Assembly (NCBI GenBank): GCA_049304035.1
Contig: JBAQNR010000007.1
Span: forward strand, 4,548 to 68,547
Length of the DNA: 64,000 nucleotides
Source of the DNA: Microgenomates group bacterium
GTDB taxonomy: Bacteria; Patescibacteriota; Microgenomatia; UBA1406; GWC2-37-13
Direction: 5' to 3'
Shown: positions 1 to 64,000 of the stretch, one piece after another
Layout: the number at the start of each line of letters is the position of its first letter
Numbering within the stretch: position 1 is the first letter of the stretch
Made by a program: the position numbers and the translations under genes
Notes under the pieces: generated by a model
Seen by the model: only the letters and a program-made list of their open reading frames with translations
Told to the model about the DNA's origin: nothing
Databases searched by the model: none

Positions 1-124
1 CGAGATATTCTTGAAGTTCTTTTTCTGCTTGACTCCTCGTAGAAAAAGTCACCGGAATATCATCTTCCGTCCATGTGTTTACCCAACCATCACAAAAAGT
101 ATATTGTTGAACTTCCCATTTCAT
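1..124 (-). CDS. hypothetical protein (N-terminal part, ORF runs off left edge)
   Basis: ATG 124-122 preceded by AAAGGAGAA; frame open to window edge. Confidence 0.5.
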   Translation of the reverse strand, partial: MKWEVQQYTFCDGWVNTWTEDDIPVTFSTRSQAEKELQEYL

Positions 125-142
125 TTTATTCTCCTTTTTATA

Positions 143-454
143 TTATAAGGGTTGATTATGCGTAACATATCCGAAATAAATCATTAGCAATTCCACGAAT
201 TCCTTTACTGCGTCTTCATATTCCAAAGATGTTCCACAATATTCTGGAAATTCTTCTACCTCCCAATTTTCAATATTGTTGTTTGTATCCACATAATGAA
301 GATTGATAGTTGCATCATCGTCACAAATTTCATCGTCAAAATATGCCAATCCATCAGATTCCCACTTGTGTTCTAACATCCACTCTGTTAATGTCTTGAA
401 ATTTCTGAAACTTTTCGGTTGATTTTTATCCAAGTTCATATATAGCGTAAACAT
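143..454 (-). CDS. hypothetical protein (103 aa)
   Basis: track ORF; GGAGAA SD just upstream of ATG. Confidence 0.65.
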   Translation of the reverse strand: MFTLYMNLDKNQPKSFRNFKTLTEWMLEHKWESDGLAYFDDEICDDDATINLHYVDTNNNIENWEVEEFPEYCGTSLEYEDAVKEFVELLMIYFGYVTHNQPL

Positions 455-465
455 ATTTTCTCCTT

Positions 466-523
466 TTTATAATAGTTGGCGCATGACCGTACTGGAAAAA
501 TTCCAATACGGATAGAACAACTA
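466..523 (-). promoter_or_regulatory. stem-loop plus TCATG flank (degenerate member of PeSL-like family)
   Basis: arms 487-495/503-511 (one G.U on minus RNA); followed on the minus strand by TCATG and TATTAT box. Confidence 0.4.
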
Positions 524-547
524 TTGATAAAAGATAGATTTTATTCA
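524..547. repeat. AT-palindrome family copy (TGAATAAAA-N-TTTTATCAA)
   Basis: ttgataaaagatagattttattca; contains stop codon of 545-820 ORF. Confidence 0.6.
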
Positions 548-820
548 GGAAGTTCGGACGAATTCTTCAAATAATTCTATTGCCGCATCATTTGTCAAAG
601 TTTCCTCGTTTCCATATTTCTCGAAGTCTCCAACAAAACTCGCACTGGTTGGATAAAAACTCGGTCTTCCCTCTTCCAGTCCGACTATTTCACAAGCAAT
701 ATCGTATTGATTTGTTTTTCCATTGTTCCTGTGGGACATGGTATAAAATGCTTCATATACAAATCCACCATAAATACTTCTTCGATGAATTCCATTGAAC
801 TCAATTTCAATTTTTTCCAT
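545..820 (-). CDS. hypothetical protein (91 aa)
   Basis: track ORF trimmed to ATG 820 with GGAGGGAG SD. Confidence 0.6.
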   Translation of the reverse strand: MEKIEIEFNGIHRRSIYGGFVYEAFYTMSHRNNGKTNQYDIACEIVGLEEGRPSFYPTSASFVGDFEKYGNEETLTNDAAIELFEEFVRTS

Positions 821-1040
821 TTTGTTCTCCCTCCGATAATCCATCATCGAATTCAATGGTGTTGTCATCTGTAAACGTAAAGGTAATTGATTTTTCTCCT
901 TTCTTTTGTGCTTGACGAATTGCGTCTGCGATTTTACAGGGATTTTCTAATCCAGAAGACTCAACGTTCAATGCGCCAACTCGAACCATGCTCAATACCT
1001 CTATCCACGTGGGTTCTAAATTGATATATTTTGTTTCCAT
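807..1040 (-). CDS. hypothetical protein (77 aa)
   Basis: track ORF; GAGGAGAA SD upstream; 14-nt overlap with next gene. Confidence 0.6.
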   Translation of the reverse strand: METKYINLEPTWIEVLSMVRVGALNVESSGLENPCKIADAIRQAQKKGEKSITFTFTDDNTIEFDDGLSEGEQNGKN

Positions 1041-1052
1041 ATAATTCTCCTC

Positions 1053-1208
1053 TTAGTATAACACAGAAATACCAAAGTTATTGTTCCACAAAGAAAATCC
1101 TATAAGTGTTACCATTCTTTGCTTTCTGTTTATTGTAAAGAATTCCATTTCAAAAGCGGAAACGTGTTCTAAATCTTCAAAATAATATCCACCAAAGTTT
1201 TTTATCAT
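1053..1208 (-). CDS. small hypothetical protein (51 aa)
   Basis: ATG overlaps stop of upstream gene (TAATG); fills a gap in the array; below track cutoff. Confidence 0.4.
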   Translation of the reverse strand: MIKNFGGYYFEDLEHVSAFEMEFFTINRKQRMVTLIGFSLWNNNFGISVLY

Positions 1209-1417
1209 TATTCTCCTTTGACTAAAATTCCACCATTATCAAAAACAATGGTTGCAAAACAAAAAGGGCATGAGTGATATAGAGTGTCACCTATTGCATC
1301 ATTCACGTCCTCCCACTCGTCCGATAAAGCCCCACTACTGTTCAAGAGTTGATTTTGAAAATAAGCCGAAACACAAATAACATATTCGAGGCGCGAATCA
1401 CAGTGAGGACAATTCAT
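1208..1417 (-). CDS. zinc-ribbon protein (69 aa)
   Basis: CPHC ... CPFC pairs; GGAGAAAA SD. Confidence 0.6.
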   Translation of the reverse strand: MNCPHCDSRLEYVICVSAYFQNQLLNSSGALSDEWEDVNDAIGDTLYHSCPFCFATIVFDNGGILVKGE

Positions 1418-1418
1418 T

Positions 1419-1622
1419 TTATTTTTCTCCTTTATATTTTGGTAATTCTATCCAGATGCACCGAAATGGAACCATATATCCTATCTTATTCTTTTCTTCC
1501 TCTGTAAAAATGGTGGCAGAACCTAATTCAACATATCCAAAGTCTGCCTCCCAAAATCCATAACATTCTTCTTCCCAATACATATTATTCTTTGATTCTT
1601 CGGGATTGAATAAAACATACAT
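1419..1622 (-). CDS. hypothetical protein (67 aa)
   Basis: track ORF; GAGGAG SD. Confidence 0.6.
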   Translation of the reverse strand: MYVLFNPEESKNNMYWEEECYGFWEADFGYVELGSATIFTEEEKNKIGYMVPFRCIWIELPKYKGEK

Positions 1623-1623
1623 T

Positions 1624-1818
1624 TTATTGACACTCCTCTGTCGTCAAAATTCTGATGTCCTTCATGCAATTTGTACAACTCAATATTATTTTTGTTGGAG
1701 TTATAGTTGTGTTGGATAGCGTTCCCACGCATTCTGCTCCGCAATGAGGACAATCAAAGTTCATCCAAAAATTAATTTCTTTTGATTTGAAGATTTTAAA
1801 CTCTTCTTCTTTTTTCAT
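1624..1818 (-). CDS. zinc-ribbon protein (64 aa)
   Basis: CPHC ... CTNC; GAGGAG SD. Confidence 0.6.
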   Translation of the reverse strand: MKKEEEFKIFKSKEINFWMNFDCPHCGAECVGTLSNTTITPTKIILSCTNCMKDIRILTTEECQ

Positions 1819-1821
1819 TAT

Positions 1822-2037
1822 CTACTCCTCATAACTATCTACGGTTTGACAACATGGGAACAATTTAACTTCTGAAACCACCATGTTTTGATTTTTACAA
1901 ATATCAAAATAATGTTTTCTTGCTTTCTTTTCTGCCTCCTCTCTTGACGTTGCGTGAATACCTCTCAACTCATAGTGTTGTCGAAAAAATCCCTTCTTGC
2001 TTTTTAGTTCCACACGTGCATCATAGAATTCCAACAT
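1822..2037 (-). CDS. hypothetical protein (71 aa)
   Basis: track ORF; AAGGAGAAAA SD. Confidence 0.65.
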   Translation of the reverse strand: MLEFYDARVELKSKKGFFRQHYELRGIHATSREEAEKKARKHYFDICKNQNMVVSEVKLFPCCQTVDSYEE

Positions 2038-2069
2038 AATTTTTCTCCTTTCTAAATGGTTGTTGTTGA

Positions 2070-2130
2070 TATAATCTTACCATGATTGCCTAGTAAAGTC
2101 AAGTTTACTAGGCAAATAAGCAGATTATAT
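2070..2130 (-). promoter_or_regulatory. PeSL-like class I: stem-loop with -35 in loop plus extended -10 promoter
   Basis: minus strand TTGACT (2102-2097), 17 nt, TGgTAAGAT (-10 at 2079-2074); perfect 10-bp arms 2088-2097/2104-2113 flank the -35; outer TATAATCT/AGATTATA inverted flanks. Confidence 0.7.
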
Positions 2131-2151
2131 TGATAAAATTGTTCTTTTATC
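2131..2151. repeat. AT-palindrome family copy
   Basis: gataaaa-ttgttc-ttttatc, 7-bp perfect arms; holds stop of 2147-2389. Confidence 0.6.
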
Positions 2152-2389
2152 TATTCTTATCGATAACGTCTAGAATTTCATCCAATAGCGCATCTTCCGA
2201 CACGTTCAAAGCATCACAAATTTCTCCAACTTCCAACGGGTCTTCAAAGTGATATTCTGAGTTGAAAATATCCCATTGTTTTTCAACAACAATAACTTCT
2301 TTATAACTTTCCCCGAATTCAATATCAATTCGATAAGAACGCTCAATGATTGGCTCCCAACAATTTCCTAGTGAAATATTGTATTCCAT
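2147..2389 (-). CDS. hypothetical protein (80 aa)
   Basis: track ORF; GAGGAGAAGG SD. Confidence 0.6.
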   Translation of the reverse strand: MEYNISLGNCWEPIIERSYRIDIEFGESYKEVIVVEKQWDIFNSEYHFEDPLEVGEICDALNVSEDALLDEILDVIDKNR

Positions 2390-2390
2390 A

Positions 2391-2618
2391 TCAACCTTCT
2401 CCTCGATTATAGTTTTCCAGCATATTTTCCAATTTGAGTACGGCTCTCAAATCGGCATTATAAGATTCTAATCCAATAACAAGAGCGTCACAAGCAAACC
2501 ATTCATCATTTTTATCATCCCAAATCGGAGCATTATCAAAACGAGCCATACAAGTATCATCTGCAACAGAAAATTTTCCAGTATCGTGATTATAAACAAC
2601 TACGAAATGTGATTCCAT
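2391..2618 (-). CDS. hypothetical protein (75 aa)
   Basis: track ORF; GGAGAATAA SD. Confidence 0.6.
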   Translation of the reverse strand: MESHFVVVYNHDTGKFSVADDTCMARFDNAPIWDDKNDEWFACDALVIGLESYNADLRAVLKLENMLENYNRGEG

Positions 2619-2621
2619 TTT

Positions 2622-3134
2622 TTATTCTCCTTTATAAATCAAATATTCAGGCAAAGTATAGCACATAAAATCACCATCTGTTCCAATTGAAACGCCCCAA
2701 GGCGCACATGGACTACATGGTGTTCCACGAGTTGTAAATTTACTCCACAATACAACAACATCATTTTGACTATCGATTTTCGCCGCGAATTCTCCTTCTT
2801 CATCTGGAATATACAATCCTTCATCATCTTTTTTCCAGTCACCAATTAGTTTTGTATGTTCAAAACAATCCCATTCGCCGTTTTCAATATCCTCAATTTC
2901 ATCCATCCAATCATCAATCATATCTGGGCTTGGATTTTCTTTACGCCCTTCAAGTTCGATTTGTTGTGAGATTAATTCCACCTCCTGCCCATTGCATTCA
3001 ATAATTTCCTCGCAATCTAAACAAATTTCTTCTCCCCCAGACAAATATTCATAATTTAACTTATTGAAAGATATGACTCCGGGACTGGGAATTTCTGAAT
3101 CAAGCCATTTTCCGTAATTATTTTTGACAGTCAT
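2622..3134 (-). CDS. hypothetical protein (170 aa)
   Basis: track ORF trimmed to ATG 3134 with AAAGGAGAA SD. Confidence 0.65.
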   Translation of the reverse strand: MTVKNNYGKWLDSEIPSPGVISFNKLNYEYLSGGEEICLDCEEIIECNGQEVELISQQIELEGRKENPSPDMIDDWMDEIEDIENGEWDCFEHTKLIGDWKKDDEGLYIPDEEGEFAAKIDSQNDVVVLWSKFTTRGTPCSPCAPWGVSIGTDGDFMCYTLPEYLIYKGE

Positions 3135-3136
3135 TT

Positions 3137-3553
3137 TTATTCTCCTTTGATATTGTTTTCTAAATCTCGAATATTTACACGACACATATAAATTTCTTCA
3201 TCGTCCCATTTGCCACGACATTTAAATTGAATATCCCCATCTTTTTCAACAAGCACAGTGTAACATTCCAGATATTCTTGTTCCTCTAATTCTTCGTTAA
3301 ACTCTCCGTCAACCCATTCAATTTCTTCTTGTAAATTATCCTCAATCCATTCGTTATAAGCAATCCAAATTCCACCGCCAAAATAATATTTTGCGCTGAT
3401 AAAATCCGCGTCATATATTGCGGAAACATCAGATATATGATGCTTCAACTCATTGATTACTTCTCGTGTGATTTCCAAAACAAAACGACTTGGGGAATAT
3501 TCCTCTCCCCTATCTTCATTATTATAATATGCCTTTGCGACTAAATATGTCAT
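3137..3553 (-). CDS. hypothetical acidic protein (138 aa)
   Basis: track ORF; GGAGAT SD. Confidence 0.65.
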   Translation of the reverse strand: MTYLVAKAYYNNEDRGEEYSPSRFVLEITREVINELKHHISDVSAIYDADFISAKYYFGGGIWIAYNEWIEDNLQEEIEWVDGEFNEELEEQEYLECYTVLVEKDGDIQFKCRGKWDDEEIYMCRVNIRDLENNIKGE

Positions 3554-3816
3554 TCAGAATCTCCTTTTGAACCATATTGTTCTTCCATCAATTTATTGAA
3601 AGCATCAAAAATCATTCCATAAATCATTCCGCTTTCAATTGTCATAACATCAATAAAATGTTCCAGCGCTTTCAAATGATTGGAACCGGTTGAAGAAGAT
3701 TTAATCCATCCAAAATCTTCGTCTAAACACTTCTTCATCTCTCTTTTTGCAATTTCCAAATTGGGCTCATGATATGCTTTCATAAAATCTTTGCGTACTT
3801 CACTTACGGTTTTCAT
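3550..3816 (-). CDS. hypothetical protein (88 aa)
   Basis: track ORF; GGAGAAAA SD; ATGA overlap with next gene. Confidence 0.65.
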   Translation of the reverse strand: MKTVSEVRKDFMKAYHEPNLEIAKREMKKCLDEDFGWIKSSSTGSNHLKALEHFIDVMTIESGMIYGMIFDAFNKLMEEQYGSKGDSE

Positions 3817-4021
3817 TTATTTTCTCCTTATATTCTTCGTATTCTGTCTCAGAGTACATCAGTTGATAAACCGGCGTACCAAAAGCATTTTCAAACCAGT
3901 GCCATATCTCATATTTATTTGTTCCTATTTCAAAATGAAGAAACCGTATCTCTATACATTCATCGTCGTCAATGGGAACATCACCAAGAACATTCCACAA
4001 ATCCTTCACAGTAAAAATCAT
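3800..4021 (-). CDS. hypothetical protein (73 aa)
   Basis: track ORF trimmed to ATG 4021 with AAAGGAGAA SD. Confidence 0.6.
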   Translation of the reverse strand: MIFTVKDLWNVLGDVPIDDDECIEIRFLHFEIGTNKYEIWHWFENAFGTPVYQLMYSETEYEEYKEKINENRK

Positions 4022-4022
4022 C

Positions 4023-4187
4023 TTATTCTCCTTTTTGTTTCCAGTGAACATATTCAAAATTTAAATTTATCCAAAAAATAGAAAATCCCGTATGTGAATT
4101 GTAGTTGTCTCCATAGTGATATAAATCAAGAAACTCTCTAACAATTTTGATAGTCAAAACCCATCTTCTTCCTTGAATAAGAACCAT
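4023..4187 (-). CDS. small hypothetical protein (54 aa)
   Basis: ATG 4187 with GGAGGAAAA SD; fills a gap; below track cutoff. Confidence 0.45.
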   Translation of the reverse strand: MVLIQGRRWVLTIKIVREFLDLYHYGDNYNSHTGFSIFWINLNFEYVHWKQKGE

Positions 4188-4229
4188 TTTTCCTCCAAAA
4201 ATGTGAATAAAATCTCAGTTTTATCAATA

Positions 4230-4505
4230 CTATTTCTCGAATGTCATTCCTTGATAGTTTGTCACGATTGTGTAAACATATGAAAAATCCTCAACAACCA
4301 TGATTTCAATTCCAGAATCTTTCAACATTTCTTCAATGTAATGTTGAACATCATCTCTACATTCTGAAAGCAAAGAAAATTCGAATCCACAATCCCTTTC
4401 TTCAGATAGATAATATTCAAACATAATGCGCCTTGTACGCATGTTAATCCTGATGCGTATGGGAGTTTCCACCTCGTCATATTCACAATCAATAATGAAG
4501 TCCAT
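4230..4505 (-). CDS. hypothetical protein (91 aa)
   Basis: track ORF trimmed to ATG 4505 with AAAGGAGAAAA SD. Confidence 0.6.
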   Translation of the reverse strand: MDFIIDCEYDEVETPIRIRINMRTRRIMFEYYLSEERDCGFEFSLLSECRDDVQHYIEEMLKDSGIEIMVVEDFSYVYTIVTNYQGMTFEK

Positions 4506-4530
4506 TTTATTTTTTCTCCTTTTTATGATT

Positions 4531-4588
4531 ATAATCTTACCACGAATATCCACAATCGTCAAATTGTGGATACATAAGAAGATTATAT
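4531..4588 (-). promoter_or_regulatory. PeSL-like class I: stem-loop with -35 in loop plus extended -10 promoter
   Basis: minus strand TTGACG (4562-4557), 17 nt, TGgTAAGAT (-10 at 4539-4534); 9-bp arms 4548-4556/4563-4571. Confidence 0.7.
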
Positions 4589-5586
4589 CAGTCTATCCAA
4601 AATGTGTGGCAATGGGGACAATGCGTTCCACATGGAAACTCATTCAGATAATACGTATTTCTGTGTCTCCGCATATCCATATCCATTGGAGTACACCCAC
4701 CTTTTTCAAATGTTTCCTTATATCTTTTTTCTCTTGCTAATTCTTCCGCATAAGATTCATTTACCTTTGCCTTTTTTGCTGACGTTTTCTTTTTTCTAAA
4801 AGAAATTCCCGTTCCATCACACCAGTTTGTGGACATTCCACAAACTTCATACGTGTATGAATACTTCACTTCCTTATCGATAAAAAAGTTCTTAATCTCA
4901 AACGGAATTGCAAACTTATGCCCAACCAACTGGCAATTGTCACCCGCCCCATTCCAAGTGTCAATAATTGCAATATTTGGATTTGTAAATTCAACAACAT
5001 TCTTATCAGACAAATGCATCATCTCATTAATGTCACCGGTAAAATAAATCACCAATCTTCCGTTGTCACCTTGACGAATCATCATGTCAATGTCATTATC
5101 CCATTTTGTTTCTTTCAGCGGGATTTTTAATGCTTTCTTGATTTGTTTGCACATTTTATCAACTTCGTCTTGGTCTGATAAGCATCCGTCATAAAATTCT
5201 TCGCCAGTATCATAAAACATTACAATATCCCTTGTGTTTCTGATTAAATCTTTTATTGGGTCGGACTCGTCCCTATCCATAATAACATCCCGAAGATTTT
5301 CCCAGTGTTCTTCCATTAACTCTTCCGCTTCTTCTTCGGTTATGTCGAATTCTTTTTCAATTTCGTCCTTCAATTCTTTTGCAATAAAATCTAAACTATC
5401 GCATTGACATTCCCAAAACCAATCATCGCAATTTTGGTCAATATGACACCAGTCTTGTGTTCTTATTGCTTCCGCGACACTTTCCAGACTATCATCTAAA
5501 TTGCTTCGATAATCAACATAAATCAAATCATAAGACTTATTCAACAATTTTTCAATATCTTCGTAAGTAATTTCCTTAGTTTCCAT
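4588..5586 (-). CDS. hypothetical protein (332 aa), C-terminal CxxC/HCxHC cluster
   Basis: track ORF trimmed to ATG 5586 with AAAGGAGAT SD; no family recognised. Confidence 0.7.
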   Translation of the reverse strand: METKEITYEDIEKLLNKSYDLIYVDYRSNLDDSLESVAEAIRTQDWCHIDQNCDDWFWECQCDSLDFIAKELKDEIEKEFDITEEEAEELMEEHWENLRDVIMDRDESDPIKDLIRNTRDIVMFYDTGEEFYDGCLSDQDEVDKMCKQIKKALKIPLKETKWDNDIDMMIRQGDNGRLVIYFTGDINEMMHLSDKNVVEFTNPNIAIIDTWNGAGDNCQLVGHKFAIPFEIKNFFIDKEVKYSYTYEVCGMSTNWCDGTGISFRKKKTSAKKAKVNESYAEELAREKRYKETFEKGGCTPMDMDMRRHRNTYYLNEFPCGTHCPHCHTFWID

Positions 5587-5809
5587 TTTGAATCTCCTTT
5601 TTGAATTCAGAATATTTTTGTCGAGCAAGCCACAACGGGTCATCGTATCCAGAATCAAACATCTCCCATTTTAACCATTTTTTCCCAGTTTCTCCCATTC
5701 TAATATGATATGTTTCTGCCTCATGCCACAATTGTACCCAATGATTGTTTATCGTTTCTTCTTGAACGCCTCCACATGCTAACTCATATCTTGATAATTC
5801 TCTAAACAT
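5576..5809 (-). CDS. hypothetical protein (77 aa)
   Basis: track ORF; GAGGAGAAAA SD. Confidence 0.6.
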   Translation of the reverse strand: MFRELSRYELACGGVQEETINNHWVQLWHEAETYHIRMGETGKKWLKWEMFDSGYDDPLWLARQKYSEFKKEIQNGN

Positions 5810-6000
5810 TTTTTCTCCTCTATTTCGTCAAGAATTTCGTTTACTCCTACGGAGTACCCTGCGTCAAAAGTTGTTTTTAGACTTCTTAGAACTTGTTTTT
5901 CCAGTTCCTCGTCCGTTATTTCATCCATATAGTGCATTTTTATGCTTAACATAATATTTTTTAAAAATCTCTCAGGTGTTGGTATTGGATAGCGATTCAT
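5779..6000 (-). CDS. hypothetical protein (73 aa)
   Basis: track ORF; AAGGAGATAAC SD. Confidence 0.6.
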   Translation of the reverse strand: MNRYPIPTPERFLKNIMLSIKMHYMDEITDEELEKQVLRSLKTTFDAGYSVGVNEILDEIEEKKCLENYQDMS

Positions 6001-6014
6001 GTTATCTCCTTTTG

Positions 6015-6070
6015 ATTATAATTCATAATACCATGATTGTACAGGAGATTCTCCTGTACAAATAAGACTA
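6015..6070 (-). promoter_or_regulatory. PeSL-like class II: palindromic stem-loop plus extended -10 promoter
   Basis: 25-bp near-perfect palindrome 6037-6061; on the minus strand followed by TCA-TGgTATTAT (-10 at 6030-6025). Confidence 0.6.
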
Positions 6071-6093
6071 TGAATAAAATCGTACTTTTATCA
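6071..6093. repeat. AT-palindrome family copy
   Basis: tgaataaaatcgtacttttatca. Confidence 0.6.
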
Positions 6094-6094
6094 A

Positions 6095-6595
6095 TTATCG
6101 CGCCCAGTATTCCACCCCGTCAAAATCCCCAGATGTATAATCTTGTTGCAATTCTTCTGCCGCTTCTTTCCAGTCTATGCAATTCAACGGCCAACCCTCA
6201 CTTCCATCTATTGTTCCAATATCATTTGCCAATTCTTTTGCATATTCAACAAAATAAGAATCCCTAATCAGAGTTGTTCCATGATTCCAGTCTGGACAAT
6301 ATCCTTCAAATTCATCTTGAAAATCCCTCAGTGATTTCAATTCGATTGCTTCATCCGAGTCTTCCCAGTCTGTTTCCAATTTCTCAATTTGACTTCTTAA
6401 TTCACGAATCTCCTCATCTAACTCATCTATTTTATCTTCAGAATCTTCTCTCGTCAATTCCAAATCTTCAATCTCGTCCTCTAAATCCTGGACTTTATCT
6501 TCAAAAATATCCTCATCGCTTTCTAATTCCTCAATTCGTTCAATAATATCACGACTGTCTAAAATATCTTCTGAATTATCAATATTCCTTCGCAT
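6095..6595 (-). CDS. acidic protein, ArdA-like C-terminal domain (candidate anti-restriction DNA mimic)
   Basis: N-terminal D/E-rich coiled segment; C-terminus DSYFVEYAKE...NCIDWKEAAEELQQDYTSGDFDG resembles my recollection of the Tn916 ArdA tail (DMYDVARYYIEE...NYIDYQAYGRDLDLSG). Confidence 0.4.
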   Translation of the reverse strand: MRRNIDNSEDILDSRDIIERIEELESDEDIFEDKVQDLEDEIEDLELTREDSEDKIDELDEEIRELRSQIEKLETDWEDSDEAIELKSLRDFQDEFEGYCPDWNHGTTLIRDSYFVEYAKELANDIGTIDGSEGWPLNCIDWKEAAEELQQDYTSGDFDGVEYWAR

Positions 6596-6604
6596 ATTTT
6601 CTCC

Positions 6605-6943
6605 TTATGAATAATATGTATAAACTTTCAAAAATTCACCATATTCATCAGACCATTTTATCAGCACACCAGAAAAGAAACTATCGGATTTATGTCCATC
6701 AAACTTAATCGGACATTCTTCAAATGGACAATTTTTTCCATCAACACGCATAAACTCACCCAAATCAAAAACCCAATTCTTATATTTGAAAAAAGCATTA
6801 TTTTCCAATTCTTCTGCGTCATAATAATCGAATTCTTTCTTCCATTTATCAGACAACTCATATCCATAAATAATTGGAACATCATGATTATTTCCGAAAA
6901 TCTTCAATCCATCTTCATTTTGCCAAAGCGGTTTGCTCAACAT
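6605..6943 (-). CDS. hypothetical protein (112 aa)
   Basis: track ORF trimmed to ATG 6943 with AAGGAGAAAA SD. Confidence 0.6.
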   Translation of the reverse strand: MLSKPLWQNEDGLKIFGNNHDVPIIYGYELSDKWKKEFDYYDAEELENNAFFKYKNWVFDLGEFMRVDGKNCPFEECPIKFDGHKSDSFFSGVLIKWSDEYGEFLKVYTYYS

Positions 6944-6956
6944 TTTTTTCTCCTTA

Positions 6957-7289
6957 TTATTTTGCTTCAATAAAAAATCTCGCCCCATCATATTTAATTT
7001 TGTTCCACCACGTCCAAGTATTATTTCTTTTATAAGAGTATTCGTTGTTTTTTAGCCAATCTTCAAATTCATCGAAATGAGCGCTGTGTTGGTCAGAATT
7101 TCCCAGTATTGGAAACAATGAAACATCATAGCAGTCATATACGCCATTATAAGAAACGGAGAACTCCTTTCTTTCCCCGTGCCACGTTCCAAGATAAACA
7201 TTGTCGTGATTTAATCCAGCAAACAACAACTCTTCAATACTCCAATATTCTGGCTCATCCTTTTTCATCTTACACAATACGAGTTTCAT
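6957..7289 (-). CDS. hypothetical protein (110 aa)
   Basis: track ORF; AAGGAGAAAA SD. Confidence 0.6.
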   Translation of the reverse strand: MKLVLCKMKKDEPEYWSIEELLFAGLNHDNVYLGTWHGERKEFSVSYNGVYDCYDVSLFPILGNSDQHSAHFDEFEDWLKNNEYSYKRNNTWTWWNKIKYDGARFFIEAK

Positions 7290-7304
7290 TTTTTTCTCCT
7301 TATA

Positions 7305-7328
7305 TGAATAAAAGCGTCATTTTATTTA
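7305..7328. repeat. AT-palindrome family copy
   Basis: tgaataaaagcgtcattttattta; loop similar to copies at 7751 and 7941. Confidence 0.6.
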
Positions 7329-7735
7329 GAAATATCGACAAGTGCTTTCTGATACTTTTTAATTAGTTGTGTCTTGTTTCCGAGAATACTTTCTTTTAGG
7401 TTACAAATTATGTCGCATATCTTTATAACTTTCGCAACGCTGTGTCTGGAAACTCTTGATATATATTCATCATAAGTTTCTGTTTCATAATGGGTTAGCG
7501 CATGAACATTGTCTCCAACAAAATTCCCAAAATAGTGGCTGATTTCAGCCCATCCCGTTTCTGTGTCCTCAACAACATCGTGCAATATTGCTATAATTTG
7601 ATAATATTCATCATATCCCAATTCTGAAACAAGATTTGAAACTTGTTCAAGATGATAAAAATACGGTTTATTTCCATACATTTGTTTTCCGTGTTTGTTT
7701 TTTGCGAAATATTTTGCCTCATCGAGTAATTTCAT
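7322..7735 (-). CDS. HD-domain phosphohydrolase, SpoT/RelA-hydrolase-like (small alarmone hydrolase candidate)
   Basis: KHGKQMYGNKPYFYHLEQV ... IAILHDVVEDT matches the (p)ppGpp hydrolase HD signature; 137 aa single domain. Confidence 0.7.
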   Translation of the reverse strand: MKLLDEAKYFAKNKHGKQMYGNKPYFYHLEQVSNLVSELGYDEYYQIIAILHDVVEDTETGWAEISHYFGNFVGDNVHALTHYETETYDEYISRVSRHSVAKVIKICDIICNLKESILGNKTQLIKKYQKALVDISK

Positions 7736-7750
7736 TTTTAATCTCCTTTA

Positions 7751-7776
7751 TGAATAAAATAGCGTCATTTTATTCG
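7751..7776. repeat. AT-palindrome family copy (perfect 9-bp arms)
   Basis: gaataaaat-agcgtc-attttattc. Confidence 0.7.
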
Positions 7777-7925
7777 ATTGTGTGAGTCTCAATATAATAA
7801 TGGTTATGCTCATTTTCATATTGTTCCGACAATTGATTTTTTATAGAAATTGCATCATCTTCCTTTTCAAAAACTCCAATAACACTAGTGTATTCTGAAT
7901 CTTCAAATAAAATATGTACTTCCAT
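7770..7925 (-). CDS. small hypothetical protein (51 aa)
   Basis: ATG 7925 with AAAGGAGAT SD; stop lies inside the palindrome; below track cutoff. Confidence 0.45.
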   Translation of the reverse strand: MEVHILFEDSEYTSVIGVFEKEDDAISIKNQLSEQYENEHNHYYIETHTIE

Positions 7926-7940
7926 TTTAATCTCCTTTTA

Positions 7941-7964
7941 TGAATAAAATAGTGTTTTTATTCA
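7941..7964. repeat. AT-palindrome family copy (perfect 9-bp arms)
   Basis: tgaataaaa-tagtgt-ttttattca. Confidence 0.7.
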
Positions 7965-8062
7965 TTCTCTTTGAATTCAGACCTATTCTTGGGCTCAAAA
8001 ATATCATCCCTGACCAGTCCTTTCCTGAAAAGAAAATCAATTATAAAAGACCATAGTTTCAT
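7958..8062 (-). CDS. 34-aa ORF translationally coupled to the radical SAM gene
   Basis: ATGA overlap with radical SAM stop (8062-8059); MKLWSFIIDFLFRKGLVRDDIFEPKNRSEFKENE; no SD of its own. Confidence 0.35.
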   Translation of the reverse strand: MKLWSFIIDFLFRKGLVRDDIFEPKNRSEFKENE

Positions 8063-9030
8063 TTTCTTTTTTCCTCCACCATATTATTATAATCCACGAG
8101 ACAATCTAAACAATTTTGTTTGCAAATTGGGTCGAGATGGGTATCGTGATTTTCACTCCAAATTTTTCTTTGTTCCAACATATTTTCATCAACTCTACCA
8201 ATTGGTTCGCCGCCCTCTCTCATGTGAATAACGCAAGGAAAATGCCAACTTCCGGCGACAACCGAATCATCTACAACCAAGTGACATTTTCTTGTATCAT
8301 TATCAGAAATTCCCCTAACATTTTTTCCAGATAGAAGATTTTTAACTCGATATTTCAAAATCGGATGTGCTTCTAAAATATAATCTGGAATTAATTCCAA
8401 CTTTGATAATGCACCATTGTATTGTGCCGCAGTAATAATCCGAATATCCGAAACTCCCAAATCGTGTGCGAATTTTACCACATCAACAACGGTTGATTGT
8501 GTTTCGTCCGTTAAAACAATTCCAACTGTTACATATGTTTCTTTTGAAAGCCATTCGATATTTGACGCAACTCTTTCAAAAATTCCTTTTCTACCACCGG
8601 ACATTTTTTCCGCATCTTCGGCACAACAGGCATCCAAACTAATTGAAAAATCATTTACGCCAGCGTCCAAAAGATTTCGGTACATTTTTTCTGGCATAGA
8701 ACCATTTGAGGAAATCGCAATTCTTTTTATTCCACCTTCTTTTGCAATTTTCACAAACTCAACAACATTTGGGTGCATTGTTGGCTCACCACCAGAGAAA
8801 CGAATGTTTTTCAATCCGCTTGAAATCCAACTATTCAAAACAGATTTCACAATATCTGGATGTAAATGTCCAGAACAATCCCTGCTGTATGCTTTTACTC
8901 CACGACAATATGGACATTTATAGTTGCACATTTCCGTAATAATAATTTCGCAACGTTCCATATTGAAGTGTTCTTTTATTGCTCTTTCGTCTGTCAATGT
9001 ATAAAATCCAATGTTAGATACCGAAGACAT
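8059..9030 (-). CDS. radical SAM enzyme (MoaA/viperin-like core, Cys-rich C-terminus), substrate unknown
   Basis: CNYKCPYC (CxxxCxxC), FSGGEPT, ISSNGS motifs; C-terminal CKQNCLDC; trimmed to ATG 9030 with AAAGGAG SD. Confidence 0.8.
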   Translation of the reverse strand: MSSVSNIGFYTLTDERAIKEHFNMERCEIIITEMCNYKCPYCRGVKAYSRDCSGHLHPDIVKSVLNSWISSGLKNIRFSGGEPTMHPNVVEFVKIAKEGGIKRIAISSNGSMPEKMYRNLLDAGVNDFSISLDACCAEDAEKMSGGRKGIFERVASNIEWLSKETYVTVGIVLTDETQSTVVDVVKFAHDLGVSDIRIITAAQYNGALSKLELIPDYILEAHPILKYRVKNLLSGKNVRGISDNDTRKCHLVVDDSVVAGSWHFPCVIHMREGGEPIGRVDENMLEQRKIWSENHDTHLDPICKQNCLDCLVDYNNMVEEKRK

Positions 9031-9292
9031 TTTCAAACTCCTTTTTTCTGAAATGTGTCCAACAAAACTCATTATCAATTATACACATTACTGCTACTTC
9101 GTTATTTTTTGGTCTACAAAACAATCTTCCTCCTTCACAATATCCAATGGCATATTTTCGTAAAACATTTGAATTTCTGATTATTTCAACTTCCCTACAT
9201 GCAACCCCTATTTCCCTCCATATTTTCAATCCCTGTCTCCACCTAGACCAATCGAAACTATCTGGTGGTATTTTCGGTATATAGTATTTCAT
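9014..9292 (-). CDS. hypothetical protein (92 aa)
   Basis: track ORF trimmed to ATG 9292 with CAGGAGAA SD; overlaps radical SAM start. Confidence 0.55.
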   Translation of the reverse strand: MKYYIPKIPPDSFDWSRWRQGLKIWREIGVACREVEIIRNSNVLRKYAIGYCEGGRLFCRPKNNEVAVMCIIDNEFCWTHFRKKEFENVFGI

Positions 9293-9310
9293 TGAATTCT
9301 CCTGTTTCAT

Positions 9311-9365
9311 TTATAATTCCATGATTGCACATAAAAATTCTCTTATGTGCAAATAGGACTATAAA
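9311..9365 (-). promoter_or_regulatory. PeSL-like class II stem-loop plus TGn -10-like box
   Basis: 10-bp perfect arms 9325-9334/9343-9352; on the minus strand followed by TCATGGAATTATAAA. Confidence 0.55.
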
Positions 9366-9656
9366 CTATTCTGGATGAAAGTCCGACATTGACATATCCA
9401 GAGTAAATCTTCCATCATATTCCATATTTAAAAATTTAGACACATTTTCTGGAAAATCATCGGTATGTAAGTTCACATGTTTTTTATTTTCTTCTTTATA
9501 ATATATCGCACCCCACCCTCCTCCCACTTGCATGTGAATTTTATTTTTTTGAAAATATGGTTTTACATATTCCTCAAAAACATCGTTGGCAATATCTTCA
9601 ATTTTCTGAAGATAATTATCTCTTGCGTTTTCTATTTCCAATTCTATGTCTCTCAT
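9366..9656 (-). CDS. hypothetical protein (96 aa)
   Basis: track ORF; GAGGAAAA SD. Confidence 0.6.
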   Translation of the reverse strand: MRDIELEIENARDNYLQKIEDIANDVFEEYVKPYFQKNKIHMQVGGGWGAIYYKEENKKHVNLHTDDFPENVSKFLNMEYDGRFTLDMSMSDFHPE

Positions 9657-9664
9657 TTTTCCTC

Positions 9665-10198
9665 TTAATAATCCTGATACAAATCACGAAGTTTTTCCAA
9701 CCCCCCACTTCCAACGACTCGAAGTAGTTTCAATCCAATTTCACGACACTCATTAAAGATTTTTTCTGCTTTCCTAGAATCTTCCTCATATCCATAATTT
9801 CCACACCAATCTTCAAAATCGCATTCAACTGCATCTGAATCCAATGTCAGAGAATACATAACATCTACAATATCGGGTAGAATTGGTTTCTTTTTATTCG
9901 GAAGAAAATATCCACTTGAGAAAGTCCCCTTAGATTCGAATCCACTCTCACATTCTTGTAAAACCGCCTGTCTTTCATCATAAGATTGTTTGAACGCTCT
10001 TTTATACGAGGGGCAATGACCAGAACCCATTCCGTAATCCGTAGTCAAAAATTCTTTTCCGCGAATTAAAAGTGTTACCTTATAATTCAATGATGGATAC
10101 TTTTCTCCAGCATTTCGAGATAAACTCCATGGAACAAATTTTGTTGTCATGGACAATCCCATTTCGTCCAAAACGTTCCTAATCTCATCTTTTTCCAT
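9665..10198 (-). CDS. hypothetical protein (177 aa)
   Basis: track ORF; AGGAGAATAA SD. Confidence 0.65.
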   Translation of the reverse strand: MEKDEIRNVLDEMGLSMTTKFVPWSLSRNAGEKYPSLNYKVTLLIRGKEFLTTDYGMGSGHCPSYKRAFKQSYDERQAVLQECESGFESKGTFSSGYFLPNKKKPILPDIVDVMYSLTLDSDAVECDFEDWCGNYGYEEDSRKAEKIFNECREIGLKLLRVVGSGGLEKLRDLYQDY

Positions 10199-10208
10199 TT
10201 TTATTCTC

Positions 10209-10583
10209 CTATATTGTTTTTCCAGATTCCAATATTTCCCTAGTTTTTGCGGTTATCGGTGTTAATTCTATGTTTAAATAATCTCCACAAATTCTTTTTA
10301 CATCGCCCGGGGTTATTGTGTGAACTTCTGTTTCAAATTCATAGCAAGGATTCCCATGCTTATCGTCATAAATTCTTACGGAAACAGGAGTGTGTTTTGT
10401 AGAAATTGCATCGGCAAGGAGTGTTAGTATTCCAATCATTTCCAATTTTGAACTGCAAATAACTCGAAATTCACTTCCTTGCCACATCAACCACTGAAAA
10501 CAAACAGTGTGTGATTTGTGGTCGGGTGAATAATTACTATAAACCCATGTAAAATGTTTTCCATATGGACTTTTATATAACAT
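10209..10583 (-). CDS. hypothetical protein (124 aa)
   Basis: track ORF; AAGGAGAAAAC SD. Confidence 0.65.
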   Translation of the reverse strand: MLYKSPYGKHFTWVYSNYSPDHKSHTVCFQWLMWQGSEFRVICSSKLEMIGILTLLADAISTKHTPVSVRIYDDKHGNPCYEFETEVHTITPGDVKRICGDYLNIELTPITAKTREILESGKTI

Positions 10584-10594
10584 TGTTTTCTCCT

Positions 10595-10786
10595 TTAAAA
10601 CTCAGTTATTCTTGTAATAATTTCTATTTTGCCACCGTCATAAATTTCTAGGTCATAAATATACCAAATGCTTTTGCGATAGTATTTAGATTTACAAAAT
10701 ATTTTTATCGCATCAAAATATCCTTCGGCAATAATCGGAAATCTAACATTTTCAACATCCAGTTCTTTTATAATATAAGTATTCAT
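10595..10786 (-). CDS. hypothetical protein (63 aa)
   Basis: track ORF; AAAGGATAA SD. Confidence 0.55.
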   Translation of the reverse strand: MNTYIIKELDVENVRFPIIAEGYFDAIKIFCKSKYYRKSIWYIYDLEIYDGGKIEIITRITEF

Positions 10787-10798
10787 AAAATTATCCTT

Positions 10799-10972
10799 TT
10801 ATTCAGGTTTTTCTTCTGCCAATTGTATCGTTTCAATCATTGAAACACACACTTCTTCTAAATTTTCACATGGCTTTTTATCATTGAAATCTAGTTTTCC
10901 ATCTTCCCATATTTCAAAATATAAAAAATATCCCACTTCTTTTATTACAACTTCAAATTTACAGGATTTCAT
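10799..10972 (-). CDS. hypothetical protein (57 aa)
   Basis: track ORF trimmed to ATG 10972 with AAGGAGAAAA SD. Confidence 0.55.
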   Translation of the reverse strand: MKSCKFEVVIKEVGYFLYFEIWEDGKLDFNDKKPCENLEEVCVSMIETIQLAEEKPE

Positions 10973-11195
10973 TTTTCTCCTTGTCATCAAATTTCATCAA
11001 GTTTGTTCCTAATTTCTGCATTTCAATTCCTCTGTGCCAAATTTCCCAAGGAGACAGTATTCCATAGCTTTTGTGTGTGGTTTTTCCATTTTTATCCATA
11101 CTCCAGATAATTAATTCTCCGTTTGACATAATAAATATCTCGTGGATATTATCCTCAGAATCTCTTACGTCTATTCTCACATCATCTCCGCTCAT
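10959..11195 (-). CDS. hypothetical protein (78 aa)
   Basis: track ORF; GAGGAGAAGAA SD. Confidence 0.6.
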   Translation of the reverse strand: MSGDDVRIDVRDSEDNIHEIFIMSNGELIIWSMDKNGKTTHKSYGILSPWEIWHRGIEMQKLGTNLMKFDDKEKNEIL

Positions 11196-11209
11196 TTTAT
11201 TCTTCTCCT

Positions 11210-11434
11210 CTATTCATAATCTGAACCGCGAATTCCATAAATATCCAGACCTAATCCCTCGGAATTCTCTCGATTAATATCAATTTGAAGAGTGTTGAAA
11301 ATAGTTGCAACCCTCATCAAATCTTGATAATTGAAATAATTATCGAATGTTTTGACATACACGGCATTTTTTACCACGCAATAATCTCTAATCTTGAATA
11401 TTCCACCAAGCAATTTTGCAATATTGTTTTCCAT
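11210..11434 (-). CDS. hypothetical protein (74 aa)
   Basis: track ORF trimmed to ATG 11434 with AGGAGAAACC SD. Confidence 0.55.
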   Translation of the reverse strand: MENNIAKLLGGIFKIRDYCVVKNAVYVKTFDNYFNYQDLMRVATIFNTLQIDINRENSEGLGLDIYGIRGSDYE

Positions 11435-11442
11435 GGTTTCTC

Positions 11443-11631
11443 CTATTCCTTTAACCATTTTCCAGAAATCAATTCTTCAAATTTTTCTTCGCACCGCAAA
11501 TGCAAGCGATATGCCCTTGGAAAATTAATAAATTTTTGCAACCAATTTCCCTCATATAAAAGTTTGTGAACCTCCAATTGCATATTCTCCAATTCCTTGA
11601 ATTTTTTGTCGATTTCCTCTGCGTCCGTCAT
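11443..11631 (-). CDS. hypothetical protein (62 aa)
   Basis: track ORF; AAAGGAGAAAA SD. Confidence 0.6.
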   Translation of the reverse strand: MTDAEEIDKKFKELENMQLEVHKLLYEGNWLQKFINFPRAYRLHLRCEEKFEELISGKWLKE

Positions 11632-11652
11632 ATTTTCTCCTTTTGTTTAATT

Positions 11653-11717
11653 ATATAATAATCTTACCATAAAAGCCAATAACCGTCAAGTTATTGGCTC
11701 ATAAGCAGATTATACTA
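11653..11717 (-). promoter_or_regulatory. PeSL-like class I: stem-loop with -35 in loop plus extended -10 promoter
   Basis: minus strand TTGACG (11689-11684), 17 nt, TGgTAAGAT (-10 at 11666-11661); 10-bp arms 11674-11683/11690-11699, followed by TTTTA on the minus strand. Confidence 0.7.
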
Positions 11718-11741
11718 TTGATAAAAGATGTATTTTATACA
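11718..11741. repeat. AT-palindrome family copy
   Basis: ttgataaaagatgtattttataca; holds stop of 11735-12058. Confidence 0.6.
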
Positions 11742-12058
11742 GATATTCTAATTTTTGCATCTGGATTTTCTTTGCAGGCTTTCAAATATGCCTCAACAAA
11801 AATTACCAATCCGTCATAATCCCCCCACCCGTTTGATGGATTGAAAGATTTAAAAAATGTTTCAGCAGATTTTAGTTTCATTAATCCCGATTCGAGAAAA
11901 GGAATCAATTCTCCTGCTGTTTCAATACCCAAGTTTTCTGGGTGCCAACATGGGTCATATAAATCCGCGTGGCTTGCCATCTCATTTAAATTGTGGGTAA
12001 TGTTCCACTCAAAAACTTCCTTAGGTCTGTTTGCAATTAAACTTACATCTAGTGACAT
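11735..12058 (-). CDS. hypothetical protein (107 aa)
   Basis: track ORF; AAGGAGATAAA SD. Confidence 0.65.
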   Translation of the reverse strand: MSLDVSLIANRPKEVFEWNITHNLNEMASHADLYDPCWHPENLGIETAGELIPFLESGLMKLKSAETFFKSFNPSNGWGDYDGLVIFVEAYLKACKENPDAKIRISV

Positions 12059-12068
12059 TTTTATCTCC

Positions 12069-12092
12069 TTGATAAAATAAGTGTTTTATTTA
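12069..12092. repeat. AT-palindrome family copy
   Basis: ttgataaaataagtgttttattta. Confidence 0.6.
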
Positions 12093-12277
12093 CATTTACA
12101 ACCGTAATTTTCCAGTTGATAAGCATTACAAGAACATTTCTTTTTATTTTTTCTTTCATATTTATCAATTTTTTCTTGCGCCTTTCGAATCATTTCAAAA
12201 CACAATAAAATTGCAATTTGACAGTCTAAGTCCGTATCATCGAACCACTTAATTGAAGGTGCAGTTTTTATAGCCAT
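12086..12277 (-). CDS. hypothetical Cys-rich protein (63 aa)
   Basis: track ORF; AAAGGAGTA SD. Confidence 0.55.
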   Translation of the reverse strand: MAIKTAPSIKWFDDTDLDCQIAILLCFEMIRKAQEKIDKYERKNKKKCSCNAYQLENYGCKCK

Positions 12278-12513
12278 AAAATACTCCTTTTATTCAGGTA
12301 AATCAACTAAGCTCAAAGAATATATTTGTACCGCGTGGACTTTTTTGTAATCCTGTCCATCAAAAGATTCCTTAAATGTTCTTAAGGCTTACAGCGCACT
12401 TTCTCCGTTCCAAATCGTCTCATAATTGAAACTTTCTTCAAAATAACTAATCACCCATTTATTTTTCATTCTCTCAATCATATTATCTCCTTGTGGATAG
12501 ATTCCACATTTTA

Positions 12514-12825
12514 TTAATAACACAACCCAAAATTCATTTGAACGAATTCTTCCAACTCTTTTCTTGTTGGATTGTCGATTGCCAATGCGGCATGAAACCA
12601 TCCCTTGAATTCAAAATGACGAGGAATAAGGTTTTTATCGCCAATTCTTCCACAACCAAGAATGTCTTCAAAAACACCCGCCTTAAGCTCTGCGTTTTCT
12701 TTCCAGATGAAGATACATTCTCCATAATATTGTTTTCCATGATAATGTGGAGCAGAAACAAATCCAATCCTGTTTTCTTTTGGAATATCGCATAATTCTC
12801 GAAGCGTTTCTTCTGATATGTTCAT
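12514..12825 (-). CDS. hypothetical protein (103 aa)
   Basis: track ORF; AGAGGAG SD. Confidence 0.6.
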   Translation of the reverse strand: MNISEETLRELCDIPKENRIGFVSAPHYHGKQYYGECIFIWKENAELKAGVFEDILGCGRIGDKNLIPRHFEFKGWFHAALAIDNPTRKELEEFVQMNFGLCY

Positions 12826-12837
12826 AAAACTCCTCTT

Positions 12838-13041
12838 TTATTCATATTCGACTGTTACTTTTTTGCCATAAATATACTTTTTCAAGTCCTCTTGAGTTTC
12901 GTTCTCCGTGAGAGAGGCCGTCTCGGGAATACTTTCCCACGCTTTCCAAAACCAAAGAAAACGTTCTCTTTCTTCTGCCACAAAATGCCACAACATAAGA
13001 ATTCGATTGAATTTTTGTACAATTCTATATTCTTTTTTCAT
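12838..13041 (-). CDS. hypothetical protein (67 aa)
   Basis: track ORF; ACGGAGG SD. Confidence 0.6.
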   Translation of the reverse strand: MKKEYRIVQKFNRILMLWHFVAEERERFLWFWKAWESIPETASLTENETQEDLKKYIYGKKVTVEYE

Positions 13042-13184
13042 GATAAAACCTCCGTTTTATCAACATATTGAAAATAAAACCACTCCATAAAATCCGGAAA
13101 ATCTGTTTCAGTATATTTGATATTATTTCGCCTACAATATTCGCCAGCAATTTCGTGCAATAGTTCGTAAATTTTCCTGTACAT
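13038..13184 (-). CDS. small hypothetical protein (48 aa)
   Basis: track ORF trimmed to ATG 13184 with AAAGGAGAAAA SD; the longer track version reads through the regulatory hairpin. Confidence 0.45.
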   Translation of the reverse strand: MYRKIYELLHEIAGEYCRRNNIKYTETDFPDFMEWFYFQYVDKTEVLS

Positions 13185-13198
13185 ATTTTCTCCTTTAT

Positions 13199-13260
13199 AT
13201 ATAATATGGCTCATGACTATCCACGAAAGAAATTTCGTGAATAGATAGAGAATATTATAA
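13199..13260 (-). promoter_or_regulatory. PeSL-like class II stem-loop with TCATG flank
   Basis: 12-bp arms 13217-13228/13233-13244 (one G.U on minus RNA); upstream TATAAT-ATTCTCTAT flank on the minus strand. Confidence 0.5.
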
Positions 13261-13905
13261 TTCCATCTTAATTTGGCAACCACACGAACCGAATCTGTCG
13301 TCATATTCATAGTCACGCCAAGAATCATCGTGTTCTTCATTGTATTTTTTACAGGTTTTACAAATCTTCAAATGAATTACTCGGTCATATAATGCAGTAA
13401 AATCTTTTTCTTGCGGAATAGATTCCATTAAATTTGTATCTTGGCAAAACCAATAGTTCATCTGGTCGAATTGTTCATCGGTTAAATCTTCCTCAATATC
13501 GAAATCTCGTCCCGCCAAGTATCTTAATTCATAATCCACCGACTTATATTGTGCCTCAGATTCTCTTTGTGAAAAATCATTATCATCATAAACGGGATAA
13601 TTATCGTGCAGTTGATGATAAATTTCGTCACAAATTTTAAGATTTTCATAATCTGATTCGTGAATATAAATCGTATCTACCCACCCCACCGCCCAGTGGG
13701 AGGCGCGTTCAACTAAAATTCCTTTTTTATTATCCCAATCAAATCCTTCTGGATAATCACGTAAAAAAGATTCCCAATTGGATTCCTCGAGAATATCAGA
13801 ATCTCGAGTTATTGACATAAAAACATAAAATTCCTCAAAAGTATCCCCAAGATAACTATCGGGATATTTCCACTTGTGCATATATTGTGGCTCATATTTT
13901 TCCAT
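13255..13905 (-). CDS. hypothetical protein (216 aa), C-terminal Cys cluster
   Basis: track ORF; AAGGAGAATTAG SD. Confidence 0.65.
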   Translation of the reverse strand: MEKYEPQYMHKWKYPDSYLGDTFEEFYVFMSITRDSDILEESNWESFLRDYPEGFDWDNKKGILVERASHWAVGWVDTIYIHESDYENLKICDEIYHQLHDNYPVYDDNDFSQRESEAQYKSVDYELRYLAGRDFDIEEDLTDEQFDQMNYWFCQDTNLMESIPQEKDFTALYDRVIHLKICKTCKKYNEEHDDSWRDYEYDDRFGSCGCQIKMEL

Positions 13906-13906
13906 T

Positions 13907-14131
13907 CTAATTCTCCTTTATAAAAGAAATTGGGGTGTCTAATTCTTTTTTCAAAGAACGTGCAAATTCTAAATGTGTATTCTTATAAATCAATCCAAAA
14001 CTCGCGTGATTTTTATTTGCAAACCATAATTCATGAAATCCCCATTGATTTTCTAAAACGTGTCCACCATAATAAGACGAGTAATAACAATATGTGTATC
14101 CTTCTTCCTTAAATGTTTTCTTATTGCCCAT
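13907..14131 (-). CDS. hypothetical protein (74 aa)
   Basis: track ORF; AAGGAGAAAAC SD. Confidence 0.6.
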   Translation of the reverse strand: MGNKKTFKEEGYTYCYYSSYYGGHVLENQWGFHELWFANKNHASFGLIYKNTHLEFARSLKKELDTPISFIKEN

Positions 14132-14146
14132 TGTTTTCTCCTTGTG

Positions 14147-14169
14147 TGAATAAAAACCTCATTTTATCA
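14147..14169. repeat. AT-palindrome family copy
   Basis: tgaataaaaacctcattttatca. Confidence 0.6.
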
Positions 14170-14184
14170 ATTGTAGAATACAAC

Positions 14185-14221
14185 TGAAAACAGTAGACAT
14201 TTATTCCCCAAATATCTACTG
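14185..14221 (-). terminator. rho-independent terminator (minus strand)
   Basis: 12-bp stem 14191-14202/14210-14221 (one G.U on minus RNA), followed by UUUUC on the minus strand; downstream of 14235-14588. Confidence 0.65.
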
Positions 14222-14234
14222 ATGTTCAATTATT

Positions 14235-14588
14235 CTATATACAACCGCCGCACGAATTGCTTCGCCAATCCTTCTCGTTAATAAGATTATATAAATTTTC
14301 TAAATCTTCCATCGTAATTTGCTCAAGAACCCCAGAATCTTTGAACATTTTATAAATCCACCCGTAGTTTTTTCCAATCCAATCTTCAAAATCTAATCCA
14401 TCATAATAATTATCAAAAACCTCCATCCAATCTTCAAAATGCCAAGATTGATAATCTCTTGCGGTATTCATATTTTCCCCAATTACTTCATCTGGAATTT
14501 TCAACTGATTTCCATTCATAGAAATTATCCACTCCCCCATACACAAACAGGGGTATCTTCCAGTCCATTCTACTTCAAATTTATTCAT
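14235..14588 (-). CDS. hypothetical protein (117 aa)
   Basis: track ORF; AAGGAGAATT SD. Confidence 0.65.
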   Translation of the reverse strand: MNKFEVEWTGRYPCLCMGEWIISMNGNQLKIPDEVIGENMNTARDYQSWHFEDWMEVFDNYYDGLDFEDWIGKNYGWIYKMFKDSGVLEQITMEDLENLYNLINEKDWRSNSCGGCI

Positions 14589-14599
14589 AATTCTCCTTA

Positions 14600-14815
14600 T
14601 TATTTGTGTAATTCAATTCCCAAAGCGAGAGGCCACAAAATATAGACTAAAATAATACTTACAATTTTTTGGAACCAACCAAGCGTTGAAAACGTTGCTC
14701 CAAATCCACCACAAAAACCAAGGGTAAACAAAAATCCCGCCGTCCACAATGCGGCAACAACGCCCTTGATTGCTGAAACAATTTCTTGTGTCTTTTTATT
14801 CATCAATTCTTTCAT
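14600..14815 (-). CDS. small membrane protein (71 aa)
   Basis: two hydrophobic segments; AAAGGAGAATC SD. Confidence 0.6.
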   Translation of the reverse strand: MKELMNKKTQEIVSAIKGVVAALWTAGFLFTLGFCGGFGATFSTLGWFQKIVSIILVYILWPLALGIELHK

Positions 14816-14832
14816 GATTCTCCTTTATAGTA

Positions 14833-14856
14833 TTGATAAAACTGGTATTTTATTCA
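14833..14856. repeat. AT-palindrome family copy
   Basis: ttgataaaactggtattttattca. Confidence 0.6.
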
Positions 14857-15017
14857 TGTATCAACCAAATTACTTCTAAAACACGATGAAATATCCCAAT
14901 CTGGAAAATAAAAAACCAAACGCCTTTTAACCCTAGCCAGTTTTCATCTTTTCCAAAATGAAAATGGATAAACTTATCCATAGGTCTAAAAGAAACACTG
15001 TAGTTTTTCCCTTTCAT
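14850..15017 (-). CDS. small hypothetical protein (55 aa)
   Basis: ATG 15017 with AGGAGATAG SD; below track cutoff. Confidence 0.45.
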   Translation of the reverse strand: MKGKNYSVSFRPMDKFIHFHFGKDENWLGLKGVWFFIFQIGIFHRVLEVIWLIHE

Positions 15018-15046
15018 TTTACTATCTCCTAGATAAATTCTCTATT

Positions 15047-15283
15047 TTATCCATTAAACGGGATTTCTACTCCCAAAACCTCGGTACCGTTTTCTTTAGT
15101 CCATTTTGCTACAACCAAAAACGCCGGTTTAGTTTTCCAAGAAAAACAATGTTCACGAATTTCCTCCACCTCCGAAATACCGAAAACATAAGGCTCTTCA
15201 CCCTCACTTTTTTCATGATTATACCAGAATTTCTCTCTTGTTAAATTATTTCCTCTTGCGTCTTTTACAATGTATCCGTACAT
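15047..15283 (-). CDS. hypothetical protein (78 aa)
   Basis: track ORF; GGAGGATAAAA SD. Confidence 0.6.
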   Translation of the reverse strand: MYGYIVKDARGNNLTREKFWYNHEKSEGEEPYVFGISEVEEIREHCFSWKTKPAFLVVAKWTKENGTEVLGVEIPFNG

Positions 15284-15315
15284 ATTTTTATCCTCCAGAT
15301 AAAATGATGATTTTA

Positions 15316-15588
15316 TTAATTCTTATAAAACGGATGTAAAAGATTGATAGACCTTTCAGAGAGTTTGTAACTATTTTCTTCAACTCCTTTTATCAAAAAG
15401 CCTTCCTGAACCAAATCATCGTGCCAAAACTTCATTTTTATAAATTCAAACTCTTCAGGATTTTTCTCAATAGAATCTTTCAAAAGAAAAACAAGAATAT
15501 TTTCTTTCTCGCTAGCCTGTCGAGTTTTTCCTTCTAACATCCCATAGGGATGTTGTGTTGGAATATTGAAATTTTTTGGTTTTAACAT
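15316..15588 (-). CDS. hypothetical protein (90 aa), possible winged-helix
   Basis: track ORF (TTG) trimmed to ATG 15588 with AAAGGAGAAAA SD; wHTH guess based only on the LVQEGFLIKG...YKLSERS pattern. Confidence 0.55.
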   Translation of the reverse strand: MLKPKNFNIPTQHPYGMLEGKTRQASEKENILVFLLKDSIEKNPEEFEFIKMKFWHDDLVQEGFLIKGVEENSYKLSERSINLLHPFYKN

Positions 15589-15630
15589 TTTTTCTCCTTT
15601 TTCTGCATAAAATTGTTGTTTTATCAATAG

Positions 15631-15654
15631 TGAATAAAATCCCCCTTTTATTCA
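15631..15654. repeat. AT-palindrome family copy with GGGGG loop
   Basis: tgaataaaatcccccttttattca; a second weaker copy lies at 15605-15626. Confidence 0.6.
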
Positions 15655-15656
15655 GA

Positions 15657-15920
15657 CTAAAGCGTATCTACAAATTCAAAAGCCTTAACTTTTTCATTGC
15701 TTCTTACCCTAAAAATTTCACTGTCTTTTCCGTTTTCCCAAATTGATATGATATAAATGTCTTTTCCTCCCCAATAATTTCCTGGAAAATAATCCTCATC
15801 CTCTAAAACCTCTTGGATTTTCTTTGCGACCAATTTAGAATCTTCGGTGATAAGAATTGTGTCACGCGAATAATCCTCATATTCTTGCTGATTATCTTTT
15901 TCAACTTGATATATTTTCAT
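15657..15920 (-). CDS. hypothetical protein (87 aa)
   Basis: track ORF; AAGGAGAAAAA SD. Confidence 0.6.
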   Translation of the reverse strand: MKIYQVEKDNQQEYEDYSRDTILITEDSKLVAKKIQEVLEDEDYFPGNYWGGKDIYIISIWENGKDSEIFRVRSNEKVKAFEFVDTL

Positions 15921-15929
15921 TTTTTCTCC

Positions 15930-16370
15930 TTATTCACAAAGTTTTTCGTAAACTAAATCCATAATGTCCTGATATTCGTACCATTCTTTTACACAATCAG
16001 GTTTTGAATATACCGTTGTACATTTTCCATTTTCTTTTGGAACAACTCCTTTTCCGCCTTTTGGACGTTTTTCAAATGATAATGGGCATCCCTTTCCGTC
16101 TACAAATAAAACGCAGGCTTTTCCTCCCCAACTTGCATCAATTATTCCAGAATTAACATTTCTCATTCTAAGGAAAAAAACCCTATTCCTATCTTTTCCA
16201 AAAATATCCCCTTCCCACCAATCAATAGAAACATTTCCAGAATCTAAAACATTCATTATACTTTCAACAGAAATTTTTCCAATATCTTCGGGCGAAAAAT
16301 GACATCCCATTCCCCTACAACATTCACCATTGCACTTGCTGCAAATAGTTTTATTCTCGTTATTTTTCAT
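15930..16370 (-). CDS. YkgJ-like CxxCxxCC cysteine-cluster protein
   Basis: CSKCNGECCRGMGCHF near N-terminus matches the CxxCxxCC zinc/iron-chelating family; trimmed to ATG 16370 (GAGGTG SD). Confidence 0.55.
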   Translation of the reverse strand: MKNNENKTICSKCNGECCRGMGCHFSPEDIGKISVESIMNVLDSGNVSIDWWEGDIFGKDRNRVFFLRMRNVNSGIIDASWGGKACVLFVDGKGCPLSFEKRPKGGKGVVPKENGKCTTVYSKPDCVKEWYEYQDIMDLVYEKLCE

Positions 16371-16374
16371 GATT

Positions 16375-16644
16375 TTACCACACCTCAATTTCTATTTCAT
16401 AACTGCTACCAAAATCGCAGGTTTCACATCCTCCCTGACAATATCCATTTTCCCAATCAATATTCTTTGTGTCAAAGAAAATAGAAAGTTCTTCCAATTG
16501 AGAAAACGTGCATGAAACATATTCGTACATTTGTTCAATCTTAATCACAACTTTTCCTGATTCGGATTTCAAAATCTCTATGTTCATATCTCCCCAAATT
16601 TTCACTACTTTTTCTTTGATTTCTTTTTCTGTGTGTTCTATCAT
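16375..16644 (-). CDS. hypothetical protein (89 aa)
   Basis: track ORF trimmed to ATG 16644 with AAAGGAGAAAA SD. Confidence 0.6.
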   Translation of the reverse strand: MIEHTEKEIKEKVVKIWGDMNIEILKSESGKVVIKIEQMYEYVSCTFSQLEELSIFFDTKNIDWENGYCQGGCETCDFGSSYEIEIEVW

Positions 16645-16655
16645 TTTTTCTCCTT

Positions 16656-16727
16656 TGATATAATTTTGACTTATATTTATACTCAAAACAACTTTGAGTA
16701 TAAATATAAATCCCCCTTCTTTAACTT
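16656..16727 (-). promoter_or_regulatory. class III element: GGGGGAT plus 16-bp AT-rich stem-loop plus AGTCAAAAT
   Basis: perfect arms 16672-16687/16693-16708; atccccc at 16710-16716; same flanks as the 22355 copy. Confidence 0.55.
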
Positions 16728-17093
16728 TTACAGATTATATACTGCGTCACGAATTTTGTACATGAATTCTTGTGCATCAACTGGACTAACATAACTTGAA
16801 TTTCTTATTCTTTCTTTCATTGAATCTAAGACGGTTGATTGATTCATTTCCGTTAAATCTGATAAAGAGTGAAAATCCTCAAACGGAGTTGGACAAGAAC
16901 ATCCCGAGTCGCTTGCGGTATAAATCTTTCCATTTTTTGCTTTCCAAACAACGATATAATCAAACTCGTAACTTCCAGAAGACAAATCTATTTGGGCAAC
17001 AATTTCGAGCCCACATTTTTCTGGATTATAATATGGATTTTCATTAAAAACCCAGTTGTTTTCATCCAATGAAAAATCATAATCTCTGAACAT
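16728..17093 (-). CDS. hypothetical protein (121 aa)
   Basis: track ORF; AAGGAGAAGAA SD. Confidence 0.65.
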   Translation of the reverse strand: MFRDYDFSLDENNWVFNENPYYNPEKCGLEIVAQIDLSSGSYEFDYIVVWKAKNGKIYTASDSGCSCPTPFEDFHSLSDLTEMNQSTVLDSMKERIRNSSYVSPVDAQEFMYKIRDAVYNL

Positions 17094-17112
17094 TTCTTCT
17101 CCTTATAAAGTG

Positions 17113-17134
17113 TGAATAAAATCAGCCTTTTATA
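17113..17134. repeat. AT-palindrome family copy
   Basis: tgaataaaatcagccttttata. Confidence 0.55.
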
Positions 17135-17369
17135 GATTCTTTACCAAAGAAAATCCATTTGCTTCCAAAACCTCAATGCAATTTGACATAATAAAATCCT
17201 CGGCGCTATCAAAAATCCTCATTGGATTTCTTTCCTTTAGAGGATATTTATACCACAAAATGCATCTTCCATCTGAAAATAATTCAAATGTAAAAAAGGA
17301 ACCGACAGAATACTTTTCATATTCCTTTATTTTGTTCGTAATTTCGCACAAATATTCATTTTGCCACAT
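17130..17369 (-). CDS. hypothetical protein (79 aa)
   Basis: track ORF trimmed to ATG 17369 with CGGAGGAAAA SD. Confidence 0.6.
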   Translation of the reverse strand: MWQNEYLCEITNKIKEYEKYSVGSFFTFELFSDGRCILWYKYPLKERNPMRIFDSAEDFIMSNCIEVLEANGFSLVKNL

Positions 17370-17382
17370 TTTTCCTCCGATG

Positions 17383-17406
17383 TTGATAAAATACAAATTT
17401 TATTTA
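17383..17406. repeat. AT-palindrome family copy
   Basis: ttgataaaatacaaattttattta. Confidence 0.6.
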
Positions 17407-17558
17407 TAGTCGACGAATTCTTTGATTAGTTTTCCACCAAAGAATAAAAAACATCCCGCAAAGAAGAATCCCACTTCTGCACCCTTCCAAGATTCGGGAA
17501 AAATCTCTGTAAAAAAGTAAATCAGAATAATCAATCCAAACTTTTCATAGTTATTCAT
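17400..17558 (-). CDS. small membrane protein (52 aa)
   Basis: ATG 17558 with GGAGGAAAA SD; hydrophobic; below track cutoff. Confidence 0.45.
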   Translation of the reverse strand: MNNYEKFGLIILIYFFTEIFPESWKGAEVGFFFAGCFLFFGGKLIKEFVDYK

Positions 17559-17574
17559 TTTTCCTCCAACAGAA

Positions 17575-17598
17575 TTGATAAAACATAGATTTTATTGA
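17575..17598. repeat. AT-palindrome family copy
   Basis: ttgataaaacatagattttattga. Confidence 0.55.
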
Positions 17599-17822
17599 TA
17601 GTGATTTTCAATTGCTTCTGTTACTTTTTTCTTGAAATAATCCAACAAATCCAATTCATCACTCGAAACTCTGAAATAAACCACCTCAGAAAACCAACCA
17701 GAAGATTCGGTTGTTATTTCATCAACATCTAGCCCTAAATCCCAACACGCAGTTCTAATAAAATTTGGAATTCTGTTTGCTTTTGTCCCCTCAATCTTTC
17801 CACCAATCGAATATCTTCCCAT
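17592..17822 (-). CDS. hypothetical protein (76 aa)
   Basis: track ORF; CGGAGTA SD inside the upstream gene end. Confidence 0.6.
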   Translation of the reverse strand: MGRYSIGGKIEGTKANRIPNFIRTACWDLGLDVDEITTESSGWFSEVVYFRVSSDELDLLDYFKKKVTEAIENHYQ

Positions 17823-17823
17823 A

Positions 17824-18039
17824 TCAATACTCCGTTATAAAAAGCGCACATTCCTGTAATTTTTTGCTATCATAAAACGGGTCATATTCCGTTCCACGAA
17901 TTGAATTTGCAATATCAGGATGCAAATCATACAAGAAGTTGAAAAAACATTGACCCATTCTCAAATATGAATGAGCCGCATGTTCAGCACGAGCCAATTC
18001 TAATATTTTTGATACTTCCTCGATTGTTAGTTTTTGCAT
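17824..18039 (-). CDS. hypothetical protein (71 aa)
   Basis: track ORF; AAGGAGAAAAT SD. Confidence 0.6.
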   Translation of the reverse strand: MQKLTIEEVSKILELARAEHAAHSYLRMGQCFFNFLYDLHPDIANSIRGTEYDPFYDSKKLQECALFITEY

Positions 18040-18049
18040 TATTTTCTCC

Positions 18050-18343
18050 TTATAAATTTACTTTGAAATTTCCAATTAAATTTCCAAAATATTTCCGTGG
18101 ATTTTGTTCAATGATTTTGGAAACTTCTATAATCAAATCCACAGGAAGATGAAAATATTCTGCAATTTGATATTTATCTAAACTAATCCCCCATTTTCCC
18201 TTATTGTTTCCGTGGTCGCTTATTTTTCGGATAATAATTGCCGTCATGTGATTTGCTATGGTCTCGACAATTTTTGGGTCAATATTCCATTGCCGAGAAA
18301 TTATTTCAGCATCAATTATATCACTTTTTGCAAGATTAGTCAT
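18050..18343 (-). CDS. hypothetical protein (97 aa)
   Basis: track ORF; TAGGAGAAAAAC SD. Confidence 0.6.
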   Translation of the reverse strand: MTNLAKSDIIDAEIISRQWNIDPKIVETIANHMTAIIIRKISDHGNNKGKWGISLDKYQIAEYFHLPVDLIIEVSKIIEQNPRKYFGNLIGNFKVNL

Positions 18344-18440
18344 GTTTTTCTCCTATGTGAAAGAATTCCAAAAGTGAAACAAAAACTAGCATAACAAATC
18401 CATATCCAACAACTTCCAGGATTTTTGCAAAAATGTGCAT
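18336..18440 (-). CDS. small membrane peptide (34 aa)
   Basis: ATG 18440 with AAAGGAGTT SD; hydrophobic core; below track cutoff. Confidence 0.35.
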   Translation of the reverse strand: MHIFAKILEVVGYGFVMLVFVSLLEFFHIGEKHD

Positions 18441-18442
18441 TT

Positions 18443-18787
18443 TTATAACTCCTTTATTTGTTTCAGAATTTCTTCCATTTCTTCATCGTTTTCCAATCTG
18501 ATAACATCATCGGTAATTGGTGTATCATAAACAATTTTCCACTTGTTCATAAAACCATATTTTGTTACTGCCAATTCCATTTCAAAATTTGTTCCGAGAT
18601 GAGATACGACACTTGCCCCATATCCGTTTGGAAATTTAAATTCTTCGCAATATCCGTCAAATAATTTTCCAGATTTCACAACGTAGTTTCTGATATTCTC
18701 AGAAAAATGAACGGGTGCGCCGCATTGAGGACACGTTCTTTCATCCCCTTTTAATCCACTTCCACAAAACCTACAACTTGTAATCAT
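18443..18787 (-). CDS. zinc-ribbon protein (114 aa)
   Basis: CRFCGS...CPQCGAP at N-terminus; trimmed to ATG 18787 with AAAGGAGAAAA SD. Confidence 0.6.
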   Translation of the reverse strand: MITSCRFCGSGLKGDERTCPQCGAPVHFSENIRNYVVKSGKLFDGYCEEFKFPNGYGASVVSHLGTNFEMELAVTKYGFMNKWKIVYDTPITDDVIRLENDEEMEEILKQIKEL

Positions 18788-18799
18788 TTTTTCTCCTTT

Positions 18800-18877
18800 G
18801 TGATTATGAAAATTAAATATATCATGATTGTACAGAATTCTCCCCATTATTGATTCTGTACAAATTGATTATTTAAC
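18800..18877 (-). promoter_or_regulatory. PeSL-like class II stem-loop plus extended -10 promoter
   Basis: 11-bp perfect arms 18828-18838/18853-18863; on the minus strand followed by TCA-TGaTATATT; paralogous to the 20226 copy (shared TTTAATTTTCATAA). Confidence 0.55.
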
Positions 18878-18900
18878 TTGATAAAATGGTTGTTTTATTC
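18878..18900. repeat. AT-palindrome family copy
   Basis: ttgataaaatggttgttttattc. Confidence 0.6.
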
Positions 18901-19092
18901 GGGAAACCAAGAGTATGAGCAAACAATAATAATATCTCCACGATAATCTGCTTTATCAATTTCTTTTAGCGCTTCTTCTTCTGATTTGTATCCATAGATA
19001 TTGAAAACACTTTTTCCCCATCTTTTTGGATGTTTTAGCAATCCGTTTTCATCAATATCATAAACAATATATCTTTTTTCACGTTTATGCAT
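18895..19092 (-). CDS. hypothetical protein (65 aa)
   Basis: track ORF; GGAGGACTAAAA SD. Confidence 0.6.
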   Translation of the reverse strand: MHKREKRYIVYDIDENGLLKHPKRWGKSVFNIYGYKSEEEALKEIDKADYRGDIIIVCSYSWFPE

Positions 19093-19094
19093 TT

Positions 19095-19451
19095 TTAGTC
19101 CTCCGTATGATTTTCTGGAAAAGCAGGATTATCTTCCACATGTCTTTTATTGCCGATTTTTTGTGTTAACAAAAGATTTTGTTCTTCTTTCGTCAACATT
19201 GGAAAATATTTTTCCCTAAACTTTTCCTGATTTTTATCCCATAAAGTTTGTGGCTCATAATAATATTCGTGCTTGAGCCAATTTGCAAATGGTAAATCCC
19301 CACGAGTCCAGAAAAATTTCGCAATTGTTTCTGCCCCATCTGGAATTCTCTGCATAGCATAAAACTCTGGATAAATATCATTTAACTTTATTGCTTGACG
19401 ATGAATTTTTCCATTAAGAAAATAGACATAATAATTCTTTGGGGTTTTCAT
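19095..19451 (-). CDS. hypothetical protein (118 aa)
   Basis: track ORF; AAGGACATG SD-like. Confidence 0.6.
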   Translation of the reverse strand: MKTPKNYYVYFLNGKIHRQAIKLNDIYPEFYAMQRIPDGAETIAKFFWTRGDLPFANWLKHEYYYEPQTLWDKNQEKFREKYFPMLTKEEQNLLLTQKIGNKRHVEDNPAFPENHTED

Positions 19452-19460
19452 TTCATGTCC

Positions 19461-19577
19461 TTAAAAATTGTCATAAACATCGCAACAATATGAATATGAT
19501 ATTCCATAGAAATTATGCCAAATCAATTTCTTTCCTGGAATTATTGACGCAATCTTTTTCACGTTTATGATTTTCAT
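19461..19577 (-). CDS. small hypothetical protein (38 aa)
   Basis: ATG 19577 with TAGGAGAATAA SD; below track cutoff. Confidence 0.35.
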   Translation of the reverse strand: MKIINVKKIASIIPGKKLIWHNFYGISYSYCCDVYDNF

Positions 19578-19579
19578 GA

Positions 19580-19753
19580 TTATTCTCCTATTGTCCAATA
19601 ATAGCCATTCCAAACCCAAAACGAAATTTCCTTATCCAAATAAATTTCATTCTGGAGTCCATCAAACATTTTTTGGATTGAAGAAAATTCCTCAACCATA
19701 TTGCAAACAATCCCCTTGTCAATTGAAATCCCGTACTTTTTTCGTGTTGCCAT
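19580..19753 (-). CDS. small hypothetical protein (57 aa)
   Basis: ATG 19753 with AAAGGAGAAAA SD; below track cutoff. Confidence 0.45.
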   Translation of the reverse strand: MATRKKYGISIDKGIVCNMVEEFSSIQKMFDGLQNEIYLDKEISFWVWNGYYWTIGE

Positions 19754-19762
19754 TTTTCTCCT

Positions 19763-19930
19763 TTAGAATATCAGAGTGAACAAATACACAATCAACAAAA
19801 CAACCGCCGCTGGAATTGTGAAGTACAAACTTACCCAGAAAAATCCAATCACACCCAAAAGAAAATCCGCGATATTATGTTTCTTTTTGAAACAGTCAAT
19901 TTCTGTTGTTCCCAATATTCGTGTTTTCAT
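19763..19930 (-). CDS. small membrane protein (55 aa)
   Basis: ATG 19930 with AGGAGAAAAAA SD; C-terminal hydrophobic segments. Confidence 0.45.
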   Translation of the reverse strand: MKTRILGTTEIDCFKKKHNIADFLLGVIGFFWVSLYFTIPAAVVLLIVYLFTLIF

Positions 19931-19939
19931 TTTTTTCTC

Positions 19940-20209
19940 CTATTGAAATAGACATGGGTATTCCGAAATTTTATTTACTTTCAAAGATTGTTTAGTTATG
20001 GATTGCGTTTTTCTCCTGTACTCAATTGTTATGGCGGTGTAATTTCTAACAATCAAAATAATCCAACATCTATCTCCGAGATTTTCCCCATCTCCCAAAA
20101 TAAACGCTGTATCAATTCCTTCTGATTTTTTTGTTAGAAATTCAACCATTTCAATATCTACCGGTATATTTCTGTTGATTATCTGATTTCGGGCATGTTG
20201 ATTTATCAT
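19940..20209 (-). CDS. hypothetical protein (89 aa)
   Basis: track ORF; AAGGAGTCAAA SD. Confidence 0.6.
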   Translation of the reverse strand: MINQHARNQIINRNIPVDIEMVEFLTKKSEGIDTAFILGDGENLGDRCWIILIVRNYTAITIEYRRKTQSITKQSLKVNKISEYPCLFQ

Positions 20210-20225
20210 TTTGACTCCTTTCCTT

Positions 20226-20295
20226 TATGAAAATTAAATGTCCATGACCGTACAAAATCTTGCCCCGTTGATTTTGTACAGATTGGTATTTAATT
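20226..20295 (-). promoter_or_regulatory. PeSL-like class II stem-loop with TCATGG flank
   Basis: 10-bp perfect arms 20250-20259/20270-20279; on the minus strand followed by TCATGGACATTTAATTTTCATAA. Confidence 0.5.
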
Positions 20296-20484
20296 CTAAT
20301 CCAGCGCTCTTTTTTTCCAGATTTCAAAAAATCGCTCTTTTGGTTCTTTTACCACACAAATATTGTATTCTTCTGGGGTTATTTCAAATAGTTTTCCATT
20401 ATGAAAAATATACAGTGGCTCTGGATAATTCTTCAATTCTAAAATATCACCTTCTCCAAATTGTCCATCTATTCTAATAATCAT
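20296..20484 (-). CDS. hypothetical protein (62 aa)
   Basis: track ORF; GAGGAAAAA SD. Confidence 0.6.
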   Translation of the reverse strand: MIIRIDGQFGEGDILELKNYPEPLYIFHNGKLFEITPEEYNICVVKEPKERFFEIWKKRALD

Positions 20485-20633
20485 TTTTTCCTCAGAGTCA
20501 AGATATATTCTTCACCGCCAAAAACAATTGTGATTGAGTTTTTTTCCGAGAAAACTTCGGCGCATCCTGATTCAATTCGACTCTCGGTGGTTCCGTTTAT
20601 CAAATCAAATAAGTGGTAAAGCAAATATTTCAT
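20481..20633 (-). CDS. small hypothetical protein (50 aa)
   Basis: ATG 20633 with GGAGGATAAAA SD; ATGA overlap with next gene. Confidence 0.45.
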   Translation of the reverse strand: MKYLLYHLFDLINGTTESRIESGCAEVFSEKNSITIVFGGEEYILTLRKK

Positions 20634-20646
20634 TTTATCCTCCGTG

Positions 20647-20670
20647 TTGATAAAATATTAGTTTTATTTA
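20647..20670. repeat. AT-palindrome family copy
   Basis: ttgataaaatattagttttattta. Confidence 0.6.
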
Positions 20671-20838
20671 TACTTTGATGATGTAAAATCCACCATGTTT
20701 CAATTCGATTTTGAAATTGAATGTGTCAAATTTATTCGACAACATCCTCAAAACTTCTGACAATTCGGTTTTATAGCAAAAACATTCCCCGAATGTCTCA
20801 TATTGAAGAGACAAATATTCTTCCACTTCTTTTGACAT
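20668..20838 (-). CDS. hypothetical protein (56 aa)
   Basis: track ORF (TTG) trimmed to ATG 20838 with GGAGGTTGAT SD. Confidence 0.55.
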   Translation of the reverse strand: MSKEVEEYLSLQYETFGECFCYKTELSEVLRMLSNKFDTFNFKIELKHGGFYIIKV

Positions 20839-20853
20839 ATCAACCTCCAAATA

Positions 20854-20877
20854 TTGATAAAATAATGTTTTTATCTA
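20854..20877. repeat. AT-palindrome family copy
   Basis: ttgataaaataatgtttttatcta. Confidence 0.6.
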
Positions 20878-20879
20878 TA

Positions 20880-21083
20880 CTATTTTTCCAGAATATATTC
20901 CCGTTGTCCATGAAAAACAATAAACATTCCTTTTGTATTTTCATAGAGTTGGTATACTCTTCCAATGGTAGTCTTACCAGAATCATCCACAATAAAAACA
21001 CTTTCGGGAATACCTTCTTCATTCAATGAAATATCATCTTGCTTGAACCAGTAATCTCTTCCATATTTATGTTTTTCTGGCAT
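20880..21083 (-). CDS. hypothetical protein (67 aa)
   Basis: track ORF trimmed to ATG 21083 with GAGGAGAGTT SD. Confidence 0.55.
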   Translation of the reverse strand: MPEKHKYGRDYWFKQDDISLNEEGIPESVFIVDDSGKTTIGRVYQLYENTKGMFIVFHGQREYILEK

Positions 21084-21101
21084 GTTAACTCTCCTCATCC
21101 A

Positions 21102-21125
21102 TTGATAAAATGGATATTTTATTTA
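21102..21125. repeat. AT-palindrome family copy
   Basis: ttgataaaatggatattttattta. Confidence 0.6.
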
Positions 21126-21470
21126 TGTTTTCAGATTTACAACGGTTCTATCTTCATCCCCAATAAAACACGTTCCTTCTTCTTCCCAATATTCAGGAAG
21201 ATTCCCTTCAACATTTAAAGCGAATTCAATTTCTTTTTCGTTTTCATCATCGTAACAAATCGCAATTTCCCCATATCTTCCAAAATCATGAGATTGCCAA
21301 TGGATTTTAAAATAACAACTCAAATCATCTGAAATTGGAAACAATTTTTCCAAATAGGATTTATAGCGATTTAATTCCTGACGCATAGCGGGAATATAAT
21401 CCTCATTTGGATTTACTTGCACACAGTCTTCTCCGCAGGGGGTACAACCCAATTCAAAAGAATCTCTCAT
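21123..21470 (-). CDS. hypothetical protein (115 aa)
   Basis: track ORF; GGAGAAAAATA SD. Confidence 0.65.
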   Translation of the reverse strand: MRDSFELGCTPCGEDCVQVNPNEDYIPAMRQELNRYKSYLEKLFPISDDLSCYFKIHWQSHDFGRYGEIAICYDDENEKEIEFALNVEGNLPEYWEEEGTCFIGDEDRTVVNLKT

Positions 21471-21712
21471 TATTTTTCTCCAAGAATTTCATCAATCAAA
21501 TTAACATTGTTGTTGGTGTCAAATCCAAACAAAACGTTCTCCACTTGAACCAAGGCAACCATTCTTTCACGATTCTTTTCTTTTTCGGCTTTTCCTATTT
21601 CCATCTTGAGAAATTCCACGGTGTTTAGGTAATTTTTCTCCATTCTTTCTTCTTCATTGAGAAATTTGCTTTTTAATTCCTTGAATTTAAGAACGTCACC
21701 GACCGTTATCAT
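21470..21712 (-). CDS. hypothetical coiled-coil protein (80 aa)
   Basis: track ORF; AAGGAGAAAAATC SD. Confidence 0.6.
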   Translation of the reverse strand: MITVGDVLKFKELKSKFLNEEERMEKNYLNTVEFLKMEIGKAEKEKNRERMVALVQVENVLFGFDTNNNVNLIDEILGEK

Positions 21713-21723
21713 GATTTTTCTCC

Positions 21724-21891
21724 TTAGAAAACTAATTCAACTTCATCCCAAGTGAAATATCCTACGCCAACCTTGAGTTCCACTTTAATAACTTCCTGCT
21801 CCAAAAAAAGACGAGCGGGAAAAGTTTCCACAATTGTTCCAATTTGCCCATGATTATAACATTCTTTCAAGATTTTTACTTTTTGTAACAT
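21724..21891 (-). CDS. small hypothetical protein (55 aa)
   Basis: track ORF trimmed to ATG 21891 with AAAGGAGAAAA SD. Confidence 0.5.
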   Translation of the reverse strand: MLQKVKILKECYNHGQIGTIVETFPARLFLEQEVIKVELKVGVGYFTWDEVELVF

Positions 21892-22343
21892 TATTTTTCT
21901 CCTTTCAATATATTCCTGATTTTCAACAATCTTGAACAAAATTCTCGTTGAGTTAAAACAGTGTGGCTTTCATCATTTTTTCCCATAGAATGAGTCAATG
22001 ACGAATTTCCAGTTGCCAGCAAAGCATTTTTGAAACTTGAATTTTTTGACAATTCAAAAAATGCCCTGTCTAACAAATCCTGATAATCTTGTGAATGACG
22101 ATTGATTTCTTTTCCCTGCCAAAATAATGTTTGAGTCTTCCACCATTTTTTTGGCTTTCCCTTAAATTTTGCTTGCTTTCCTACTAAAGTGCAAACAAAT
22201 TTTTGCATTTCCACATCCTTAAATTTCAAGGATTGCAGAAATCCTTCCATGGAATTGCATGGAATTCCGTCAATAATGAACGGATGCGGCGCAAAATTTG
22301 AGAGACTCGAAGCAGGAAAACCATTTCCGCTTCCAATATCCAT
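21891..22343 (-). CDS. NADAR (YbiA/DUF1768)-like protein, candidate ADP-ribose-processing enzyme
   Basis: LSNFAPHPFIIDGIPCNSMEGFLQSLKF ... ALLATGNSSLTHS parallels E. coli YbiA FSNFAAWPIKVDGKTWPTSEHYFQAQKF ... LLATAPAKLVEHT (from memory); trimmed to ATG 22343. Confidence 0.6.
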   Translation of the reverse strand: MDIGSGNGFPASSLSNFAPHPFIIDGIPCNSMEGFLQSLKFKDVEMQKFVCTLVGKQAKFKGKPKKWWKTQTLFWQGKEINRHSQDYQDLLDRAFFELSKNSSFKNALLATGNSSLTHSMGKNDESHTVLTQREFCSRLLKIRNILKGEK

Positions 22344-22354
22344 TTTTTTCTCCT

Positions 22355-22425
22355 TTTGGTTATATTTTGACTTATAAATATCCACAAACGAATTTGCGAA
22401 TATTTATAAATCCCCCTGAATAAAA
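22355..22425 (-). promoter_or_regulatory. class III element: GGGGGAT plus 17-bp AT-rich stem-loop plus AGTCAAAAT
   Basis: arms 22372-22388/22393-22409 with two non-WC positions, both G.U on minus RNA; atccccc at 22410-22416. Confidence 0.55.
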
Positions 22426-22662
22426 CTATATATTAAGAAATCTAAAGATTAATTCCGCGTCCCATTTTTCAACCTCTATTGTTAAATCCTTGGTTGTCTT
22501 TTCACAGGCATCGCAGAAAAGATAATGGGAATTCGTTGATAAAACTTCATCCCATAAATGTTTTCCATCACAGCAATTTCTTTTTTTCCAATATTCTAAT
22601 TCTTTTTCCGTCCACTCCCTTTCTCCATCTATTTGGTAACTTTTTCCGAGATAAGAGTCCAT
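22426..22662 (-). CDS. hypothetical Cys-containing protein (78 aa)
   Basis: track ORF trimmed to ATG 22662 with GGAGGAAAA SD. Confidence 0.6.
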   Translation of the reverse strand: MDSYLGKSYQIDGEREWTEKELEYWKKRNCCDGKHLWDEVLSTNSHYLFCDACEKTTKDLTIEVEKWDAELIFRFLNI

Positions 22663-22676
22663 TTTTCCTCCAAGTG

Positions 22677-22700
22677 TTGATAAAACGAAGATTTTATACA
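22677..22700. repeat. AT-palindrome family copy
   Basis: ttgataaaacgaagattttataca. Confidence 0.6.
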
Positions 22701-22869
22701 GAATATGCACTATGCCAAATCATTTTCGCAAAAGAAATTTTCCTCGGAAAATTTGGGTCATCATAAAATTCCTCGGAAAAGGTTACGAATGGAAGTTGTG
22801 AAAACCAAGGGGTTTCATGTCCAATTGAAATCGAAAAATTTCTTTCCTTGAACTTGAATTTTATCTCCA
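22693..22869 (-). CDS. small hypothetical protein (58 aa)
   Basis: ATG 22869 with AAGGAAAAAAC SD-like; below track cutoff. Confidence 0.4.
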
Positions 22870-22882
22870 TAATGTTTTTTCC

Positions 22883-23050
22883 TTATGCGTCAATCGATTC
22901 GATTTCACAGTTTTCCCTGCGGATTAATTCCCTTTCAATTTCCCGTAGGTTATACGGAATATATGACAATGAGATTCTGTCATCATCGTAGCACAAAATT
23001 TCCTCCATCCATTTTACCAGTTGTTTTTTATCTTCCAGTTCTAATTCCAT
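22883..23050 (-). CDS. small hypothetical protein (55 aa)
   Basis: ATG 23050 with GGAGAAATAAAA SD; below track cutoff. Confidence 0.45.
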   Translation of the reverse strand: MELELEDKKQLVKWMEEILCYDDDRISLSYIPYNLREIERELIRRENCEIESIDA

Positions 23051-23052
23051 TT

Positions 23053-23199
23053 TTATTTCTCCTTTTCAATTTCTGATATTTCCACAGTTATCCTGTGGAT
23101 TTTTCCCATATATTTAAAAGTGATAACATTACCTTCAATATTGGGACGCGCAAAACGAAATATATCCCTGATTCTCGACAGTATCATAATTATGTCCAT
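23053..23199 (-). CDS. small hypothetical protein (48 aa)
   Basis: track ORF trimmed to ATG 23199 with AGGAGAAGAT SD. Confidence 0.45.
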   Translation of the reverse strand: MDIIMILSRIRDIFRFARPNIEGNVITFKYMGKIHRITVEISEIEKEK

Positions 23200-23230
23200 A
23201 TCTTCTCCTAATTTGAAAATTGACAAAAGC

Positions 23231-23272
23231 CTGCCGATAATATTTCCCCGTAAATTCATCAATTATCGGCAG
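23231..23272 (-). promoter_or_regulatory. 11-bp perfect inverted repeat just downstream of promoter (operator or 5' UTR hairpin)
   Basis: ctgccgataat (23231-23241) / attatcggcag (23262-23272), 20-nt loop. Confidence 0.5.
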
Positions 23273-23283
23273 ATATTTCGTTA

Positions 23284-23312
23284 ATTTTACAACTTATTTG
23301 TTATTTTGTCAA
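23284..23312 (-). promoter_or_regulatory. sigma70/sigmaA-type promoter (minus strand)
   Basis: TTGACA (23312-23307), 17 nt, TAAAAT (23289-23284). Confidence 0.6.
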
Positions 23313-23313
23313 G

Positions 23314-23520
23314 TTAATTTTCAATCAGTCCATTATCAAAAAGGATTTGTTCCATCTTGATTTTCAAAAATTCCTCATGGCGTTTTTCACCAAGAGATTT
23401 TCCAGGATTCCACTGAACATATCCCTTTTTACTTGCGCCATGCTTTGTTGTGATTCTTTTTCCCTTCTTTTTGTTATTCTTGCTGTTATTTCCATCAAAA
23501 GATTTATTTGTTGTTTGCAT
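23314..23520 (-). CDS. basic Lys/Asn-rich protein (68 aa)
   Basis: track ORF; AAGGAGAAAATC SD. Confidence 0.6.
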   Translation of the reverse strand: MQTTNKSFDGNNSKNNKKKGKRITTKHGASKKGYVQWNPGKSLGEKRHEEFLKIKMEQILFDNGLIEN

Positions 23521-23531
23521 GATTTTCTCCT

Positions 23532-23732
23532 TTAAGAAAATTTTACCAAAATAATTCCGTCAAAAATATCAGAATAAACAACGGGAAATCCATTGTTATT
23601 CAAATATTCCAGAACGGACGAATCGGTTGTAGAAAGTGTGAACAGAGTCCACCAACCATTTGAAATTACGGTGAATTCTTCCACGTGATTCGGTTTTTCC
23701 GCAAGCCAAATCTTCATGTCTTCAACTTTCAT
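23532..23732 (-). CDS. hypothetical protein (66 aa)
   Basis: track ORF trimmed to ATG 23732 with AGGAGAAAAAATC SD. Confidence 0.55.
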   Translation of the reverse strand: MKVEDMKIWLAEKPNHVEEFTVISNGWWTLFTLSTTDSSVLEYLNNNGFPVVYSDIFDGIILVKFS

Positions 23733-23743
23733 GATTTTTTCTC

Positions 23744-23938
23744 CTATTGCTGACAAATTTCCAAAATATCTTCTTGCGGAATAATTCCAGTTTCCGCAAG
23801 ATTTGCGACACAATCCGCCTCGAAATCTGATGGTTGGATTTTCGAAATTGAATCCACCATAAAAAATATGGCGATTGTAAGAGCCAATAGAATGACGGTT
23901 TTATTTCTGTTTTTCATGAGTAAATTTGTAAAATCCAT
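23744..23938 (-). CDS. small protein with N-terminal signal/TM segment (64 aa)
   Basis: track ORF trimmed to ATG 23938; weak SD; start uncertain. Confidence 0.4.
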   Translation of the reverse strand: MDFTNLLMKNRNKTVILLALTIAIFFMVDSISKIQPSDFEADCVANLAETGIIPQEDILEICQQ

Positions 23939-24047
23939 AATCTTCCATTTCTGCGTTGTCCAGCATAGCAATTGTCACGAATTGCCGCCTTTAATTCGAT
24001 TTGAAATTCCATATAGTTATCAAACTCGTATTCAATCATTTTTGACA
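23913..24047 (-). CDS. small hypothetical protein (44 aa)
   Basis: ATG 24047 with AAGGAGAAAAA SD; below track cutoff. Confidence 0.4.
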
Positions 24048-24145
24048 TTTTTTCTCCTTATGGATATAATGATGCTAAAACCCAAATTACAAAACACAAA
24101 ACAACTCCGACCTTTTGCCACATTGGAATTCTTTTAGATGCCATA

Positions 24146-24340
24146 TTATTGCCCAAGATTTCTTTTCAAAGATTCAATTTGAGACTCTACATACATGAGC
24201 CTTGATGGTTTAGGAACAAAATATATAAACCCATTCCTTTTATTTGCCTCAAGACTTTCTTCATGCATCTTTTTCAGAGTCTCAAACTCTTTTTCAAACT
24301 TTGAGAGAATTTCTTCTCTCTTTTGCTTTTTTGTTTTCAT
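24146..24340 (-). CDS. hypothetical coiled-coil protein (64 aa)
   Basis: track ORF; TGGAGAAAAAC SD. Confidence 0.6.
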   Translation of the reverse strand: MKTKKQKREEILSKFEKEFETLKKMHEESLEANKRNGFIYFVPKPSRLMYVESQIESLKRNLGQ

Positions 24341-24374
24341 AGTTTTTCTCCATTTGAATTTATTTTTGAAACAG

Positions 24375-24454
24375 TGGCAATGGGGAGATTCGAACTCCGC
24401 AATTCTTCCTTTCGGCGATTTCCCAGAATCATTTGGAAATTGTGCGCCATTGCC
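24375..24454 (-). ncRNA. tRNA-like element (canonical acceptor stem and T-arm, non-canonical D/anticodon region)
   Basis: minus strand GGCAATG...CGGAGTTCGAATCTCCC-CATTGCC-A: perfect 7-bp (extendable to 9-bp) acceptor stem and GTTCGAATC T-loop; the middle folds as one long arm (ATTTCCAA/TGGGAAAT, loop AUGAUUC) plus CCGAAAGG hairpin; no cloverleaf found by hand. Confidence 0.45.
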
Positions 24455-24459
24455 ATTTA

Positions 24460-24777
24460 TTAATTTATTCTCATTTCAAACATTTGGATAAAATCAATCT
24501 CTAAATTTTGCACGTATTCAAATCCAATTTTCTCATAACTTTTCCGCGCAGGAATATTTTCCTTTGCAACATACAAGGTATATTTTCCAGGAAATTCCTG
24601 TAAAAATTCCATCAACATTTTTACACAATATCCATTTCCCCGATACTTTTTGAAAATCTTCACGCTCCAAATTTCATCTTTGATAATCGCAAATGTTCCC
24701 ACAAATTTTCCATCATCAGAAAAATATACAAATTTTTCCTCATCAGGATAATGCTGGATTGCTTTTGGAATAATCAT
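24460..24777 (-). CDS. GNAT-family N-acetyltransferase (minimal, 105 aa)
   Basis: KKYRGNGYCVKMLMEF (acetyl-CoA R-x-x-G-x-G motif) and NIPARKSYEKIGF. Confidence 0.65.
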   Translation of the reverse strand: MIIPKAIQHYPDEEKFVYFSDDGKFVGTFAIIKDEIWSVKIFKKYRGNGYCVKMLMEFLQEFPGKYTLYVAKENIPARKSYEKIGFEYVQNLEIDFIQMFEMRIN

Positions 24778-24855
24778 AATATTTCTCCATACAAATTTAA
24801 TCTTTCAAAGTTTATCCTGAATTCCTCATAAAAATTCAGGATATAATTTGAAGTA

Positions 24856-25152
24856 TTAAACCGGTTCGGGATGGTAATTGTCCCACTCTTCCATATTCCC
24901 ATCCAACCACTTAAAATAATCGTAGTAAGAGGGCATTTCGGAAATTTCCGCAGGGTAACACTCACTCATCTCCTCATCCGAATAGTATTCCATGCGGGAA
25001 TAAAATTCGTTGCAGAATTCCGACGATTTGTTGAATCTCTGCAAGTGTATTCGTTCTACAAAATTTCTGCGATTCTGTCGCCAAATTTCGTAGAATTTTT
25101 CCTTGCGTTCCGCTTTCCTTTCCTCTTTTTTGAGGCGTTCACGTTCATTCAT
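24856..25152 (-). CDS. hypothetical protein (98 aa)
   Basis: track ORF; AAGGAGAAAAAAC SD. Confidence 0.6.
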   Translation of the reverse strand: MNERERLKKEERKAERKEKFYEIWRQNRRNFVERIHLQRFNKSSEFCNEFYSRMEYYSDEEMSECYPAEISEMPSYYDYFKWLDGNMEEWDNYHPEPV

Positions 25153-25162
25153 GTTTTTTCTC

Positions 25163-25229
25163 CTTATACAAATTTATTAGACTAATCAGAATCTACAAAT
25201 GATTTTGCAAATTCTGATTAATCCCCCTA
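25163..25229 (-). promoter_or_regulatory. class III element: GGGGGAT plus 17-bp stem-loop
   Basis: arms 25183-25199/25204-25220 with two non-WC positions, both G.U on minus RNA; atccccc at 25221-25227. Confidence 0.55.
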
Positions 25230-25253
25230 TTTATAAAATTCTGGTTTTATTCA
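25230..25253. repeat. AT-palindrome family copy
   Basis: tttataaaattctggttttattca. Confidence 0.55.
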
Positions 25254-25255
25254 GA

Positions 25256-25450
25256 CTATGCGTTTTTTGAAATAATCACAACCTCGTTGACAACTCCCCC
25301 ATTTTTCAAAAGAGAATCTGAAACGGGGTCGTTGTTTTCCGCAACCAACCAAGTAATAAATTCCTGATTGTGCCAAAAATATTCCAAATGTATTTGGGCA
25401 TCTGGAGACAAAAAACGAATAGAAAAAACTTTTTTCATCTGGTAATTCAT
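25256..25450 (-). CDS. hypothetical protein (64 aa)
   Basis: track ORF; CAGGAGAAAAT SD. Confidence 0.6.
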   Translation of the reverse strand: MNYQMKKVFSIRFLSPDAQIHLEYFWHNQEFITWLVAENNDPVSDSLLKNGGVVNEVVIISKNA

Positions 25451-25671
25451 TATATTTTCTCCTGTTGAAAATCTTCTGGAATAGATTGATAATTTTCTGA
25501 TATATCCTCGAAAAAATACGCCATAGAAGTTAATTCCTCATCGGAATATTTTTCAGGATTTTTTACTTCTGACATTTTGATTGCCTTATAATCTATATCC
25601 CATAAAGGAATAAATCCCGCAGGATTTACGTTTTTATAGAATACAATGAAAGGCTCTTCAAATCTAAACAT
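25450..25671 (-). CDS. hypothetical protein (73 aa)
   Basis: track ORF; GGAGGAAAA SD. Confidence 0.6.
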   Translation of the reverse strand: MFRFEEPFIVFYKNVNPAGFIPLWDIDYKAIKMSEVKNPEKYSDEELTSMAYFFEDISENYQSIPEDFQQEKI

Positions 25672-25690
25672 TTTTCCTCCATTGATATTA

Positions 25691-25714
25691 TGTATAAAAT
25701 CCCCGTTTTATTCA
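25691..25714. repeat. AT-palindrome family copy with CGGGG loop
   Basis: tgtataaaatccccgttttattca. Confidence 0.6.
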
Positions 25715-26025
25715 GGGTATCCGCACAAAACTTTTACGCAATCTGAAAACTTGTAATACAGGTCAACAATCCCAGATAAAAATCTTCCATTTTCCAAAGG
25801 TTGAATAAACCATCCTTCTTCTTCAAAATCATATGAAATCATGGAATTTGAAAAAAGGTCACATTTCCACAAACCATCCTGGATTTGTGTCCATTCGGAA
25901 AAGTGTACTTTGCTGCACGTTCTGGAAATTACTGCAAAGTGTTCTTTGGCATTTTCACCATCCGAAAATGCTTTTGAAACTATTTCCCCTGCGATATTTT
26001 CCCAAATCAATATATATTTTTCCAT
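25708..26025 (-). CDS. hypothetical protein (105 aa)
   Basis: track ORF; TAAGGAAAAAT SD. Confidence 0.6.
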   Translation of the reverse strand: MEKYILIWENIAGEIVSKAFSDGENAKEHFAVISRTCSKVHFSEWTQIQDGLWKCDLFSNSMISYDFEEEGWFIQPLENGRFLSGIVDLYYKFSDCVKVLCGYPE

Positions 26026-26037
26026 GACAATTTTTCC

Positions 26038-26151
26038 TTATAAATTTATTCCAATTAGCGACGATCCGGCTTTAATCAATAAAGCCATAATCCCAACAAA
26101 TACGGGCGCGACTACAAAAAACAGAATTGCAAGCATTTTATTTGTGGACAT
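26038..26151 (-). CDS. small membrane peptide (37 aa)
   Basis: ATG directly abuts the upstream stop (TAAATG); hydrophobic core; below track cutoff. Confidence 0.4.
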   Translation of the reverse strand: MSTNKMLAILFFVVAPVFVGIMALLIKAGSSLIGINL

Positions 26152-26292
26152 TTATTTTACCTCTTCGCAGGAAATAAATCTTCCATTGATGAATGAGAAA
26201 AAATAGGCGCGTGCTATCGTTTCCGATTCTGCTGGAATTGTCTTCGTTTCCACTCGCCCACTCGTATAACTGGTGTAAGTTAATTTGTACAT
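26152..26292 (-). CDS. small hypothetical protein (46 aa), first gene of the leftward array
   Basis: ATG 26292 with CAGGAGAATAT SD; below track cutoff. Confidence 0.45.
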   Translation of the reverse strand: MYKLTYTSYTSGRVETKTIPAESETIARAYFFSFINGRFISCEEVK

Positions 26293-26325
26293 TTTATATT
26301 CTCCTGTTTTTTATTAGAATTAGAA

Positions 26326-26387
26326 TCACTTATAGATTCTCATAGATATTTTATTTTTATAAACTACCTATGAGAGTCTATAAGTGA
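26326..26387. promoter_or_regulatory. 20-bp inverted repeat upstream of the first leftward gene (operator/control hairpin candidate)
   Basis: tcacttatagattctcatag (26326-26345) / ctatgagagtctataagtga (26368-26387), 1 mismatch, 22-nt AT loop. Confidence 0.5.
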
Positions 26388-26446
26388 CATATAACACCTT
26401 GTACTATTATTGCAGTGTTATCTTATAAACTCTCGTGAATAATACA

Positions 26447-26474
26447 TTGACTATATACGATAACTTTTTATAAT
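26447..26474 (+). promoter_or_regulatory. sigma70-type promoter (plus strand)
   Basis: TTGACT (26447-26452), 16 nt, TATAAT (26469-26474). Confidence 0.5.
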
Positions 26475-26766
26475 ACCCGTATAAACTTCTTTCAGGCGTC
26501 CACTTTGAATTATCTATTTTTATATGTAACGGGATTTATTTATTCGATGTTATGTGCGCCGAATAATTCCTATACATCAATAGTTTATTCAAGAACCTTA
26601 CTCGTTATTTATTTTCTTTTTATTGGGAAGTTTGAAACGTATACAGAAAATTGTATTATATATGTGATTTTATTTTTATCTGGTATAAACACGGATTATT
26701 ATATAAAATCTAATTTTTAGGATAATACTAGAAAATATTAATCTTTTTTTGTTATCCACGTTATTT

Positions 26767-26810
26767 GTTAATAAAAGAATACCCCACCCGTTATAACGGG
26801 TGGGGTATTC
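26767..26810 (-). terminator. strong rho-independent terminator (minus strand; possibly bidirectional)
   Basis: perfect 14-bp GC-containing stem 26777-26790/26797-26810, followed by UUUUAUU on the minus strand; 24 nt after stop of 26834-27241. Confidence 0.8.
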
Positions 26811-26833
26811 TGTTTCACTTCTTGCGGGTTGTG

Positions 26834-27241
26834 CTACTTGCTCTGTTTCGCAACCTTGCTCGCTTGTAAGGCTGTTGCGCGTGCGTGAGTTTCACGAATG
26901 GCTTGACGTTCGGCCAGCTTTTGGGCAATTTTCTTGTCACGTGATTCACGTACAAGAACACTTGCCAGTTGATTGAAATTAACTTTCTTTACGCTGTTAA
27001 TGCGTTTCTGGAGTGTTTCAAGACCGTTAACAATCATGCGGGCGTAAATTTGACCTTGCGCGAATTCGAGAGTATTCTCTTTCGCATCGCTGAAAGAAAG
27101 ATAACCCGCGACATTGACACGCACTTCTTTCACTTTGCGAGTGAAGATTGTATCATTTCGGCCTTTCTCACTTGCGCTTGCAATGAGTGATTCAATCTTC
27201 GCATTTACTTCACTTTCATTCAATACTAAATTCTGTTTCAT
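26834..27241 (-). CDS. orphan hypothetical protein (135 aa) with basic Ala/Lys/Gln-rich C-terminal tail
   Basis: track ORF trimmed to ATG 27241 (AAAGGATAA SD); visibly GC-richer than its very AT-rich surroundings; own terminator. Confidence 0.65.
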   Translation of the reverse strand: MKQNLVLNESEVNAKIESLIASASEKGRNDTIFTRKVKEVRVNVAGYLSFSDAKENTLEFAQGQIYARMIVNGLETLQKRINSVKKVNFNQLASVLVRESRDKKIAQKLAERQAIRETHARATALQASKVAKQSK

Positions 27242-27454
27242 GTCTATTATCCTTTGCTTATATCCGTTTGTGTCATTGACACATACTATAATGCGGATAT
27301 TCGCTTTAACACAGAGAATTAACATTCTCTGATATTATCCTAAAAATTATGTTTTGGCTATTCCGTTTTATCAGATATGTCTTGCATCCGTTGAATCGCC
27401 TATGTGAGACAATATTATCATGTAAAGCGTTGATCAAACGTACCAGTTGCCACA

Positions 27455-27472
27455 CCTTACAATATTGTAAGG
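27455..27472. promoter_or_regulatory. perfect 18-bp palindrome (operator-like)
   Basis: ccttacaatattgtaagg. Confidence 0.5.
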
Positions 27473-27566
27473 TAGTACATTTATTAAGGTAGGGCTATTG
27501 ACATATTATATTTTATGCCGGTGTATATTGTACTAATTGTATCATGCTGCGCTGCGTTTATATATG

Positions 27567-27654
27567 TTTATTTAGGTTAGACTAAATTATTATTTAGCTT
27601 ATACTTATTATTTATTTAGTCTATGCTTATTGTTTATTTAGTTATATATAACTA
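27567..27654. repeat. four tandem 22-bp iterons (TTTATTTAG-N13), replication-origin candidate
   Basis: (T/A)TTATTTAG cores at 27567, 27589, 27611, 27633: exact 22-bp phasing. Confidence 0.65.
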
Positions 27655-27820
27655 GTTAACAACAAAATAAAATCTAAAATTATAAACCTGTGCAAAACAT
27701 AGACAAAATAAATCATAACATATTAGAATTGTCAATGGGCAAAATATAAATTTATAAATTGATACTTGACAGATATATAATACTATGGTGATACCGGTAT
27801 AGTCATATAACTATATAGAT

Positions 27821-27841
27821 ATACTAATAAATTATTAGTAT
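27821..27841. repeat. perfect 21-bp palindrome
   Basis: atactaataa-a-ttattagtat. Confidence 0.5.
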
Positions 27842-27897
27842 AGTTTACATACTAGTAGTAAGTTGATAGTAGCCAGGTGCCTATAGTTACTCAACTC

Positions 27898-27933
27898 ACA
27901 CATAATAAAATAACAAAACACATAATAAAATAA
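27898..27933. repeat. 16-bp direct repeat x2
   Basis: acacataataaaataa at 27898-27913 and 27918-27933. Confidence 0.6.
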
Positions 27934-28210
27934 ACTCAAAAAATACTAAAAATAATCATATAGACTATATATGAACCAAGAAGATTACCAATAGAAACTG
28001 CCAACACTTTGCCAATAGTTTTACATAATCAGAGAATACATATCCGAATATACATACTCCGTCAGAATATCGAAGTACCTATATGTAGACCAATAATATC
28101 CGAATAGAATTAATTGCCAATACAAAAAATAAAACCTAACACAAACAAAAAAATATTTTACAACCATGCTCAACACATAAACAAGATAAGCATTGTCGTA
28201 ATTGACCAGT

Positions 28211-28240
28211 AAAAATAAAAAGAGGTCGAATACGAACCTC
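28211..28240 (-). terminator. rho-independent terminator (minus strand)
   Basis: GAGGUU...GACCUC stem (28222-28240, G.U only on minus RNA), followed by UUUUUAUUUUU. Confidence 0.55.
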
Positions 28241-28667
28241 AAAAATAAAATAAACAATATAGACTATATCAATATAAAACTTGTGATAAATCTGAATAAT
28301 ATCAAAAAAGTCATATTACCGTATAAACAATAGGATAACAGTTTACATTCGGCATATTTGATAAATCCATGGATTTGCAGGTATAAATTTAAGTGTTCTG
28401 GCTCCGCCATGTTTCATACCTTTAATGGAAGGTTATTTTGGTTTTTTCCAGTATGACTAAATTTTGCATTGTTTTCCACAACACTATGAAAACTCTTTAT
28501 CTGGGGCAAATTTGAACTTCAATTTTCAACGTATAATGTAAACATGGGGAAATCATTGTACAGCAACATAAACTCAACCTTGAGGCTCCTGTTGACTTTC
28601 AATGGAACAACTAGGACTTACAAGGTATTATTACGGAGGAGATAAACTTTGTCCTATTTATATTAAC

Positions 28668-28699
28668 AAAAAAAGACACCTCGATTTGAGATGTCTTTT
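28668..28699 (-). terminator. rho-independent terminator of the helicase operon (minus strand)
   Basis: 11-bp stem 28672-28682/28688-28698 (G.U on minus RNA), followed by UUUUUUUG; about 125 nt after the helicase stop. Confidence 0.65.
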
Positions 28700-28824
28700 A
28701 AGGGGTGGAGCAAGTTGTCTAGATGCGTTATACTCGACATTTATCAATAGTATATATATAATAATATAGTTAACTTATGACAGATGTCGAAAATAACGCA
28801 GATGTGTTCCTTCGCGTATTCTGA

Positions 28825-30282
28825 CTATTTTGTATTCGGACTATCCTTATCCACAATCATCCACCACCTCTTATGTCTATCTTCACCTTTCGTTTCCTGT
28901 TCGGATATGAGTTCCAGGGGTATTCCGTCTTCGGCTATGATTGAGTTGATACTGTTGATTCCTCTATTCCTGTAGTTTGTATTCTTGGGGGAGAATATGA
29001 GATAAAAGAACTTGTCCTTGAATGTTTCCTGCTCACTCTTGAACATCTTGATGTTCTTCTTGGATAGCAGGAACTCCGCCAGTCCTATGATTTCAAACTG
29101 TTTGTCGGCGTTCTCTTCGTCATCCTCCCATTTGGCTTGAAAGTATTCCACCAGATACTTCTTGTACCCATTGTATTCTTTCATGACCTTTTCAAGAAAA
29201 TCAACCTGATAGGAATAGTTATAGTATTTTGCTTTGTTGATGTTGAAGTCATTGTCCACAATATCATCGAACATTGCCTTTCTATGTTTCTGCTGGAACT
29301 CCTCTTCCCCGAACTGTTCCCTTTCTTCAGCAATATCCAGTTTCATCTTAAGGCTCCCCAGATGATAGTTCAACTCTCTGTTGTGGTGGTTCTTAACAAA
29401 CACCCTTATCTTATCATTCTCGTTCAGGATGCGTTTTCTACCTAACGCTTGAATAAGAGTAATCGGATTGATAAAGTCCAATATGATTGTTTTTACCGAT
29501 TCGTCACAGATGGATATTCCATTTTCCATAACCTTTGTGGTGCAGAGTATTCTTGCAGAAAAGTATTGATTCTCAATGATTTCCTTTTCTGTATTCTGGT
29601 CGGAATATTTATAGAACTCCTTATTGGATTCTGCACAAATAAAAACCGCATCATCGAAACTCTGAGATAGCGCCAACGCCTCTGCCGCACTCGAAGAAAA
29701 ATATATTGCTTTTTCCTCATGTTCCAGGTTTTGTAGGATTGCTTCTGGCGTCCTGTCTTTATAGTAAAACGACAGGGATGAGATATAAGAATAATCCTTT
29801 TCTGCTGTATAGATAAAATCAAACTTGTTTCCAGCGAATAGGGACATCTCTGGTGTAGCTGAAATAAAAACAAATATCTTGTTGGGATAGTCTGTTTCGA
29901 ATATGTCCAGCAGCAGGTCTGTATTCCTATTGAAATCAGAGTCGGCATAGATATAGTGGAACTCATCACATACAATTGCATCAAACTTTGAAAATAAATA
30001 CTGGAGGTCTTCCCTTGTCTCAAGTATTCCATTCTCAATAGACTGGTAATTTCTTACAGTGATGAAATCAGCCTTTTCACGGATGTCTTCTATGATTTGA
30101 TTTTTTAACAGCGTCCTATTTGAAAGAATAAGAATTCTCTTGTTGTTTCTTAAGCACCATTCATACAGAGTATTCTTCGTCCAGTAACTTTTGCCGGTTC
30201 CCGTTTGAGCAGAGATAAGAACCTTCTTTCCTATCCAACTATCAATCTCGCCTATTGGAATTATGTCTGATATATATTTCAT
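28825..30282 (-). CDS. SF2 DEAD/DEAH-box-type helicase
   Basis: Walker A AQTGTGKSYW, DExH box VCDEFHY, FISATP, motif VI QALGRKRI; start set to ATG 30282 (ATGA coupling with the upstream gene). Confidence 0.8.
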   Translation of the reverse strand: MKYISDIIPIGEIDSWIGKKVLISAQTGTGKSYWTKNTLYEWCLRNNKRILILSNRTLLKNQIIEDIREKADFITVRNYQSIENGILETREDLQYLFSKFDAIVCDEFHYIYADSDFNRNTDLLLDIFETDYPNKIFVFISATPEMSLFAGNKFDFIYTAEKDYSYISSLSFYYKDRTPEAILQNLEHEEKAIYFSSSAAEALALSQSFDDAVFICAESNKEFYKYSDQNTEKEIIENQYFSARILCTTKVMENGISICDESVKTIILDFINPITLIQALGRKRILNENDKIRVFVKNHHNRELNYHLGSLKMKLDIAEEREQFGEEEFQQKHRKAMFDDIVDNDFNINKAKYYNYSYQVDFLEKVMKEYNGYKKYLVEYFQAKWEDDEENADKQFEIIGLAEFLLSKKNIKMFKSEQETFKDKFFYLIFSPKNTNYRNRGINSINSIIAEDGIPLELISEQETKGEDRHKRWWMIVDKDSPNTK

Positions 30283-30611
30283 TCTTTGGTTATACCCCAA
30301 GTCCAATCTTCTTTTGTTTGAAATGTGTGCAAAATTATTTTATATGGTAAATTTCTTTCTTTCAAAAATCTTTCGACAACAGCAATGCTATAACCAGAAA
30401 AATCAAATCTTTTTCCTGTAACAAACTGCTCGGAAATCAATTTCACAAATTCGCCAAGTTCTTCTTTGGTGTGAGTATATCCATATTCCATGGAACACTC
30501 CCACATATCTAAGACATCGATAATCCTACTTTGTTCCAGATGCTTAAGTTCATCTATGTCCAGTTTGACATCATACTTTCTATCCAGCATCTTACCATTC
30601 TTTTTATACAT
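30279..30611 (-). CDS. hypothetical protein (110 aa), first gene of the helicase operon
   Basis: track ORF; CAGGAGGAATAA SD. Confidence 0.65.
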   Translation of the reverse strand: MYKKNGKMLDRKYDVKLDIDELKHLEQSRIIDVLDMWECSMEYGYTHTKEELGEFVKLISEQFVTGKRFDFSGYSIAVVERFLKERNLPYKIILHTFQTKEDWTWGITKE

Positions 30612-30636
30612 TTTTTTATTCCTCCTGTCTCCATGT

Positions 30637-30713
30637 GAAAATAAAAGCGGCTCAGGTCGATGCGGAGATTTACACCATTCATCTTACTGTACGGGCAAAA
30701 CTATCCCGAGCCA
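30637..30713 (-). promoter_or_regulatory. structured GC-richer leader ending in a U-tract (attenuator or small RNA candidate)
   Basis: 8-bp long-range stem 30705-30712/30649-30656 (G.U on minus RNA) encloses about 48 nt, followed by GCUUUUAUUUUC, then the SD of 30611 gene; begins at the predicted TSS of the 30720-30748 promoter. Confidence 0.4.
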
Positions 30714-30719
30714 CTTTGA

Positions 30720-30748
30720 ATTATATCATACTATTCTTTTTAAGTCAA
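30720..30748 (-). promoter_or_regulatory. consensus extended -10 promoter (minus strand)
   Basis: TTGACT (30748-30743), 17 nt incl. TGa, TATAAT (30725-30720). Confidence 0.75.
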
Positions 30749-30791
30749 TACCATATAAGACCCAAATAGTCCAAATTACGATATATGGGGC

Positions 30792-30820
30792 TTGACAAAT
30801 AATATATTTAATGATATAAT
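30792..30820 (+). promoter_or_regulatory. consensus extended -10 promoter (plus strand)
   Basis: TTGACA (30792-30797), 17 nt incl. TGa, TATAAT (30815-30820). Confidence 0.75.
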
Positions 30821-30853
30821 ATGGCAATATTTAATAAAAAGGAGCAACCATGG

Positions 30854-31369
30854 ATGACTGAACCATACCTTCAAGGTGATTTCAATAATACTTGTGGAAT
30901 TTTTTCAATACTAAATGCTTATAAAATAATATATGAGGCAAATGAAGATTCAACATATTTTCTGTACGAGGAAATAGTTCGATATTTCATCAAAAAAAGA
31001 ATGTGGGCGGATATTAGTCTTGATGGGATGAACTTTAAACAAATGAATATGGTCATGAGAGACGTTGGTTCAAAATATCTTGATTATAAAGTTTCATGGA
31101 TGTCATTTCCAACACCAACGCTGACCATTTTCTGGAACTCAATGAAATCACACTTAAGAGACAATAAAGGATGTGTTATATTGGGGATAAGTAATAGAGA
31201 GGAACACTGGACAGTGGCAGAAAAATCAACTCCCCGGGGGATTCGTTTATGCGATAGTAATGGGTGGAAATATTTAAGAAAACATATGTGTACTATGTAT
31301 AAGACAGAGTGGAACAGGTACTACTTGACCCCGGCTCAGAATTTTTTTATTTTTGGAAAAGGAGAATAG
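30854..31369 (+). CDS. papain-fold (C39-like) cysteine peptidase candidate
   Basis: Q-x6-CGIFSILNA (oxyanion Gln plus Cys) and EEHWTVA...IRLCDSNG (His, Asp/Asn) arrangement; start moved to ATG 30854 (GGAG SD), because the track ATG 30821 lies at the promoter -10. Confidence 0.45.
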   Translation: MTEPYLQGDFNNTCGIFSILNAYKIIYEANEDSTYFLYEEIVRYFIKKRMWADISLDGMNFKQMNMVMRDVGSKYLDYKVSWMSFPTPTLTIFWNSMKSHLRDNKGCVILGISNREEHWTVAEKSTPRGIRLCDSNGWKYLRKHMCTMYKTEWNRYYLTPAQNFFIFGKGE

Positions 31370-31468
31370 ATGGACGTAACATTTTTAGTCACACGAGCAA
31401 TCCTAATTATCGTGGGACTTCTGGCGATTTATTTTATGAATTTATATCATAACAAGAGAGGAACCTAA
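31370..31468 (+). CDS. small membrane peptide (32 aa)
   Basis: AAAGGAGAATAG-ATG; one TM helix; TAATG overlap with next gene. Confidence 0.4.
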   Translation: MDVTFLVTRAILIIVGLLAIYFMNLYHNKRGT

Positions 31469-31665
31469 TGAACGAATTCGAAGAAGAATTCATTGAGCGA
31501 CGATATTTAGAAATTATGGAAGAGATAAAGGGAAGTTTTGTTTATGGAATTCCAATTGAGGTGGAGGACGAGAGGATGCTTGTTGTTGCGGCGTATATGG
31601 CGGGTCTTCAATCAACATTATATAATCCTACTGAAAAAACAGGAAAAGTGGAGCGTAGACAATGA
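31468..31665 (+). CDS. hypothetical protein (65 aa)
   Basis: track ORF; AGAGAGGAA SD. Confidence 0.6.
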   Translation: MNEFEEEFIERRYLEIMEEIKGSFVYGIPIEVEDERMLVVAAYMAGLQSTLYNPTEKTGKVERRQ

Positions 31666-32123
31666 AAGTAAAAATAGAGTGCGAGTTAAAAATTAACGAA
31701 AAAGAATTGAGCAAAGACAAGAAAGAGAGAGAAAGGGATATAAAAAGCCAAATAAAATGGGCAAAACAAAGAGTTCAAAGGGGCTATGATGAACGAATTT
31801 CATGGAGTATAGACTGGTACTTAAATAGGATGATGCCAAAATGGTTGAAAGAACTGAGACCAGTTGAGGGTAAAACTCAAGGAACACCCATGGAATTTTT
31901 TACTGATGAAGAATGCTCAACATCAGATGGTATTTCAAAAGAAGCGGAAGTCAGGGCAAGAGATGCTTGGAAAAAAGAAATTGATATTATGATTTCTGGA
32001 TTTGAAGCAGCACAAAGACTAAACGATTCTTGGAAGCCTGAAAGTGAAGACAGCGAAGATTGGAAATTGTTCAACGCTGGTTTTGACTCATTCAAAAAAT
32101 ATTATTTTTGTTTATGGGACTAG
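31662..32123 (+). CDS. hypothetical protein (153 aa)
   Basis: track ORF; ATGA overlap; GGAG SD. Confidence 0.65.
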   Translation: MKVKIECELKINEKELSKDKKERERDIKSQIKWAKQRVQRGYDERISWSIDWYLNRMMPKWLKELRPVEGKTQGTPMEFFTDEECSTSDGISKEAEVRARDAWKKEIDIMISGFEAAQRLNDSWKPESEDSEDWKLFNAGFDSFKKYYFCLWD

Positions 32124-32133
32124 GAGACCATAT

Positions 32134-32370
32134 ATGAGCAACCTAAAAAATATTATAAATGTAATTGATATGAAATCAATTATGCTCGAAGAAGAAGTTG
32201 ATAATCTTGAAATCGATGATGATGAGTACTGGGAACAGTTTGAAGAAGACATCGATGGATACGACGAGGAAACTGGTGAATGCCGTTGGGTAGAGATGAG
32301 TTATTACAGCATTCCTTCCAAGACAAATTGGGTAGAAGAATTTATTTCAAAACAAAGGAGCGAAAAATGA
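32134..32370 (+). CDS. acidic hypothetical protein (78 aa)
   Basis: track ORF trimmed to ATG 32134 with TAGGAGACC SD. Confidence 0.6.
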   Translation: MSNLKNIINVIDMKSIMLEEEVDNLEIDDDEYWEQFEEDIDGYDEETGECRWVEMSYYSIPSKTNWVEEFISKQRSEK

Positions 32371-32582
32371 GTTGGAGCAATGAGCCCGAAAAAGATTTTA
32401 TGTCAAGTTTAAAAGCGTTGATGGTTAGATATAACGTAAAGTTGGAAAGAACACTGGTTGAAACATTAGATGGTGATTTTTCGTTATGGGCATTTTGTAA
32501 TGATGAGCCAGTTCGAGCAAATGAAATCTATCTGACCTTGGATGAGATTGGCGAAGAAGTCGGATACGAGAAGGCTGAATAA
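32367..32582 (+). CDS. hypothetical protein (71 aa)
   Basis: track ORF trimmed to ATG 32367 (AAAGGAGCG SD; ATGA overlap). Confidence 0.6.
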   Translation: MSWSNEPEKDFMSSLKALMVRYNVKLERTLVETLDGDFSLWAFCNDEPVRANEIYLTLDEIGEEVGYEKAE

Positions 32583-32599
32583 AATAGCGGTTTTATCCA
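32576..32599. repeat. AT-palindrome family copy (plus-arm)
   Basis: tgaataaaatagcggttttatcca, then TAGGAGAG SD. Confidence 0.6.
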
Positions 32600-32613
32600 T
32601 AGGAGAGTGAGAC

Positions 32614-32823
32614 ATGTTTTATAGAGGTGGCGGAACAGGATTTTTTATAAGAGGTGCGGTTCGAGAACTTCTGAGAGAAAGAGACCGAAGAAGGGCACAT
32701 GAAGAAAAACATCCTTCTCCAAAACCGGAACCTCGGGCTTGGACTAAAGAAGAGTTCTGGATGGTGGCATGGTTGATTGCTATATTTGCTATTAGTTTTT
32801 ACATTGCAGTTATCACATTGTAG
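32614..32823 (+). CDS. small membrane-anchored protein (69 aa)
   Basis: track ORF; C-terminal TM helix; AGGAGAG SD. Confidence 0.6.
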   Translation: MFYRGGGTGFFIRGAVRELLRERDRRRAHEEKHPSPKPEPRAWTKEEFWMVAWLIAIFAISFYIAVITL

Positions 32824-32836
32824 AGGAGATAATATT

Positions 32837-33148
32837 TTGGATTCTAAATCTATTGGGATGTTGTTATGGATTTTAGGTGCTTTGGTAGTAAACGATTTGA
32901 TTGTACTTTACACTGGACATTTGGTATACAAGAAACTACTGGGAATTATAGAATTTATGTGTGACATAAAAGTGATGCACTGCGAACGTTGCCACAGGCC
33001 AACGTTGGTTTATGGTGGAACCGATGCTTTAAAAACATGTTCGTACTGCACTCCTCAATACTGTGATGATTGTGGAACAAGCCATGGAATCGTTGACGAC
33101 GGATACGTTGGATACAAAAATAAATTGAAATCAAAAAAGTCTGTATGA
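32837..33148 (+). CDS. membrane protein with C-terminal zinc ribbon (103 aa)
   Basis: GAGGAGA SD then TTG 32837 (alternative ATG 32858); CERCH...CSYC...CDDCG. Confidence 0.55.
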   Translation: MDSKSIGMLLWILGALVVNDLIVLYTGHLVYKKLLGIIEFMCDIKVMHCERCHRPTLVYGGTDALKTCSYCTPQYCDDCGTSHGIVDDGYVGYKNKLKSKKSV

Positions 33149-33165
33149 AACTCTGATTTTATTCA
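33146..33165. repeat. AT-palindrome family copy (degenerate left half)
   Basis: tgaaactctgattttattca, then TAGGAGAAC SD. Confidence 0.45.
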
Positions 33166-33177
33166 TAGGAGAACATA

Positions 33178-33594
33178 ATGAAGTTAGAAGATATAGTAAT
33201 ATCTGCAATAAACATAAACAAAGACAATCGAAAATATATGCCTGAGTCAACGTTCCACTCCCTTTCGACAGTGGGTTATGTTCTTGATTTTTGTACTATT
33301 CATATTGATATTGGCAGGCAAACTGGAAAAACTTATTTTATTCAAAATTATGCCCGCAGTTGGGACTTGATTATTGTTCCAAATGAAAGTTTGAAGAGAA
33401 TTTACCTCATGAGTACGCCCTCGGATTTGTTGGTGTTGACACCAGAAGAGGTTATGGGTTATAAATTCGAGACCCCTCCTGAAACCATATATTTTGACGA
33501 ACCAAAATTATGTTTTAAGCGTGTTCCAAAAGAAGACTTGTTTTATAAGTTTATCAAGAATAAAAATCAAACGGTGGTTATGCTAGGACAATAA
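33178..33594 (+). CDS. small P-loop NTPase-like protein (138 aa)
   Basis: Walker A-like GRQTGKTY and hhhhDE-like IYFDEP. Confidence 0.45.
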   Translation: MKLEDIVISAININKDNRKYMPESTFHSLSTVGYVLDFCTIHIDIGRQTGKTYFIQNYARSWDLIIVPNESLKRIYLMSTPSDLLVLTPEEVMGYKFETPPETIYFDEPKLCFKRVPKEDLFYKFIKNKNQTVVMLGQ

Positions 33595-33616
33595 AAGAAA
33601 AGGAGGTCGTTTATAA

Positions 33617-36256
33617 TTGCGGAAACTACAGCAGTTTTATATCATGTCGTTGCAATCTGCAAGAATCAAGAAGGTTGGAAAAATAGTTTCAACACTTCAA
33701 GATGCGAGAAAAAATAACGAGATTATTTCTGCGGGCGACTCCCAGTTATTTCGGACGTTGAGAAAGGTGTCTAATCACCCCTATGAGGAATCCGAACTGT
33801 TGCGGTTGTGGAATGAAAGAACAAGATTAAAGAAAAAGAAAAACAAAAAAGAGAACGTAAGCAGGATGTCCGAACTTACCTCAAAGATTGACGAGATGTT
33901 ATTTGTTCCAGAGATTGTTTCCATAACCTTCAATCACGTTGCACACTACAAGCAATTTGTGAAAGAGGGCGTGTGGATAAATGGAACAAAATTTGTCCGA
34001 TTTATGGGTAGTGCGGGGCAATTGAGGCGTTCAACCGTCCTTTTTATTCAAGAACAATATTTGGAAAAGGTAAGAGAGATTATCGAGAACGGGTTCAATA
34101 AAGAGGTTCCAGTAAATTTTGGGAAGTTCAATGCGTACTACTCGCTGGTTTCAAGCAGTAGTATTCCTGTCTCGACGCCCAACTACGTTGTCATTCCAGA
34201 TTTGGAAGAAACAAGAGATACTGAGGTTGACTTTGTTGAAGACGACAATGAAACAGTAAACAGAAAAGTTCTTCCCATCGTTCACAATCTTTTTGATGGT
34301 GCTGGAATTATCTCCATGGATTTTGCAAAGCAATGGAGTTTCGATTTAGGATTGGATTATGATGCGTGTTCTTTTATTTTCAGGGCTCCTTGGTGCAAGG
34401 GTCTGTTGACTTCGTTTCCTTTTAGGACACTTGCTGCTGAACTCGGAGTTTCAGAGATTACCGATATTTATGGGGATGTTCACCAGATAGACAACGTTGA
34501 TGTTGTTATGACAAAATCCCAGTTTAAACTGAGTGAGGGGTATTCTTCTATTGCTGAACACAAAACAAACTCCCTAGAGAACAATCTATCTTGGAACGTT
34601 ACAAGAGTCAATCCGAATAAAGACAAAAAATCTTTTATGAGTTCCTACCAGTATATTCAGGTTCTCAAGGATGACGTAGATATAGAAAAACTATGCCGAC
34701 CAACATTGGACTACTTCAATGATGTGTCAATTTTGGACGGAGAAAAAGCGCTAATCTATTTGATGGGTTCTGATATAGAAGACGACTTGAAGTTCAACAA
34801 AATAGAAAATCCGATAGTGAAAGCGCTGTGTTTGAACAAAGATGTGATTCAAGACCCCCACATTAGAAAATCGATTATAAAAAGTCTCAACAGAAAGATA
34901 CGAGATAGTTACTTCGGAAAACTCCTGATAAGCCCAGGAAATTATCAGTTTGTTTTGTTTGACCCCTATGCGATAGCGCAACACGCCTTCGGGTTCGAGG
35001 CAACTGGTCTTTTGGGTGCAGGAGAGCATTATTCACAATACTGGAATAACATGGGCTCAAATCAGGTTGTTGCAGGCAGAAGTCCTTTGACATGGCGCTC
35101 AGAGATGTTGAGGTTGGACTTCAAGAACAACCAGAAGATGGAGAAATATTTTGGGCATCTGTATAGTGGAATAGTGTTTAATGTTCATTCGCCAGATATG
35201 ATGTGCCTTGCGGACGGAGATGGGGACGGAGACGCAGTATTCACATCCGATAATGACGAATTGTTGAAGAACTGTTATGGCGGGGTTCCTGTGACATACA
35301 ACAGAAAGGCGACAACAAAGAATAAAATTTCATACGATGAGTTGTCGGTTTTTGATGCAATGAGTTTTAATTCAAAGATTGGTCTGGTAACGAACAACAG
35401 TAGCACATACTATTCCATGTTGTCTTTATTTCCAGAAGATTCCAAAGAACACCAACTAATTCTAAAGAGACTTGTTATTTGCAGAAAGCAACAGGGAATG
35501 GAAATCGATAAAACAAAAGGTCTTCTTATCGACAGACTCCCAGAATGGAATAAGAAATCAGACGACCCAGTTCACAACAACATCCTGACAAATCGAAGAC
35601 CAATGTGGATGAACTGGCTCTACCCCCATAGAAAGAAAGATTACGACTCCTATAATGAAATGTACGATGTTTATTGCTACGCCAAATACGGGTTCGGTAT
35701 AGACTTTTTATTGAAGAAGGAAGTCGTCACAGAAGAGCAATCAAAAATTATAGAAAGACATAGGAAGTTTTGTCCAGTGGTTGTTGGTTCAACCTCTATA
35801 ATGCAGAGGATTTCAGATTACATGGTTTCAGAGGTAAAAGAACTTAAGGTGTCGGTAAACAACAAAGAATTTGACTATTCGGTATATTTCGATAAATCGG
35901 TTGGTCTAAACGAATCTATTCGTGAACCGCTAAGAGACTTGATGAAATTATATAATAAGTTGAAAAAGAACCTGTTCTTCTCTCCAGACGGAGAAAAATC
36001 GGAAATCGTAGAGTTCATAAAGAACAAGGCTTTTGAAATAAGTTCAGACTTGTCCGAATTGACCAATATGGCTCTGGATATAAACTATGGAACGGGATAC
36101 TCTCAGTCATTCGTGTGGGAAATATTTTCCGATGGAATATTGGACGCCATGAAAAAGAAAACCAGGACTTTTGATTTTCCTGTCCCAAAGGAAAACGGAA
36201 GGATTTCGTTTGCCGGAAGAAGGTTCAACATGGTAAAAGGTGGTGTCGATGAGTAA
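33617..36256 (+). CDS. YonO/RdRP-like two-barrel single-subunit RNA polymerase
   Basis: FIFRAPWCKGLL (compare FQIRxxGxKGvv of DPBB1 in cellular RdRPs) and VVAGRSPLTWRSE...IVFNVHSPDMMCLADGDGDGDAVFTS (compare RxPxxxxGD...DxDGD catalytic loop, related to beta-prime NADFDGD); AGGAGG SD 10 nt before TTG 33617. Confidence 0.7.
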   Translation: MRKLQQFYIMSLQSARIKKVGKIVSTLQDARKNNEIISAGDSQLFRTLRKVSNHPYEESELLRLWNERTRLKKKKNKKENVSRMSELTSKIDEMLFVPEIVSITFNHVAHYKQFVKEGVWINGTKFVRFMGSAGQLRRSTVLFIQEQYLEKVREIIENGFNKEVPVNFGKFNAYYSLVSSSSIPVSTPNYVVIPDLEETRDTEVDFVEDDNETVNRKVLPIVHNLFDGAGIISMDFAKQWSFDLGLDYDACSFIFRAPWCKGLLTSFPFRTLAAELGVSEITDIYGDVHQIDNVDVVMTKSQFKLSEGYSSIAEHKTNSLENNLSWNVTRVNPNKDKKSFMSSYQYIQVLKDDVDIEKLCRPTLDYFNDVSILDGEKALIYLMGSDIEDDLKFNKIENPIVKALCLNKDVIQDPHIRKSIIKSLNRKIRDSYFGKLLISPGNYQFVLFDPYAIAQHAFGFEATGLLGAGEHYSQYWNNMGSNQVVAGRSPLTWRSEMLRLDFKNNQKMEKYFGHLYSGIVFNVHSPDMMCLADGDGDGDAVFTSDNDELLKNCYGGVPVTYNRKATTKNKISYDELSVFDAMSFNSKIGLVTNNSSTYYSMLSLFPEDSKEHQLILKRLVICRKQQGMEIDKTKGLLIDRLPEWNKKSDDPVHNNILTNRRPMWMNWLYPHRKKDYDSYNEMYDVYCYAKYGFGIDFLLKKEVVTEEQSKIIERHRKFCPVVVGSTSIMQRISDYMVSEVKELKVSVNNKEFDYSVYFDKSVGLNESIREPLRDLMKLYNKLKKNLFFSPDGEKSEIVEFIKNKAFEISSDLSELTNMALDINYGTGYSQSFVWEIFSDGILDAMKKKTRTFDFPVPKENGRISFAGRRFNMVKGGVDE

Positions 36257-37004
36257 AAAGGCATCCAGAATAATCTTGGATGAAGAAGCAGAAGCAGAAA
36301 GATTGTTTTCCATTGTTCCAACCTCTATCCGCTATAAAGATATTTTTATTATGGCAAAATATCTTTATAGCAAAGGGGAAAACACAATGTCGGTAAAAAA
36401 CAAACTTTTGGGTTATTGCGAATCCTCTGAGACATATAACTATGTGGTAGAGGGAAACACGCTTGATTCTGCGATAAAGAACGCCAAGTTATACGACATA
36501 AAAAAATCTGGGCTAAAGATAGGGATAACCAAAAAAGAAACCGATATTCTTGGAAAACTAAGCCACAGAGATTATCGAGTTGCCTTGTATATATTATATG
36601 TTTCAAAATTAGAAAAATATCAAAGTTCAGACGGAGATAAGAATAAGCCAAAAAGATTTGAATGTTACTTTAGCCATGGAATTGAGGATGCGGTAAAAAG
36701 TTGCTCGAACACAAAGATGAGCAGGAACGCCATTTATGATTTGTCACACAGGTTATTTTTGGCAAACGTACTGGTTCCAAAAATTGGAAGAAACTGGGTA
36801 TATTGGGAGGTCATTTGTTCGGATTTTGACAGTAAAAAATTCGAATTCATAATTGATTCCTCTTGTGATTTTAACTCCCAAATACAATATTATTGCGTGA
36901 ATTGTGGCAAAAAACTAGAAAAAAAGTCAAAAATGCATGAGTTATGTGACGAGTGCCACAGTACACAAGTAAAAGAAAAAGACAGAATCAGAAAGTCTTT
37001 GTGA
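36249..37004 (+). CDS. hypothetical protein with C-terminal zinc ribbon (251 aa)
   Basis: ATG 36249 with GGTGG SD, overlaps RNAP stop; CVNCGKK...CDECH. Confidence 0.6.
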   Translation: MSKKASRIILDEEAEAERLFSIVPTSIRYKDIFIMAKYLYSKGENTMSVKNKLLGYCESSETYNYVVEGNTLDSAIKNAKLYDIKKSGLKIGITKKETDILGKLSHRDYRVALYILYVSKLEKYQSSDGDKNKPKRFECYFSHGIEDAVKSCSNTKMSRNAIYDLSHRLFLANVLVPKIGRNWVYWEVICSDFDSKKFEFIIDSSCDFNSQIQYYCVNCGKKLEKKSKMHELCDECHSTQVKEKDRIRKSL

Positions 37005-37058
37005 AAAAATTCCAGAGAGTGGCTACCGGTAATATACTATGGAAAGGAGACCCAAATT

Positions 37059-37418
37059 GTGGTAAATAAAAAGAAAAGTGAGAAGGAATTTCTCGACACG
37101 GATAGTTTTGTAACCGTCTTGGCTCAGAAAGCGGGGTTTACAAAAGGAGACATAAAGGTTGTAATAAACACCTTTAAAGATATTTTAGAAGAGTGCGTAA
37201 AAAACGACATTGATGTTGACCTGAAGGGACTCTTCCATATGAGCGTGATTGATATTGAATATACAAAACCACCCGGAATTGTCGCATTTAAGGGCGGAAC
37301 GGATTTCAATAGGAACGCGAAAAGGGTCAAGTTTGTGACACCCTTAAATCTACGCGATATTGCGAAGGCAAGTTCGGAGAAACAAAACAATGAATCTTCT
37401 AACCGAGAGGTTGTGTGA
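37059..37418 (+). CDS. HU/IHF-family DNA-binding protein
   Basis: FVTVLAQKAGFTKGDIKVVINTFKDILEECV...VDLKGLF...RVKFVTPLNLRD matches the HU fold pattern; GTG start with AAAGGAGA SD. Confidence 0.65.
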   Translation: MVNKKKSEKEFLDTDSFVTVLAQKAGFTKGDIKVVINTFKDILEECVKNDIDVDLKGLFHMSVIDIEYTKPPGIVAFKGGTDFNRNAKRVKFVTPLNLRDIAKASSEKQNNESSNREVV

Positions 37419-37593
37419 AATAGATAGAATATCTAAACAAATTCAAGAGGCAAAGATATTGCTATGTCAAGTTGAATGGCTCTATGATACTGGAGCCAAA
37501 ACATATAGATGCCCGATATGTCTATGTCTGAAAGATGGTGGGCATTCGGAAGATTGTAAATTGAATGAGTTTTTGAATGAAAACGAAGTATGA
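37390..37593 (+). CDS. small CxxC protein (67 aa)
   Basis: track ORF trimmed to ATG 37390 (GGAGAAAC SD); CPICLC...C. Confidence 0.5.
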   Translation: MNLLTERLCEIDRISKQIQEAKILLCQVEWLYDTGAKTYRCPICLCLKDGGHSEDCKLNEFLNENEV

Positions 37594-37614
37594 ATAAAAT
37601 GGTAATTTTATAAA
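37591..37614. repeat. AT-palindrome family copy (plus-arm)
   Basis: tgaataaaatggtaattttataaa; TGA is the stop of 37390-37593. Confidence 0.6.
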
Positions 37615-37631
37615 CAAAAGGAGAATATAAA

Positions 37632-37853
37632 ATGGAAAAATTTTTGGTTTGGTTTGCTGATTCACCGATTGCTAGTTTCTTGCGTGTTGCCCTCTCTTTC
37701 GTGATTGCCGCTGCTGTCGCTGATTTTGCCAAGATTGGCAGTTTCGACGTTTCCAACTGGCAGACTTGGTTTATTGGGGCACTTGTTTCTTCTATTCCTC
37801 TGTTGCTCCGTTGGTTGAACCCAATGGATTATGCCTTCGGAAAGGGTTCGTAA
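37632..37853 (+). CDS. small two-TM membrane protein, r1t-type holin-like
   Basis: LRVALSFVIAAAVADF...W..W..ALVSSIPLLLRWL pattern resembles the r1t holin family; far from the endolysin, so the role is uncertain. Confidence 0.35.
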   Translation: MEKFLVWFADSPIASFLRVALSFVIAAAVADFAKIGSFDVSNWQTWFIGALVSSIPLLLRWLNPMDYAFGKGS

Positions 37854-37863
37854 TAATGGCAAA

Positions 37864-37934
37864 TCTTACTTCTTTTTAGAAGTAAGACAAATACAACAAA
37901 GTTTATCTGATTTTGTTATATTTGTCTTGTTTTT
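37864..37934 (+). terminator. tandem terminator hairpins
   Basis: perfect 10-bp stem 37864-37873/37878-37887; second 15-bp stem 37886-37900/37912-37926, followed by TTGTTTTT. Confidence 0.6.
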
Positions 37935-37937
37935 AAC

Positions 37938-37966
37938 TTGACTTATTTCAGTTCATATGATATAAT
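37938..37966 (+). promoter_or_regulatory. consensus extended -10 promoter (plus strand)
   Basis: TTGACT (37938-37943), 17 nt incl. TGa, TATAAT (37961-37966). Confidence 0.75.
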
Positions 37967-38010
37967 TGCCTTAATTGGCATATTATCCGTATAAAAAAGG
38001 AGATTTATAA

Positions 38011-39360
38011 ATGCAGAAAAAGTTATATGATGATTGTAAAGCTAAAGAGGACGGCTCTCTCGACATTACATGGTCGGAGTTAGCATCGAGATATAATATT
38101 TTCTCTGGGAAGATTCTTTCAGATAGATGGTACCGTATAAAATCGAAACCAAATCCGGAACTCGAAGATGTAGAAGATATTTCTTCTAATCCAGTGAAAC
38201 AATCTCTTGAAAACTTTTTTGAATCACAGCCAGACGTTATTGACGATGACTTAGATGACGATACTCCAGAATACAAAGAAACTATCGAAATGAAATCAGA
38301 TGGCTCTATGTATAGCGACAGGCTTATCGAGATTTGTGAACAAGATTTGAAATCTCCAAGGTCAATCCTCATCGCTCACAAGTTTGACCCCGAACTGTGG
38401 GAGGTTGTAAACTGTAAAAACAATCTTTGGCACTCTCCAAGGGTGAAAGACTTAGGATTGAGAGTTTTATACCAGTCAAAGCTCACCACCAAACCGAGAA
38501 TTCCAGAATGGACGGAAGAACGATTGCTGTCAATGTTTGACTCTTTGGCCGCCAAAGATTTTTCTCCTGTGGAAATTCTTCCATCTTCTTATTCAATCAA
38601 TGGAAAATCACTCGTCATTCCAATTGCGGATTTGCACATTGGGCTTCTTGCGACAATGCAGGCGAATAACAATGAATATAATATGGAGATTATGGAAAAA
38701 CTATATCGTTCAACCATATCTCAAATAAAAGAACGTGTATCAGGACAGAAATTTGAAGAGGTGGTGTTTGTTGTTGGAAACGACTTTCTAAACACAGATA
38801 ATCTCGCAAATACAACTTCTCATGGAACACCTCAAGATAGCGCCACATTTTGGTATTCTATCGTAGATAAGGCAATTGAACTGATTTCTGTTGGAATAAA
38901 CAGTTTTCTAGAGATTGCGCCCGTATATGTTTATAACATCGTTTCAAATCACGACGGTCAATCTATGTACGGCGTTATGAAAGTTATTGAACAGATGTAC
39001 AAGAATAATAGGTATGTTCATATTGATGTGTCTCCTCTCCCGAGGAAGTATCATCAGTTTGGTAGAACCCTGTTGGCGCTTACGCATGACATGAAGATTG
39101 CAAAAGGTCTTGAGACAATGACCGTGGAAGCAAAAGATAAATGGAGTGAGTGCAATAAATTCTATTGGATTTTAGCACATCTTCACACTGAGATGCAATA
39201 TCAGAAAAGTGGACTGATGGAAATCTATCGGGTTCCAACTATCTCTGGATATTCCAGATGGTCTAACGACAAGGCTTTTGTTCAAACAGAAAAAAAGACA
39301 CAGTGCTTCGTTGTTGACGAAGAAAGCGGCATTGTGGACACAATGTATATAATCGTGTAA
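38011..39360 (+). CDS. calcineurin-like metallophosphoesterase-like protein (449 aa)
   Basis: ordered motifs IADLHIG, VVGNDFLN, VSNHDG, LTHD, LAHLHTE resemble DxH / GDxxD / GNHD / H / GH blocks (second block has N for D). Confidence 0.45.
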   Translation: MQKKLYDDCKAKEDGSLDITWSELASRYNIFSGKILSDRWYRIKSKPNPELEDVEDISSNPVKQSLENFFESQPDVIDDDLDDDTPEYKETIEMKSDGSMYSDRLIEICEQDLKSPRSILIAHKFDPELWEVVNCKNNLWHSPRVKDLGLRVLYQSKLTTKPRIPEWTEERLLSMFDSLAAKDFSPVEILPSSYSINGKSLVIPIADLHIGLLATMQANNNEYNMEIMEKLYRSTISQIKERVSGQKFEEVVFVVGNDFLNTDNLANTTSHGTPQDSATFWYSIVDKAIELISVGINSFLEIAPVYVYNIVSNHDGQSMYGVMKVIEQMYKNNRYVHIDVSPLPRKYHQFGRTLLALTHDMKIAKGLETMTVEAKDKWSECNKFYWILAHLHTEMQYQKSGLMEIYRVPTISGYSRWSNDKAFVQTEKKTQCFVVDEESGIVDTMYIIV

Positions 39361-39436
39361 TTTATTTTTATTGACCCTTTTATTCTAGGGGGAAATTTAC
39401 TTTTAGCCTCACGTACCAAGAGTACGAAGAGTTCTT

Positions 39437-39475
39437 AATACCCACACTTTTGAATAAGTGTGGGTATTTTGTTAT
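39437..39475 (+). terminator. rho-independent terminator
   Basis: perfect 13-bp stem 39437-39449/39456-39468, followed by TTTGTT. Confidence 0.7.
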
Positions 39476-39581
39476 GTCGGGATTGATGCAAGGAAGCATT
39501 CATCTTTATGGTGATATGAAGGTATCGAAGTCCTTCATTCCGATTATGTGTTCAGAAATAAAGTAATAAAAGGAGTTTATA

Positions 39582-40586
39582 ATGTCAGGAAAAAGCAGAA
39601 GAATTAGTTCAACACTGTCAGTTGGTGTTGGAGATAAACTTTCAGAAGAGCATGGATACTGTCGCAAATGTACGACAATAAAAAAGGGGGTTGATTTTTA
39701 TGCGGCTACGGATAAATTTTTAGATACGAATGGAAAGTTTTCTGTATGTAAAGCATGTGTGTCTGATATTTTTGTTGGATTTTTAAACAGCGAAAGAGAT
39801 GTAAAGAAAGCGATGTTTTTAACTTGTAAGACTTTGAATATTATGTATTCAGAATCTCATCTTGAAGCCGCAATATCTCAACTATCCACAAAGATGGGCT
39901 CCGAAGCGAATATTGATTATTCTAAGTTATTTGGTATATATAAGACCAAATTAGTCACAATTACATCTGCTTCTGGGGATGGTTCAGTTGGAACATTTGA
40001 ATACAATCCCGGTTTAACATTTAATCAGGAAGATGAACAGATTATATCTGACAATGAAGGTGAGGATTTTGCTAATTATTTAAAGAAGACCTGGGGTTCT
40101 GGACTCAGTATTGATGACTATGATTTCTTGGAAAGCACACTTGCGGAATGGCAGTCTACGCACAACTGCAATACAACCACAGAACTTCACCTTATGAAAC
40201 TTATTTGCCATGCCGAATTAGATATTCGCAAAGCAAGAGAGACCGGTGGTGATACAAAATCCATGGTGAAGGCGCTTCAGGATTTAATCAAAACAAGCAA
40301 TCTGTCTCCTGCCCAATCAAGTATGAGTTCCATGAACAAATCACAAGAGGCGCTCGGGGTTAGACTTAAGGAAATTGAAGAACTCGAGCCGTTAGAATGG
40401 TTGGAAAAACATAAGAACCCATTCGAAGACGTTGATAATCTATCACAATATCTTGATGATTTTATAGCAAGACCAATTAGAAATCTTATTACCGGTTCTC
40501 GTGATTTTAATATTAAATCGGTTGATGAAGACGGAAGATTTGACATAGAGATTAGGGAGCCGGAGGACGAGGGGGATATTTTATGA
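39582..40586 (+). CDS. putative terminase small subunit (334 aa, N-terminal Cys4 element)
   Basis: position immediately upstream of and ATGA-coupled to the large terminase; CRKC...CKAC; no family motif recognised. Confidence 0.4.
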   Translation: MSGKSRRISSTLSVGVGDKLSEEHGYCRKCTTIKKGVDFYAATDKFLDTNGKFSVCKACVSDIFVGFLNSERDVKKAMFLTCKTLNIMYSESHLEAAISQLSTKMGSEANIDYSKLFGIYKTKLVTITSASGDGSVGTFEYNPGLTFNQEDEQIISDNEGEDFANYLKKTWGSGLSIDDYDFLESTLAEWQSTHNCNTTTELHLMKLICHAELDIRKARETGGDTKSMVKALQDLIKTSNLSPAQSSMSSMNKSQEALGVRLKEIEELEPLEWLEKHKNPFEDVDNLSQYLDDFIARPIRNLITGSRDFNIKSVDEDGRFDIEIREPEDEGDIL

Positions 40587-42394
40587 GCATTCAACCCGGC
40601 GCGATAACTTCTCAGCAGAGAAATAACGAGAGAAGACAAAACCCTCTTCTTAGACCAAAATTCATGGTCAAATCAAAAGAAGTAACAGAAGAGAAAAGAA
40701 AAAGACTTATAAGATGGGCTATATTCTATAGAAGAAACACCCATAGATTTGTTGAGCACTATCTTGGAATAAAACTTTACCCATATCAAAAACTTTGGAT
40801 TTATATGATGGGAATAAAGGACTCTATGGTTTCTGTTGCAGCACGTTCTTCCGCAAAGACATGGCTTATTGGTGTGTATGCAGTTGCAAGATGCATCCTT
40901 TATCCAAACAGTAGCGTTGTCATTGTGAGTTCTACTTTGGCTCAAGCGGCAATTATTCTATCCGAAAAGATACGGGGGCTAATAAATGACTATCCCGCAG
41001 TTGCAAGAGAAATAGAATCCATTACGGTAGGTCAAAACAAGAACGAGGCAATATTCTATAATGGTTCAACCATTAGGGTTTGTGCCAGTAGAGACTCTGC
41101 TCGCGGGGCACGTGCAACTTTTATTATTGTGGAAGAGTCGAGACTTGTAAATCTTGATATTCTTAACAGTGTTATTAGACCGTTCGCGTTTGTTAGACCA
41201 ACGCCATATTCAAAACTAAAAAAATACTCATACCTTCCTCCAGAAGAACCAAAAGAGATGCATATTACATCTGCACATTATTCATCTGGTTGGTGGTATA
41301 AAGAAATGCTTGTTGCAATCAAAAACATGCTTCAAGGGAAAAATGTTGGATTCTTCGCAACGGACTATCTTACCGCAATTTTTCATAAAATAAAGACAAA
41401 GGCGGTAATTGAAAAAGATAGGGAAGTCATGGATGAAATAACTTTTCAACATGAGTATCTGAATTTGAGTTCTGGAGAGTCTAGCTCAAGTTATTTCAAG
41501 AACAAAATGTTTCAAAAAAATAGAAGTATGAAAAAATCATTTTATCCTCTGAGACCAGAAGAATACGCGAATAAAAATCAAAAGTCTTCTCTTCCTAAAA
41601 AAGAGGGTGAAATCAGGGTGGTTAGTGTTGATATTGCTACACGCGCAGGAAAGCAAAACGATAATTCTATTTTATCTTGCTTTAGATTATTTCCTACTAC
41701 AAAGGGATATGAAAAAGAAGTTCCTTATATGGAATCTCATTCTGGCTCAAACACTGGCATTCAGGCTCTTAGGGTAAAACAATTGTTCTATGAGTTCGAA
41801 GCAGATTACATTGTACTCGATGTGGCCAACGCGGGAATTTCCGTGTATGATTCTCTCACGAGTATTACTCATGATTTAGAAAAGGGAATTGAGTATCCTG
41901 CGATGACATGTATGATTCATCCGTCAATATCAGAAAAAATGTACGACGACCTAAAGAACAGAACGATTGGATTGAACGCTCTACCTGTTATTTATCCTAT
42001 TTATGGTTCATCTCAATTGAACTCTGACATTGCGGTTCAGATGAGAAACTCCCTCCAGAGAAAAACAATAACATTTCTCGTGGGAGAAAATGATGCAGAA
42101 GACTATCTTTCTAAGAATATCAAAGGATATTTGGACGCGGAGGATAGTGAGACAAGAGCCAACGCCCTTTCACCATTTGTTGAAACGGGTTTATTTGTAT
42201 ATGAATCAATAAATCTATCTATGACCATAGTTTCGGGGCTTATCAAATTATCGGAACCACCCGGAAATAGAAAAGATAGGTATACTTCGGTTTCATATGG
42301 AAACTACTTTATTTCCATATTGGAACAGGATTTATTAAAAGAATCTGAGCCAAACGATTTGGAAGATTGGCTGAATTCAACAGTTACTTGTTAA
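40583..42394 (+). CDS. terminase large subunit
   Basis: 603 aa; Walker A-like AARSSAKTW, Walker B FIIVEES, C-terminal RNaseH-like VVSVDIATRAG; position before the head genes. Confidence 0.7.
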   Translation: MSIQPGAITSQQRNNERRQNPLLRPKFMVKSKEVTEEKRKRLIRWAIFYRRNTHRFVEHYLGIKLYPYQKLWIYMMGIKDSMVSVAARSSAKTWLIGVYAVARCILYPNSSVVIVSSTLAQAAIILSEKIRGLINDYPAVAREIESITVGQNKNEAIFYNGSTIRVCASRDSARGARATFIIVEESRLVNLDILNSVIRPFAFVRPTPYSKLKKYSYLPPEEPKEMHITSAHYSSGWWYKEMLVAIKNMLQGKNVGFFATDYLTAIFHKIKTKAVIEKDREVMDEITFQHEYLNLSSGESSSSYFKNKMFQKNRSMKKSFYPLRPEEYANKNQKSSLPKKEGEIRVVSVDIATRAGKQNDNSILSCFRLFPTTKGYEKEVPYMESHSGSNTGIQALRVKQLFYEFEADYIVLDVANAGISVYDSLTSITHDLEKGIEYPAMTCMIHPSISEKMYDDLKNRTIGLNALPVIYPIYGSSQLNSDIAVQMRNSLQRKTITFLVGENDAEDYLSKNIKGYLDAEDSETRANALSPFVETGLFVYESINLSMTIVSGLIKLSEPPGNRKDRYTSVSYGNYFISILEQDLLKESEPNDLEDWLNSTVTC

Positions 42395-42396
42395 GC

Positions 42397-42432
42397 AAAC
42401 AGGCTATCCCAACCGATAGCCTGTTTTAATTT
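42397..42432 (+). terminator. rho-independent terminator
   Basis: perfect 12-bp stem 42397-42408/42415-42426, followed by TTAATTT. Confidence 0.65.
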
Positions 42433-42452
42433 AAGAACGTTGGAGGTGTTGA

Positions 42453-43265
42453 TTGTATAATGGATTTTATGAGTTGGTTTGCAACAGCGAAGAGGAAATT
42501 GCTGGATTTTATCAAGGCGAAATGGATTTAGATTTAAAGACAAATCAATATCTTATCTTGAAGAACAGCAAAGGCGACATACTAGACAAACTTAGGTGGG
42601 ATGGAAAGGAGTTCAAACAACTTTCCAGAACTAAATTACAGGCAATCAAACCAAAAACAGCGCGGCAGGAATGTTTATTCGACCTACTCGCAAACAAGAG
42701 TATTCCGATAAAGATTATCGCGGGAGTTGCAGGAAGTGGAAAAAGCAAACTGGCAATCTCACACGGACTACATTTTGTATTGAAGGGCGATTATCAAAAA
42801 ATATTCATCGTGCGACATAATGTTGCAGTAGGTGAAAAGAACGGATATGTCAAGGGCTCCAAGTTCGATAAGGCAATGGCGTGGTTGGGATTCTTTGAAG
42901 ACAATATTGAAGACCAACAACTTAGCATGGCTGAGATGTTCGACAGAAAAACTTTAGACACGGACTTTGTTGAAGCAATGAAGGGTCGAGACTTAAAGAA
43001 CTCTTTCATTATTGTTGATGAATGCGAAGACTTAACAGTAGAACAGTTCCGAATGTTGGGTGAGCGGGTATCCTATGGTAGTACGGTTTGTTTTGTGGGA
43101 GACTATAATCAAACAACACAAGAAAAATATAAATCAAATAGCGGGCTATGTAGAGCAATCGAAAATTTATCTGGAAGTCCGCTAGTTGGAGTAATCGTGT
43201 TTGATGATGTCGTAAACGACAATGTAAGAAGCGATGCCAGCAAGGTGTTCACTTCTTTATATTAA
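42453..43265 (+). CDS. PhoH-like ATPase
   Basis: Walker A GVAGSGKSKLA, Walker B IIVDECED, GDYNQT; TTG start 6 nt after GGAGG. Confidence 0.65.
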   Translation: MYNGFYELVCNSEEEIAGFYQGEMDLDLKTNQYLILKNSKGDILDKLRWDGKEFKQLSRTKLQAIKPKTARQECLFDLLANKSIPIKIIAGVAGSGKSKLAISHGLHFVLKGDYQKIFIVRHNVAVGEKNGYVKGSKFDKAMAWLGFFEDNIEDQQLSMAEMFDRKTLDTDFVEAMKGRDLKNSFIIVDECEDLTVEQFRMLGERVSYGSTVCFVGDYNQTTQEKYKSNSGLCRAIENLSGSPLVGVIVFDDVVNDNVRSDASKVFTSLY

Positions 43266-43284
43266 TTAAATAAAGGAATATTAT

Positions 43285-44043
43285 ATGAATATTACAAAAG
43301 AAGTAGAATTTCCGGACATCTCGTTTTGGCAAGGAAATGTGGACTTCGCAAAAATGTCATCCAAAACAAAAAACATAATTCTTCGTGCGGGTCAGGGAAA
43401 TTTTATAGATAGTAAATTTGAAAGAAATAGAAGTGAAGCAAAAAAATATGGAATGAATTGGGGAATGTATTGGTTTTTTGATGGAAGATATTCTCCAAAG
43501 TCTCAAATTGAGGCAATCGCAAGGCTGATAAGACAAAACGATAATATTCCGAATGTTGGATTATGGATTGACTGGGAACGTAACTATTCCGGAAATTATG
43601 AGGGAATAAAAAATGTTATTGCCGTAATGGAAGGAATAGAGGAAGAGTTTCCTTATATGAAGGTTGGGATTTACACGGGTTATTATTTTTTTATTGGAAA
43701 CACAAATAGAATTCTGAACTATTATCAGTTACAATATTTAAAAAATAAACCACTGTGGCTTGCTAGTTACACCGACTATCCTCAATACGTAAAAGTTCCT
43801 TTTCCGTGGACTAACGATACCGTAACAGTTTGGCAGTGGGGTACTCCTCCACTTGGAAAAGAATACGGATGCGAGGATTCCGTCGAGATAGATATGAACT
43901 GGTGGACGAAATCAAAAGAAGAATTTGAACAATTCATAGGAAAATCAAATTCAAATACCAACGTCGGAGAAAAATATGTTCAAATAGAATCTATATCGTT
44001 GAGATTGGAAAACGGTGTAAAAAGAGAATTTATAAAAAAATAG
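43285..44043 (+). CDS. GH25-family muramidase (endolysin)
   Basis: FPDISFWQGNVDF...IILRAGQG...D..F..N...A...GM.WG.YWF pattern typical of GH25 lysozymes. Confidence 0.7.
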   Translation: MNITKEVEFPDISFWQGNVDFAKMSSKTKNIILRAGQGNFIDSKFERNRSEAKKYGMNWGMYWFFDGRYSPKSQIEAIARLIRQNDNIPNVGLWIDWERNYSGNYEGIKNVIAVMEGIEEEFPYMKVGIYTGYYFFIGNTNRILNYYQLQYLKNKPLWLASYTDYPQYVKVPFPWTNDTVTVWQWGTPPLGKEYGCEDSVEIDMNWWTKSKEEFEQFIGKSNSNTNVGEKYVQIESISLRLENGVKREFIKK

Positions 44044-44053
44044 GAGGTTTCCC

Positions 44054-44425
44054 ATGGCGAGATATACTTTTTTAACAAAATACAATATGGCATTACGTTC
44101 TGGAGTGGGAATCTCTTTTCCTGTTGTGAAGATAGTTGGAAATCCAAAAATCATAAATGGATATATTTCATATGGAACAACAATTTTATCAGATGAGATG
44201 ATTGAAAATAATAAAGGGGAATCTTGGCTAAAAGTTCTTCAAGTAAACGGAAAAGACGTTGTTGTTGAAGGATATGTTGCATATAGGATTGGACTGAACA
44301 TTTTTGGAAAATTGACAGACTCTATGGAAGACCCAAATCTGATAGAAGTAGAAAGCATAACGGTTATTCCAACCTACAAAAATGGTGTAATTGGAACCGC
44401 TTCAACGTACTATTTAAATAAATAA
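44054..44425 (+). CDS. SH3-like domain protein (possible separately encoded cell-wall-binding module)
   Basis: LRSGVGISFPVV...GESWLKVLQVNGKDVVVEGYVAY resembles bacterial SH3b; adjacent to the endolysin. Confidence 0.35.
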   Translation: MARYTFLTKYNMALRSGVGISFPVVKIVGNPKIINGYISYGTTILSDEMIENNKGESWLKVLQVNGKDVVVEGYVAYRIGLNIFGKLTDSMEDPNLIEVESITVIPTYKNGVIGTASTYYLNK

Positions 44426-44426
44426 A

Positions 44427-44458
44427 CAAAACCCCCTATTGATAAAATAGGGGTTTTA
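44427..44458 (+). terminator. terminator hairpin (overlaps an AT-palindrome copy at 44439-44462)
   Basis: aaaaccccctatt/aataggggtttt stem with one bulge, followed by TTTTAT. Confidence 0.55.
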
Positions 44459-44484
44459 TACATAGTAACAATATTCAGATTCAT

Positions 44485-44520
44485 AAATACCACTATTTAA
44501 AGATAGTGGTATTTCTCAAT
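44485..44520 (+). terminator. second terminator hairpin
   Basis: perfect 12-bp stem 44485-44496/44503-44514, followed by CTCAATTTT. Confidence 0.5.
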
Positions 44521-44560
44521 TTTAATATTACATTATCGTAACTGATAGGAGGAATATATC

Positions 44561-45502
44561 ATGTTTAATACTTTTGCAAAACCTTTTGTTCAGTTATTTA
44601 AGGTTGTATCTGAGGGAGTTCGCTATCTGCTCTATGACCGTTTCACAGATACAGCACCGACTACGTTATATACGAGTCCTGCTGTAACTGCACCTGTACC
44701 TAGTTTGGGGAGTGACCTTGTTGTGAATGGTGGATTTGCAACAGATACAGATTGGACTAAAGAGGCTACATGGACAATAAGTGGAAATGTAGCGAATGCG
44801 CTTGGAAGTGGAAACATTACTGCAACTGTTCCTCCACTCACTGTTGATGTATGGTATCAATCGTCATACGACAATATTAGTAGAGTTTCTGGAAGTACAA
44901 ACATAAGAATTGGTGCAGTAAACAATCCGTTACACAATAACATAGGGACATTTGTTGAGACACAGAAAGCAGGAACTTCTGGTTTATTAGTTAGGTCTGT
45001 TGGTTTTGAAGGAAGTATTGATAACGTTATAGTCAAACCCCTAACCCTAAGCACACTCTTTGCTTCAATCACAACACAACTTGCCAACATATCATGTTCA
45101 GTCAAAGCAACTCTAACCGCAGGAACACAAGCAGGCGTAGTTGCAAGACTGGACTCATCTTCATCTCCTGCAAATTTCCTTATCGCTTATCACGATGGGA
45201 CAAATATTGTATTGGATAAATGTGTAGGTGGAGTTTATACCAACCTAATCAACACAGCCGCTACTTATGCCGCAGATAGAAAACTCAGAGTAATTACCTA
45301 CCACTCAGATGCTACAACTTTGAAGGTGAGGGTTTACTACAACGATGTTCTAATAGGTGCGGAACAGACTGTGACAGACGCAGGAATTAGACAGAATGTT
45401 CTTCATGGTAACTTCTCTACTTATGTAGGAAACACCTTTGACTATATCAATGTTTATCCTCGCGGAAGCGACAACGAGTATTCAAAACTAGATGACTATT
45501 AG
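44561..45502 (+). CDS. tail fibre/receptor-binding-like protein, paralogue of 48229-49167
   Basis: Ala/Thr/Gly-rich; C-terminus VYYNDVLIGAEQTVTDAGIR...F aligns with LWYNGAQIGADQTISDATIR...F of 48229-49167. Confidence 0.5.
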   Translation: MFNTFAKPFVQLFKVVSEGVRYLLYDRFTDTAPTTLYTSPAVTAPVPSLGSDLVVNGGFATDTDWTKEATWTISGNVANALGSGNITATVPPLTVDVWYQSSYDNISRVSGSTNIRIGAVNNPLHNNIGTFVETQKAGTSGLLVRSVGFEGSIDNVIVKPLTLSTLFASITTQLANISCSVKATLTAGTQAGVVARLDSSSSPANFLIAYHDGTNIVLDKCVGGVYTNLINTAATYAADRKLRVITYHSDATTLKVRVYYNDVLIGAEQTVTDAGIRQNVLHGNFSTYVGNTFDYINVYPRGSDNEYSKLDDY

Positions 45503-45520
45503 AAGAAATCAACTAAATAA

Positions 45521-45554
45521 ATGTCCCTTTTATCTTCCGGGGTAAAAGGGACAT
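45521..45554 (+). terminator. hairpin (terminator-like, no clear U-tract)
   Basis: perfect 12-bp stem 45521-45532/45543-45554. Confidence 0.4.
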
Positions 45555-45582
45555 AACATTAAAAATTAACAAGGAGGTGCTT

Positions 45583-47079
45583 ATGCCAAGATTGAGTTCG
45601 GACTCTTTGAGCAATCAGAATATATCATCTGCCTTGCTTGTAAAAACTTTTACGGCTGGTCAAAATTATTCTTCGCTGATGTTTCAGATTTTTTTAGACC
45701 AAATTGCTGGAGGTGGAGATTATAAAATTTATCTCACTCATCAAATTACTGGTATCGGGAGTGAATATAAAACAGCAGTAACTACCGATAGTCTCGCTGT
45801 TGGAGAAACTTCACACAAGTTTGGAAGTATTCAAATTCCAGCAAATAATACAGACGTAATAAGAATATACGTTCAAGGTTTGACTGGAGATACAACAACT
45901 CCAGATATAACCGTTGAAGTTTGGGATTTAGCAGTTTTAACACCAACCGTTCAAGGAAGAACTTTGAACGTTTCTGCGACAGGGGAAGCAGATATAAGTG
46001 CAGGTGCAGTAGATTTGATTTGGGACGAGCCTTTGACTGGCGCGACCCACAATGTATCAACTAGCGCAGGACGTAGGCTTAGACAACTTGCTGGAAACAT
46101 CGTTATTGATGGTACTGCTGTTGGAGCGGGGGTAAACGGAAATCAAATAATATTAGATTCAACAGCGAGTTCTGTTGATGGTTCATATGACCCCTCATTA
46201 ATTGCAATTGTTAGTGGAACGGGAGCGGGACAATGTAGATTAATATTACAATATGAGGGTGCAACCAAGTTAGCAACGGTAGATAGAACTTGGAGAGTCT
46301 TACCCGATGCCACCTCTGATTATATCATATATGCTGATGCTGGCAGAGAACACGTGAATGAAGGATTGGCAAGAGGTGGAACAATCAACACAATTCGGTT
46401 GAATTCTGATGCTTCAGTTACGGACAACGAGTATGCTGGACAATTAATATTTATTCGCTCAGGGGTGGGAGAAGACCAAGTGGGTCTAGTATCTACTTAT
46501 GATGGAACAACAAAGTGGGCAACGGTTTCAAGAGATTGGGGTATTATACCAGATACAACTTCTGCATATGTGGTGTTACCAGCAAAAGCCAATTTACCAG
46601 CGGATAATGCGGTGGCTGTTTGGAGTCATGCAACCAGAACATTGAGTTCTTACGGAACACTGATTGCAGATATTTGGAATTATGTAAGGAGAACCCTTAC
46701 TTCTTCAACCGCGATTTCTTCGACTGACGTTGGAAGATATGGCGAGTTGTCACAAGAACCTGGTGTTTTGAATATAACCATGGTTCACGATGATGATTTG
46801 AGTTTTGACCTTTTGCTCAATCTCGATGTTACAAACTATGATTATTTTGCGGAAATCCAACCCCTCGGGGGCGGAACCCCAATAGTTATAACCGTTACAG
46901 CAACAGATGTGGCAACTGGAAATCTTCATTTCTACATATCTGATACGAGCATAGCAACGCTAGCAATCGTTAAGGAACGCCATAAGTGGTACTTCAAATT
47001 ATCCACGCCCAAACAAGAAACTCCTCCAATTACAACGTTCGAAAGAACAATATTGGCGGGTTATTTAAATTTAATATAA
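45583..47079 (+). CDS. tail fibre-like protein with internal tandem repeat (498 aa)
   Basis: two copies of G.G.(G/E)(Q).....Y(E/D)G.TK.ATV.R.W...PD.TS.Y motif; ATG 45583 with AAGGAGG SD. Confidence 0.5.
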   Translation: MPRLSSDSLSNQNISSALLVKTFTAGQNYSSLMFQIFLDQIAGGGDYKIYLTHQITGIGSEYKTAVTTDSLAVGETSHKFGSIQIPANNTDVIRIYVQGLTGDTTTPDITVEVWDLAVLTPTVQGRTLNVSATGEADISAGAVDLIWDEPLTGATHNVSTSAGRRLRQLAGNIVIDGTAVGAGVNGNQIILDSTASSVDGSYDPSLIAIVSGTGAGQCRLILQYEGATKLATVDRTWRVLPDATSDYIIYADAGREHVNEGLARGGTINTIRLNSDASVTDNEYAGQLIFIRSGVGEDQVGLVSTYDGTTKWATVSRDWGIIPDTTSAYVVLPAKANLPADNAVAVWSHATRTLSSYGTLIADIWNYVRRTLTSSTAISSTDVGRYGELSQEPGVLNITMVHDDDLSFDLLLNLDVTNYDYFAEIQPLGGGTPIVITVTATDVATGNLHFYISDTSIATLAIVKERHKWYFKLSTPKQETPPITTFERTILAGYLNLI

Positions 47080-47102
47080 TTGTATTTTAGGAGGTAAAAA
47101 AT

Positions 47103-47387
47103 ATGACAGAGCCAAATAAAATACCAATTCTGGTTACATTACAGGGAGAGACGTTTACGGTTTTATCAAGTTCTCTTGGAACGCTGGTTGTAAGTGAAAA
47201 TTTTACGCCATTCGTTCAGCAAGCCTCAAACTGGAACTCAACAACAAATCCAACTCAAATACTAAACAAACCCACAATCCCAACCGTCGAGCCCAGTACG
47301 GTTTTAAATGACGTACTAGTGGGAGACGGAACGGGTGGGTGGGTTAAGAAAACGTTGGCAGAATTCAAAACAATACTTGGAATTTAA
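47103..47387 (+). CDS. hypothetical structural protein (94 aa)
   Basis: track ORF; TAGGAGG SD. Confidence 0.6.
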   Translation: MTEPNKIPILVTLQGETFTVLSSSLGTLVVSENFTPFVQQASNWNSTTNPTQILNKPTIPTVEPSTVLNDVLVGDGTGGWVKKTLAEFKTILGI

Positions 47388-47390
47388 ACA

Positions 47391-47414
47391 TAAATAAAAC
47401 ACGTATTTTATTCA
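47391..47414. repeat. AT-palindrome family copy (plus-arm)
   Basis: taaataaaacacgtattttattca. Confidence 0.6.
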
Positions 47415-47473
47415 TACTATAAAAAAACAAAATTCTTTGTTTTTTCCGTTAATAGCGGGCAAGGAGGTTTTAA

Positions 47474-48190
47474 ATGGCAATTGTTTTTACGGGACGAATG
47501 AACGTCCCAAACTATACGGCTCTAACAACTGATTTGGCGGGTGGAATCCTGCCGGGCGCACAGCCCGGAATGGTCATATTTCTTTCGGATAATGCAACGT
47601 GGAAAATTGTACAACACGACTTGAGTTTGGCAACATATGCTCTTCCTGTTACACTGTCTCCATCTGCGTCTATTGACATTGGTGATGTGACCCTTTTGGC
47701 AGGTGAAGCATATATTGGAAAAACTGGTGGAAGCACAACCGTTGTAACTGTCGCTCCCGTTTTAACTGTTGCCGCAACGTATGCTACGGGGGATTACGTA
47801 GGAACAAGCGCCGCACCGATGACCTTTTCTAGTTGTGCCAGAGTTGCTGGTGGAACCGGATTAATCACGGGCTGTATGCTTATTGATTATAATTTGCAGT
47901 CTGTTTCTGGAGAACTCTGGCTATTTGATGCCAGCGTAAGCGCACCCGCTGATTCTGCGGCATGGAGTTTAAGTGATGCTGACATGCTAAAATGCATCGG
48001 TGTAATTCCGTTTTCAACATATTACGCTAGTGCATTGAACAGCGTGTCATTTGGTGTTCCTACCTCTGCTCCAATTGTATTTAAATGTGGAAGCGCCCTG
48101 AGAGAACTATACGGATGTTTTGTAACTCGTGGTGCTCCCGCTTACGCTTCTGGAGATTTGACCTTTAGATTATCCGTATTACAGGATTAA
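47474..48190 (+). CDS. hypothetical structural protein (238 aa)
   Basis: track ORF; AAGGAGG SD; GC-richer Ala/Gly/Thr-rich composition. Confidence 0.6.
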   Translation: MAIVFTGRMNVPNYTALTTDLAGGILPGAQPGMVIFLSDNATWKIVQHDLSLATYALPVTLSPSASIDIGDVTLLAGEAYIGKTGGSTTVVTVAPVLTVAATYATGDYVGTSAAPMTFSSCARVAGGTGLITGCMLIDYNLQSVSGELWLFDASVSAPADSAAWSLSDADMLKCIGVIPFSTYYASALNSVSFGVPTSAPIVFKCGSALRELYGCFVTRGAPAYASGDLTFRLSVLQD

Positions 48191-48195
48191 AACTA

Positions 48196-48219
48196 TGAAT
48201 AGAAACATTGTTTTATTCG
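48196..48219. repeat. AT-palindrome family copy (plus-arm)
   Basis: tgaatagaaacattgttttattcg, then GAGGTG SD. Confidence 0.5.
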
Positions 48220-48228
48220 AGGTGTGTC

Positions 48229-49167
48229 ATGGATGATAGGCGGCGCAGACTGATTGGGGCGGGGGTGTTGGGGCGAGGCGGGGCAACATTCGCTCGCACC
48301 ATTAGTCCAACGTGGGGCAGTGAACTACTGTCAGACCCCGGACTTGAGGGAATATACACGGCTGGATTATGTGCTGGATTTTCCAAAGGAGGAAGCCCAA
48401 CCGTGTCGCAATCTGCTGATGTGCATGGCGGGGCAAAGGCTCAGGAATTCACGGCAGTCGCAAACAGCAACGGCATCCATTATGGCTCACTCGCGTCTGT
48501 TGTGGGGTTTGAGAAAATATCCGCTTGGTCAAAACGCACCGCAGGGGCAAGTGGAAAAACCAATATCCAACATATCACAACCTTTGGAACAATAAAACAA
48601 ATTTTTAGTATAACTTGGGCAGATTACACGCAAATAGAACTCGTGGCGAGGAATAATGGGGCATCAGACTTATATCCATGTATTAACCGTGATGCCTCTG
48701 TATTTGACACGGTTATCGTAGACGACATCAGCCACAAGAAATTAACTCTATCAACAGCACTAGCCACTCCCAAAACGCATGACAGTGATGCGATTGTCAG
48801 AGCGGGAGTAACCGTGCCTGTTTGCTATCAGGGGGGCGTGGCAATGAATCTGAACAGCCTATCTACTCCGACTTATGGAGTATTGGCTTATGTGGATGGG
48901 AATCCGCTTGGAACTGTTGGGACTTATGCCGCCACTCTCGACCAAATTATCAATAACGTATGGACACGCCTTGTCCATGCAGTAATAACCTATGTCGCAG
49001 GTGCGAGTATCGAGGTACGAAACGTTGGTAATACCTATCAACTCTGGTACAACGGCGCACAAATTGGAGCAGACCAGACCATCAGTGACGCGACCATTAG
49101 GGCTGGGACGATTGCCACTCAATTCGCCACATCACCCAATGTTATTTTTGCGAGTTACGCGCCATGA
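48229..49167 (+). CDS. tail fibre/receptor-binding-like protein, paralogue of 44561-45502
   Basis: track ORF trimmed to ATG 48229; C-terminal similarity to 44561-45502; the most GC-rich stretch of the window. Confidence 0.5.
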   Translation: MDDRRRRLIGAGVLGRGGATFARTISPTWGSELLSDPGLEGIYTAGLCAGFSKGGSPTVSQSADVHGGAKAQEFTAVANSNGIHYGSLASVVGFEKISAWSKRTAGASGKTNIQHITTFGTIKQIFSITWADYTQIELVARNNGASDLYPCINRDASVFDTVIVDDISHKKLTLSTALATPKTHDSDAIVRAGVTVPVCYQGGVAMNLNSLSTPTYGVLAYVDGNPLGTVGTYAATLDQIINNVWTRLVHAVITYVAGASIEVRNVGNTYQLWYNGAQIGADQTISDATIRAGTIATQFATSPNVIFASYAP

Positions 49168-50147
49168 ATGGATTTGAGGTAAGCACCAACACCTACGCCG
49201 TTAAAGAACTGCTTGGACTTGGCGGATCAATCACCAACAATACGGGCGCAACGGGAGCAGATGGATTCCTTCCAAAAATAGGTAGATGGCTAAACGTCTA
49301 CAGCCTTGACAGATACGCCGTCACCAACAAAGGGATTGATGGCAAGGACTCCTGGTATAGCCTGATACGACTGCAAACAGACGTTATTGACCTTGCGCCA
49401 GATTTGATTATTTACGACTGCGCTATCAACGATAACGACCAGTCGCCTTATGCAAAATGCGAGGAAGCGGTAATCCGCAGGCTAAGAACTGCCCTGCCAG
49501 ACGCGAAAATAGCAGGCATTATTTTCGGGACAACTGCCAACAGGCTCGGAACTGACCCAACCAACACAAAAGCAACAACAGCGGCGCAGGTGCGGGAAAT
49601 TCTCACACATTATGGGATTTTATATGCAGACCAAACTGCCGCCGTTGTTACTAGTGTTAACGCAGGCACTTATACACTCGCTCAAATATTTGCAGACACC
49701 ATCCATCCCGCTGATGTAGGTCACTTGCTAGGCAAACAAACTTTGGATGATGTAATTCCAACGGCATTAACCCAAACATTGCCTTCCCTGCCTACACCAT
49801 TGCATGATACTGCCGGAGATTATTCTCAAACCCCAATAATTAGAGTCGCAAATGATAATGATGGCGAGACGGGTGTATGGGCAGAGAGTGGAACAGACGA
49901 GGCATCAAGTACCGCAGATTCAACAATCACATGGACAGGAGCATTTTCAAGTTTTGGATTTGATACTGGATACGGAGCCTCGCAAACATATGCATGGCAA
50001 ATAGATGGCGGAGCATGGACAAATGTTTCTCCATCCACAGTGGGATATACCAATAACCTGCTATGGAGTGGAGCGCGGGGAGCACATACTGTGGTTGTGA
50101 AAGTTGTAACTGGAACCATTACGGTTAAAAGATTTTTAGCTGTATAA
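49164..50147 (+). CDS. SGNH/GDSL-type hydrolase domain tail protein (putative esterase)
   Basis: IIYDCAINDN (GxND block) and ADTIHPADVGH (DxxH block); ATGA-coupled to the previous gene. Confidence 0.55.
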   Translation: MNGFEVSTNTYAVKELLGLGGSITNNTGATGADGFLPKIGRWLNVYSLDRYAVTNKGIDGKDSWYSLIRLQTDVIDLAPDLIIYDCAINDNDQSPYAKCEEAVIRRLRTALPDAKIAGIIFGTTANRLGTDPTNTKATTAAQVREILTHYGILYADQTAAVVTSVNAGTYTLAQIFADTIHPADVGHLLGKQTLDDVIPTALTQTLPSLPTPLHDTAGDYSQTPIIRVANDNDGETGVWAESGTDEASSTADSTITWTGAFSSFGFDTGYGASQTYAWQIDGGAWTNVSPSTVGYTNNLLWSGARGAHTVVVKVVTGTITVKRFLAV

Positions 50148-50163
50148 AATAAGCATTTTATTA
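50143..50163. repeat. AT-palindrome family copy (plus-arm)
   Basis: tataaaataagcattttatta. Confidence 0.5.
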
Positions 50164-50217
50164 ATACACAAAGGATAAAATGAAAAATAAAAATCTTAGA
50201 AAGGAGGTAAAAAATTA

Positions 50218-51858
50218 ATGGCAAATACAAAAACAATTAAAAAGAAAGTTGCCCCTCCTCAAGAAAAAAAAGTTCTTTTAACAGAGCAGGAAACGTGGGA
50301 TGTCTTGCGGTTTGCATCTGAGTTATATGGCGGACAGATGGGATATAATCCCATGCTTGTAAATGCAAGAATGCAAGACATGACAATGAATATAAAGAAT
50401 GGAACAAGCGTTCAAATAGACGCGGCTCTCGCTGAACCAAAATTGAATGAGGCTTTTCTTACTGGACAATCTGAGTTCTTTGAATTAACGTCGATGCTGT
50501 ATAAGCGTATATTGTATTATCTGAGCGGAATCCCCGCTTTTGATTTTACTTATACTTGTACAAATGCAACTGATAAGGATTATAAGTCCCCCGCGTATAA
50601 AAAAGATTTAGAAGCAGTAAAAGAATTTTTTGATAAATTCAATCCAAAACAAGAGTTCAGAACAATTCTAAAGCAAATGGTTCGTCAAGAAACATTTTTT
50701 GGATTCTTCAGAGATGATGGGGAAAGATATTTGTTTCAGGAGATTCCAGAAAATTATTCAATGATAACTGGTCGTTGGGAAAACGGATTGCTTTGGGATT
50801 TGAACATGTATTTATTTTTACAACCCGGATTTGTTCTCGATATGTTTCCTGATATTTTCAAGAAATTATGGAAGAAAGCGTTTGGTAATAAACAACCCAA
50901 GGAAATATATGACCCCGCTACCGGCGTTGATAAAAGAGATTCTTCTTGGATTTACTGGGTTCAGACATCACCAAAAGATGGTTTTTGGTGTTTCAAACTG
51001 CAACCAGAACTAGCAACGAGAATTCCTTTCTTAGCACCAATGTTCCCAGATGTTGTTTTACAAAAAACAATGCGGGAATTGCAAACCAACACCTATATTG
51101 CAGCTGCGTCGAAGATAATCTCGGGTCGTGTTCCCATGCTGAATAAAGACACGAAAGCGGCGGTGAGAGACAGTGTTGCTATTTCTCCAGAGTTGCTTGG
51201 AAAATTCCTTGCTCTTATGAAATCAGGTTTATCTGATGCAATCAAGGTAACCTCAAGCCCATTGGAAGACCAAGCGGCAATTGAGTTCTCCGGTGCCGAT
51301 TCTGATTTTTATCAGAATTATTTAAAAACAACAACCTCATCTTCTGGTGTGAACTCACGCTTGATTTACACTCTTGATAAGAATAATGCGGTTGAATCAC
51401 AACTATCAATTAACGTTGATGAGTTTTTGATGTTTGGTTTATATCCTCAGTTTGAAAATTTCTTAGATTATCAAACGAACAAGTTGACAAAGAAATTTAA
51501 GTTTAAATTCAAATTTGAAGGTAGTGAATTCTATACCAATAGAAAAGAGAGATTTGATACTCAGATGTCTCTTATTCCTTTGGGTATAGTTATGCCACAA
51601 AAAATTGCGGCGGCTATTGGAATGTCTCCATTTGCTTTTATTAGACAAATTGAAGAATCAAAAGCAATGGGATTTACCGATATGCTGACTCCAATAGAAA
51701 CAGCGATGGGTGGATTGGCTGGAGCGGGCGGAAAAACGAAAGGGTCAAACCCATCGGGCAAAGAAGGAGCGCCTAAAAAAGATGCTTCGGAACTGAGTGA
51801 AGGTGGAGAAAATACTCGTGACGCCGCAGGCAACGCTGGACGTGGGGGAGATGAATAA
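50218..51858 (+). CDS. putative portal protein (546 aa)
   Basis: size and position at the start of the head module; Gly-rich C-terminal tail; no motif-level support. Confidence 0.5.
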   Translation: MANTKTIKKKVAPPQEKKVLLTEQETWDVLRFASELYGGQMGYNPMLVNARMQDMTMNIKNGTSVQIDAALAEPKLNEAFLTGQSEFFELTSMLYKRILYYLSGIPAFDFTYTCTNATDKDYKSPAYKKDLEAVKEFFDKFNPKQEFRTILKQMVRQETFFGFFRDDGERYLFQEIPENYSMITGRWENGLLWDLNMYLFLQPGFVLDMFPDIFKKLWKKAFGNKQPKEIYDPATGVDKRDSSWIYWVQTSPKDGFWCFKLQPELATRIPFLAPMFPDVVLQKTMRELQTNTYIAAASKIISGRVPMLNKDTKAAVRDSVAISPELLGKFLALMKSGLSDAIKVTSSPLEDQAAIEFSGADSDFYQNYLKTTTSSSGVNSRLIYTLDKNNAVESQLSINVDEFLMFGLYPQFENFLDYQTNKLTKKFKFKFKFEGSEFYTNRKERFDTQMSLIPLGIVMPQKIAAAIGMSPFAFIRQIEESKAMGFTDMLTPIETAMGGLAGAGGKTKGSNPSGKEGAPKKDASELSEGGENTRDAAGNAGRGGDE

Positions 51859-51875
51859 AATCAATATTTTATTCA
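51852..51875. repeat. AT-palindrome family copy (plus-arm)
   Basis: tgaataaaatcaatattttattca; TGA is the portal stop. Confidence 0.65.
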
Positions 51876-51967
51876 CAAAGTAAGACGAGGAACGAATGTG
51901 AAATTGGTTGTTCGATAATCCTCTAAGGATAAGGTAAAAAACCACATATATAAGGAGAAATAAAAAA

Positions 51968-52639
51968 ATGACAGCTTTAACAAGCAAAGAAATCTCAGAT
52001 TTAAATAGAATGAATCGCTCCGCTCAAAATGCGGTATTGGGCACTCGTCTTGGTGCAATTGATGGCTCGGTAACAAGTGGTACAACTTTAGTTGCGGTGA
52101 GTTTCTCTCCCGCGGCAAGTGCAACCACTACCAGCATCAATGCCCACAAGTTATTTGCGATTGGTGATGTAACGGGCAATACCGCCTATGGTATGGGAGA
52201 CCCCGCCAAACCGACTACTGGTATAATGGCATCTTTTGGACGTACCGCATTGGCCACAGGAACATTTACCGATACCGCCGCTGATTTTCGTATCATCAAT
52301 AAACTTGTTGACACAACGGGCGTCCACTCCATGCAAGGTTTGTATGTAAAAGCAAAGAACTATTCTGGGGCAACCTTGACTGGTAATCTCTATGGTGCTT
52401 TTATCGAAACAGTTGCAGATGGAACCGTGGATGGTCAAAGTGCGGCAATCAAACTTGGAACCGATGCAACTCGCGTTAACAGAATGATTGATGCTGGCGA
52501 TATGCTTTTGACAAAATATACTAGCAACAAAGCAGTTGTTCTTTTGAAATTTGTGGATGCCGCTGGCACTACACAGTATCTTGTTCACAATACCGATGCC
52601 GCAACAGTTCTTGCAGTAACTTCGTCTGCCCCATCATAA
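51968..52639 (+). CDS. hypothetical structural protein (223 aa)
   Basis: track ORF; TAAGGAGAAAT SD; Ala/Thr/Gly-rich. Confidence 0.6.
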   Translation: MTALTSKEISDLNRMNRSAQNAVLGTRLGAIDGSVTSGTTLVAVSFSPAASATTTSINAHKLFAIGDVTGNTAYGMGDPAKPTTGIMASFGRTALATGTFTDTAADFRIINKLVDTTGVHSMQGLYVKAKNYSGATLTGNLYGAFIETVADGTVDGQSAAIKLGTDATRVNRMIDAGDMLLTKYTSNKAVVLLKFVDAAGTTQYLVHNTDAATVLAVTSSAPS

Positions 52640-52650
52640 AAAAGGATTTC

Positions 52651-52818
52651 ATGAATATCACAATTGAAGACTTAGAGAATCGTAAGAAAACACTTCAAGA
52701 AGAGTTAGACGGGCTTTTGAGTAAAGCCAATGCCATCAGTGGGGCGATTCAGGATTGTGACTATTGGCTTGAACAAATAAAATTAGAGAAAGAAGACCCT
52801 AATTTATCGGAAGGTTAG
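52651..52818 (+). CDS. small coiled-coil protein (55 aa)
   Basis: ATG 52651 after AAAAGGA; below track cutoff. Confidence 0.45.
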   Translation: MNITIEDLENRKKTLQEELDGLLSKANAISGAIQDCDYWLEQIKLEKEDPNLSEG

Positions 52819-52823
52819 CAAAA

Positions 52824-52856
52824 AAGAGGTGTGTCCAAGTTGTGGACACACCTCTT
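52824..52856. terminator. strong hairpin (terminator candidate)
   Basis: perfect 14-bp stem 52824-52837/52843-52856; A-run before it and a short T-run after it. Confidence 0.5.
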
Positions 52857-52900
52857 ATATTATACATCCTTTCACCAAAAGGAAAGGAGGATAAAAATTA

Positions 52901-53395
52901 ATGAATGAAAAAATAATTAGTGAAAATCTCGTTCAAGCAATAATCGGACAGATGAGAGAAGAAAAAATAAATGCTCATGTCTACTTATTTATTTCTGGTT
53001 TTCTAAAAGGAAAAGGATTAGACAATCTTGCCTCTATTTTTGAAAATCAATACAAGGAAGAAAATGAACATTTTCATAAATTCTTCGATATACTAACCGA
53101 TTTTAACGTTGTTCCAAATATTCCAGATATTCCCAATGTTCAATTTGATTTCACATCGATTGTGGATATTGCGAATAAATTTCTGGAAAGGGAACTTCTT
53201 ACAACTGAAAGTATAACAGAAATTAGGGATTTATCTATTGATGAATCTTATCCTATTGCGGAAGAATTCTTGCGCGATATGATTTCTTTACAGCGTTTGG
53301 AATACGAAGAAGCATTAACAATGGTCGATAAAGCAGAGTTATGTGGCTCCAATTGGATGAACGTATTTATTTGGGATTTGGGATTGAAGGGTTAG
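52901..53395 (+). CDS. ferritin-like protein
   Basis: QMREEKINAHVY..., YKEENEHFHKFFDIL (ExxH), FLERELLT, SLQRLEYEE align with FtnA ferroxidase-centre helices (from memory). Confidence 0.65.
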   Translation: MNEKIISENLVQAIIGQMREEKINAHVYLFISGFLKGKGLDNLASIFENQYKEENEHFHKFFDILTDFNVVPNIPDIPNVQFDFTSIVDIANKFLERELLTTESITEIRDLSIDESYPIAEEFLRDMISLQRLEYEEALTMVDKAELCGSNWMNVFIWDLGLKG

Positions 53396-53398
53396 CAT

Positions 53399-53626
53399 AT
53401 GTATATATCTAACCCCTCAATATTGAAATCCGATTTAATAGAATGCGGTAGAACCATTGCCGAATATCTTGAGGGAAAAAGTATTCCGATGTTATCACAT
53501 GATAATGGAAAATATTATTTTTCTTATACTGAGTTAACAAAAGAATTGTTGCTTCAAATACCACTTGAAGTAAAAGTAAAAAGATATTTCTTAGGAGAGG
53601 AGGATTACAAAATAAAACATGTCTAA
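53399..53626 (+). CDS. hypothetical protein (75 aa)
   Basis: track ORF; weak AAGGG SD. Confidence 0.5.
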   Translation: MYISNPSILKSDLIECGRTIAEYLEGKSIPMLSHDNGKYYFSYTELTKELLLQIPLEVKVKRYFLGEEDYKIKHV

Positions 53627-55214
53627 ATTGCTGAAATTTACAGTAAATGATTATACAGTAGAAGAAAATCCTCAATCTCACTTTGCGATACTCAATATGA
53701 AAATTGTTTCTGATGGCGATAATATGCACAGTTTGCCAATTGAGACCGATGCTATTAGAAAAGCATCCTCAACATTATTTGGTAAACCTGTATTAGCGGA
53801 TTACTTGGAAGATGGAACGTTGGGCGGACACGGGGAGACAGAAATCCCAATCGGAACCTTCCTCGATAGGGACGTTAAAATTCAAAAAGAGTCCGATGGG
53901 AAAACATGGATGTACGGCGTTGCTTATATTTGGAAAAGATATTTTCCACATATTATGGATGTTTTCAAAAAGAATGATGGGAAGACAGATATTTCAATGG
54001 AAATTGAAGTAACAGAATCCCGCTTCGCTCTTGATGGAAAAGAACATATTTATGGATTTAATTTTCTAGGCGTAACCACGATTGGTGTGACACCCGCGAT
54101 TACCGGTAGTGGGGCAACTGTTTTGCAATTCTCTGCTTTAAAACAAAAAGCAGAAGAAGAATTTTCAAGTAAGTACTCAGAAATAGATTTTACAATACCC
54201 CAAGGTGTTAAAGATTGGTGCAATAAAGGATTGAGTTTTCAGTCATCGAAAGGCGGACACCCCGTATCACTAGCGGTTGCAAGACACATTGTAAAAAATG
54301 ATATTGCTAACCCAAAGAAAGTGCAACAAATGAAAAAGTTCTTCGAGAAAAATAAAGACTTTGAATTTACCGAATCTGATAATCCAGATGGAAAATCATT
54401 GTCATTTATGTTGCATGGCGCTGGTGAAGGGAGAGTTTGGTCTAATGATGTTTGGATGTCGATGCAGGAAGCGAACAATAAAAAAAGTTCGTTCTTCTCT
54501 GCGGAGGAAAATAAAATGAAGGAGGACGAAGAAGATATGGATGAGAAAAAGAAAGTTGAAGCCTCATCTCCCCCGCCTGAAAAAGAAGAAGAAAAGGTAG
54601 AGGAAAAAATGAGCGCCGAGGAAGTTCCTGCTGAAAAGGAAGAAGAAAAGAAAGAAGAAATGTCAGCGGAAAAAGAACCCGAAGGTGTGGAAGACTCTCC
54701 AGAAGAAGAGAAGAAAGAAACACCAGAAGAGGAAAAGAAAGAGGAAATGTCTCTCGATGCTTATGCTGATGTTCCCGCTTTCTTATCAATGCTTGAATCT
54801 GAAACAGAGCAACATCAAGCCATGGCTGGTATGTTTGCCGCTGGAAATGTTCAGGCTCCCACTATGTATTCGGCTTTTTATGCTTTGGCAAAAAAATTCG
54901 CTGATATGAAGGGCGAATTTGAAGCATTGAAGAAATTCAAGGCAGATAAAGAAGCAGAAGAGTTTGGTTTGAAAGTTGAAGCATCTCTCAAAGATGTCTA
55001 TGCTTTCTTGCCAAAAGAAGAAGTTGACCAGCAAAAAGAAGAATCAAAGAAATTTACCCTTGAAACTTTTAGCGCTTGGGAAACAGGCTTAAAGGCAAAA
55101 GCCTTTGAAGCGTCTAAGAATATAAAGCACGAAGATAAGAAAGAAGAAGATGTAAAACGCTTCCCCTTTGGAAATCTGAATGCCAAAAAATCAAATAAAA
55201 AATCTTTATGGTAA
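53619..55214 (+). CDS. scaffolding / prohead-core-like protein with Glu/Lys-rich linker (531 aa)
   Basis: position between portal and capsid genes; long EEKKEEMS-type low-complexity acidic segment; helical C-terminus. Confidence 0.45.
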   Translation: MSKLLKFTVNDYTVEENPQSHFAILNMKIVSDGDNMHSLPIETDAIRKASSTLFGKPVLADYLEDGTLGGHGETEIPIGTFLDRDVKIQKESDGKTWMYGVAYIWKRYFPHIMDVFKKNDGKTDISMEIEVTESRFALDGKEHIYGFNFLGVTTIGVTPAITGSGATVLQFSALKQKAEEEFSSKYSEIDFTIPQGVKDWCNKGLSFQSSKGGHPVSLAVARHIVKNDIANPKKVQQMKKFFEKNKDFEFTESDNPDGKSLSFMLHGAGEGRVWSNDVWMSMQEANNKKSSFFSAEENKMKEDEEDMDEKKKVEASSPPPEKEEEKVEEKMSAEEVPAEKEEEKKEEMSAEKEPEGVEDSPEEEKKETPEEEKKEEMSLDAYADVPAFLSMLESETEQHQAMAGMFAAGNVQAPTMYSAFYALAKKFADMKGEFEALKKFKADKEAEEFGLKVEASLKDVYAFLPKEEVDQQKEESKKFTLETFSAWETGLKAKAFEASKNIKHEDKKEEDVKRFPFGNLNAKKSNKKSLW

Positions 55215-55232
55215 TAACGGAGGAATAATAAA

Positions 55233-55775
55233 ATGACTTACCCTGTACTTATTCAAAAATCCGCGATGGCGAAGGATGTTCTGTCCCTCAATCGCTATGC
55301 TGAATGTGCTTCAATTGTTGGTAATGGATATTTGGTCAGTGTTGCCGCCAAATCCGCAACCGCCGGTGAAGGCGAAGTTTGGACTGGTGTTTTGCCCGTA
55401 ACTGGAACTCTCCCCAAACTTTGGATGGTTTACCAGCCTGAAATCAACCTCACTGTTGATGGAACCAAAGAGTTCCGTGGTATCAATGTTGACCCGCGTG
55501 ATTTCTATGTTCCTGCTGGAGCAAAATTTGGTATCTTTAAGCCCCAAGTTGGTGATATTATTCGCATGACTGGTGATGGATTTGCTACTGGTACTGGCGC
55601 CGCTTCTGCGTTTGCAGTCGCCGTTGACCAAGCATTTAAATTGACATGGGCTTCGGGTGCCATTTCCGGTCTTTCGTTTGCTTATCTTGCCACCACGTAT
55701 ATCAGTATTTCTGATGGTAGCATTGGCACACAAAGAGTAACCGCATATGATATGGAATGCGTTGCCGTAGCTTAG
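55233..55775 (+). CDS. head-associated structural protein (decoration-like by position, 180 aa)
   Basis: directly upstream of the capsid gene; ACGGAGGAATAA SD. Confidence 0.45.
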   Translation: MTYPVLIQKSAMAKDVLSLNRYAECASIVGNGYLVSVAAKSATAGEGEVWTGVLPVTGTLPKLWMVYQPEINLTVDGTKEFRGINVDPRDFYVPAGAKFGIFKPQVGDIIRMTGDGFATGTGAASAFAVAVDQAFKLTWASGAISGLSFAYLATTYISISDGSIGTQRVTAYDMECVAVA

Positions 55776-55843
55776 TCTATAAATCAACAATGATGATTTA
55801 TTTAAAAAATAAGAACAATAAAAAGATGGAGGAATAAAAAGAT

Positions 55844-56959
55844 ATGATTAAAATGCCTAGCAACGTACTTGCCTTTTCCGGTGGCAAGACCGACGTTTAT
55901 GAAAAATTTGTTGATTACTACAATCACTCGATGTCTCGCATCGACAAAACTCGCACTTATTTTTTCCAAGACAAGCGCGATGATGGTTCATTGATTTCTC
56001 TCGATGAAAAAGAAGCCGAAATGAATGACGCCTTCAAGACGGAAATCATGCGTGTGGCTGGAATCGCTTCTTTCGAAGGATTCCCTCTTCAGACTTGGAG
56101 CAATCACCCCTCGCTTAAATTTGCAACATTTGCCGTTGTAAGCGCCATGGTTGACATGGTGCTTCCCGATGCTTTGATTCAGTCAACTGGTCTCTATGCC
56201 GATGTTCGCTCAATCGGCTTTGGCGATTCTGCTTCATTCGAAGTTGCTCCTCGTGACCTGTTTGTGGTCTCGAAGGGTAGTTTGACCAAACGCGCTGGAG
56301 AAATTCAGAAGCAGTTCAATGGTCAAGTGACCATTCTTCCCGAATTCAGAAGCCTTTCAACCGAAGTTGCTTTAGCCAAAGTTCTCGCTGGAAAAGAAAG
56401 CCTTGCTTTGTTTGTCATGAAGATTGCAAAATCGATGGAAGTTGCACTTGCTTCCGATGTTTATAGCACCTTCAATACCGCTATGGCGGCTTTGGACAAC
56501 GCTGGCGACGACCTTCTTCGCGTGGCTGGATACACCCAGACCGACTTGGTTTCTCTCGGTCAGAAAGTTACCTCATGGAATGGCGGAAACAAAGCCATGA
56601 TTTGTGGAACTCAATTGGCTCTCCAGAACATTCTTCCTGCCGATGCTAACTATCGCTATACCTTGGAATCTGCTTATGCCACACTCGGCTATGTTCAGAA
56701 TTTCGCTGGTTTCGATGTTATGCTTCTCCCGCAGGTTGCTGATTGGGCTACGCCTTTCAAGACCTTGCTTGATGATACCAAGATTTATATCATCTCCCCG
56801 GGCGCTCAGAAACTCGTAAAAGTTGTCCTCGAAGGAAGCACTCTTGCCAACACAGACGCTCCTTATGCCAACGCCAATCTTTCTCAGAGTGCTACAATCT
56901 GGAAATCTTGGGGCACTGCAATTTGTACCAATGCCGTGGCAGCGGTTTTGACCTTATAA
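55844..56959 (+). CDS. putative major capsid protein (371 aa)
   Basis: size, position after scaffold, GC-richer and biased composition consistent with a highly expressed structural gene. Confidence 0.6.
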   Translation: MIKMPSNVLAFSGGKTDVYEKFVDYYNHSMSRIDKTRTYFFQDKRDDGSLISLDEKEAEMNDAFKTEIMRVAGIASFEGFPLQTWSNHPSLKFATFAVVSAMVDMVLPDALIQSTGLYADVRSIGFGDSASFEVAPRDLFVVSKGSLTKRAGEIQKQFNGQVTILPEFRSLSTEVALAKVLAGKESLALFVMKIAKSMEVALASDVYSTFNTAMAALDNAGDDLLRVAGYTQTDLVSLGQKVTSWNGGNKAMICGTQLALQNILPADANYRYTLESAYATLGYVQNFAGFDVMLLPQVADWATPFKTLLDDTKIYIISPGAQKLVKVVLEGSTLANTDAPYANANLSQSATIWKSWGTAICTNAVAAVLTL

Positions 56960-56965
56960 TTTAAG

Positions 56966-56994
56966 TTGACATATTAGAGATAGTGTGTTATAAT
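56966..56994 (+). promoter_or_regulatory. consensus extended -10 promoter (plus strand)
   Basis: TTGACA (56966-56971), 17 nt incl. TGt, TATAAT (56989-56994); flanked by direct repeat TTATAATT(T)AAG at 56953 and 56988. Confidence 0.75.
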
Positions 56995-57040
56995 TAAGTT
57001 ATCAAAGCAGATAGAATCCTTGGACGCAGGGAATTTCGAC

Positions 57041-57077
57041 AAGGGGTTTGTGCCTCTTCATAAACCCCTTCTGTTTT
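57041..57077 (+). terminator. terminator/attenuator hairpin between promoter and HNH gene
   Basis: 9-bp stem aaggggttt/aaacccctt, 12-nt loop, followed by CTGTTTT. Confidence 0.55.
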
Positions 57078-57105
57078 GAAATATTATAATAAGAGGATTA
57101 TAAAA

Positions 57106-58137
57106 ATGACAATGGGAAAAAGAAAGACAAAAAAAGAGATTCAATCCCAAATAGATTTGATGCATGGTGTCGGAAAAATTAAAATAACAAAATACACTGC
57201 CGTTAGGAACAAGGGCGGCTTCAAGTGTTTAGTTTGCGGGCATAGATGGACAACTTTTGTCGCCAACGTTATAAAAAGAACGGGTTGCCCAATATGTGCC
57301 ACCGATGGTCTTCGCCTTTCAATGGATGAGGTAAGAAAAATTGTTGAAGACAACGGAGCGGAACTTATATCTAAAAAATATAAGAACACAAAAGAACACC
57401 TAAAAATAAAATTTACAGAATGTGGACATGTTAGAAAAATGTCTCTGTATGCAATCCAACAACGACAAGGATGCAAATGCCGAGCCCAAGATAAATTCAA
57501 AGAAACATTGTCGGAAAAATGTTCCGATAAATTAAATGTTATTTTAAAAGAAAAGAACTATGTTCTACTCAAAAGAGAAGCCATCATGAATTGGGATTCT
57601 TTTATATCTTATAAATGCGATATTGGACACATAGTAGAAAATCAAACATATAGAGATTTTTCAAGAAGAAAAAAATGCAAACAATGTTGCCAAGATTCTT
57701 GGGGAGAAAAACAAAGAGGATGTCTCGGAAACAATTGGAAAGGTGGGATAACATTTTTTAGAATCCATGCTCGAAAATATTTGACCCAATGGAAAAAGGA
57801 TTCTATGAAAGAATCTAATTATAAGTGTATAATAACCGGTGACAGATTTGATGACATACACCATTTATATTCCATGGACAAAATATTACGGGACGCACTT
57901 TATGAACTAGGAATTGACATGAGAGAGTTCGTAAAAGACTATTCCCAAGAGGAAATAGATGCTGTTTCCAAAAAAATAGTCGAACTTCACGATTCCCATC
58001 CTCTGGGTGTTTGCCTGAGAAAAGATATTCACGCTTTGTTCCATAGTGTTTATGGATATGGAAATACCGACGAAGTTCAATTTTATGAATTTAAAGAAAA
58101 AATAAAATCCGGCGAAATTATAATACCGGAAATATAA
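57106..58137 (+). CDS. HNH homing-endonuclease-like protein with N-terminal zinc ribbons
   Basis: CLVCGHRW...CPICA repeats; C-terminal ITGDRFDDIHHLYS ... DIHALFH HNH-like; ATG 57106 with AGAGGA SD. Confidence 0.55.
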   Translation: MTMGKRKTKKEIQSQIDLMHGVGKIKITKYTAVRNKGGFKCLVCGHRWTTFVANVIKRTGCPICATDGLRLSMDEVRKIVEDNGAELISKKYKNTKEHLKIKFTECGHVRKMSLYAIQQRQGCKCRAQDKFKETLSEKCSDKLNVILKEKNYVLLKREAIMNWDSFISYKCDIGHIVENQTYRDFSRRKKCKQCCQDSWGEKQRGCLGNNWKGGITFFRIHARKYLTQWKKDSMKESNYKCIITGDRFDDIHHLYSMDKILRDALYELGIDMREFVKDYSQEEIDAVSKKIVELHDSHPLGVCLRKDIHALFHSVYGYGNTDEVQFYEFKEKIKSGEIIIPEI

Positions 58138-58160
58138 AACATATAAAAAAGGATAAAAAA

Positions 58161-58751
58161 GTGAATAAAAAAACAAATACCACGAAGTCCGAATCGGACA
58201 ACGATAGAATTTTAAAGCAAAGAATTGCGGAACTGGAATTACAACTTGAAAACAAGGAAGCGTCTGGAGAGAATATTTCTATAGCCTCTGATTTCAATGT
58301 TCCAGTGATGTCTTTGTTTATGGGTAAATTGAATCTTTCAACTGAAGGATTTGGAAAAGGTCATAAATATTGGTGGTCTGAATTTGGACAAAAGAAAACA
58401 GTGCCATATTCTGACTTGGCTCAAATCATAAACGCGGAAGAAAGCCTTCTTGGAAAAGGATATTTTTATATTATGGATGAGCGTGTAATAAAGAAACACG
58501 GTCTTACTCAAACATATGAAAGCATCCTTGACAAAAAGAAATTAGAACAAGTATTCTCACTATCCCCGAATGCGGTTGAACTATATCAGTCCGCAAACCA
58601 ACCACAAAAAGATATTATGAACACATTCATAATTCAAAAAATCGTAAAAGACGAATCTATTGATTTAAACGTCGTGAATAAAATCTCAAAGGTTGCGGGT
58701 TTCGATTTGTTCTCAAAAGCACAGGAACTAAAAGAAAGACAAAATAAATAA
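58161..58751 (+). CDS. hypothetical protein (196 aa)
   Basis: GTG start after AAAAGGATAAAAAA. Confidence 0.55.
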   Translation: MNKKTNTTKSESDNDRILKQRIAELELQLENKEASGENISIASDFNVPVMSLFMGKLNLSTEGFGKGHKYWWSEFGQKKTVPYSDLAQIINAEESLLGKGYFYIMDERVIKKHGLTQTYESILDKKKLEQVFSLSPNAVELYQSANQPQKDIMNTFIIQKIVKDESIDLNVVNKISKVAGFDLFSKAQELKERQNK

Positions 58752-58765
58752 TAAAGGAGGTGTAA

Positions 58766-59236
58766 ATGCCTGAACCAACGGGAACTCCGTATTCGAGCAT
58801 CTTTGACCTCTTCATATCACAAATTGAAGATTATAGATTAATTGATTTATATCGAGATAATCCTGATAGCTTTACAACATATTTGACGGGATTTATGATA
58901 TTGGCAATACCTGAATTTTCAAATTGTACCCAAGACTTAAGTTTGAGAGATGATACGACACATTATTTTACAGATGTTATCACTGATGAAAACATAAAAA
59001 TACTCTCAAAGTTAATGGTCAAAGAGTGGCTATCAAAAGAAGTAAAAGATATAATGCAAATGAGATGGAATCTAACCGATTCCGATTTCAAACATTATTC
59101 AGAAGCACAAAATACAAAATCAAAACAAGATTTATTGTTGGAACTCAAAGAAGAATGTTCTCAAATGCTATCTGATTATGGAATGAAAAATAATGATTGG
59201 GCATCTTGGTTAACTGGAACCTTTTATGTACCATAA
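58766..59236 (+). CDS. hypothetical head-tail joining-region protein (156 aa)
   Basis: track ORF; AAAGGAGGTG SD; position. Confidence 0.55.
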   Translation: MPEPTGTPYSSIFDLFISQIEDYRLIDLYRDNPDSFTTYLTGFMILAIPEFSNCTQDLSLRDDTTHYFTDVITDENIKILSKLMVKEWLSKEVKDIMQMRWNLTDSDFKHYSEAQNTKSKQDLLLELKEECSQMLSDYGMKNNDWASWLTGTFYVP

Positions 59237-59248
59237 GGAGGTTTGACT

Positions 59249-60529
59249 ATGGCATACAAATATTTGGAGTCAAGCCTCCCTTTAAAAAAAAGTCCAAAAG
59301 AAACTTACACCAATCATTTTCAGCACATTCTAGACGCTGAATTTAAAAATTCTTCTGATTGGTATACGATTCAAGAAGAAACATATCAGGGCTCTGGAGA
59401 ATTTCAAAATGTAGACGTAAGAGTAACAAAAGCTATCGCCATGAAAACCAGTGGGAATGTTGGTGATGACTTTAAAATTCTATCGTTTCAAAGTATGGAG
59501 CATCAATCACCCCCTGGAACCATGTATTTTTTCGATGATAACTACTGGATAACGGTAAATAGCGAGGAAATAAAAAATCTTGCGGCTTCTTGTACCATTC
59601 GAAGATGCAACAATGTCTTGAGATGGAAAGACCCAACAACGGGGAGGGTCTACAATGAAAAATGTATAATTGATTATCTAATCAAGGAAACAAGAGACTA
59701 TAGCACCGCTGGTTCATCGTTGGTTCAACCATCTGGTTTTATTGAAGTGTTTTGTCAATCAAATGATAGAACAAATTTGATAAAACAAAATCAGAGGTTT
59801 CTATTTGGAAATACTAACAATTGGGTCTCATATAAGATTCAGGGCGGTGGTTTAAATAATTTTATTAACTTAAAAACACTTGACAACAATAGCAATGGAA
59901 TAATAAGATTGAGTATGCTTGTTGTTCAGGTCAACGCGGAACTTGACGATATTGTCAACGGAATAGCCGACTCTCTCGAGAGCGTTTATACTTTGACTCT
60001 TGACTACTCCACTTTGAGTTTGAACATTGGAGACGCTTTAACATTTACTCCAACCATCAAGAAGAATGATGAAACCATATCTTCAACTGTTTTGTGGACA
60101 TCAAGTGATACTAGATATGCCACAGTAAACAGTTCTGGCAAAGTGACCGCCATAGCAAACGGTATGGCATATATTACCGCAACGCTTGAAGATGCTCCAG
60201 AAGTAACTGCAACCTGCGATATTACTGTTTCAGCAACCCCGGTTAGCAATAAGAAAGTTGTTGTTTCTCCGAACGTAAACTATGTTTATGAAGGTGCAAC
60301 ACAAATATTCTCGTGCTATCTTTATATTGATGATACGGTTCAAGCAGATGCGTTTGTGTTCGAGATAGATGGTGCGGTTCCGCCCGGGAACTTTACTTTT
60401 ACTGTCATTGACGATAATCATTTTTCAATCAAAAATATTAAAAAATATTTAGATGAAAATCTTGTTGTGACATCAACATCTGGAACCAACGTAAAAACAT
60501 CCCCGATAACTTTGCTTGGAGGATGGTAA
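59249..60529 (+). CDS. structural protein with Big_2 Ig-like domain (426 aa)
   Basis: LTLDYSTLSLNIGDALTFTPT...WTSSDTRYATVNSSGKVTAIANGMAYITAT matches the Big_2 pattern; ATG 59249 with AAGGAGG SD. Confidence 0.6.
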   Translation: MAYKYLESSLPLKKSPKETYTNHFQHILDAEFKNSSDWYTIQEETYQGSGEFQNVDVRVTKAIAMKTSGNVGDDFKILSFQSMEHQSPPGTMYFFDDNYWITVNSEEIKNLAASCTIRRCNNVLRWKDPTTGRVYNEKCIIDYLIKETRDYSTAGSSLVQPSGFIEVFCQSNDRTNLIKQNQRFLFGNTNNWVSYKIQGGGLNNFINLKTLDNNSNGIIRLSMLVVQVNAELDDIVNGIADSLESVYTLTLDYSTLSLNIGDALTFTPTIKKNDETISSTVLWTSSDTRYATVNSSGKVTAIANGMAYITATLEDAPEVTATCDITVSATPVSNKKVVVSPNVNYVYEGATQIFSCYLYIDDTVQADAFVFEIDGAVPPGNFTFTVIDDNHFSIKNIKKYLDENLVVTSTSGTNVKTSPITLLGGW

Positions 60530-60530
60530 A

Positions 60531-61106
60531 ATGACAGATTTTAATAACAAGGGAATCAAAAACCCAGATGATAATTATGGATATTCACAGATAGAGGGAT
60601 TTGATGATTATTCATATAATATTATTTCGAAACTGATGACCGAGAATGAAGCAATTTGGAAGCTGTTAAAACACAACACCCCCGATGCGTGGAAAGAATC
60701 AAACCTAACAACGCAAGAAAAAAGAGATATGATATACGCCGGGCAACCCGATGAAACATTATATAATGTATTTACTGGAGACGGTCAAATTTCAGCGTGG
60801 GTAAAAGAGGTTTGTATTCTTAGAATCTTCCCTCTTTCATTATTTCCTCAGAATAGAACAGTAACAACTACCACAATTGCCCTAGATATATATTGCCACT
60901 ATAGAACATCAACTCTTTCAAACTATAAAAACAGGGTGGATGTTATAGTAAAAGAATTGATTCAATCTCTTAACGGAAAAGACATTGGGGTTGGACTTGG
61001 AAAAATATTCTTTAATGCTGTTGCAGCAAAAGAAAGCAGAATTTACGAGTCTGGTCAGATTCCATATAAGGGAAAAAGAATGGTAATGTCAACCTTACAA
61101 GGATAA
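60531..61106 (+). CDS. hypothetical structural protein (191 aa)
   Basis: track ORF trimmed to ATG 60531 (GGAGGATGG SD). Confidence 0.55.
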   Translation: MTDFNNKGIKNPDDNYGYSQIEGFDDYSYNIISKLMTENEAIWKLLKHNTPDAWKESNLTTQEKRDMIYAGQPDETLYNVFTGDGQISAWVKEVCILRIFPLSLFPQNRTVTTTTIALDIYCHYRTSTLSNYKNRVDVIVKELIQSLNGKDIGVGLGKIFFNAVAAKESRIYESGQIPYKGKRMVMSTLQG

Positions 61107-61107
61107 A

Positions 61108-61863
61108 ATGAAAACACCATATGAACTGGACTATATATTTGACGAGCCAGTAAAATATAAAACACTCAGGCTCCATCCGGTTAGGATGCGGGACTATTTT
61201 TATTTCTTTGGTGTTTCCGATATTCTTACTGTTGATAAAAACTCAATACCAGATATGAACATTATTTCAATGAGTTATTTGGATTATCTTATGGCTTATT
61301 CTAATGATGAAAATATCTATGTTCAGAAGGTTTTGGGTATTCTCAGTATTTGTACGAAAGAAGAAGATATTTCTGTGTACAAAACTGGAGAGAATAAATT
61401 TACATTGAACATAAAAAAGGAGACGTATACTCCAAATGATTTTGATGAAATCATAAAAATTATATGTGAACAAAATCTGGTTGAAGTTCCAGATTTTAGT
61501 ATTCAGAAAGAAATACGAGATAGAATGGAAGAGGGAAAAAGATTGAAGTCCAGAGAGAGTGGACATAAAATGGCTCCACTTGAAGACCAAATGGTGTCCT
61601 TAGCCATGGCGACAGGTGTTCCCATAGAGTCCATTTACAATATGACCTTTAGAAAATTCTCCAAGGCTCTCGAAAGAGTCGACTTGAGAATGCACTATGA
61701 GATATATTTATCGGCTAGTATGAGCGGATTCGTGTCTTTTAAGGATAAAAGTTTTATTAAGCATTGGCTTTCTGATACAGAAAAAGAAGATACTTCAATG
61801 ATTAACGTTCAATCATTGGAGAATAAAATTAGTTTTAAAGATAAAATGAATGGAGGAGAATAA
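61108..61863 (+). CDS. hypothetical structural protein (251 aa)
   Basis: track ORF; AAGGATAAA SD. Confidence 0.55.
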   Translation: MKTPYELDYIFDEPVKYKTLRLHPVRMRDYFYFFGVSDILTVDKNSIPDMNIISMSYLDYLMAYSNDENIYVQKVLGILSICTKEEDISVYKTGENKFTLNIKKETYTPNDFDEIIKIICEQNLVEVPDFSIQKEIRDRMEEGKRLKSRESGHKMAPLEDQMVSLAMATGVPIESIYNMTFRKFSKALERVDLRMHYEIYLSASMSGFVSFKDKSFIKHWLSDTEKEDTSMINVQSLENKISFKDKMNGGE

Positions 61864-61866
61864 AAC

Positions 61867-62892
61867 ATGACTAAAAAGTTTTTAGTTTCTACAGCAGATG
61901 TTTATGGATATGACTCAAGTTATAACCTAATTCTGTCTGGTAAGACCCTGCTCGATTCCTCAATTGAAACGACCCTCGGAAATACCGATGTTCGTGGTGG
62001 TCGAGGCAATCAGTTGCAGTATGTATATTATCATACTGCCGAAATGAATCTCAAGATTTCTGATGCACAATGGAATCTTGATTTTCTTGCCGCCAACGTT
62101 GGTCAGAGTAAGACTACTGGCGCAAATATTTTCCAAGAAGAGACAATCGTTCTCAATGCTGGAAAAGGTGGAAGCGTTACCGACACGCCTCTTGCTGTAT
62201 CTGGAACAACGGTTTATGGTTGGGTTACTCTTGCGAGTGGCGTTGTTGAACGTGTTACGTTCTCAACCAAGGCTTTCACAACCTCTGGTGGCGCAGAAAA
62301 CGAATCTGTTTGTGTTCGTTATTATGCCCTCGATTCTGCTGCAACATCGTTGACCATTCCTGCAAACGTTGTTCCTAGCGTTGTAAATCTGGTTCTCGTG
62401 GCTCAGTTGGCTTCAAGTGATTCCAGCACGAATATCATCGGTGAAGTTCAAATCAATGTTCCGAAGGCTGTTTTAAGTGGCGCATTTACGATTTCTTTAA
62501 CACCCGATGGTGTTGCTTCGACTCCCTTGAATGCCCGGGCTCTTGCCTCAAGCAATGTGGTTGGCTGCGCTGACACTCCCACATATGCTACAATCAAAGA
62601 AATCATCTATAACACCAATTGGTATGACAACGTTGTCGGTCTTTCAATTGTGGGTGGCGATTTCACTATCGCATCTGGAACAAGACAACTTACCGTATAT
62701 GCCATTCCTTCTAGCGGAGCGGCTTTTGTTCCTCCGGTTGCAGATTTGACATTCGCAAGTTCTGATGCAACAAAAGCAACCGTGAGTGCGGGTGGACTTG
62801 TAACATTCGTTGCAAGTGGAACCACAACCGTAAAGGCTTCGATTACTGCCGCAACTTCGATAGACGCAAACATCGTTGTGACTTGTTCGTAA
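61867..62892 (+). CDS. putative major tail protein with C-terminal Big_2 Ig-like domain (341 aa)
   Basis: C-terminus LTFASSDATKATVSAGGLVTFVASGTTTVKASI matches Big_2; GC-richer composition; position after the connector genes. Confidence 0.45.
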   Translation: MTKKFLVSTADVYGYDSSYNLILSGKTLLDSSIETTLGNTDVRGGRGNQLQYVYYHTAEMNLKISDAQWNLDFLAANVGQSKTTGANIFQEETIVLNAGKGGSVTDTPLAVSGTTVYGWVTLASGVVERVTFSTKAFTTSGGAENESVCVRYYALDSAATSLTIPANVVPSVVNLVLVAQLASSDSSTNIIGEVQINVPKAVLSGAFTISLTPDGVASTPLNARALASSNVVGCADTPTYATIKEIIYNTNWYDNVVGLSIVGGDFTIASGTRQLTVYAIPSSGAAFVPPVADLTFASSDATKATVSAGGLVTFVASGTTTVKASITAATSIDANIVVTCS

Positions 62893-62908
62893 CATAGAAC
62901 AATCTTTT

Positions 62909-62939
62909 TTTGTGGGGTAGATAAGCTCTACCCCACAAA
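62909..62939. terminator. strong hairpin (terminator candidate)
   Basis: perfect 13-bp stem 62909-62921/62927-62939, flanked by T-run/A-run. Confidence 0.5.
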
Positions 62940-62960
62940 ATTATAAAGGAGAATAACAAA

Positions 62961-63182
62961 ATGAAATTGAAAAAACTTCTCAAGATAGTTCTTGTTGCCC
63001 CCTCATATATTATCGTAGATGACAACGGAAACAATGTCAGCATCCATACAAATACAGATAATAAAAAAATTGGCGATTTTTTCGAGGTTGAATACGAAAT
63101 AGAAGACAAGAAACCAAGTAAGACTTCCTATAAGCGTGAAGAAAAACAATCATTCTTAAAGGAAGAAAATAATGAAGAATAA
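62961..63182 (+). CDS. hypothetical protein (73 aa)
   Basis: track ORF; AAAGGAGAATAAC SD. Confidence 0.6.
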   Translation: MKLKKLLKIVLVAPSYIIVDDNGNNVSIHTNTDNKKIGDFFEVEYEIEDKKPSKTSYKREEKQSFLKEENNEE

Positions 63183-63214
63183 TATCATCCCAAAAATAAG
63201 GCGGAAAAACCGAT

Positions 63215-63496
63215 ATGGTCAGCGAGGAACCTAATACAACTCAGAGAAGACAGCAGGATGAAAATCGCCAAAGTCTTCATGAGGAATTATATTTACAAAA
63301 AGGTTATTCCAAAGCAGAGGTTGAGATTCTTTTGAAACTTGAAAGAATGGAAACAAAGATGGAATCTTTTGAGGAAGCAAAAAAATCCTACATCAGAAGA
63401 GAAGAATTTGAGCCAATCAAACAGATTGTTTATGGAATGGTGGGTATAATTCTAATTGGGTTCATCGGAGCCGTAATAGCTTTGGTAATAAGGTAA
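63215..63496 (+). CDS. C-terminally membrane-anchored protein (93 aa)
   Basis: track ORF; C-terminal TM helix. Confidence 0.5.
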   Translation: MVSEEPNTTQRRQQDENRQSLHEELYLQKGYSKAEVEILLKLERMETKMESFEEAKKSYIRREEFEPIKQIVYGMVGIILIGFIGAVIALVIR

Positions 63497-63504
63497 TAAA
63501 AAAT

Positions 63505-63999
63505 ATGAAAAATCAAAAAAGAAGAAAAACTGATTTCGATGATGAAAAGTTATCAAAAAAGATAAAAGTTGAGAAAACATTAAATAAAATCCTGATAGGA
63601 ATTCTTGTTTTGATTGCAATGAGCATGGGTGCGGGAATGTACTTGTATCTTTTTGATATGAACCCTCCCTTAATAATTCACAACAACCCTATTCCAACAG
63701 ATAAGTCAACCTATCATTTGGGAGAGGACATATATGTTACCTTCGATTACTGTCGATATACAGATGCACCAGTTGAAAGATATATTTCGTTTATTGATGG
63801 AATGACTTTTCAACTTCCACCAGTGTATTCGGCGGGAGGAGAGATAGGTTGCAACATAAACAAAACAAAAATAGCAACTGTACCGTTATCTTTGCCAACT
63901 GGAATATATCATCTACGCGGAAAAAGCGAATACGATGTGAATTTCTTGGCTACAAGATACGTCACTTGGGAATCCGAGGAGTTCCAAGTGGTAAAATAG
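63505..63999 (+). CDS. N-terminally membrane-anchored protein (164 aa)
   Basis: track ORF; basic N-terminus then a TM helix. Confidence 0.5.
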   Translation: MKNQKRRKTDFDDEKLSKKIKVEKTLNKILIGILVLIAMSMGAGMYLYLFDMNPPLIIHNNPIPTDKSTYHLGEDIYVTFDYCRYTDAPVERYISFIDGMTFQLPPVYSAGGEIGCNINKTKIATVPLSLPTGIYHLRGKSEYDVNFLATRYVTWESEEFQVVK

Positions 64000-64000
64000 C

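Follow-up and report, generated by a model that had tools for sequence, protein, structure and literature searches.

Two new families of conserved RNA hairpins between early genes of a large uncultured phage: probable cut or protection marks on long early mRNA

What keeps hairpins in place between the early genes of a phage when their stems differ from copy to copy? We asked this of a window of 64,000 nucleotides (the whole stretch of DNA analyzed). Its source contig is labelled as a Microgenomates MAG. The 12 early-gene hairpins of this large uncultured phage fall into two families of conserved RNA structures, both new (Table 1), and are most likely cut or protection marks on long early mRNA. 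A first-pass annotation had read them as PeSL-like cassettes that terminate and restart transcription, an overall interpretation that is partly supported by our analysis.

All 12 hairpins reported by that annotation are present, each on the sense (minus) strand of a leftward gene array. Folding of the minus-strand RNA gave energies of -19.2 to -25.7 kcal/mol (z -4.35 to -8.55), with none of 200 shuffles folding as well as the real element, and the plus-strand fold was the weaker one in 12/12 cases. Stems of at least 10 bp numbered 55 on the minus and 45 on the plus strand, compared with ~14 and ~11, respectively, in block shuffles. The elements occupy 12 of the 19 intergenic gaps of at least 60 nt, so the claim of a hairpin in every larger gap was overstated, and 12 of the 88 gene junctions (~1 in 7). 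An element starts at the stop codon of the upstream gene or within a few tens of bases of it, and ends 5-25 nt ahead of the next ribosome-binding site.

Table 1. Hairpin elements and related features of the leftward array (scores in bits; MFE in kcal/mol).
Position	Strand	Feature	Model score	Folding	Remarks
464..528	-	Family A, class II (first annotated as 466-523)	R1 59.1, E 1e-10	MFE -21.4, z -5.75	Upper helix 11 bp, lower helix 8 bp
2066..2132	-	Family A, class I, putative embedded sigma-A promoter	R1 64	MFE -25.7, z -7.09	-35 TTGACT 2102-2097 in apical loop; TGgTAAGAT, -10 box 2079-2074, in lower 3' arm; 12 bp / 3x4 loop / 3 bp / bulge / 9 bp
4523..4590	-	Family A, class I, putative embedded promoter	R1 67.4		-35 TTGACG 4562-4557; -10 TAAGAT 4539-4534; abuts stop codon of F5, a conserved 332-aa gene
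6014..6078	-	Family A, class II	R1 64.6		Lies 3' of F4 (6095-6595), a conserved gene; orthologues by position L004 3686-3755 and L006 8155-8225, stems differing in both
9305..9369	-	Family A, class II	R1 65.1	MFE -21.5, z -6.47	
11650..11717	-	Family A, class I, putative embedded promoter	R1 71.2		-35 TTGACG 11689-11684; -10 TAAGAT 11666-11661
13193..13262	-	Family A, class II	R1 56.5	MFE -21.3, z -6.39	5' arm of lower helix contains stop codon of gene 13255-13905
14191..14221	-	Intrinsic terminator (contrast case)			13-bp stem, then UUUU; only clear one inside array
16653..16722	-	Family B, class III	R2 66.3 sense, 33.8 antisense	MFE -22.4, z -7.73	AGGGG, then continuous 20-21 bp helix, GAUU...AGUC
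18805..18880	-	Family A, class II	R1 66.8	MFE -19.2, z -4.35	GAGAAU within long apical loop
20226..20298	-	Family A, class II	R1 59	MFE -20.5, z -5.74	
22360..22422	-	Family B, class III	R2 70.7 sense, 23.2 antisense		20 bp helix, 3 G.U
23211..23289	-	Weak family A-like leader hairpin	R1 31.8, E 3e-4		12-bp stem UAUCUGCC..GGCAGG, then UUUUGUC; directly downstream of array's best free-standing sigma-A promoter (TTGACA-17-TAAAAT, 23312-23284)
25163..25233	-	Family B, class III	R2 82.8	MFE -25.4, z -8.55	21 bp helix, 4 G.U

Family A unites classes I and II of the first-pass annotation (9 copies in the window) and consists of a variable upper helix of 10-13 bp (mode 12), an asymmetric 3x4 internal loop (5'-YUAU / 3'-RUCAUG) that is conserved and present in most copies, and a lower helix of ~11 bp, for a total paired length of 19-26 bp (mostly 21-26). 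The pattern of conserved flanks around variable stems is real, but in classes I and II the flanks pair with each other as the lower helix. Family B (class III, 3 copies in the window) has AGGGG followed by a continuous helix (GAUU...AGUC) of 20-21 bp rather than the 16-17 bp first assigned to it. The single-stranded letters UAU / UCAUGG of family A are constant over 5 phages while both helices vary, AGGGG-GAU...GUC is invariant across family B, and GAGAAU recurs in apical regions (six copies, three phages).

Both folds are supported by covariation. For family A (21 distinct copies, 5 phages), 94.4% of cells pair, and sliding the 3' partners lowers this to 33-44%; 19/21 pairs show double changes, and G.U exceeds A.C by 41 to 4. 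The five family B copies keep 20/20 pairs, of which 15 show double changes and one is always U.G. The main-stem imperfections are G.U on the minus strand, as had been noticed, and are more numerous than in the original list: 4546-4573 (x2), 11673-11700 (x2), 16668-16712 (x2), 22369-22412 (x3) and 25179-25224 (x4). Covariance models built for families A (R1) and B (R2) score 56-83 bits on the sense strand and 17-34 bits on the antisense strand. The covariation and the 41:4 asymmetry support selection on the fold of the sense strand, not on a site in duplex DNA, in agreement with the earlier argument. Single-stranded DNA tolerates G.T wobble too, and the strand bias is therefore not strict proof of a function at the RNA level.

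The models detected the two families in six related phages from metagenomes, and in nothing else that was searched. The elements all lie in the early array, with no copy of either family in the late region (28-64 kb) even with filters off, and neither family is present in the rightward arm. Their spacing is regular (1.4-3.5 kb, CV 0.30; P ~2e-4 for an equally regular random pick of 12 of the 88 junctions). Families A and B alternate within this one series, and the slot after gene F5 holds one or the other depending on the phage, which argues for a single, structure-based function. In gene-order maps the elements coincide with synteny breaks in the relatives, beside blocks of unrelated genes, in support of that part of the first-pass annotation; F4 and F5 are each retained together with their family A element while the genes downstream differ, which suits an element belonging to the 3' end. 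Copies in orthologous slots of the relatives either lack a -35 box or are family B hairpins, so that the shared function appears structural and not promoter-based.

That last result bears directly on the PeSL-like reading, in which upstream transcription would be stopped and restarted from a promoter in each element, the conserved parts serving as recombination points for gene shuffling. Evidence for it includes class I, in which the loop, as first described, holds TTGAC(T/G), with TGgTAAGAT following after exactly 17 nt (2102-2074, 4562-4534 and 11689-11661); the pattern ATAATCTNCTTAT-N24-36-TGGTAAGATTAT was observed 3 times with 0.00 expected, and a sigma-A promoter in these three copies is credible from their sequence. 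About half of the family A copies also have a -10-like NAnnnT in register after TG, the elements lie at synteny breaks, and the regular spacing could mirror transcription units. A full sigma-A promoter is, however, found only in class I (3/12 window elements; 3 of ~23 family A members), and no family B member has a -35 box. The distance between GAGAAT and TCATG is variable, so GAGAAT is not a fixed -35 box, and a compensatory change in the relative L003 (TAAGAT to TAAGAC) preserves the helix at the expense of the -10 box. Promoter scans of the array exceed shuffles slightly at most (75 vs 68 expected in one half, 98 vs 75 in the other). None of the 12 elements has the U-tract that is present at the clear intrinsic terminators of the window, so they are not intrinsic terminators. 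As PeSL anatomy differs as well (PMC4122927), we consider this reading improbable. The elements may nonetheless act as recombination hot spots, as the first-pass annotation suggested.

Two further explanations dispense with cleavage. The elements may be mRNA binding sites for a specific phage or host protein (e.g., an exonuclease barrier, a translational or antitermination regulator, or a ribosome standby site), recognized by the internal loop, the apical GAGAAU and the AGGGG leader. The loop letters kept between changing helices, the recurrence of GAGAAU, the invariant letters of family B and the link of the elements to the 3' ends of conserved genes agree with this. Families with different conserved letters nevertheless exchange in one slot and share one spacing series, which favors a reader of helix geometry, and an RNA-binding or nuclease domain was recognized in 0/84 early proteins; we regard such sites as rather unlikely. 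Alternatively, the hairpins could form in single-stranded DNA, as attC-like recombination sites bounding cassettes or to signal priming on the template of the lagging strand. A design in which the ends are conserved and the centre varies, a strand-specific fold, synteny breaks adjoining unrelated gene blocks, a spacing (~2.2 kb) near Okazaki fragment length, and a GC skew matching the sense strand as lagging-strand template speak for this. The reading is highly improbable, however, given that the 84 early proteins yielded no integrase, Y1 transposase or other recombinase, that only 12/88 junctions have an element, that direct reading of the sequence shows no attC R'/R'' core sequences, and that the rightward arm, equally in need of priming signals, contains neither family.

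We favor the reading that the elements are RNase III-type processing signals that also protect 3' ends, with a promoter superimposed on some copies (probability about 0.5); 'process' was already among the roles proposed in the first-pass annotation. The leftward early array would be transcribed as long polycistronic RNAs, in which a double-strand-specific endonuclease, the best candidate being host RNase III, would recognize a hairpin every ~2 kb. Family A would receive a single cut, 3' of its internal loop, and family B a cut in both strands. The message upstream would thereby keep a protective hairpin at its 3' end, and the one downstream would begin with a short leader. Class I copies also spell a sigma-A promoter in their apical loop and 3' arm, so that new transcripts would begin just past the hairpin. 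Elements of both families provide about two turns of double-stranded RNA, which is typical of RNase III substrates (PMC1540722). Internal loops restrict cleavage by this enzyme to one strand, leaving a protective 3' hairpin (PMC1540722), and targets in phage SP82 have internal loops and a single cut on the downstream side (PMC1935012). The presence of RNase III in the host is an assumption. Generic RNase III has no need of sequence-specific recognition, yet this is what the conserved loop letters (YUAU / UCAUGG) and the AGGGG leader suggest; the reader of the elements could instead be a phage or host RNA-binding protein. The restriction of the elements to 12/88 gene junctions also counts against processing.

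Several known systems share parts of this design. Integron attC sites likewise fold on one strand, pairing at the base, open in the middle and variable at the top, and they too follow genes that are arrayed in one direction; the present elements differ in having no integrase, no conserved core sites and a place at only ~1/7 of junctions. REP/BIME palindromes are also intergenic, at gene 3' ends, and possible exonuclease barriers, but REP copies have a common palindrome sequence whereas the stems described here differ wholly and only their architecture is conserved. PeSLs, defined as short stem-loops immediately upstream of a sigma-70-like promoter (PMC4122927), are, like our elements, repeated between small, variable early genes, there of T4-like phages, and associated with gene content that differs between relatives (PMC4122927), and class I resembles them in combining a hairpin with a sigma-70-type promoter. 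Membership in this group is nevertheless not borne out: the PeSL stem-loop is short, GC-based and upstream of its promoter, while here the promoter, if any, is enclosed in a two-tier, AT-rich hairpin of 21-26 bp, and most copies have none.

The Bs-RNase III sites of SP82 and SPO1, phages of a Gram-positive host, lie in a host-takeover module and resemble our elements in occupying early-gene arrays of low-GC phages. The early intergenic regions of SPO1 contain five copies of GUUGCUAG, a 9-bp stem and NNAUGGAGCC, again with conserved flanks and a variable stem, which we take to be the published RNase III cleavage sites. The SPO1 host-takeover module is reported to contain such sites (PMC3896407). 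AUGG lies directly 3' of the variable stem in both systems, and SP82 sites have internal loops, as does family A, with one cut on the 3' side (PMC1935012). The SPO1 stems, however, are GC-rich, ~9 bp long and different in their lower part, and the SPO1 sites lie downstream of separate promoters; R1 and R2 searches of SPO1 gave no match, and thus no homology to the only Gram-positive precedent.

The early RNase III signals of T7 and T3 (e.g., R1.1) are likewise hairpins that separate cistrons on a polycistronic early mRNA. As in family A, two helices stacked on either side of an asymmetric internal loop add up to about two turns, and the hairpin left at the 3' end is able to protect the upstream message (PMC1540722, PMC1935012); the upper stem-loop of the present elements is about the size of the 28-nt product of the minimal R1.1 substrate. 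The two groups are unrelated in sequence, and in the elements described here cleavage is a prediction, the letters of the internal loop are conserved, three copies have the putative promoter inside the hairpin, and another family, whose helix is perfect, is used interchangeably with the first.

All 12 hairpins proposed in the first-pass annotation are present: as minus-strand RNA they beat their shuffled versions in every case (z -4.35 to -8.55; 0 of 200 shuffles as good), and the minus-strand fold is better than that of the plus-strand copy in 12/12 elements. Stems of at least 10 bp, counted with a purpose-written stem finder and shuffles, are 3-4 times commoner than in block shuffles; a sliding 80-nt MFE scan was unselective, with many coding windows reaching -19 kcal/mol. 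The idea that every larger intergenic gap holds such a hairpin was too broad, as among 19 gaps measuring 60 nt or more only 12 contain an element. Overall, the first-pass observation stands and is extended, and its interpretation finds partial support.

The elements belong to two families. The stems do vary, as first described, but what had been read as conserved flanks in classes I and II are mutually complementary and pair with each other, giving a two-tier hairpin (family A, nine copies in the window). Its apical loop of 3-11 nt caps an upper helix that is most often 12 bp long (range 10-13 bp), followed by an internal loop that is asymmetric and mostly 3x4 (5'-YUAU, 3'-RUCAUG), 2-3 pairs, a bulge of 1-2 nt on the 3' side and a further 8-10 bp, for a helix total of 19-26 bp (mostly 21-26). 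Class III is a different family (family B, three copies), consisting of AGGGG, a continuous helix of 20-21 bp rather than the 16-17 bp stem originally given, and A-rich sequence, with an invariant helix base of G-C, A-U and U.G (GAUU...AGUC). The apical module UUUGAUACnGUGUCAAA sits on otherwise different family B helices in three contigs from related phages (L003 9912-9989; L004 1-57 and 7198-7272; L132 8287-8358, 4090-4161 and 10625-10704), which hints at a family B sub-family or a second recognition element.

Substitution patterns indicate what has been conserved. Among 21 distinct family A copies, in a large alignment fitted to the family A covariance model (R1), 94.4% of cells pair, versus 33-44% when the 3' partners are slid, and double-sided changes occur at 19 of 21 pairs; none of the pairing and covariation measures was reached by any shuffle. 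The nine window copies aligned with MAFFT agree with this (19/22 pairs compensatory), and in family B 100 of 100 cells pair, with double changes at 15/20 pairs. Wobble pairs outnumber A.C mismatches by 41 to 4 in family A, where symmetric selection on duplex DNA or a cruciform predicts roughly 1:1. Judged from these sequence comparisons, it is the sense-strand fold, not a duplex DNA site, that is under selection, which supports the earlier preference for RNA structure.

Covariance-model searches, suggested at first pass, recover both families in related phages, whose contigs were fetched via a 332-aa early protein. R1 finds the nine window copies plus one weak match (23211-23289), one more in the leftward extension provided by contig L001, and 11 clear copies in L003, L004, L006, L007 and L132, with two weak ones (L132 7157, L135 3110). 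R2, the family B model, finds the three window copies, eight clear copies in L003, L004, L007, L132 and L135, and one weak match; a looser family B-like hairpin at L004 7198 was recognized by eye only. With filters off, neither model matched the late region of the window, and neither family was found in three more distant relatives (L008, L009, L010), in the SPO1 host-takeover region (L005) or in the SPbeta-like phage BUCT082, the closest cultured phage by polymerase gene. One of the distant relatives carries an IS200/IS605-type pair, OrfB/TnpB and a Y1 transposase (L009 19596-21005). A scan of IMG/VR for the class I pattern gave 0 matches. Looser flank patterns (CTTAT..TCATGGTAA and GGGGGATT..AGTCAAA) returned at least 120 IMG/VR stretches per scan, and the 80 listed ones, used as negative controls (~1.5 Mb of unrelated viral DNA containing short flank motifs), yielded 0 R1 matches in 793 kb and 0 R2 matches in 683 kb, leaving chance flank matches only. 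Rfam gave no match at gathering scores across the whole window and only chance-level matches (E 0.6-1) in 1-26500. We regard A and B as new families of RNA structure whose functional niche is a known one.

The first 26,300 nt of the window form a leftward array of ~89 small genes (~33% GC), each preceded by a strong AAGGAG ribosome-binding site. Rightward genes from ~30.8 kb encode an 879-aa YonO/RdRP-type polymerase homologue, an exonuclease, terminase, portal and tail proteins. One window protein has an identical counterpart on a 130,778-bp contig that was deposited as a 'Microgenomates' MAG; because the genes on this source contig, which include terminase, portal, tail, lysin and PhoH, are those of a large tailed phage, the bin label 'Microgenomates group bacterium' is probably wrong. 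Promoters and ribosome-binding sites of the source contig look Firmicutes-like. L001, a Logan contig, is 100% identical to the window over the 7.5 kb they have in common and continues the array 4.1 kb past the window's left end. Megablast of window 1-25000 against GenBank phages gave no match, a search of IMG/VR for helicase relatives found none, and an exact-protein look-up returned no identical record for the radical-SAM gene product. Based on its sequence, the 879-aa protein is a YonO-type single-subunit DNA-dependent RNA polymerase heading the rightward late genes (PMC5467207). Related proteins occur in SPbeta-like Bacillus phages, Clostridium phage c-st and Enterocloster phages (best relative BUCT082, 31.6% identity, 99% of query covered); a sequence search of solved structures gave no match. 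Besides the early proteins in the table, a domain scan of 84 early proteins recognized a GNAT acetyltransferase and a DUF7574 protein; the rest of the array consists of small genes without known function.

Features of the window and of the SPO1 host-takeover region (window coordinates unless a contig is named)
Feature	Position	Strand	Remarks
Class I hairpins	2066-2132, 4523-4590, 11650-11717	-	Family A copies with embedded putative sigma-A promoter
HD-domain protein	7322-7735	-	Early array
Radical-SAM protein	8059-9030	-	Early array
T4 gp30.3-like protein	21891-22343	-	E 1e-54; early array
Large two-tier palindrome	26321-26400	both	~-32 kcal/mol either strand
Bidirectional terminator, 16 bp	26776-26811	both	In non-coding region 26293-28824
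Further palindromes	27724-27817		In non-coding region 26293-28824
RdRP (PF05183) protein, 879 aa	33617-36256	+	Pfam E 6.8e-16, above cut-off
Junction palindrome	28 sites in 527-25711; 32579, 37594, 44442, 47394, 50144, 51855		
SPO1 repeats	L005 7114-7211, 11777-11851, 12194-12272, 12381-12526, 12698-12793		

The strand and GC skew switch in a mostly non-coding, AT-rich region (26293-28824) with one 163-aa ORF (26834-27325) and perhaps some small ones around 28.0-28.4 kb; this may be a control or replication region. The minus-strand gap at 24341-24459 contains a tRNA-like piece, in which GGAGTTCGAATCTCC resembles a T-arm and GGCAATGG pairs with CCATTGCC much as in an acceptor stem; neither ARAGORN nor Rfam called a tRNA there, and a tRNA search of the window was negative.

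All 12 elements lie between minus-strand genes. Each starts at the upstream gene's stop codon or a few tens of bases off, with the stop sometimes inside the lower helix, and stops 5-25 nt short of the next Shine-Dalgarno sequence. Families A and B together comprise one regular series, spaced 1.4-3.5 kb apart (CV 0.30), and random picks of 12 of the 88 junctions are as regular with P ~2e-4. Following F4, an early gene conserved among related phages, there is a family A element in the window, L004 and L006, and 2, 5 or 0 unrelated genes, respectively, separate it from F5, the gene for the 332-aa protein. These positional orthologues have entirely different helices and the same internal loop. The slot after F5 likewise holds a family A copy in the window, L007 and L006, and in L135 a family B copy; in L003 and L004 gene F8 comes directly after F5 without an element. 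The gene-order maps thus place elements at synteny breaks, where they remain attached to the conserved upstream gene at its 3' end; A and B are interchangeable, as either may occupy the F5 slot in different phages. Synteny breaks at elements, anticipated by the first-pass annotation, are therefore seen after both F4 and F5, among relatives that share only 39-64% protein identity and in which most genes differ anyway.

Gene junctions also carry the palindrome T(G/A)A-ATAAAA-N6-TTTTAT-YMA, present at 34 window sites versus 0.6 expected, with arms always 6 nt apart. It overlaps or abuts the upstream gene's stop codon in both transcription directions and is often immediately upstream of hairpins; at compact junctions the Shine-Dalgarno sequence of the next gene falls in the spacer and its start codon in TTTTATG. 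L003, L004 and L007 contain none and L006 a single copy. Possible roles for the palindrome are as operator of a dimeric protein, as a weak hairpin in RNA or as a linker at junctions.

The promoter motif described for class I holds up: the flank pattern with TTGAC(T/G) in the loop exactly 17 nt before TGgTAAGAT occurs three times (0.00 expected), and a 5/6 -35 box with a 17-nt spacer, TG and TAAGAT is found only in these copies. Here the two-tier hairpin of 21-26 bp bears the -35 box in its apical loop and the -10 box lower down, in the 3' arm. Since the upper helices are unrelated among the three copies, the common loop TTGAC is under selection, and the simplest explanation from the sequence is that it is part of a sigma-A promoter. 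The predicted start is 1-3 nt past the hairpin, so primary transcripts would lack it. In an L003 copy TAAGAT has become TAAGAC with a compensatory change that keeps the helix. Promoter-like features are weak elsewhere in family A, and the -35 box is absent from family B and most family A members; GAGAAU, in the apical regions of six copies from three phages, lies at a variable distance from UCAUG and is therefore not a -35 box. We rejected a promoter reading for the whole family because of the poor -35/-10 quality outside class I. PeSLs are short stem-loops just upstream of, and separate from, a promoter (PMC4122927). The elements, first read as PeSL-like cassettes, differ in having the -35 and -10 boxes inside the 21-26 bp hairpin and a full promoter in the three class I copies only, and are anatomically not PeSLs.

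A terminator scan of the window returned 0 of the 12 elements, whose 3' tails (AUUAUAUCAAC and similar) have no U-tracts; its best matches (14191, 26776, 28222, 28671) all have one, as clear terminators do, and for want of U-tracts intrinsic (Rho-independent) termination by the elements was rejected. Of the proposal that the elements terminate and re-initiate transcription, re-initiation is backed by the class I promoter motif, but the lack of U-tracts and the weak promoter features elsewhere count against a general role. Amplified mobile repeats of the REP/MITE type were rejected because neither the upper nor the lower helix is shared among copies, and 19/21 pairs have changed in a compensatory way. 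No recognizable sigma, RNase III, integrase, transposase or other recombinase domain was found in the 84 early proteins; lack of a recombinase, together with variable helix bases without a GTTRRRY core, led us to reject integron attC sites. As alternatives to the processing reading given below, the elements may be targets of a specific RNA-binding protein, or may act as single-stranded DNA. It is rather improbable, in our estimate, that they are dual-coded junction modules, combining a sigma-A promoter on DNA (in some copies), a processing hairpin on read-through RNA and swap points for gene blocks bounded by A or B. Cut and newly started messages would then get similar short leaders, and interchangeable A and B elements, every ~2 kb at the 3' ends of conserved genes, would be break-and-join points for early-gene blocks. 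Such modules would be the phage equivalent of integron attC sites or of PeSLs, based on structure rather than sequence.

Because of their anatomy and the analogy with RNase III substrates, we consider the elements most likely to be processing and 3'-end-protecting signals on the early transcript, with cleavage probably of the RNase III type. The hairpins would divide this transcript into units of ~2 kb, and the hairpin left at each 3' end would protect the upstream RNA; on three of them (class I) a promoter would be superimposed. If so, they provide readable punctuation of the early transcript for an uncultured clade of ~130-kb phages with a YonO-type RNA polymerase, and would add two structured RNA motifs, both well supported, that Rfam lacks. 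With a promoter lying in its loop and 3' arm, a processing hairpin would combine DNA- and RNA-level signals in a single sequence, which is unusual. R1 and R2 could help to detect the clade in metagenomes and to mark out early transcription units, and the link with synteny breaks gives a testable handle on the shuffling of small phage gene arrays.

Bacterial RNase III substrates comprise two turns of helix, which may be coaxially stacked; internal loops limit cutting to one strand, and the remaining 3' hairpin protects upstream RNA (PMC1540722). A single cut on the downstream side is made in T7 substrates that have an internal bubble and in SP82 substrates that have internal loops (PMC1935012). 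The B. subtilis enzyme is described as having narrow specificity (PMC4838370), which would fit the conserved loop letters of family A, and the SPO1 host-takeover module is reported to contain RNase III sites (PMC3896407). By analogy, both families match published substrate features: helices of about two turns (19-26 bp in A, 20-21 bp in B) and, in structure only, the asymmetric 3x4 loop that most family A copies have at a distance of 12 bp from the apical loop. As with the T7 R, SP82 and SPO1 sites, all 12 elements are intercistronic in a same-strand early array. They differ from the SPO1 sites in that L005 contains no R1 or R2 match, with only AUGG 3' of the stem in common. Five SPO1 early intergenic regions contain GUUGCUAG, a variable 9-bp stem-loop, then NNAUGGAGCC and GGCUAC. 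These repeats, which are presumably the published RNase III sites, resemble the window elements in having conserved flanks around a variable stem.

Follow-up and report, generated by a model that had tools for sequence, protein, structure and literature searches.

The window, by which we mean the whole 64-kb stretch of DNA analysed here (86.6% coding by our own gene calls), is distantly related to Bacillus phage SPbeta and shares with it the order of a YonO-type RNA polymerase, an exonuclease, YonG and a terminase. Two of its genes enter the argument below:

33617..36256, + strand: YonO-type single-subunit RNA polymerase gene (Pfam PF05183, E 6.8e-16)
37059..37418, + strand: divergent HU/IHF-like ORF (Pfam PF00216, E 3.3e-5)

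By tblastn the polymerase matched SPbeta yonO (E 7e-29) and BUCT082 (E 2e-128), and this predicted YonO-type gene marks an SPbeta-like lineage. A first-pass annotation had described at least 30 copies of an AT palindrome in the window. All 28 coordinates that it listed hold a copy, and about 38-39 sites are present overall, including one copy with an 8-nt spacer and near-copies at junctions (15033, 33145, 48199 and 12497):

524..547, -: copy TGAATAAAAtctatcTTTTATCAA, exact core, junction 545/454, then hairpin-TCATG module
1607..1630, -: copy TCAATAAAAtgtatgTTTTATTCA, exact core, overlaps junction 1624/1622
2130..2153, -: copy TAGATAAAAgaacaaTTTTATCAA, exact core, then TATAAT and hairpin-promoter module
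4204..4227, -: copy TTGATAAAActgagaTTTTATTCA, exact core, ATG 20 nt downstream
6071..6094, -: copy TTGATAAAAgtacgaTTTTATTCA, exact core, then hairpin-TCATG module
7305..7328, -: copy TAAATAAAAtgacgcTTTTATTCA, exact core, core TAA is the stop, ATG at +19
7751..7776, -: variant CGAATAAAAtgacgctaTTTTATTCA, sole N8 copy, spacer equals that of 7305 plus 'ta'
7941..7964, -: copy TGAATAAAAacactaTTTTATTCA, perfect 9-bp arms
10782..10805, -: copy, GGA in N6, ATG overlaps right arm (TTTTATG)
11718..11741, -: copy TGTATAAAAtacatcTTTTATCAA, then hairpin-promoter module
12069..12092, -: copy TAAATAAAAcacttaTTTTATCAA, ATG at +14
12273..12296, -: copy, SD (GGAG) in N6, ATG overlaps right arm
12494..12517, -: degenerate copy TTAATAAAAtgtggaATCTATCCA, 2 mismatches, occupies 32-nt junction 12481/12514
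12821..12844, -: copy, SD (GAGGAG) in N6, ATG overlaps right arm
13040..13063, -: copy, SD (GGAGG) in N6, ATG 2 nt past right arm
14147..14170, -: copy TTGATAAAAtgaggtTTTTATTCA, exact core
14833..14856, -: copy TGAATAAAAtaccagTTTTATCAA, exact core
15030..15053, -: 1-mismatch copy TGGATAAAAtagagaATTTATCTA, junction 15047/15017
15296..15319, -: copy TTAATAAAAtcatcaTTTTATCTG, exact core
15604..15627, -: copy TTGATAAAAcaacaaTTTTATGCA, in tandem with 15631
15631..15654, -: copy TGAATAAAAgggggaTTTTATTCA, perfect 9-bp arms
17113..17136, -: copy TCTATAAAAggctgaTTTTATTCA, exact core
17383..17406, -: copy TAAATAAAAtttgtaTTTTATCAA, exact core
17575..17598, -: copy TCAATAAAAtctatgTTTTATCAA, exact core
18878..18901, -: copy CGAATAAAAcaaccaTTTTATCAA, then hairpin-TCATG module
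20647..20670, -: copy TAAATAAAActaataTTTTATCAA, exact core
20854..20877, -: copy TAGATAAAAacattaTTTTATCAA, exact core
21102..21125, -: copy TAAATAAAAtatccaTTTTATCAA, exact core
22677..22700, -: copy TGTATAAAAtcttcgTTTTATCAA, exact core
25230..25253, -: copy TGAATAAAAccagaaTTTTATAAA, then long hairpin
25691..25714, -: copy TGAATAAAAcggggaTTTTATACA, upstream CCC can pair with GGGG of N6 in a small terminator-like hairpin
32576..32599, +: copy TGAATAAAAtagcggTTTTATCCA, exact core
33142..33165, +: 1-mismatch copy TGTATGAAActctgaTTTTATTCA, junction ahead of 33178
37591..37614, +: copy TGAATAAAAtggtaaTTTTATAAA, downstream of the RNA polymerase/HU-like module
44439..44462, +: copy TTGATAAAAtaggggTTTTATACA, N6 forms the 3' side of a CCCCTA/TAGGGG stem
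47391..47414, +: copy TAAATAAAAcacgtaTTTTATTCA, exact core
48196..48219, +: 1-mismatch copy TGAATAGAAacattgTTTTATTCG, near-copy at junction
50141..50164, +: copy TGTATAAAAtaagcaTTTTATTAA, ahead of portal gene
51852..51875, +: copy TGAATAAAAtcaataTTTTATTCA, past portal gene, perfect 9-bp arms

Enrichment, architecture and placement of the palindrome

The core ATAAAA-N6-TTTTAT occurs 34 times in the window, against 0.11 +/- 0.31 expected from 100 dinucleotide-preserving shuffles, and a composition-only shuffle inside the junction segments (11.6 kb) yields 0.18 copies (maximum 3), indicating that AT-richness and the stop/SD context are not the explanation. These controls, with which the annotation had proposed to challenge the motif, confirm that it is genuine and far in excess of chance. 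The spacer, first given as N5-8, is in fact N6: a single copy was found at N8 (7754) and one at N12, the latter probably a chance match, while none occurs in the window at N2-5, N7 or N9-11. The central spacers of the 34 exact copies all differ from each other.

The sites follow a 28-bp dyad consensus, T-[A/C]-T-[G/T]-[A/G]-A-TAAAA-Y-N4-R-TTTTA-T-[C/T]-[A/C]-A-[T/C]-A, in which two half-sites of 11-12 bp (T-[A/C]-T-[G/T]-[A/G]-A-TAAAA-Y) face each other across a centre of no fixed sequence, the TAAAA and TTTTA blocks standing exactly 6 bp apart. Dyad symmetry extends over about 11 bp per side, reaching T-4/A20 (33/36 and 32/36 sites) and also T-6/A22; Y and R flank the A tract and the T tract, and the SPbeta sites show the same symmetry pattern. 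The half-sites vary independently, the pairing of variable arm positions being no higher than expected from shuffling. Perfect 9-bp arms had been assigned to 7941-7964 and 7751-7776; the former has them, whereas the latter has 8 arm pairs around its N8 spacer. That orientation follows transcription is weakly true, since the palindromic core has no orientation and the 3-nt flanks are mildly asymmetric (left TGA/TAA, right CAA/TCA), largely because of the upstream stop codon.

Gene junctions hold 35 of the 36 TAAAA-N6-TTTTA cores, with one lying deep in an ORF, and the motif is concentrated in small accessory gene arrays. The upstream stop codon does fall in the first half-site, as annotated, at 21 of 38 sites, where it is the TAA within ATAAAA and not the flanking TGA. 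At 22 sites the distance from the core to the next start codon is 14-23 nt, and at 12 it is 46-265 nt; the further claim that the motif ends 3-15 nt before the SD breaks down at 10785, 12276 and 12824, where the SD is within N6 and the start codon overlaps the right arm (TTTTATG), and at 13043, where the SD is again inside N6 and the start codon lies 2 nt past that arm. Among minus-arm gaps of 30-45 nt, 13 of 15 are made up of the motif and an SD.

Distribution among SPbeta relatives

The same spacing prevails in SPbeta (34 copies at N6 versus 0-4 at the other spacings tested; 16 versus 1.03 and 13 versus 0.57 expected in two segments) and in phi3T (23 copies versus 0-2), and the motif is common to phages with no more than 27-38% identity between their core proteins. 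Across the whole of IMG/VR, 25 of 56 exact-pattern matches carry homologues of SPbeta or window proteins. Enterocloster phage PMBT24 has a variant, TTAAAA-N5-TTTTAA, in 13 copies and none at N6, which argues for a co-evolving phage factor and against a universal host signal. No enrichment was found in TR-TP1, a relative of the lineage with 29% GC, suggesting that the motif is dispensable for core functions. Upstream of SPbeta yorE and aimR the motif is preceded by an intrinsic terminator and followed by the next promoter with SPBRE, so these copies would lie outside mature mRNA if the terminator is efficient. Several copies in L012 read ATAAAA-N6-TATTAT, and the L043/L002 copies have 27 nt of upstream sequence in common. 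No description of the palindrome was found in the part of the SPbeta literature covered.

Candidate functions

The interpretation offered with the motif was partly supported. Intercistronic RNA processing or translational-coupling hairpins were among its proposals, and an AUAAAA-N6-UUUUAU element in intercistronic mRNA, bound by an RNA-binding protein or cut by an endoribonuclease of phage or host origin in the manner of T4 RegB/RegA targets or T7 RNase III sites, would set mRNA processing or stability or else adjust how the downstream cistron is translated. The strictly intergenic placement next to translation signals (stop in the left arm, ATG shortly downstream, gaps filled by motif and SD), the tolerated N8 variant and two one-mismatch copies in the window with A-to-G in the 5' arm speak for such an element, but the hairpin itself is not supported. 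It is essentially unstable (mean MFE -2.0 kcal/mol, of which the 6-bp core contributes -0.35, with three copies unfolded) and folds no differently on the sense and antisense strands; covariation at variable arm positions scores 0.026 versus 0.055 in shuffles (499 of 500 at or above the observed value), paired cells amount to 74.3% versus 77.9%, and single-mismatch variants across phages comprise 4 wobble (G-U)-compatible against 8 incompatible mirror images. Moreover, the stem sequence is conserved and the loop free, the reverse of most hairpin-binding protein targets, the symmetry reaches positions unpaired within single copies, SPbeta has copies between terminator and promoter, and the motif matched no Rfam family. 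We consider an RNA-level role doubtful. A signal read by host RNA polymerase or the YonO-type enzyme from DNA or nascent RNA (A-tract, short spacer, T-tract), acting as promoter, pause site or weak factor-dependent terminator, is unlikely, even though the lineage encodes such a polymerase, the motif sits at gene 3' ends and terminates in TTTTAT, a palindrome would work both ways, and at 25691 and 44439 N6 pairs with upstream C-rich sequence to give a terminator-like hairpin followed by TTTTAT, so that the latter copy is also readable as an intrinsic terminator. At four sites the motif includes the SD, and the start codon overlaps the right arm or lies against it; these copies cannot serve as promoters for that gene. 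The one mapped YonO start site in SPbeta, upstream of yonK (SPBc2 60451 by our coordinate mapping), has no AT palindrome, and identity of the motif with the mapped YonO promoter was rejected, as were a sigma-A promoter (no -35/-10 geometry) and an intrinsic terminator (no G+C stem and no U-tract behind the stem). The early arm holds most of the SPbeta copies, and the promoters recognised there in this analysis, those bound by MrpR, are of sigma-A type with SPBRE, and at yorE and aimR a canonical terminator already precedes the motif. The suggested likeness to a T4 late promoter did not hold either, TATAAATA having 10 matches versus 6.0 expected, a number reached by 11 of 100 shuffles.

The palindrome could also be a module boundary, a linker for exchange of accessory gene cassettes either through microhomology, the mechanism put forward for PeSLs in T4-type phages, or with the help of a dedicated tyrosine recombinase for which the 11-6-11 layout would be the core site, like dif/lox or integron attC. 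Its concentration in accessory arrays and its layout fit this, SPbeta and its relatives encode several tyrosine-recombinase-fold proteins (YopP, YomM and, in PMBT24, a XerD-like gene), several SPbeta/phi3T and SPbeta/IMG-VR homology blocks stop precisely at the distal edge of a motif common to both sequences, and 10 of 51 homology endpoints lie within 12 bp of a motif versus 0.8 for random positions. However, the motif is present at an estimated 22% of early-arm junctions in SPbeta and coincides with 20% of breakpoints, which is no enrichment over junctions generally, and the other 80% of breakpoints are without it; the 34 spacers are all different, the 64-kb window yielded no recombinase gene, and 16-28 bp is short for homologous exchange, making recombination quite unlikely. 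Finally, the motif might have no function of its own, as an ancestral junction spread by cassette duplication or as a consequence of AT-rich sequence at stops and ribosome-binding sites. Some neighbouring copies are indeed duplication-related (7305 and 7751 have a common spacer), and the upstream identity of the L043/L002 copies points the same way, but shuffles preserving composition or context give 0.1-0.2 copies versus 34, the arms do not vary, in contrast to spacers and neighbouring genes, which are unrelated, the motif is kept between phages with highly diverged core proteins, and the AT-richer TR-TP1 is not enriched; the evidence of conservation already contradicts this reading, which is highly improbable.

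A putative operator set

Of the proposals made in the annotation, the data favour that of a site bound by a dimeric protein, and we tentatively regard the motif as a multi-copy, stoperator-like operator for a putative dimeric phage DNA-binding protein. The comparison is with the stoperators of cluster A mycobacteriophages, many repressor sites across the phage genome that stop elongation (PMC9283540). Some features sit less easily with a dimer: the N8 copy should not be tolerated by a rigid one, the TATTAT arm in L012 breaks symmetry, and the stop-codon link and frequent 14-23 nt start distance also fit an mRNA-level function. The SPbeta master repressor is a poor candidate, since ChAP-seq of MrpR in SPbeta gave only ten peaks, all at its operator SPBRE, showing that it is not on the AT palindrome sites, and identity of the motif with SPBRE was rejected. 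When the 99 small ORFs of the window were compared with Pfam, the divergent HU-like protein was the sole DNA-binding match; its beta-arm region is absent from the alignment, and it is not favoured as the binder because TR-TP1, where the motif is not enriched, has the same gene module as well.

Under the operator reading, the double-stranded DNA would be recognised by a homodimer or two-domain protein, presumably encoded by the phage lineage, and the sites would form a genome-wide operator set. Bound at cistron junctions and just upstream of internal promoters, such a protein may act as a roadblock or boundary, and control of transcription would be the consequence, with transcription across the extended accessory arrays of small genes being punctuated or silenced.

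The AT palindrome and the phage that carries it

The core of the AT palindrome, ATAAAA-N6-TTTTAT (N6 being a 6-nt spacer), is present in the window in 34 exact copies against 0.11 expected. The same arms occur once with an 8-nt spacer (7754) and once, in a chance-like copy, with a 12-nt spacer, and never with spacers of 2-5, 7 or 9-11 nt. With the N8 copy and four near-copies at junctions included, the total reaches 39 sites. A copy was found at every coordinate listed in the first-pass annotation, and the observation is real and sharper than first described. Gene junctions hold 35 of the 36 TAAAA-N6-TTTTA cores, in a window of which about 87% is coding, and the suspicion that AT-richness plus the stop codon and Shine-Dalgarno (SD) context might explain the motif frequency was not borne out, given that shuffles confined to the junction segments yield 0.18 copies versus the 34 observed.

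Among the minus-arm gaps of 30-45 nt, 13 out of 15 consist of the motif and an SD, and the other two are occupied by the N8 copy in one case and by a degenerate copy in the other. The TAA inside ATAAAA is the stop codon of the upstream gene in 21 of 38 sites. On the other side, the next start codon lies 14-23 nt past the core in 22 sites and the next gene is 46-265 nt away in 12 sites. In three copies (10785, 12276 and 12824) the SD falls within N6 and the ATG overlaps the right arm (TTTTATG), and at 13043, which also has its SD within N6, the ATG begins 2 nt beyond the arm. Because the distances to the start codon are variable and the stop codon often lies within the left arm, the position of the motif is tied to where the upstream gene ends, with no fixed distance to the next ribosome-binding site.

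A position matrix built from the copies in transcriptional orientation gave the consensus T-[A/C]-T-[G/T]-[A/G]-A-TAAAA-Y-N4-R-TTTTA-T-[C/T]-[A/C]-A-[T/C]-A, that is, a site of 28 bp with an 11-6-11 layout. The symmetric arms described earlier are thus present, but the dyad extends well past the 9 bp originally assigned to them: T-4 is found in 33/36 copies and A20 in 32/36, and T-6 and A22 are conserved as well. A pyrimidine borders the A tract and a purine borders the T tract, the central four bases are free (47% G+C), and all 34 central spacers are distinct. The site combines dyad symmetry with a fixed spacing of half-sites that vary independently of each other.

The window has a G+C content of about 33-39%, apart from an island at 46000-50200, and strong, GGAGG-type SDs. 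Its minus-strand arm (1 to about 30.6 kb) carries some 90 small ORFs, and the plus-strand arm encodes a large RNA polymerase-like protein, an exonuclease, terminase, portal and tail proteins.

Annotated genes of the window
7322-7735, minus-arm accessory gene, HD-domain protein
8059-9030, minus-arm accessory gene, radical SAM enzyme
16728-17093, minus-arm accessory gene, DUF7574
21891-22343, minus-arm accessory gene, T4 gp30.3 homologue (E 1e-54)
24460-24777, minus-arm accessory gene, GNAT acetyltransferase
33617-36256, plus strand, YonO-type single-subunit RNA polymerase (RNAP) of 879 aa (Pfam RdRP PF05183, E 6.8e-16)
37059-37418, HU/IHF-like ORF (Pfam PF00216, E 3.3e-5)
42453-43265, PhoH-like gene, between terminase and portal, upstream of the island
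43285-44043, GH25 lysozyme, between terminase and portal, upstream of the island
49164-50147, GDSL-family lipase/acylhydrolase, in the high-G+C island

In tblastn searches the RNAP matched SPbeta yonO (E 7e-29) and phage BUCT082 (E 2e-128 across 99% of its length), and local tblastn identified the order yonO, yonJ (exonuclease), yonG and yonF (terminase, 38% identity) in both the window and SPbeta. Judged by the portal protein, Enterocloster phages are the nearest isolates, with 33% identity. From the RNAP matches, the gene order in common with SPbeta and the portals of the nearest isolates, we infer that the window comes from an uncultured siphovirus that is distantly SPbeta-like and has a host among the Firmicutes. 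Megablast against INPHARED gave no DNA-level similarity among phages, a 40-mer from the window end had no match in IMG/VR, GTDB genomes or JGI metagenomes, and a scan of IMG/VR with the RNAP protein alone gave no close relative. The single contig recovered by exact protein matching is 1.1 kb long.

Four distant phages have an HU/IHF-like gene downstream of the RNAP gene.

Regions with the RNAP/HU-like module
33617-39360, window
9612-13951, Enterocloster phage PMBT24 (L064)
1200-6067, Thomasclavelia phage TR-TP1 (L187)
7727-13875, SPbeta (L062)

An ORF of 209-251 aa with no assigned function directly follows the polymerase in the window, where it has a hint of a Zn-ribbon, and in PMBT24 and TR-TP1, and in the window, TR-TP1 and SPbeta the module is followed by a gene for an exonuclease. 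The module may provide the machinery with which the phage polymerase initiates. The island, which lies between terminase and portal, has a G+C content of 0.42-0.475 versus 0.33-0.39 elsewhere in the window, and its ORFs at 47474-48190 and 48208-49167 had no match in Pfam.

Distribution of the motif among relatives

In SPbeta, TAAAA-N6-TTTTA is found 34 times, versus 0-4 times at each other spacing from 0 to 14, and two segments of this genome hold 16 and 13 copies where shuffles predict 1.03 and 0.57. The related phage phi3T has 23 copies at N6 and 0-2 at other spacings. The SPbeta copies are located mainly at junctions of the early yop-yot arm, where the genes are small, with only five in the late operon, a distribution that matches the dense and sparse arms of the window. 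Two of the 34 copies are annotated in the SPbeta GenBank record, as generic stem-loops, and the motif is not described in the SPbeta review, the preprint on SPbeta relatives, the MrpR paper or the YonO paper.

A scan of the whole of IMG/VR with one exact 18-base version of the motif gave 56 loci, half of them with further copies close by; 25 encode homologues of SPbeta or window proteins, and one is 92% identical to SPbeta-type Bacillus phages. In GTDB genomes, among the matches listed, 98 of 117 loci have the seed copy alone, mostly by chance, and 16% have further copies. Copies are also present in the metagenomic relatives that are closest to the window (portal 55% identity). In the IMG/VR contig 3300022879_000002 (L012), which encodes YopP/YopQ homologues, four copies (3837, 4107, 6463 and 6831) read ATAATA-N6-TTTTAT on the given strand, or ATAAAA-N6-TATTAT in gene direction, a consistent asymmetric variant.

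PMBT24 has no N6 copies and instead carries TTAAAA-N5-TTTTAA at junctions, with 13 copies genome-wide and, in one genome half, six versus 0.18 expected.

Examples of the N5 version in PMBT24 (L064/L065)
13405
30055
46962
57121
69972
81016
89333
92612

The 5-nt centres of these sites are AT-rich, and arm and spacing change jointly between PMBT24 and the N6 phages. TR-TP1, a phage of 29% G+C that encodes the same polymerase module, shows no enrichment of the motif. Considering the copies in SPbeta and phi3T, the N5 variant of PMBT24 and the lack of enrichment in TR-TP1, the motif is lineage-specific and dispensable, with arm and spacing varying by sub-lineage, and is not a by-product of base composition. 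That it has no function at all is very hard to credit, since it has been conserved in phages that share just 27-38% identity in their core proteins.

Hairpin, promoter and terminator readings

The first-pass annotation had raised the possibility of intercistronic hairpins, and the tests of folding energy, covariation and wobble pairing were all negative. The 24-nt RNA element has a mean minimum free energy (MFE) of -2.0 kcal/mol, of which the invariant 6-bp stem accounts for -0.35 kcal/mol; three copies remain unfolded, and sense and antisense strands do not differ. In the alignment of 34 copies, covariation over the 11-pair helix was 0.026 versus 0.055 in shuffles (499 of 500 shuffles were at least as high), and 74.3% of the cells were paired versus 77.9% in shuffles. 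The variable pairs 4/25 and 5/24 are paired in merely 6/34 and 12/34 copies, respectively. A separate permutation test had the same outcome for the window and SPbeta, with the first and last spacer bases also avoiding pairing, and oriented single-mismatch copies from several phages showed four wobble-compatible changes versus eight of their incompatible mirror images. Rfam 15 gave no match in the window at the gathering score, and no tRNA was found there. A stable RNA or DNA hairpin was rejected on these tests: what is conserved in the arms is their sequence rather than a structure, and the halves vary independently. Palindromes that follow stop codons inside operons are known from the REP/BIME elements of enterobacteria and the RNase III sites of T7, which resemble the motif in this location, but these have stable G+C-rich or long stems and act as RNA structures, whereas the stems of the motif are A-U only, unstable and without covariation.

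A protein that recognizes the motif at the RNA level would fit its location; we nevertheless regard this reading as rather unlikely, because the covariation, energy and wobble data do not fit it and because some SPbeta copies have a terminator on one side and a promoter on the other. In front of yorE and aimR the palindrome is found between an intrinsic terminator and the next SPBRE promoter and, if that terminator is efficient, it would lie outside the mature mRNA; upstream of yosX it is found between promoter and SD.

The motif is also a poor candidate for a signal read by a polymerase, and we consider this explanation improbable. The likeness to a T4 late promoter noted earlier did not hold up: such promoters would have TATAAATA at -10, enriched upstream of genes, and TATAAATA is not enriched (10 matches versus 6.0 expected, with 11 of 100 shuffles reaching 10). 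A sigma-70/sigma-A promoter was rejected on geometry, the blocks being 6 bp apart versus the 16-18 bp between promoter hexamers, and on the four copies that hold an SD and whose ATG overlaps the right arm or directly adjoins it; such copies, which carry SD and start codon, speak against polymerase signals in general. The phage polymerase YonO has one mapped start site in SPbeta, upstream of yonK (PMC5467207). This site, 2225998, corresponds to SPBc2 60451 when mapped via the yomD-bhlB coordinates (PMC8270828), and the AT palindrome is absent from it and from the whole yonN-yonK gap, so that a YonO promoter was discarded. A strict link to YonO is likewise contradicted by the N5 variant of PMBT24 and the unenriched TR-TP1. 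An intrinsic (Rho-independent) terminator was rejected since the arms contain only A-T pairs and the T run lies inside the arm and not after the stem. A terminator consensus scan caught only the copy at 25691 (that at 44439 was recognized by eye), and there N6 pairs with upstream sequence.

Real sigma-A-like promoters are found elsewhere in the window: the arm junction (30720-30820) holds two divergent near-consensus promoters with TG extensions (30748-30720 and 30792-30820), and a third (37938-37966) precedes the exonuclease gene. A bidirectional G+C hairpin, perfect over 16 bp, is located at 26776-26811, in an ORF-poor stretch (about 26.3-28.8 kb).

Candidate operators and their relation to known elements

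The proposal in the first-pass annotation of a site for a dimeric protein is the best supported by the data: fixed spacing, a long dyad, independent half-sites and a free centre together characterize double-stranded DNA sites that are recognized by a dimer or a two-domain protein. Operators of dimeric regulators, such as those of CRP (TGTGA-N6-TCACA) and 434 (ACAA-N6-TTGT) and the ComK box (AAAA-N5-TTTT), likewise have short inverted half-sites about one helical turn apart and a centre that the protein does not contact, but the motif differs from them in its sequence, its longer conserved flanks and its far higher copy number per genome. In function the closest precedent is the stoperator system of cluster A mycobacteriophages (L5, Bxb1, TipsytheTRex), which have tens of repressor sites genome-wide that block elongation as well as initiation (PMC9283540). 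As with the motif, which has many intergenic copies on both arms of the window, these stoperators are tens of copies of one short sequence spread over the whole genome and both transcription arms. Brown et al. 1997 are said to have placed them in narrow gaps between genes, where many of them overlap a start or stop codon. Stoperators differ from the motif in being asymmetric, orientation-dependent 13-bp sites read by a two-domain monomer, as opposed to a symmetric 28-bp dyad with a fixed 6-bp gap, and they belong to a lineage and host phylum unrelated to those of the window phage; moreover, MrpR, the master repressor of SPbeta, has its peaks only at SPBRE promoter regions. On the four properties of a double-stranded DNA site and the stoperator precedent, we tentatively propose that the motif set could represent stoperator-like operators for a putative phage protein, which would punctuate or silence transcription through the accessory-gene arrays.

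MrpR (YopR) is a phage protein of the tyrosine-recombinase fold whose operator is SPBRE, and ChAP-seq in SPbeta detected ten MrpR peaks, all at SPBRE promoter regions (PMC10516654). SPBRE resembles the motif as a repeated intergenic element of the same phage lineage, but it has about 10 copies and another sequence. When re-derived from the ten ChAP-seq promoters it reads ...acaaatacaaaTAATATGTATAtaat and lies in the spacer of sigma-A promoters; the k-mers common to these promoters, AATATGTATAT and ACAAATAATATGTA, differ from the palindrome in sequence and position, and the MrpR peaks do not cover the 34 palindromes of SPbeta. The motif is therefore not SPBRE. The only known DNA-binding domain that Pfam detected among 99 small ORFs of the window is that of the divergent HU-like protein. 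This ORF aligned with SPbeta YonN and with HBsu of the host over the N-terminal helices only, has a 30-aa C-terminal extension, apparently lacks the beta-ribbon DNA-binding arm and had no relatives in phage tblastn. YonN is 68.5% identical to HBsu, and sequence-specific binding is absent from one YonN paper. The HU/IHF-like protein was not favoured as the binder in view of its divergence, the apparently missing arm and the occurrence of the RNAP/HU-like module in the unenriched TR-TP1.

A recombination site or module boundary would account for several homology blocks whose ends coincide exactly with the outer edge of a motif present in both sequences, and 10 of 51 SPbeta/phi3T homology endpoints lie within 12 bp of a motif, against 0.8 for random positions. 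This share is, however, that of junctions bearing a motif (about 22% by estimate), which gives no sign of an enrichment specific to the motif: a recombination hot-spot was not favoured, breakpoints appearing no commoner at motifs than at junctions generally, and a recombination or boundary function seems improbable to us. The core sites of tyrosine recombinases (dif, 11-6-11; loxP, 13-8-13) and the attC sites at the 3' ends of integron gene cassettes are comparable in layout, with two inverted arms of about 11 bp around a centre of 6 bp (6-8 bp across such sites), but in the motif all centres differ and rearrangement endpoints show no apparent excess. Among the window proteins that were scanned, none showed a recombinase domain; recombinase-fold genes are present in SPbeta and PMBT24. 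On the 11-6-11 layout and a lineage rich in recombinase-fold proteins, MrpR among them a known repressor, one may speculate, although we think it a long shot, that the palindrome belongs to the core-site family of a domesticated tyrosine-recombinase-fold protein, a paralogue of MrpR/YopP, which would coat every loose junction of SPbeta-like phages, serving either as a genome-wide roadblock silencer of accessory arrays or in the integron-like insertion and excision of palindrome-SD-gene cassettes.

Short conserved intergenic cassettes between small accessory ORFs are also known as promoter-early stem-loops (PeSLs), which occur in hyperplastic regions and at mosaic boundaries of T4-type phages (PMC4122927; PMC2839356). 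The motif likewise lies between small accessory ORFs; PeSLs are nonetheless composites of an early promoter and a terminator stem-loop, whereas the palindrome has neither promoter nor stable stem, and breakpoints at it do not appear enriched beyond other junctions. A second intergenic repeat family on the minus strand consists of a perfect 11-12-bp hairpin, differing in sequence from copy to copy, then TCATG and an extended -10-like box (TGgTAAGAT or TGgTATTAT).

Hairpin-TCATG modules and related modules
482-511, minus
2081-2115, minus
6032-6061, minus
9320-9352, minus
13212-13244, minus
18823-18863, minus
20243-20281, minus
4505-4588, gap with a related module
11631-11735, gap with a related module

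In three gaps the hairpin is nested within an outer inverted repeat, TATAATCTKCTTAT...ATGGTAAGATTATA, and the AT palindrome directly precedes about six of ten hairpin modules. They resemble promoter/stem-loop modules of the PeSL type by which the minus arm is divided into operons, and are a likelier PeSL match than the palindrome.

We class the motif as a candidate multi-copy intergenic operator or regulatory cassette. The added value of the finding comes from its occurrence in SPbeta, which for 50 years has served as a model of temperate phages and whose arbitrium, MrpR/SPBRE and YonO regulation are under active study; since SPbeta is genetically tractable, the question of the motif is directly testable. 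It provides a simple sequence signature for SPbeta-like phages in metagenomes, as illustrated by the 25 of 56 IMG/VR matches with homologues. As a second, strictly spaced and higher-copy repeat (34 copies), conserved from Bacillus phages to an uncultured relative whose nearest isolates infect Enterocloster, the motif indicates that a trans-acting factor is missing from this picture, as is one layer in the control of the large arrays formed by small accessory genes.
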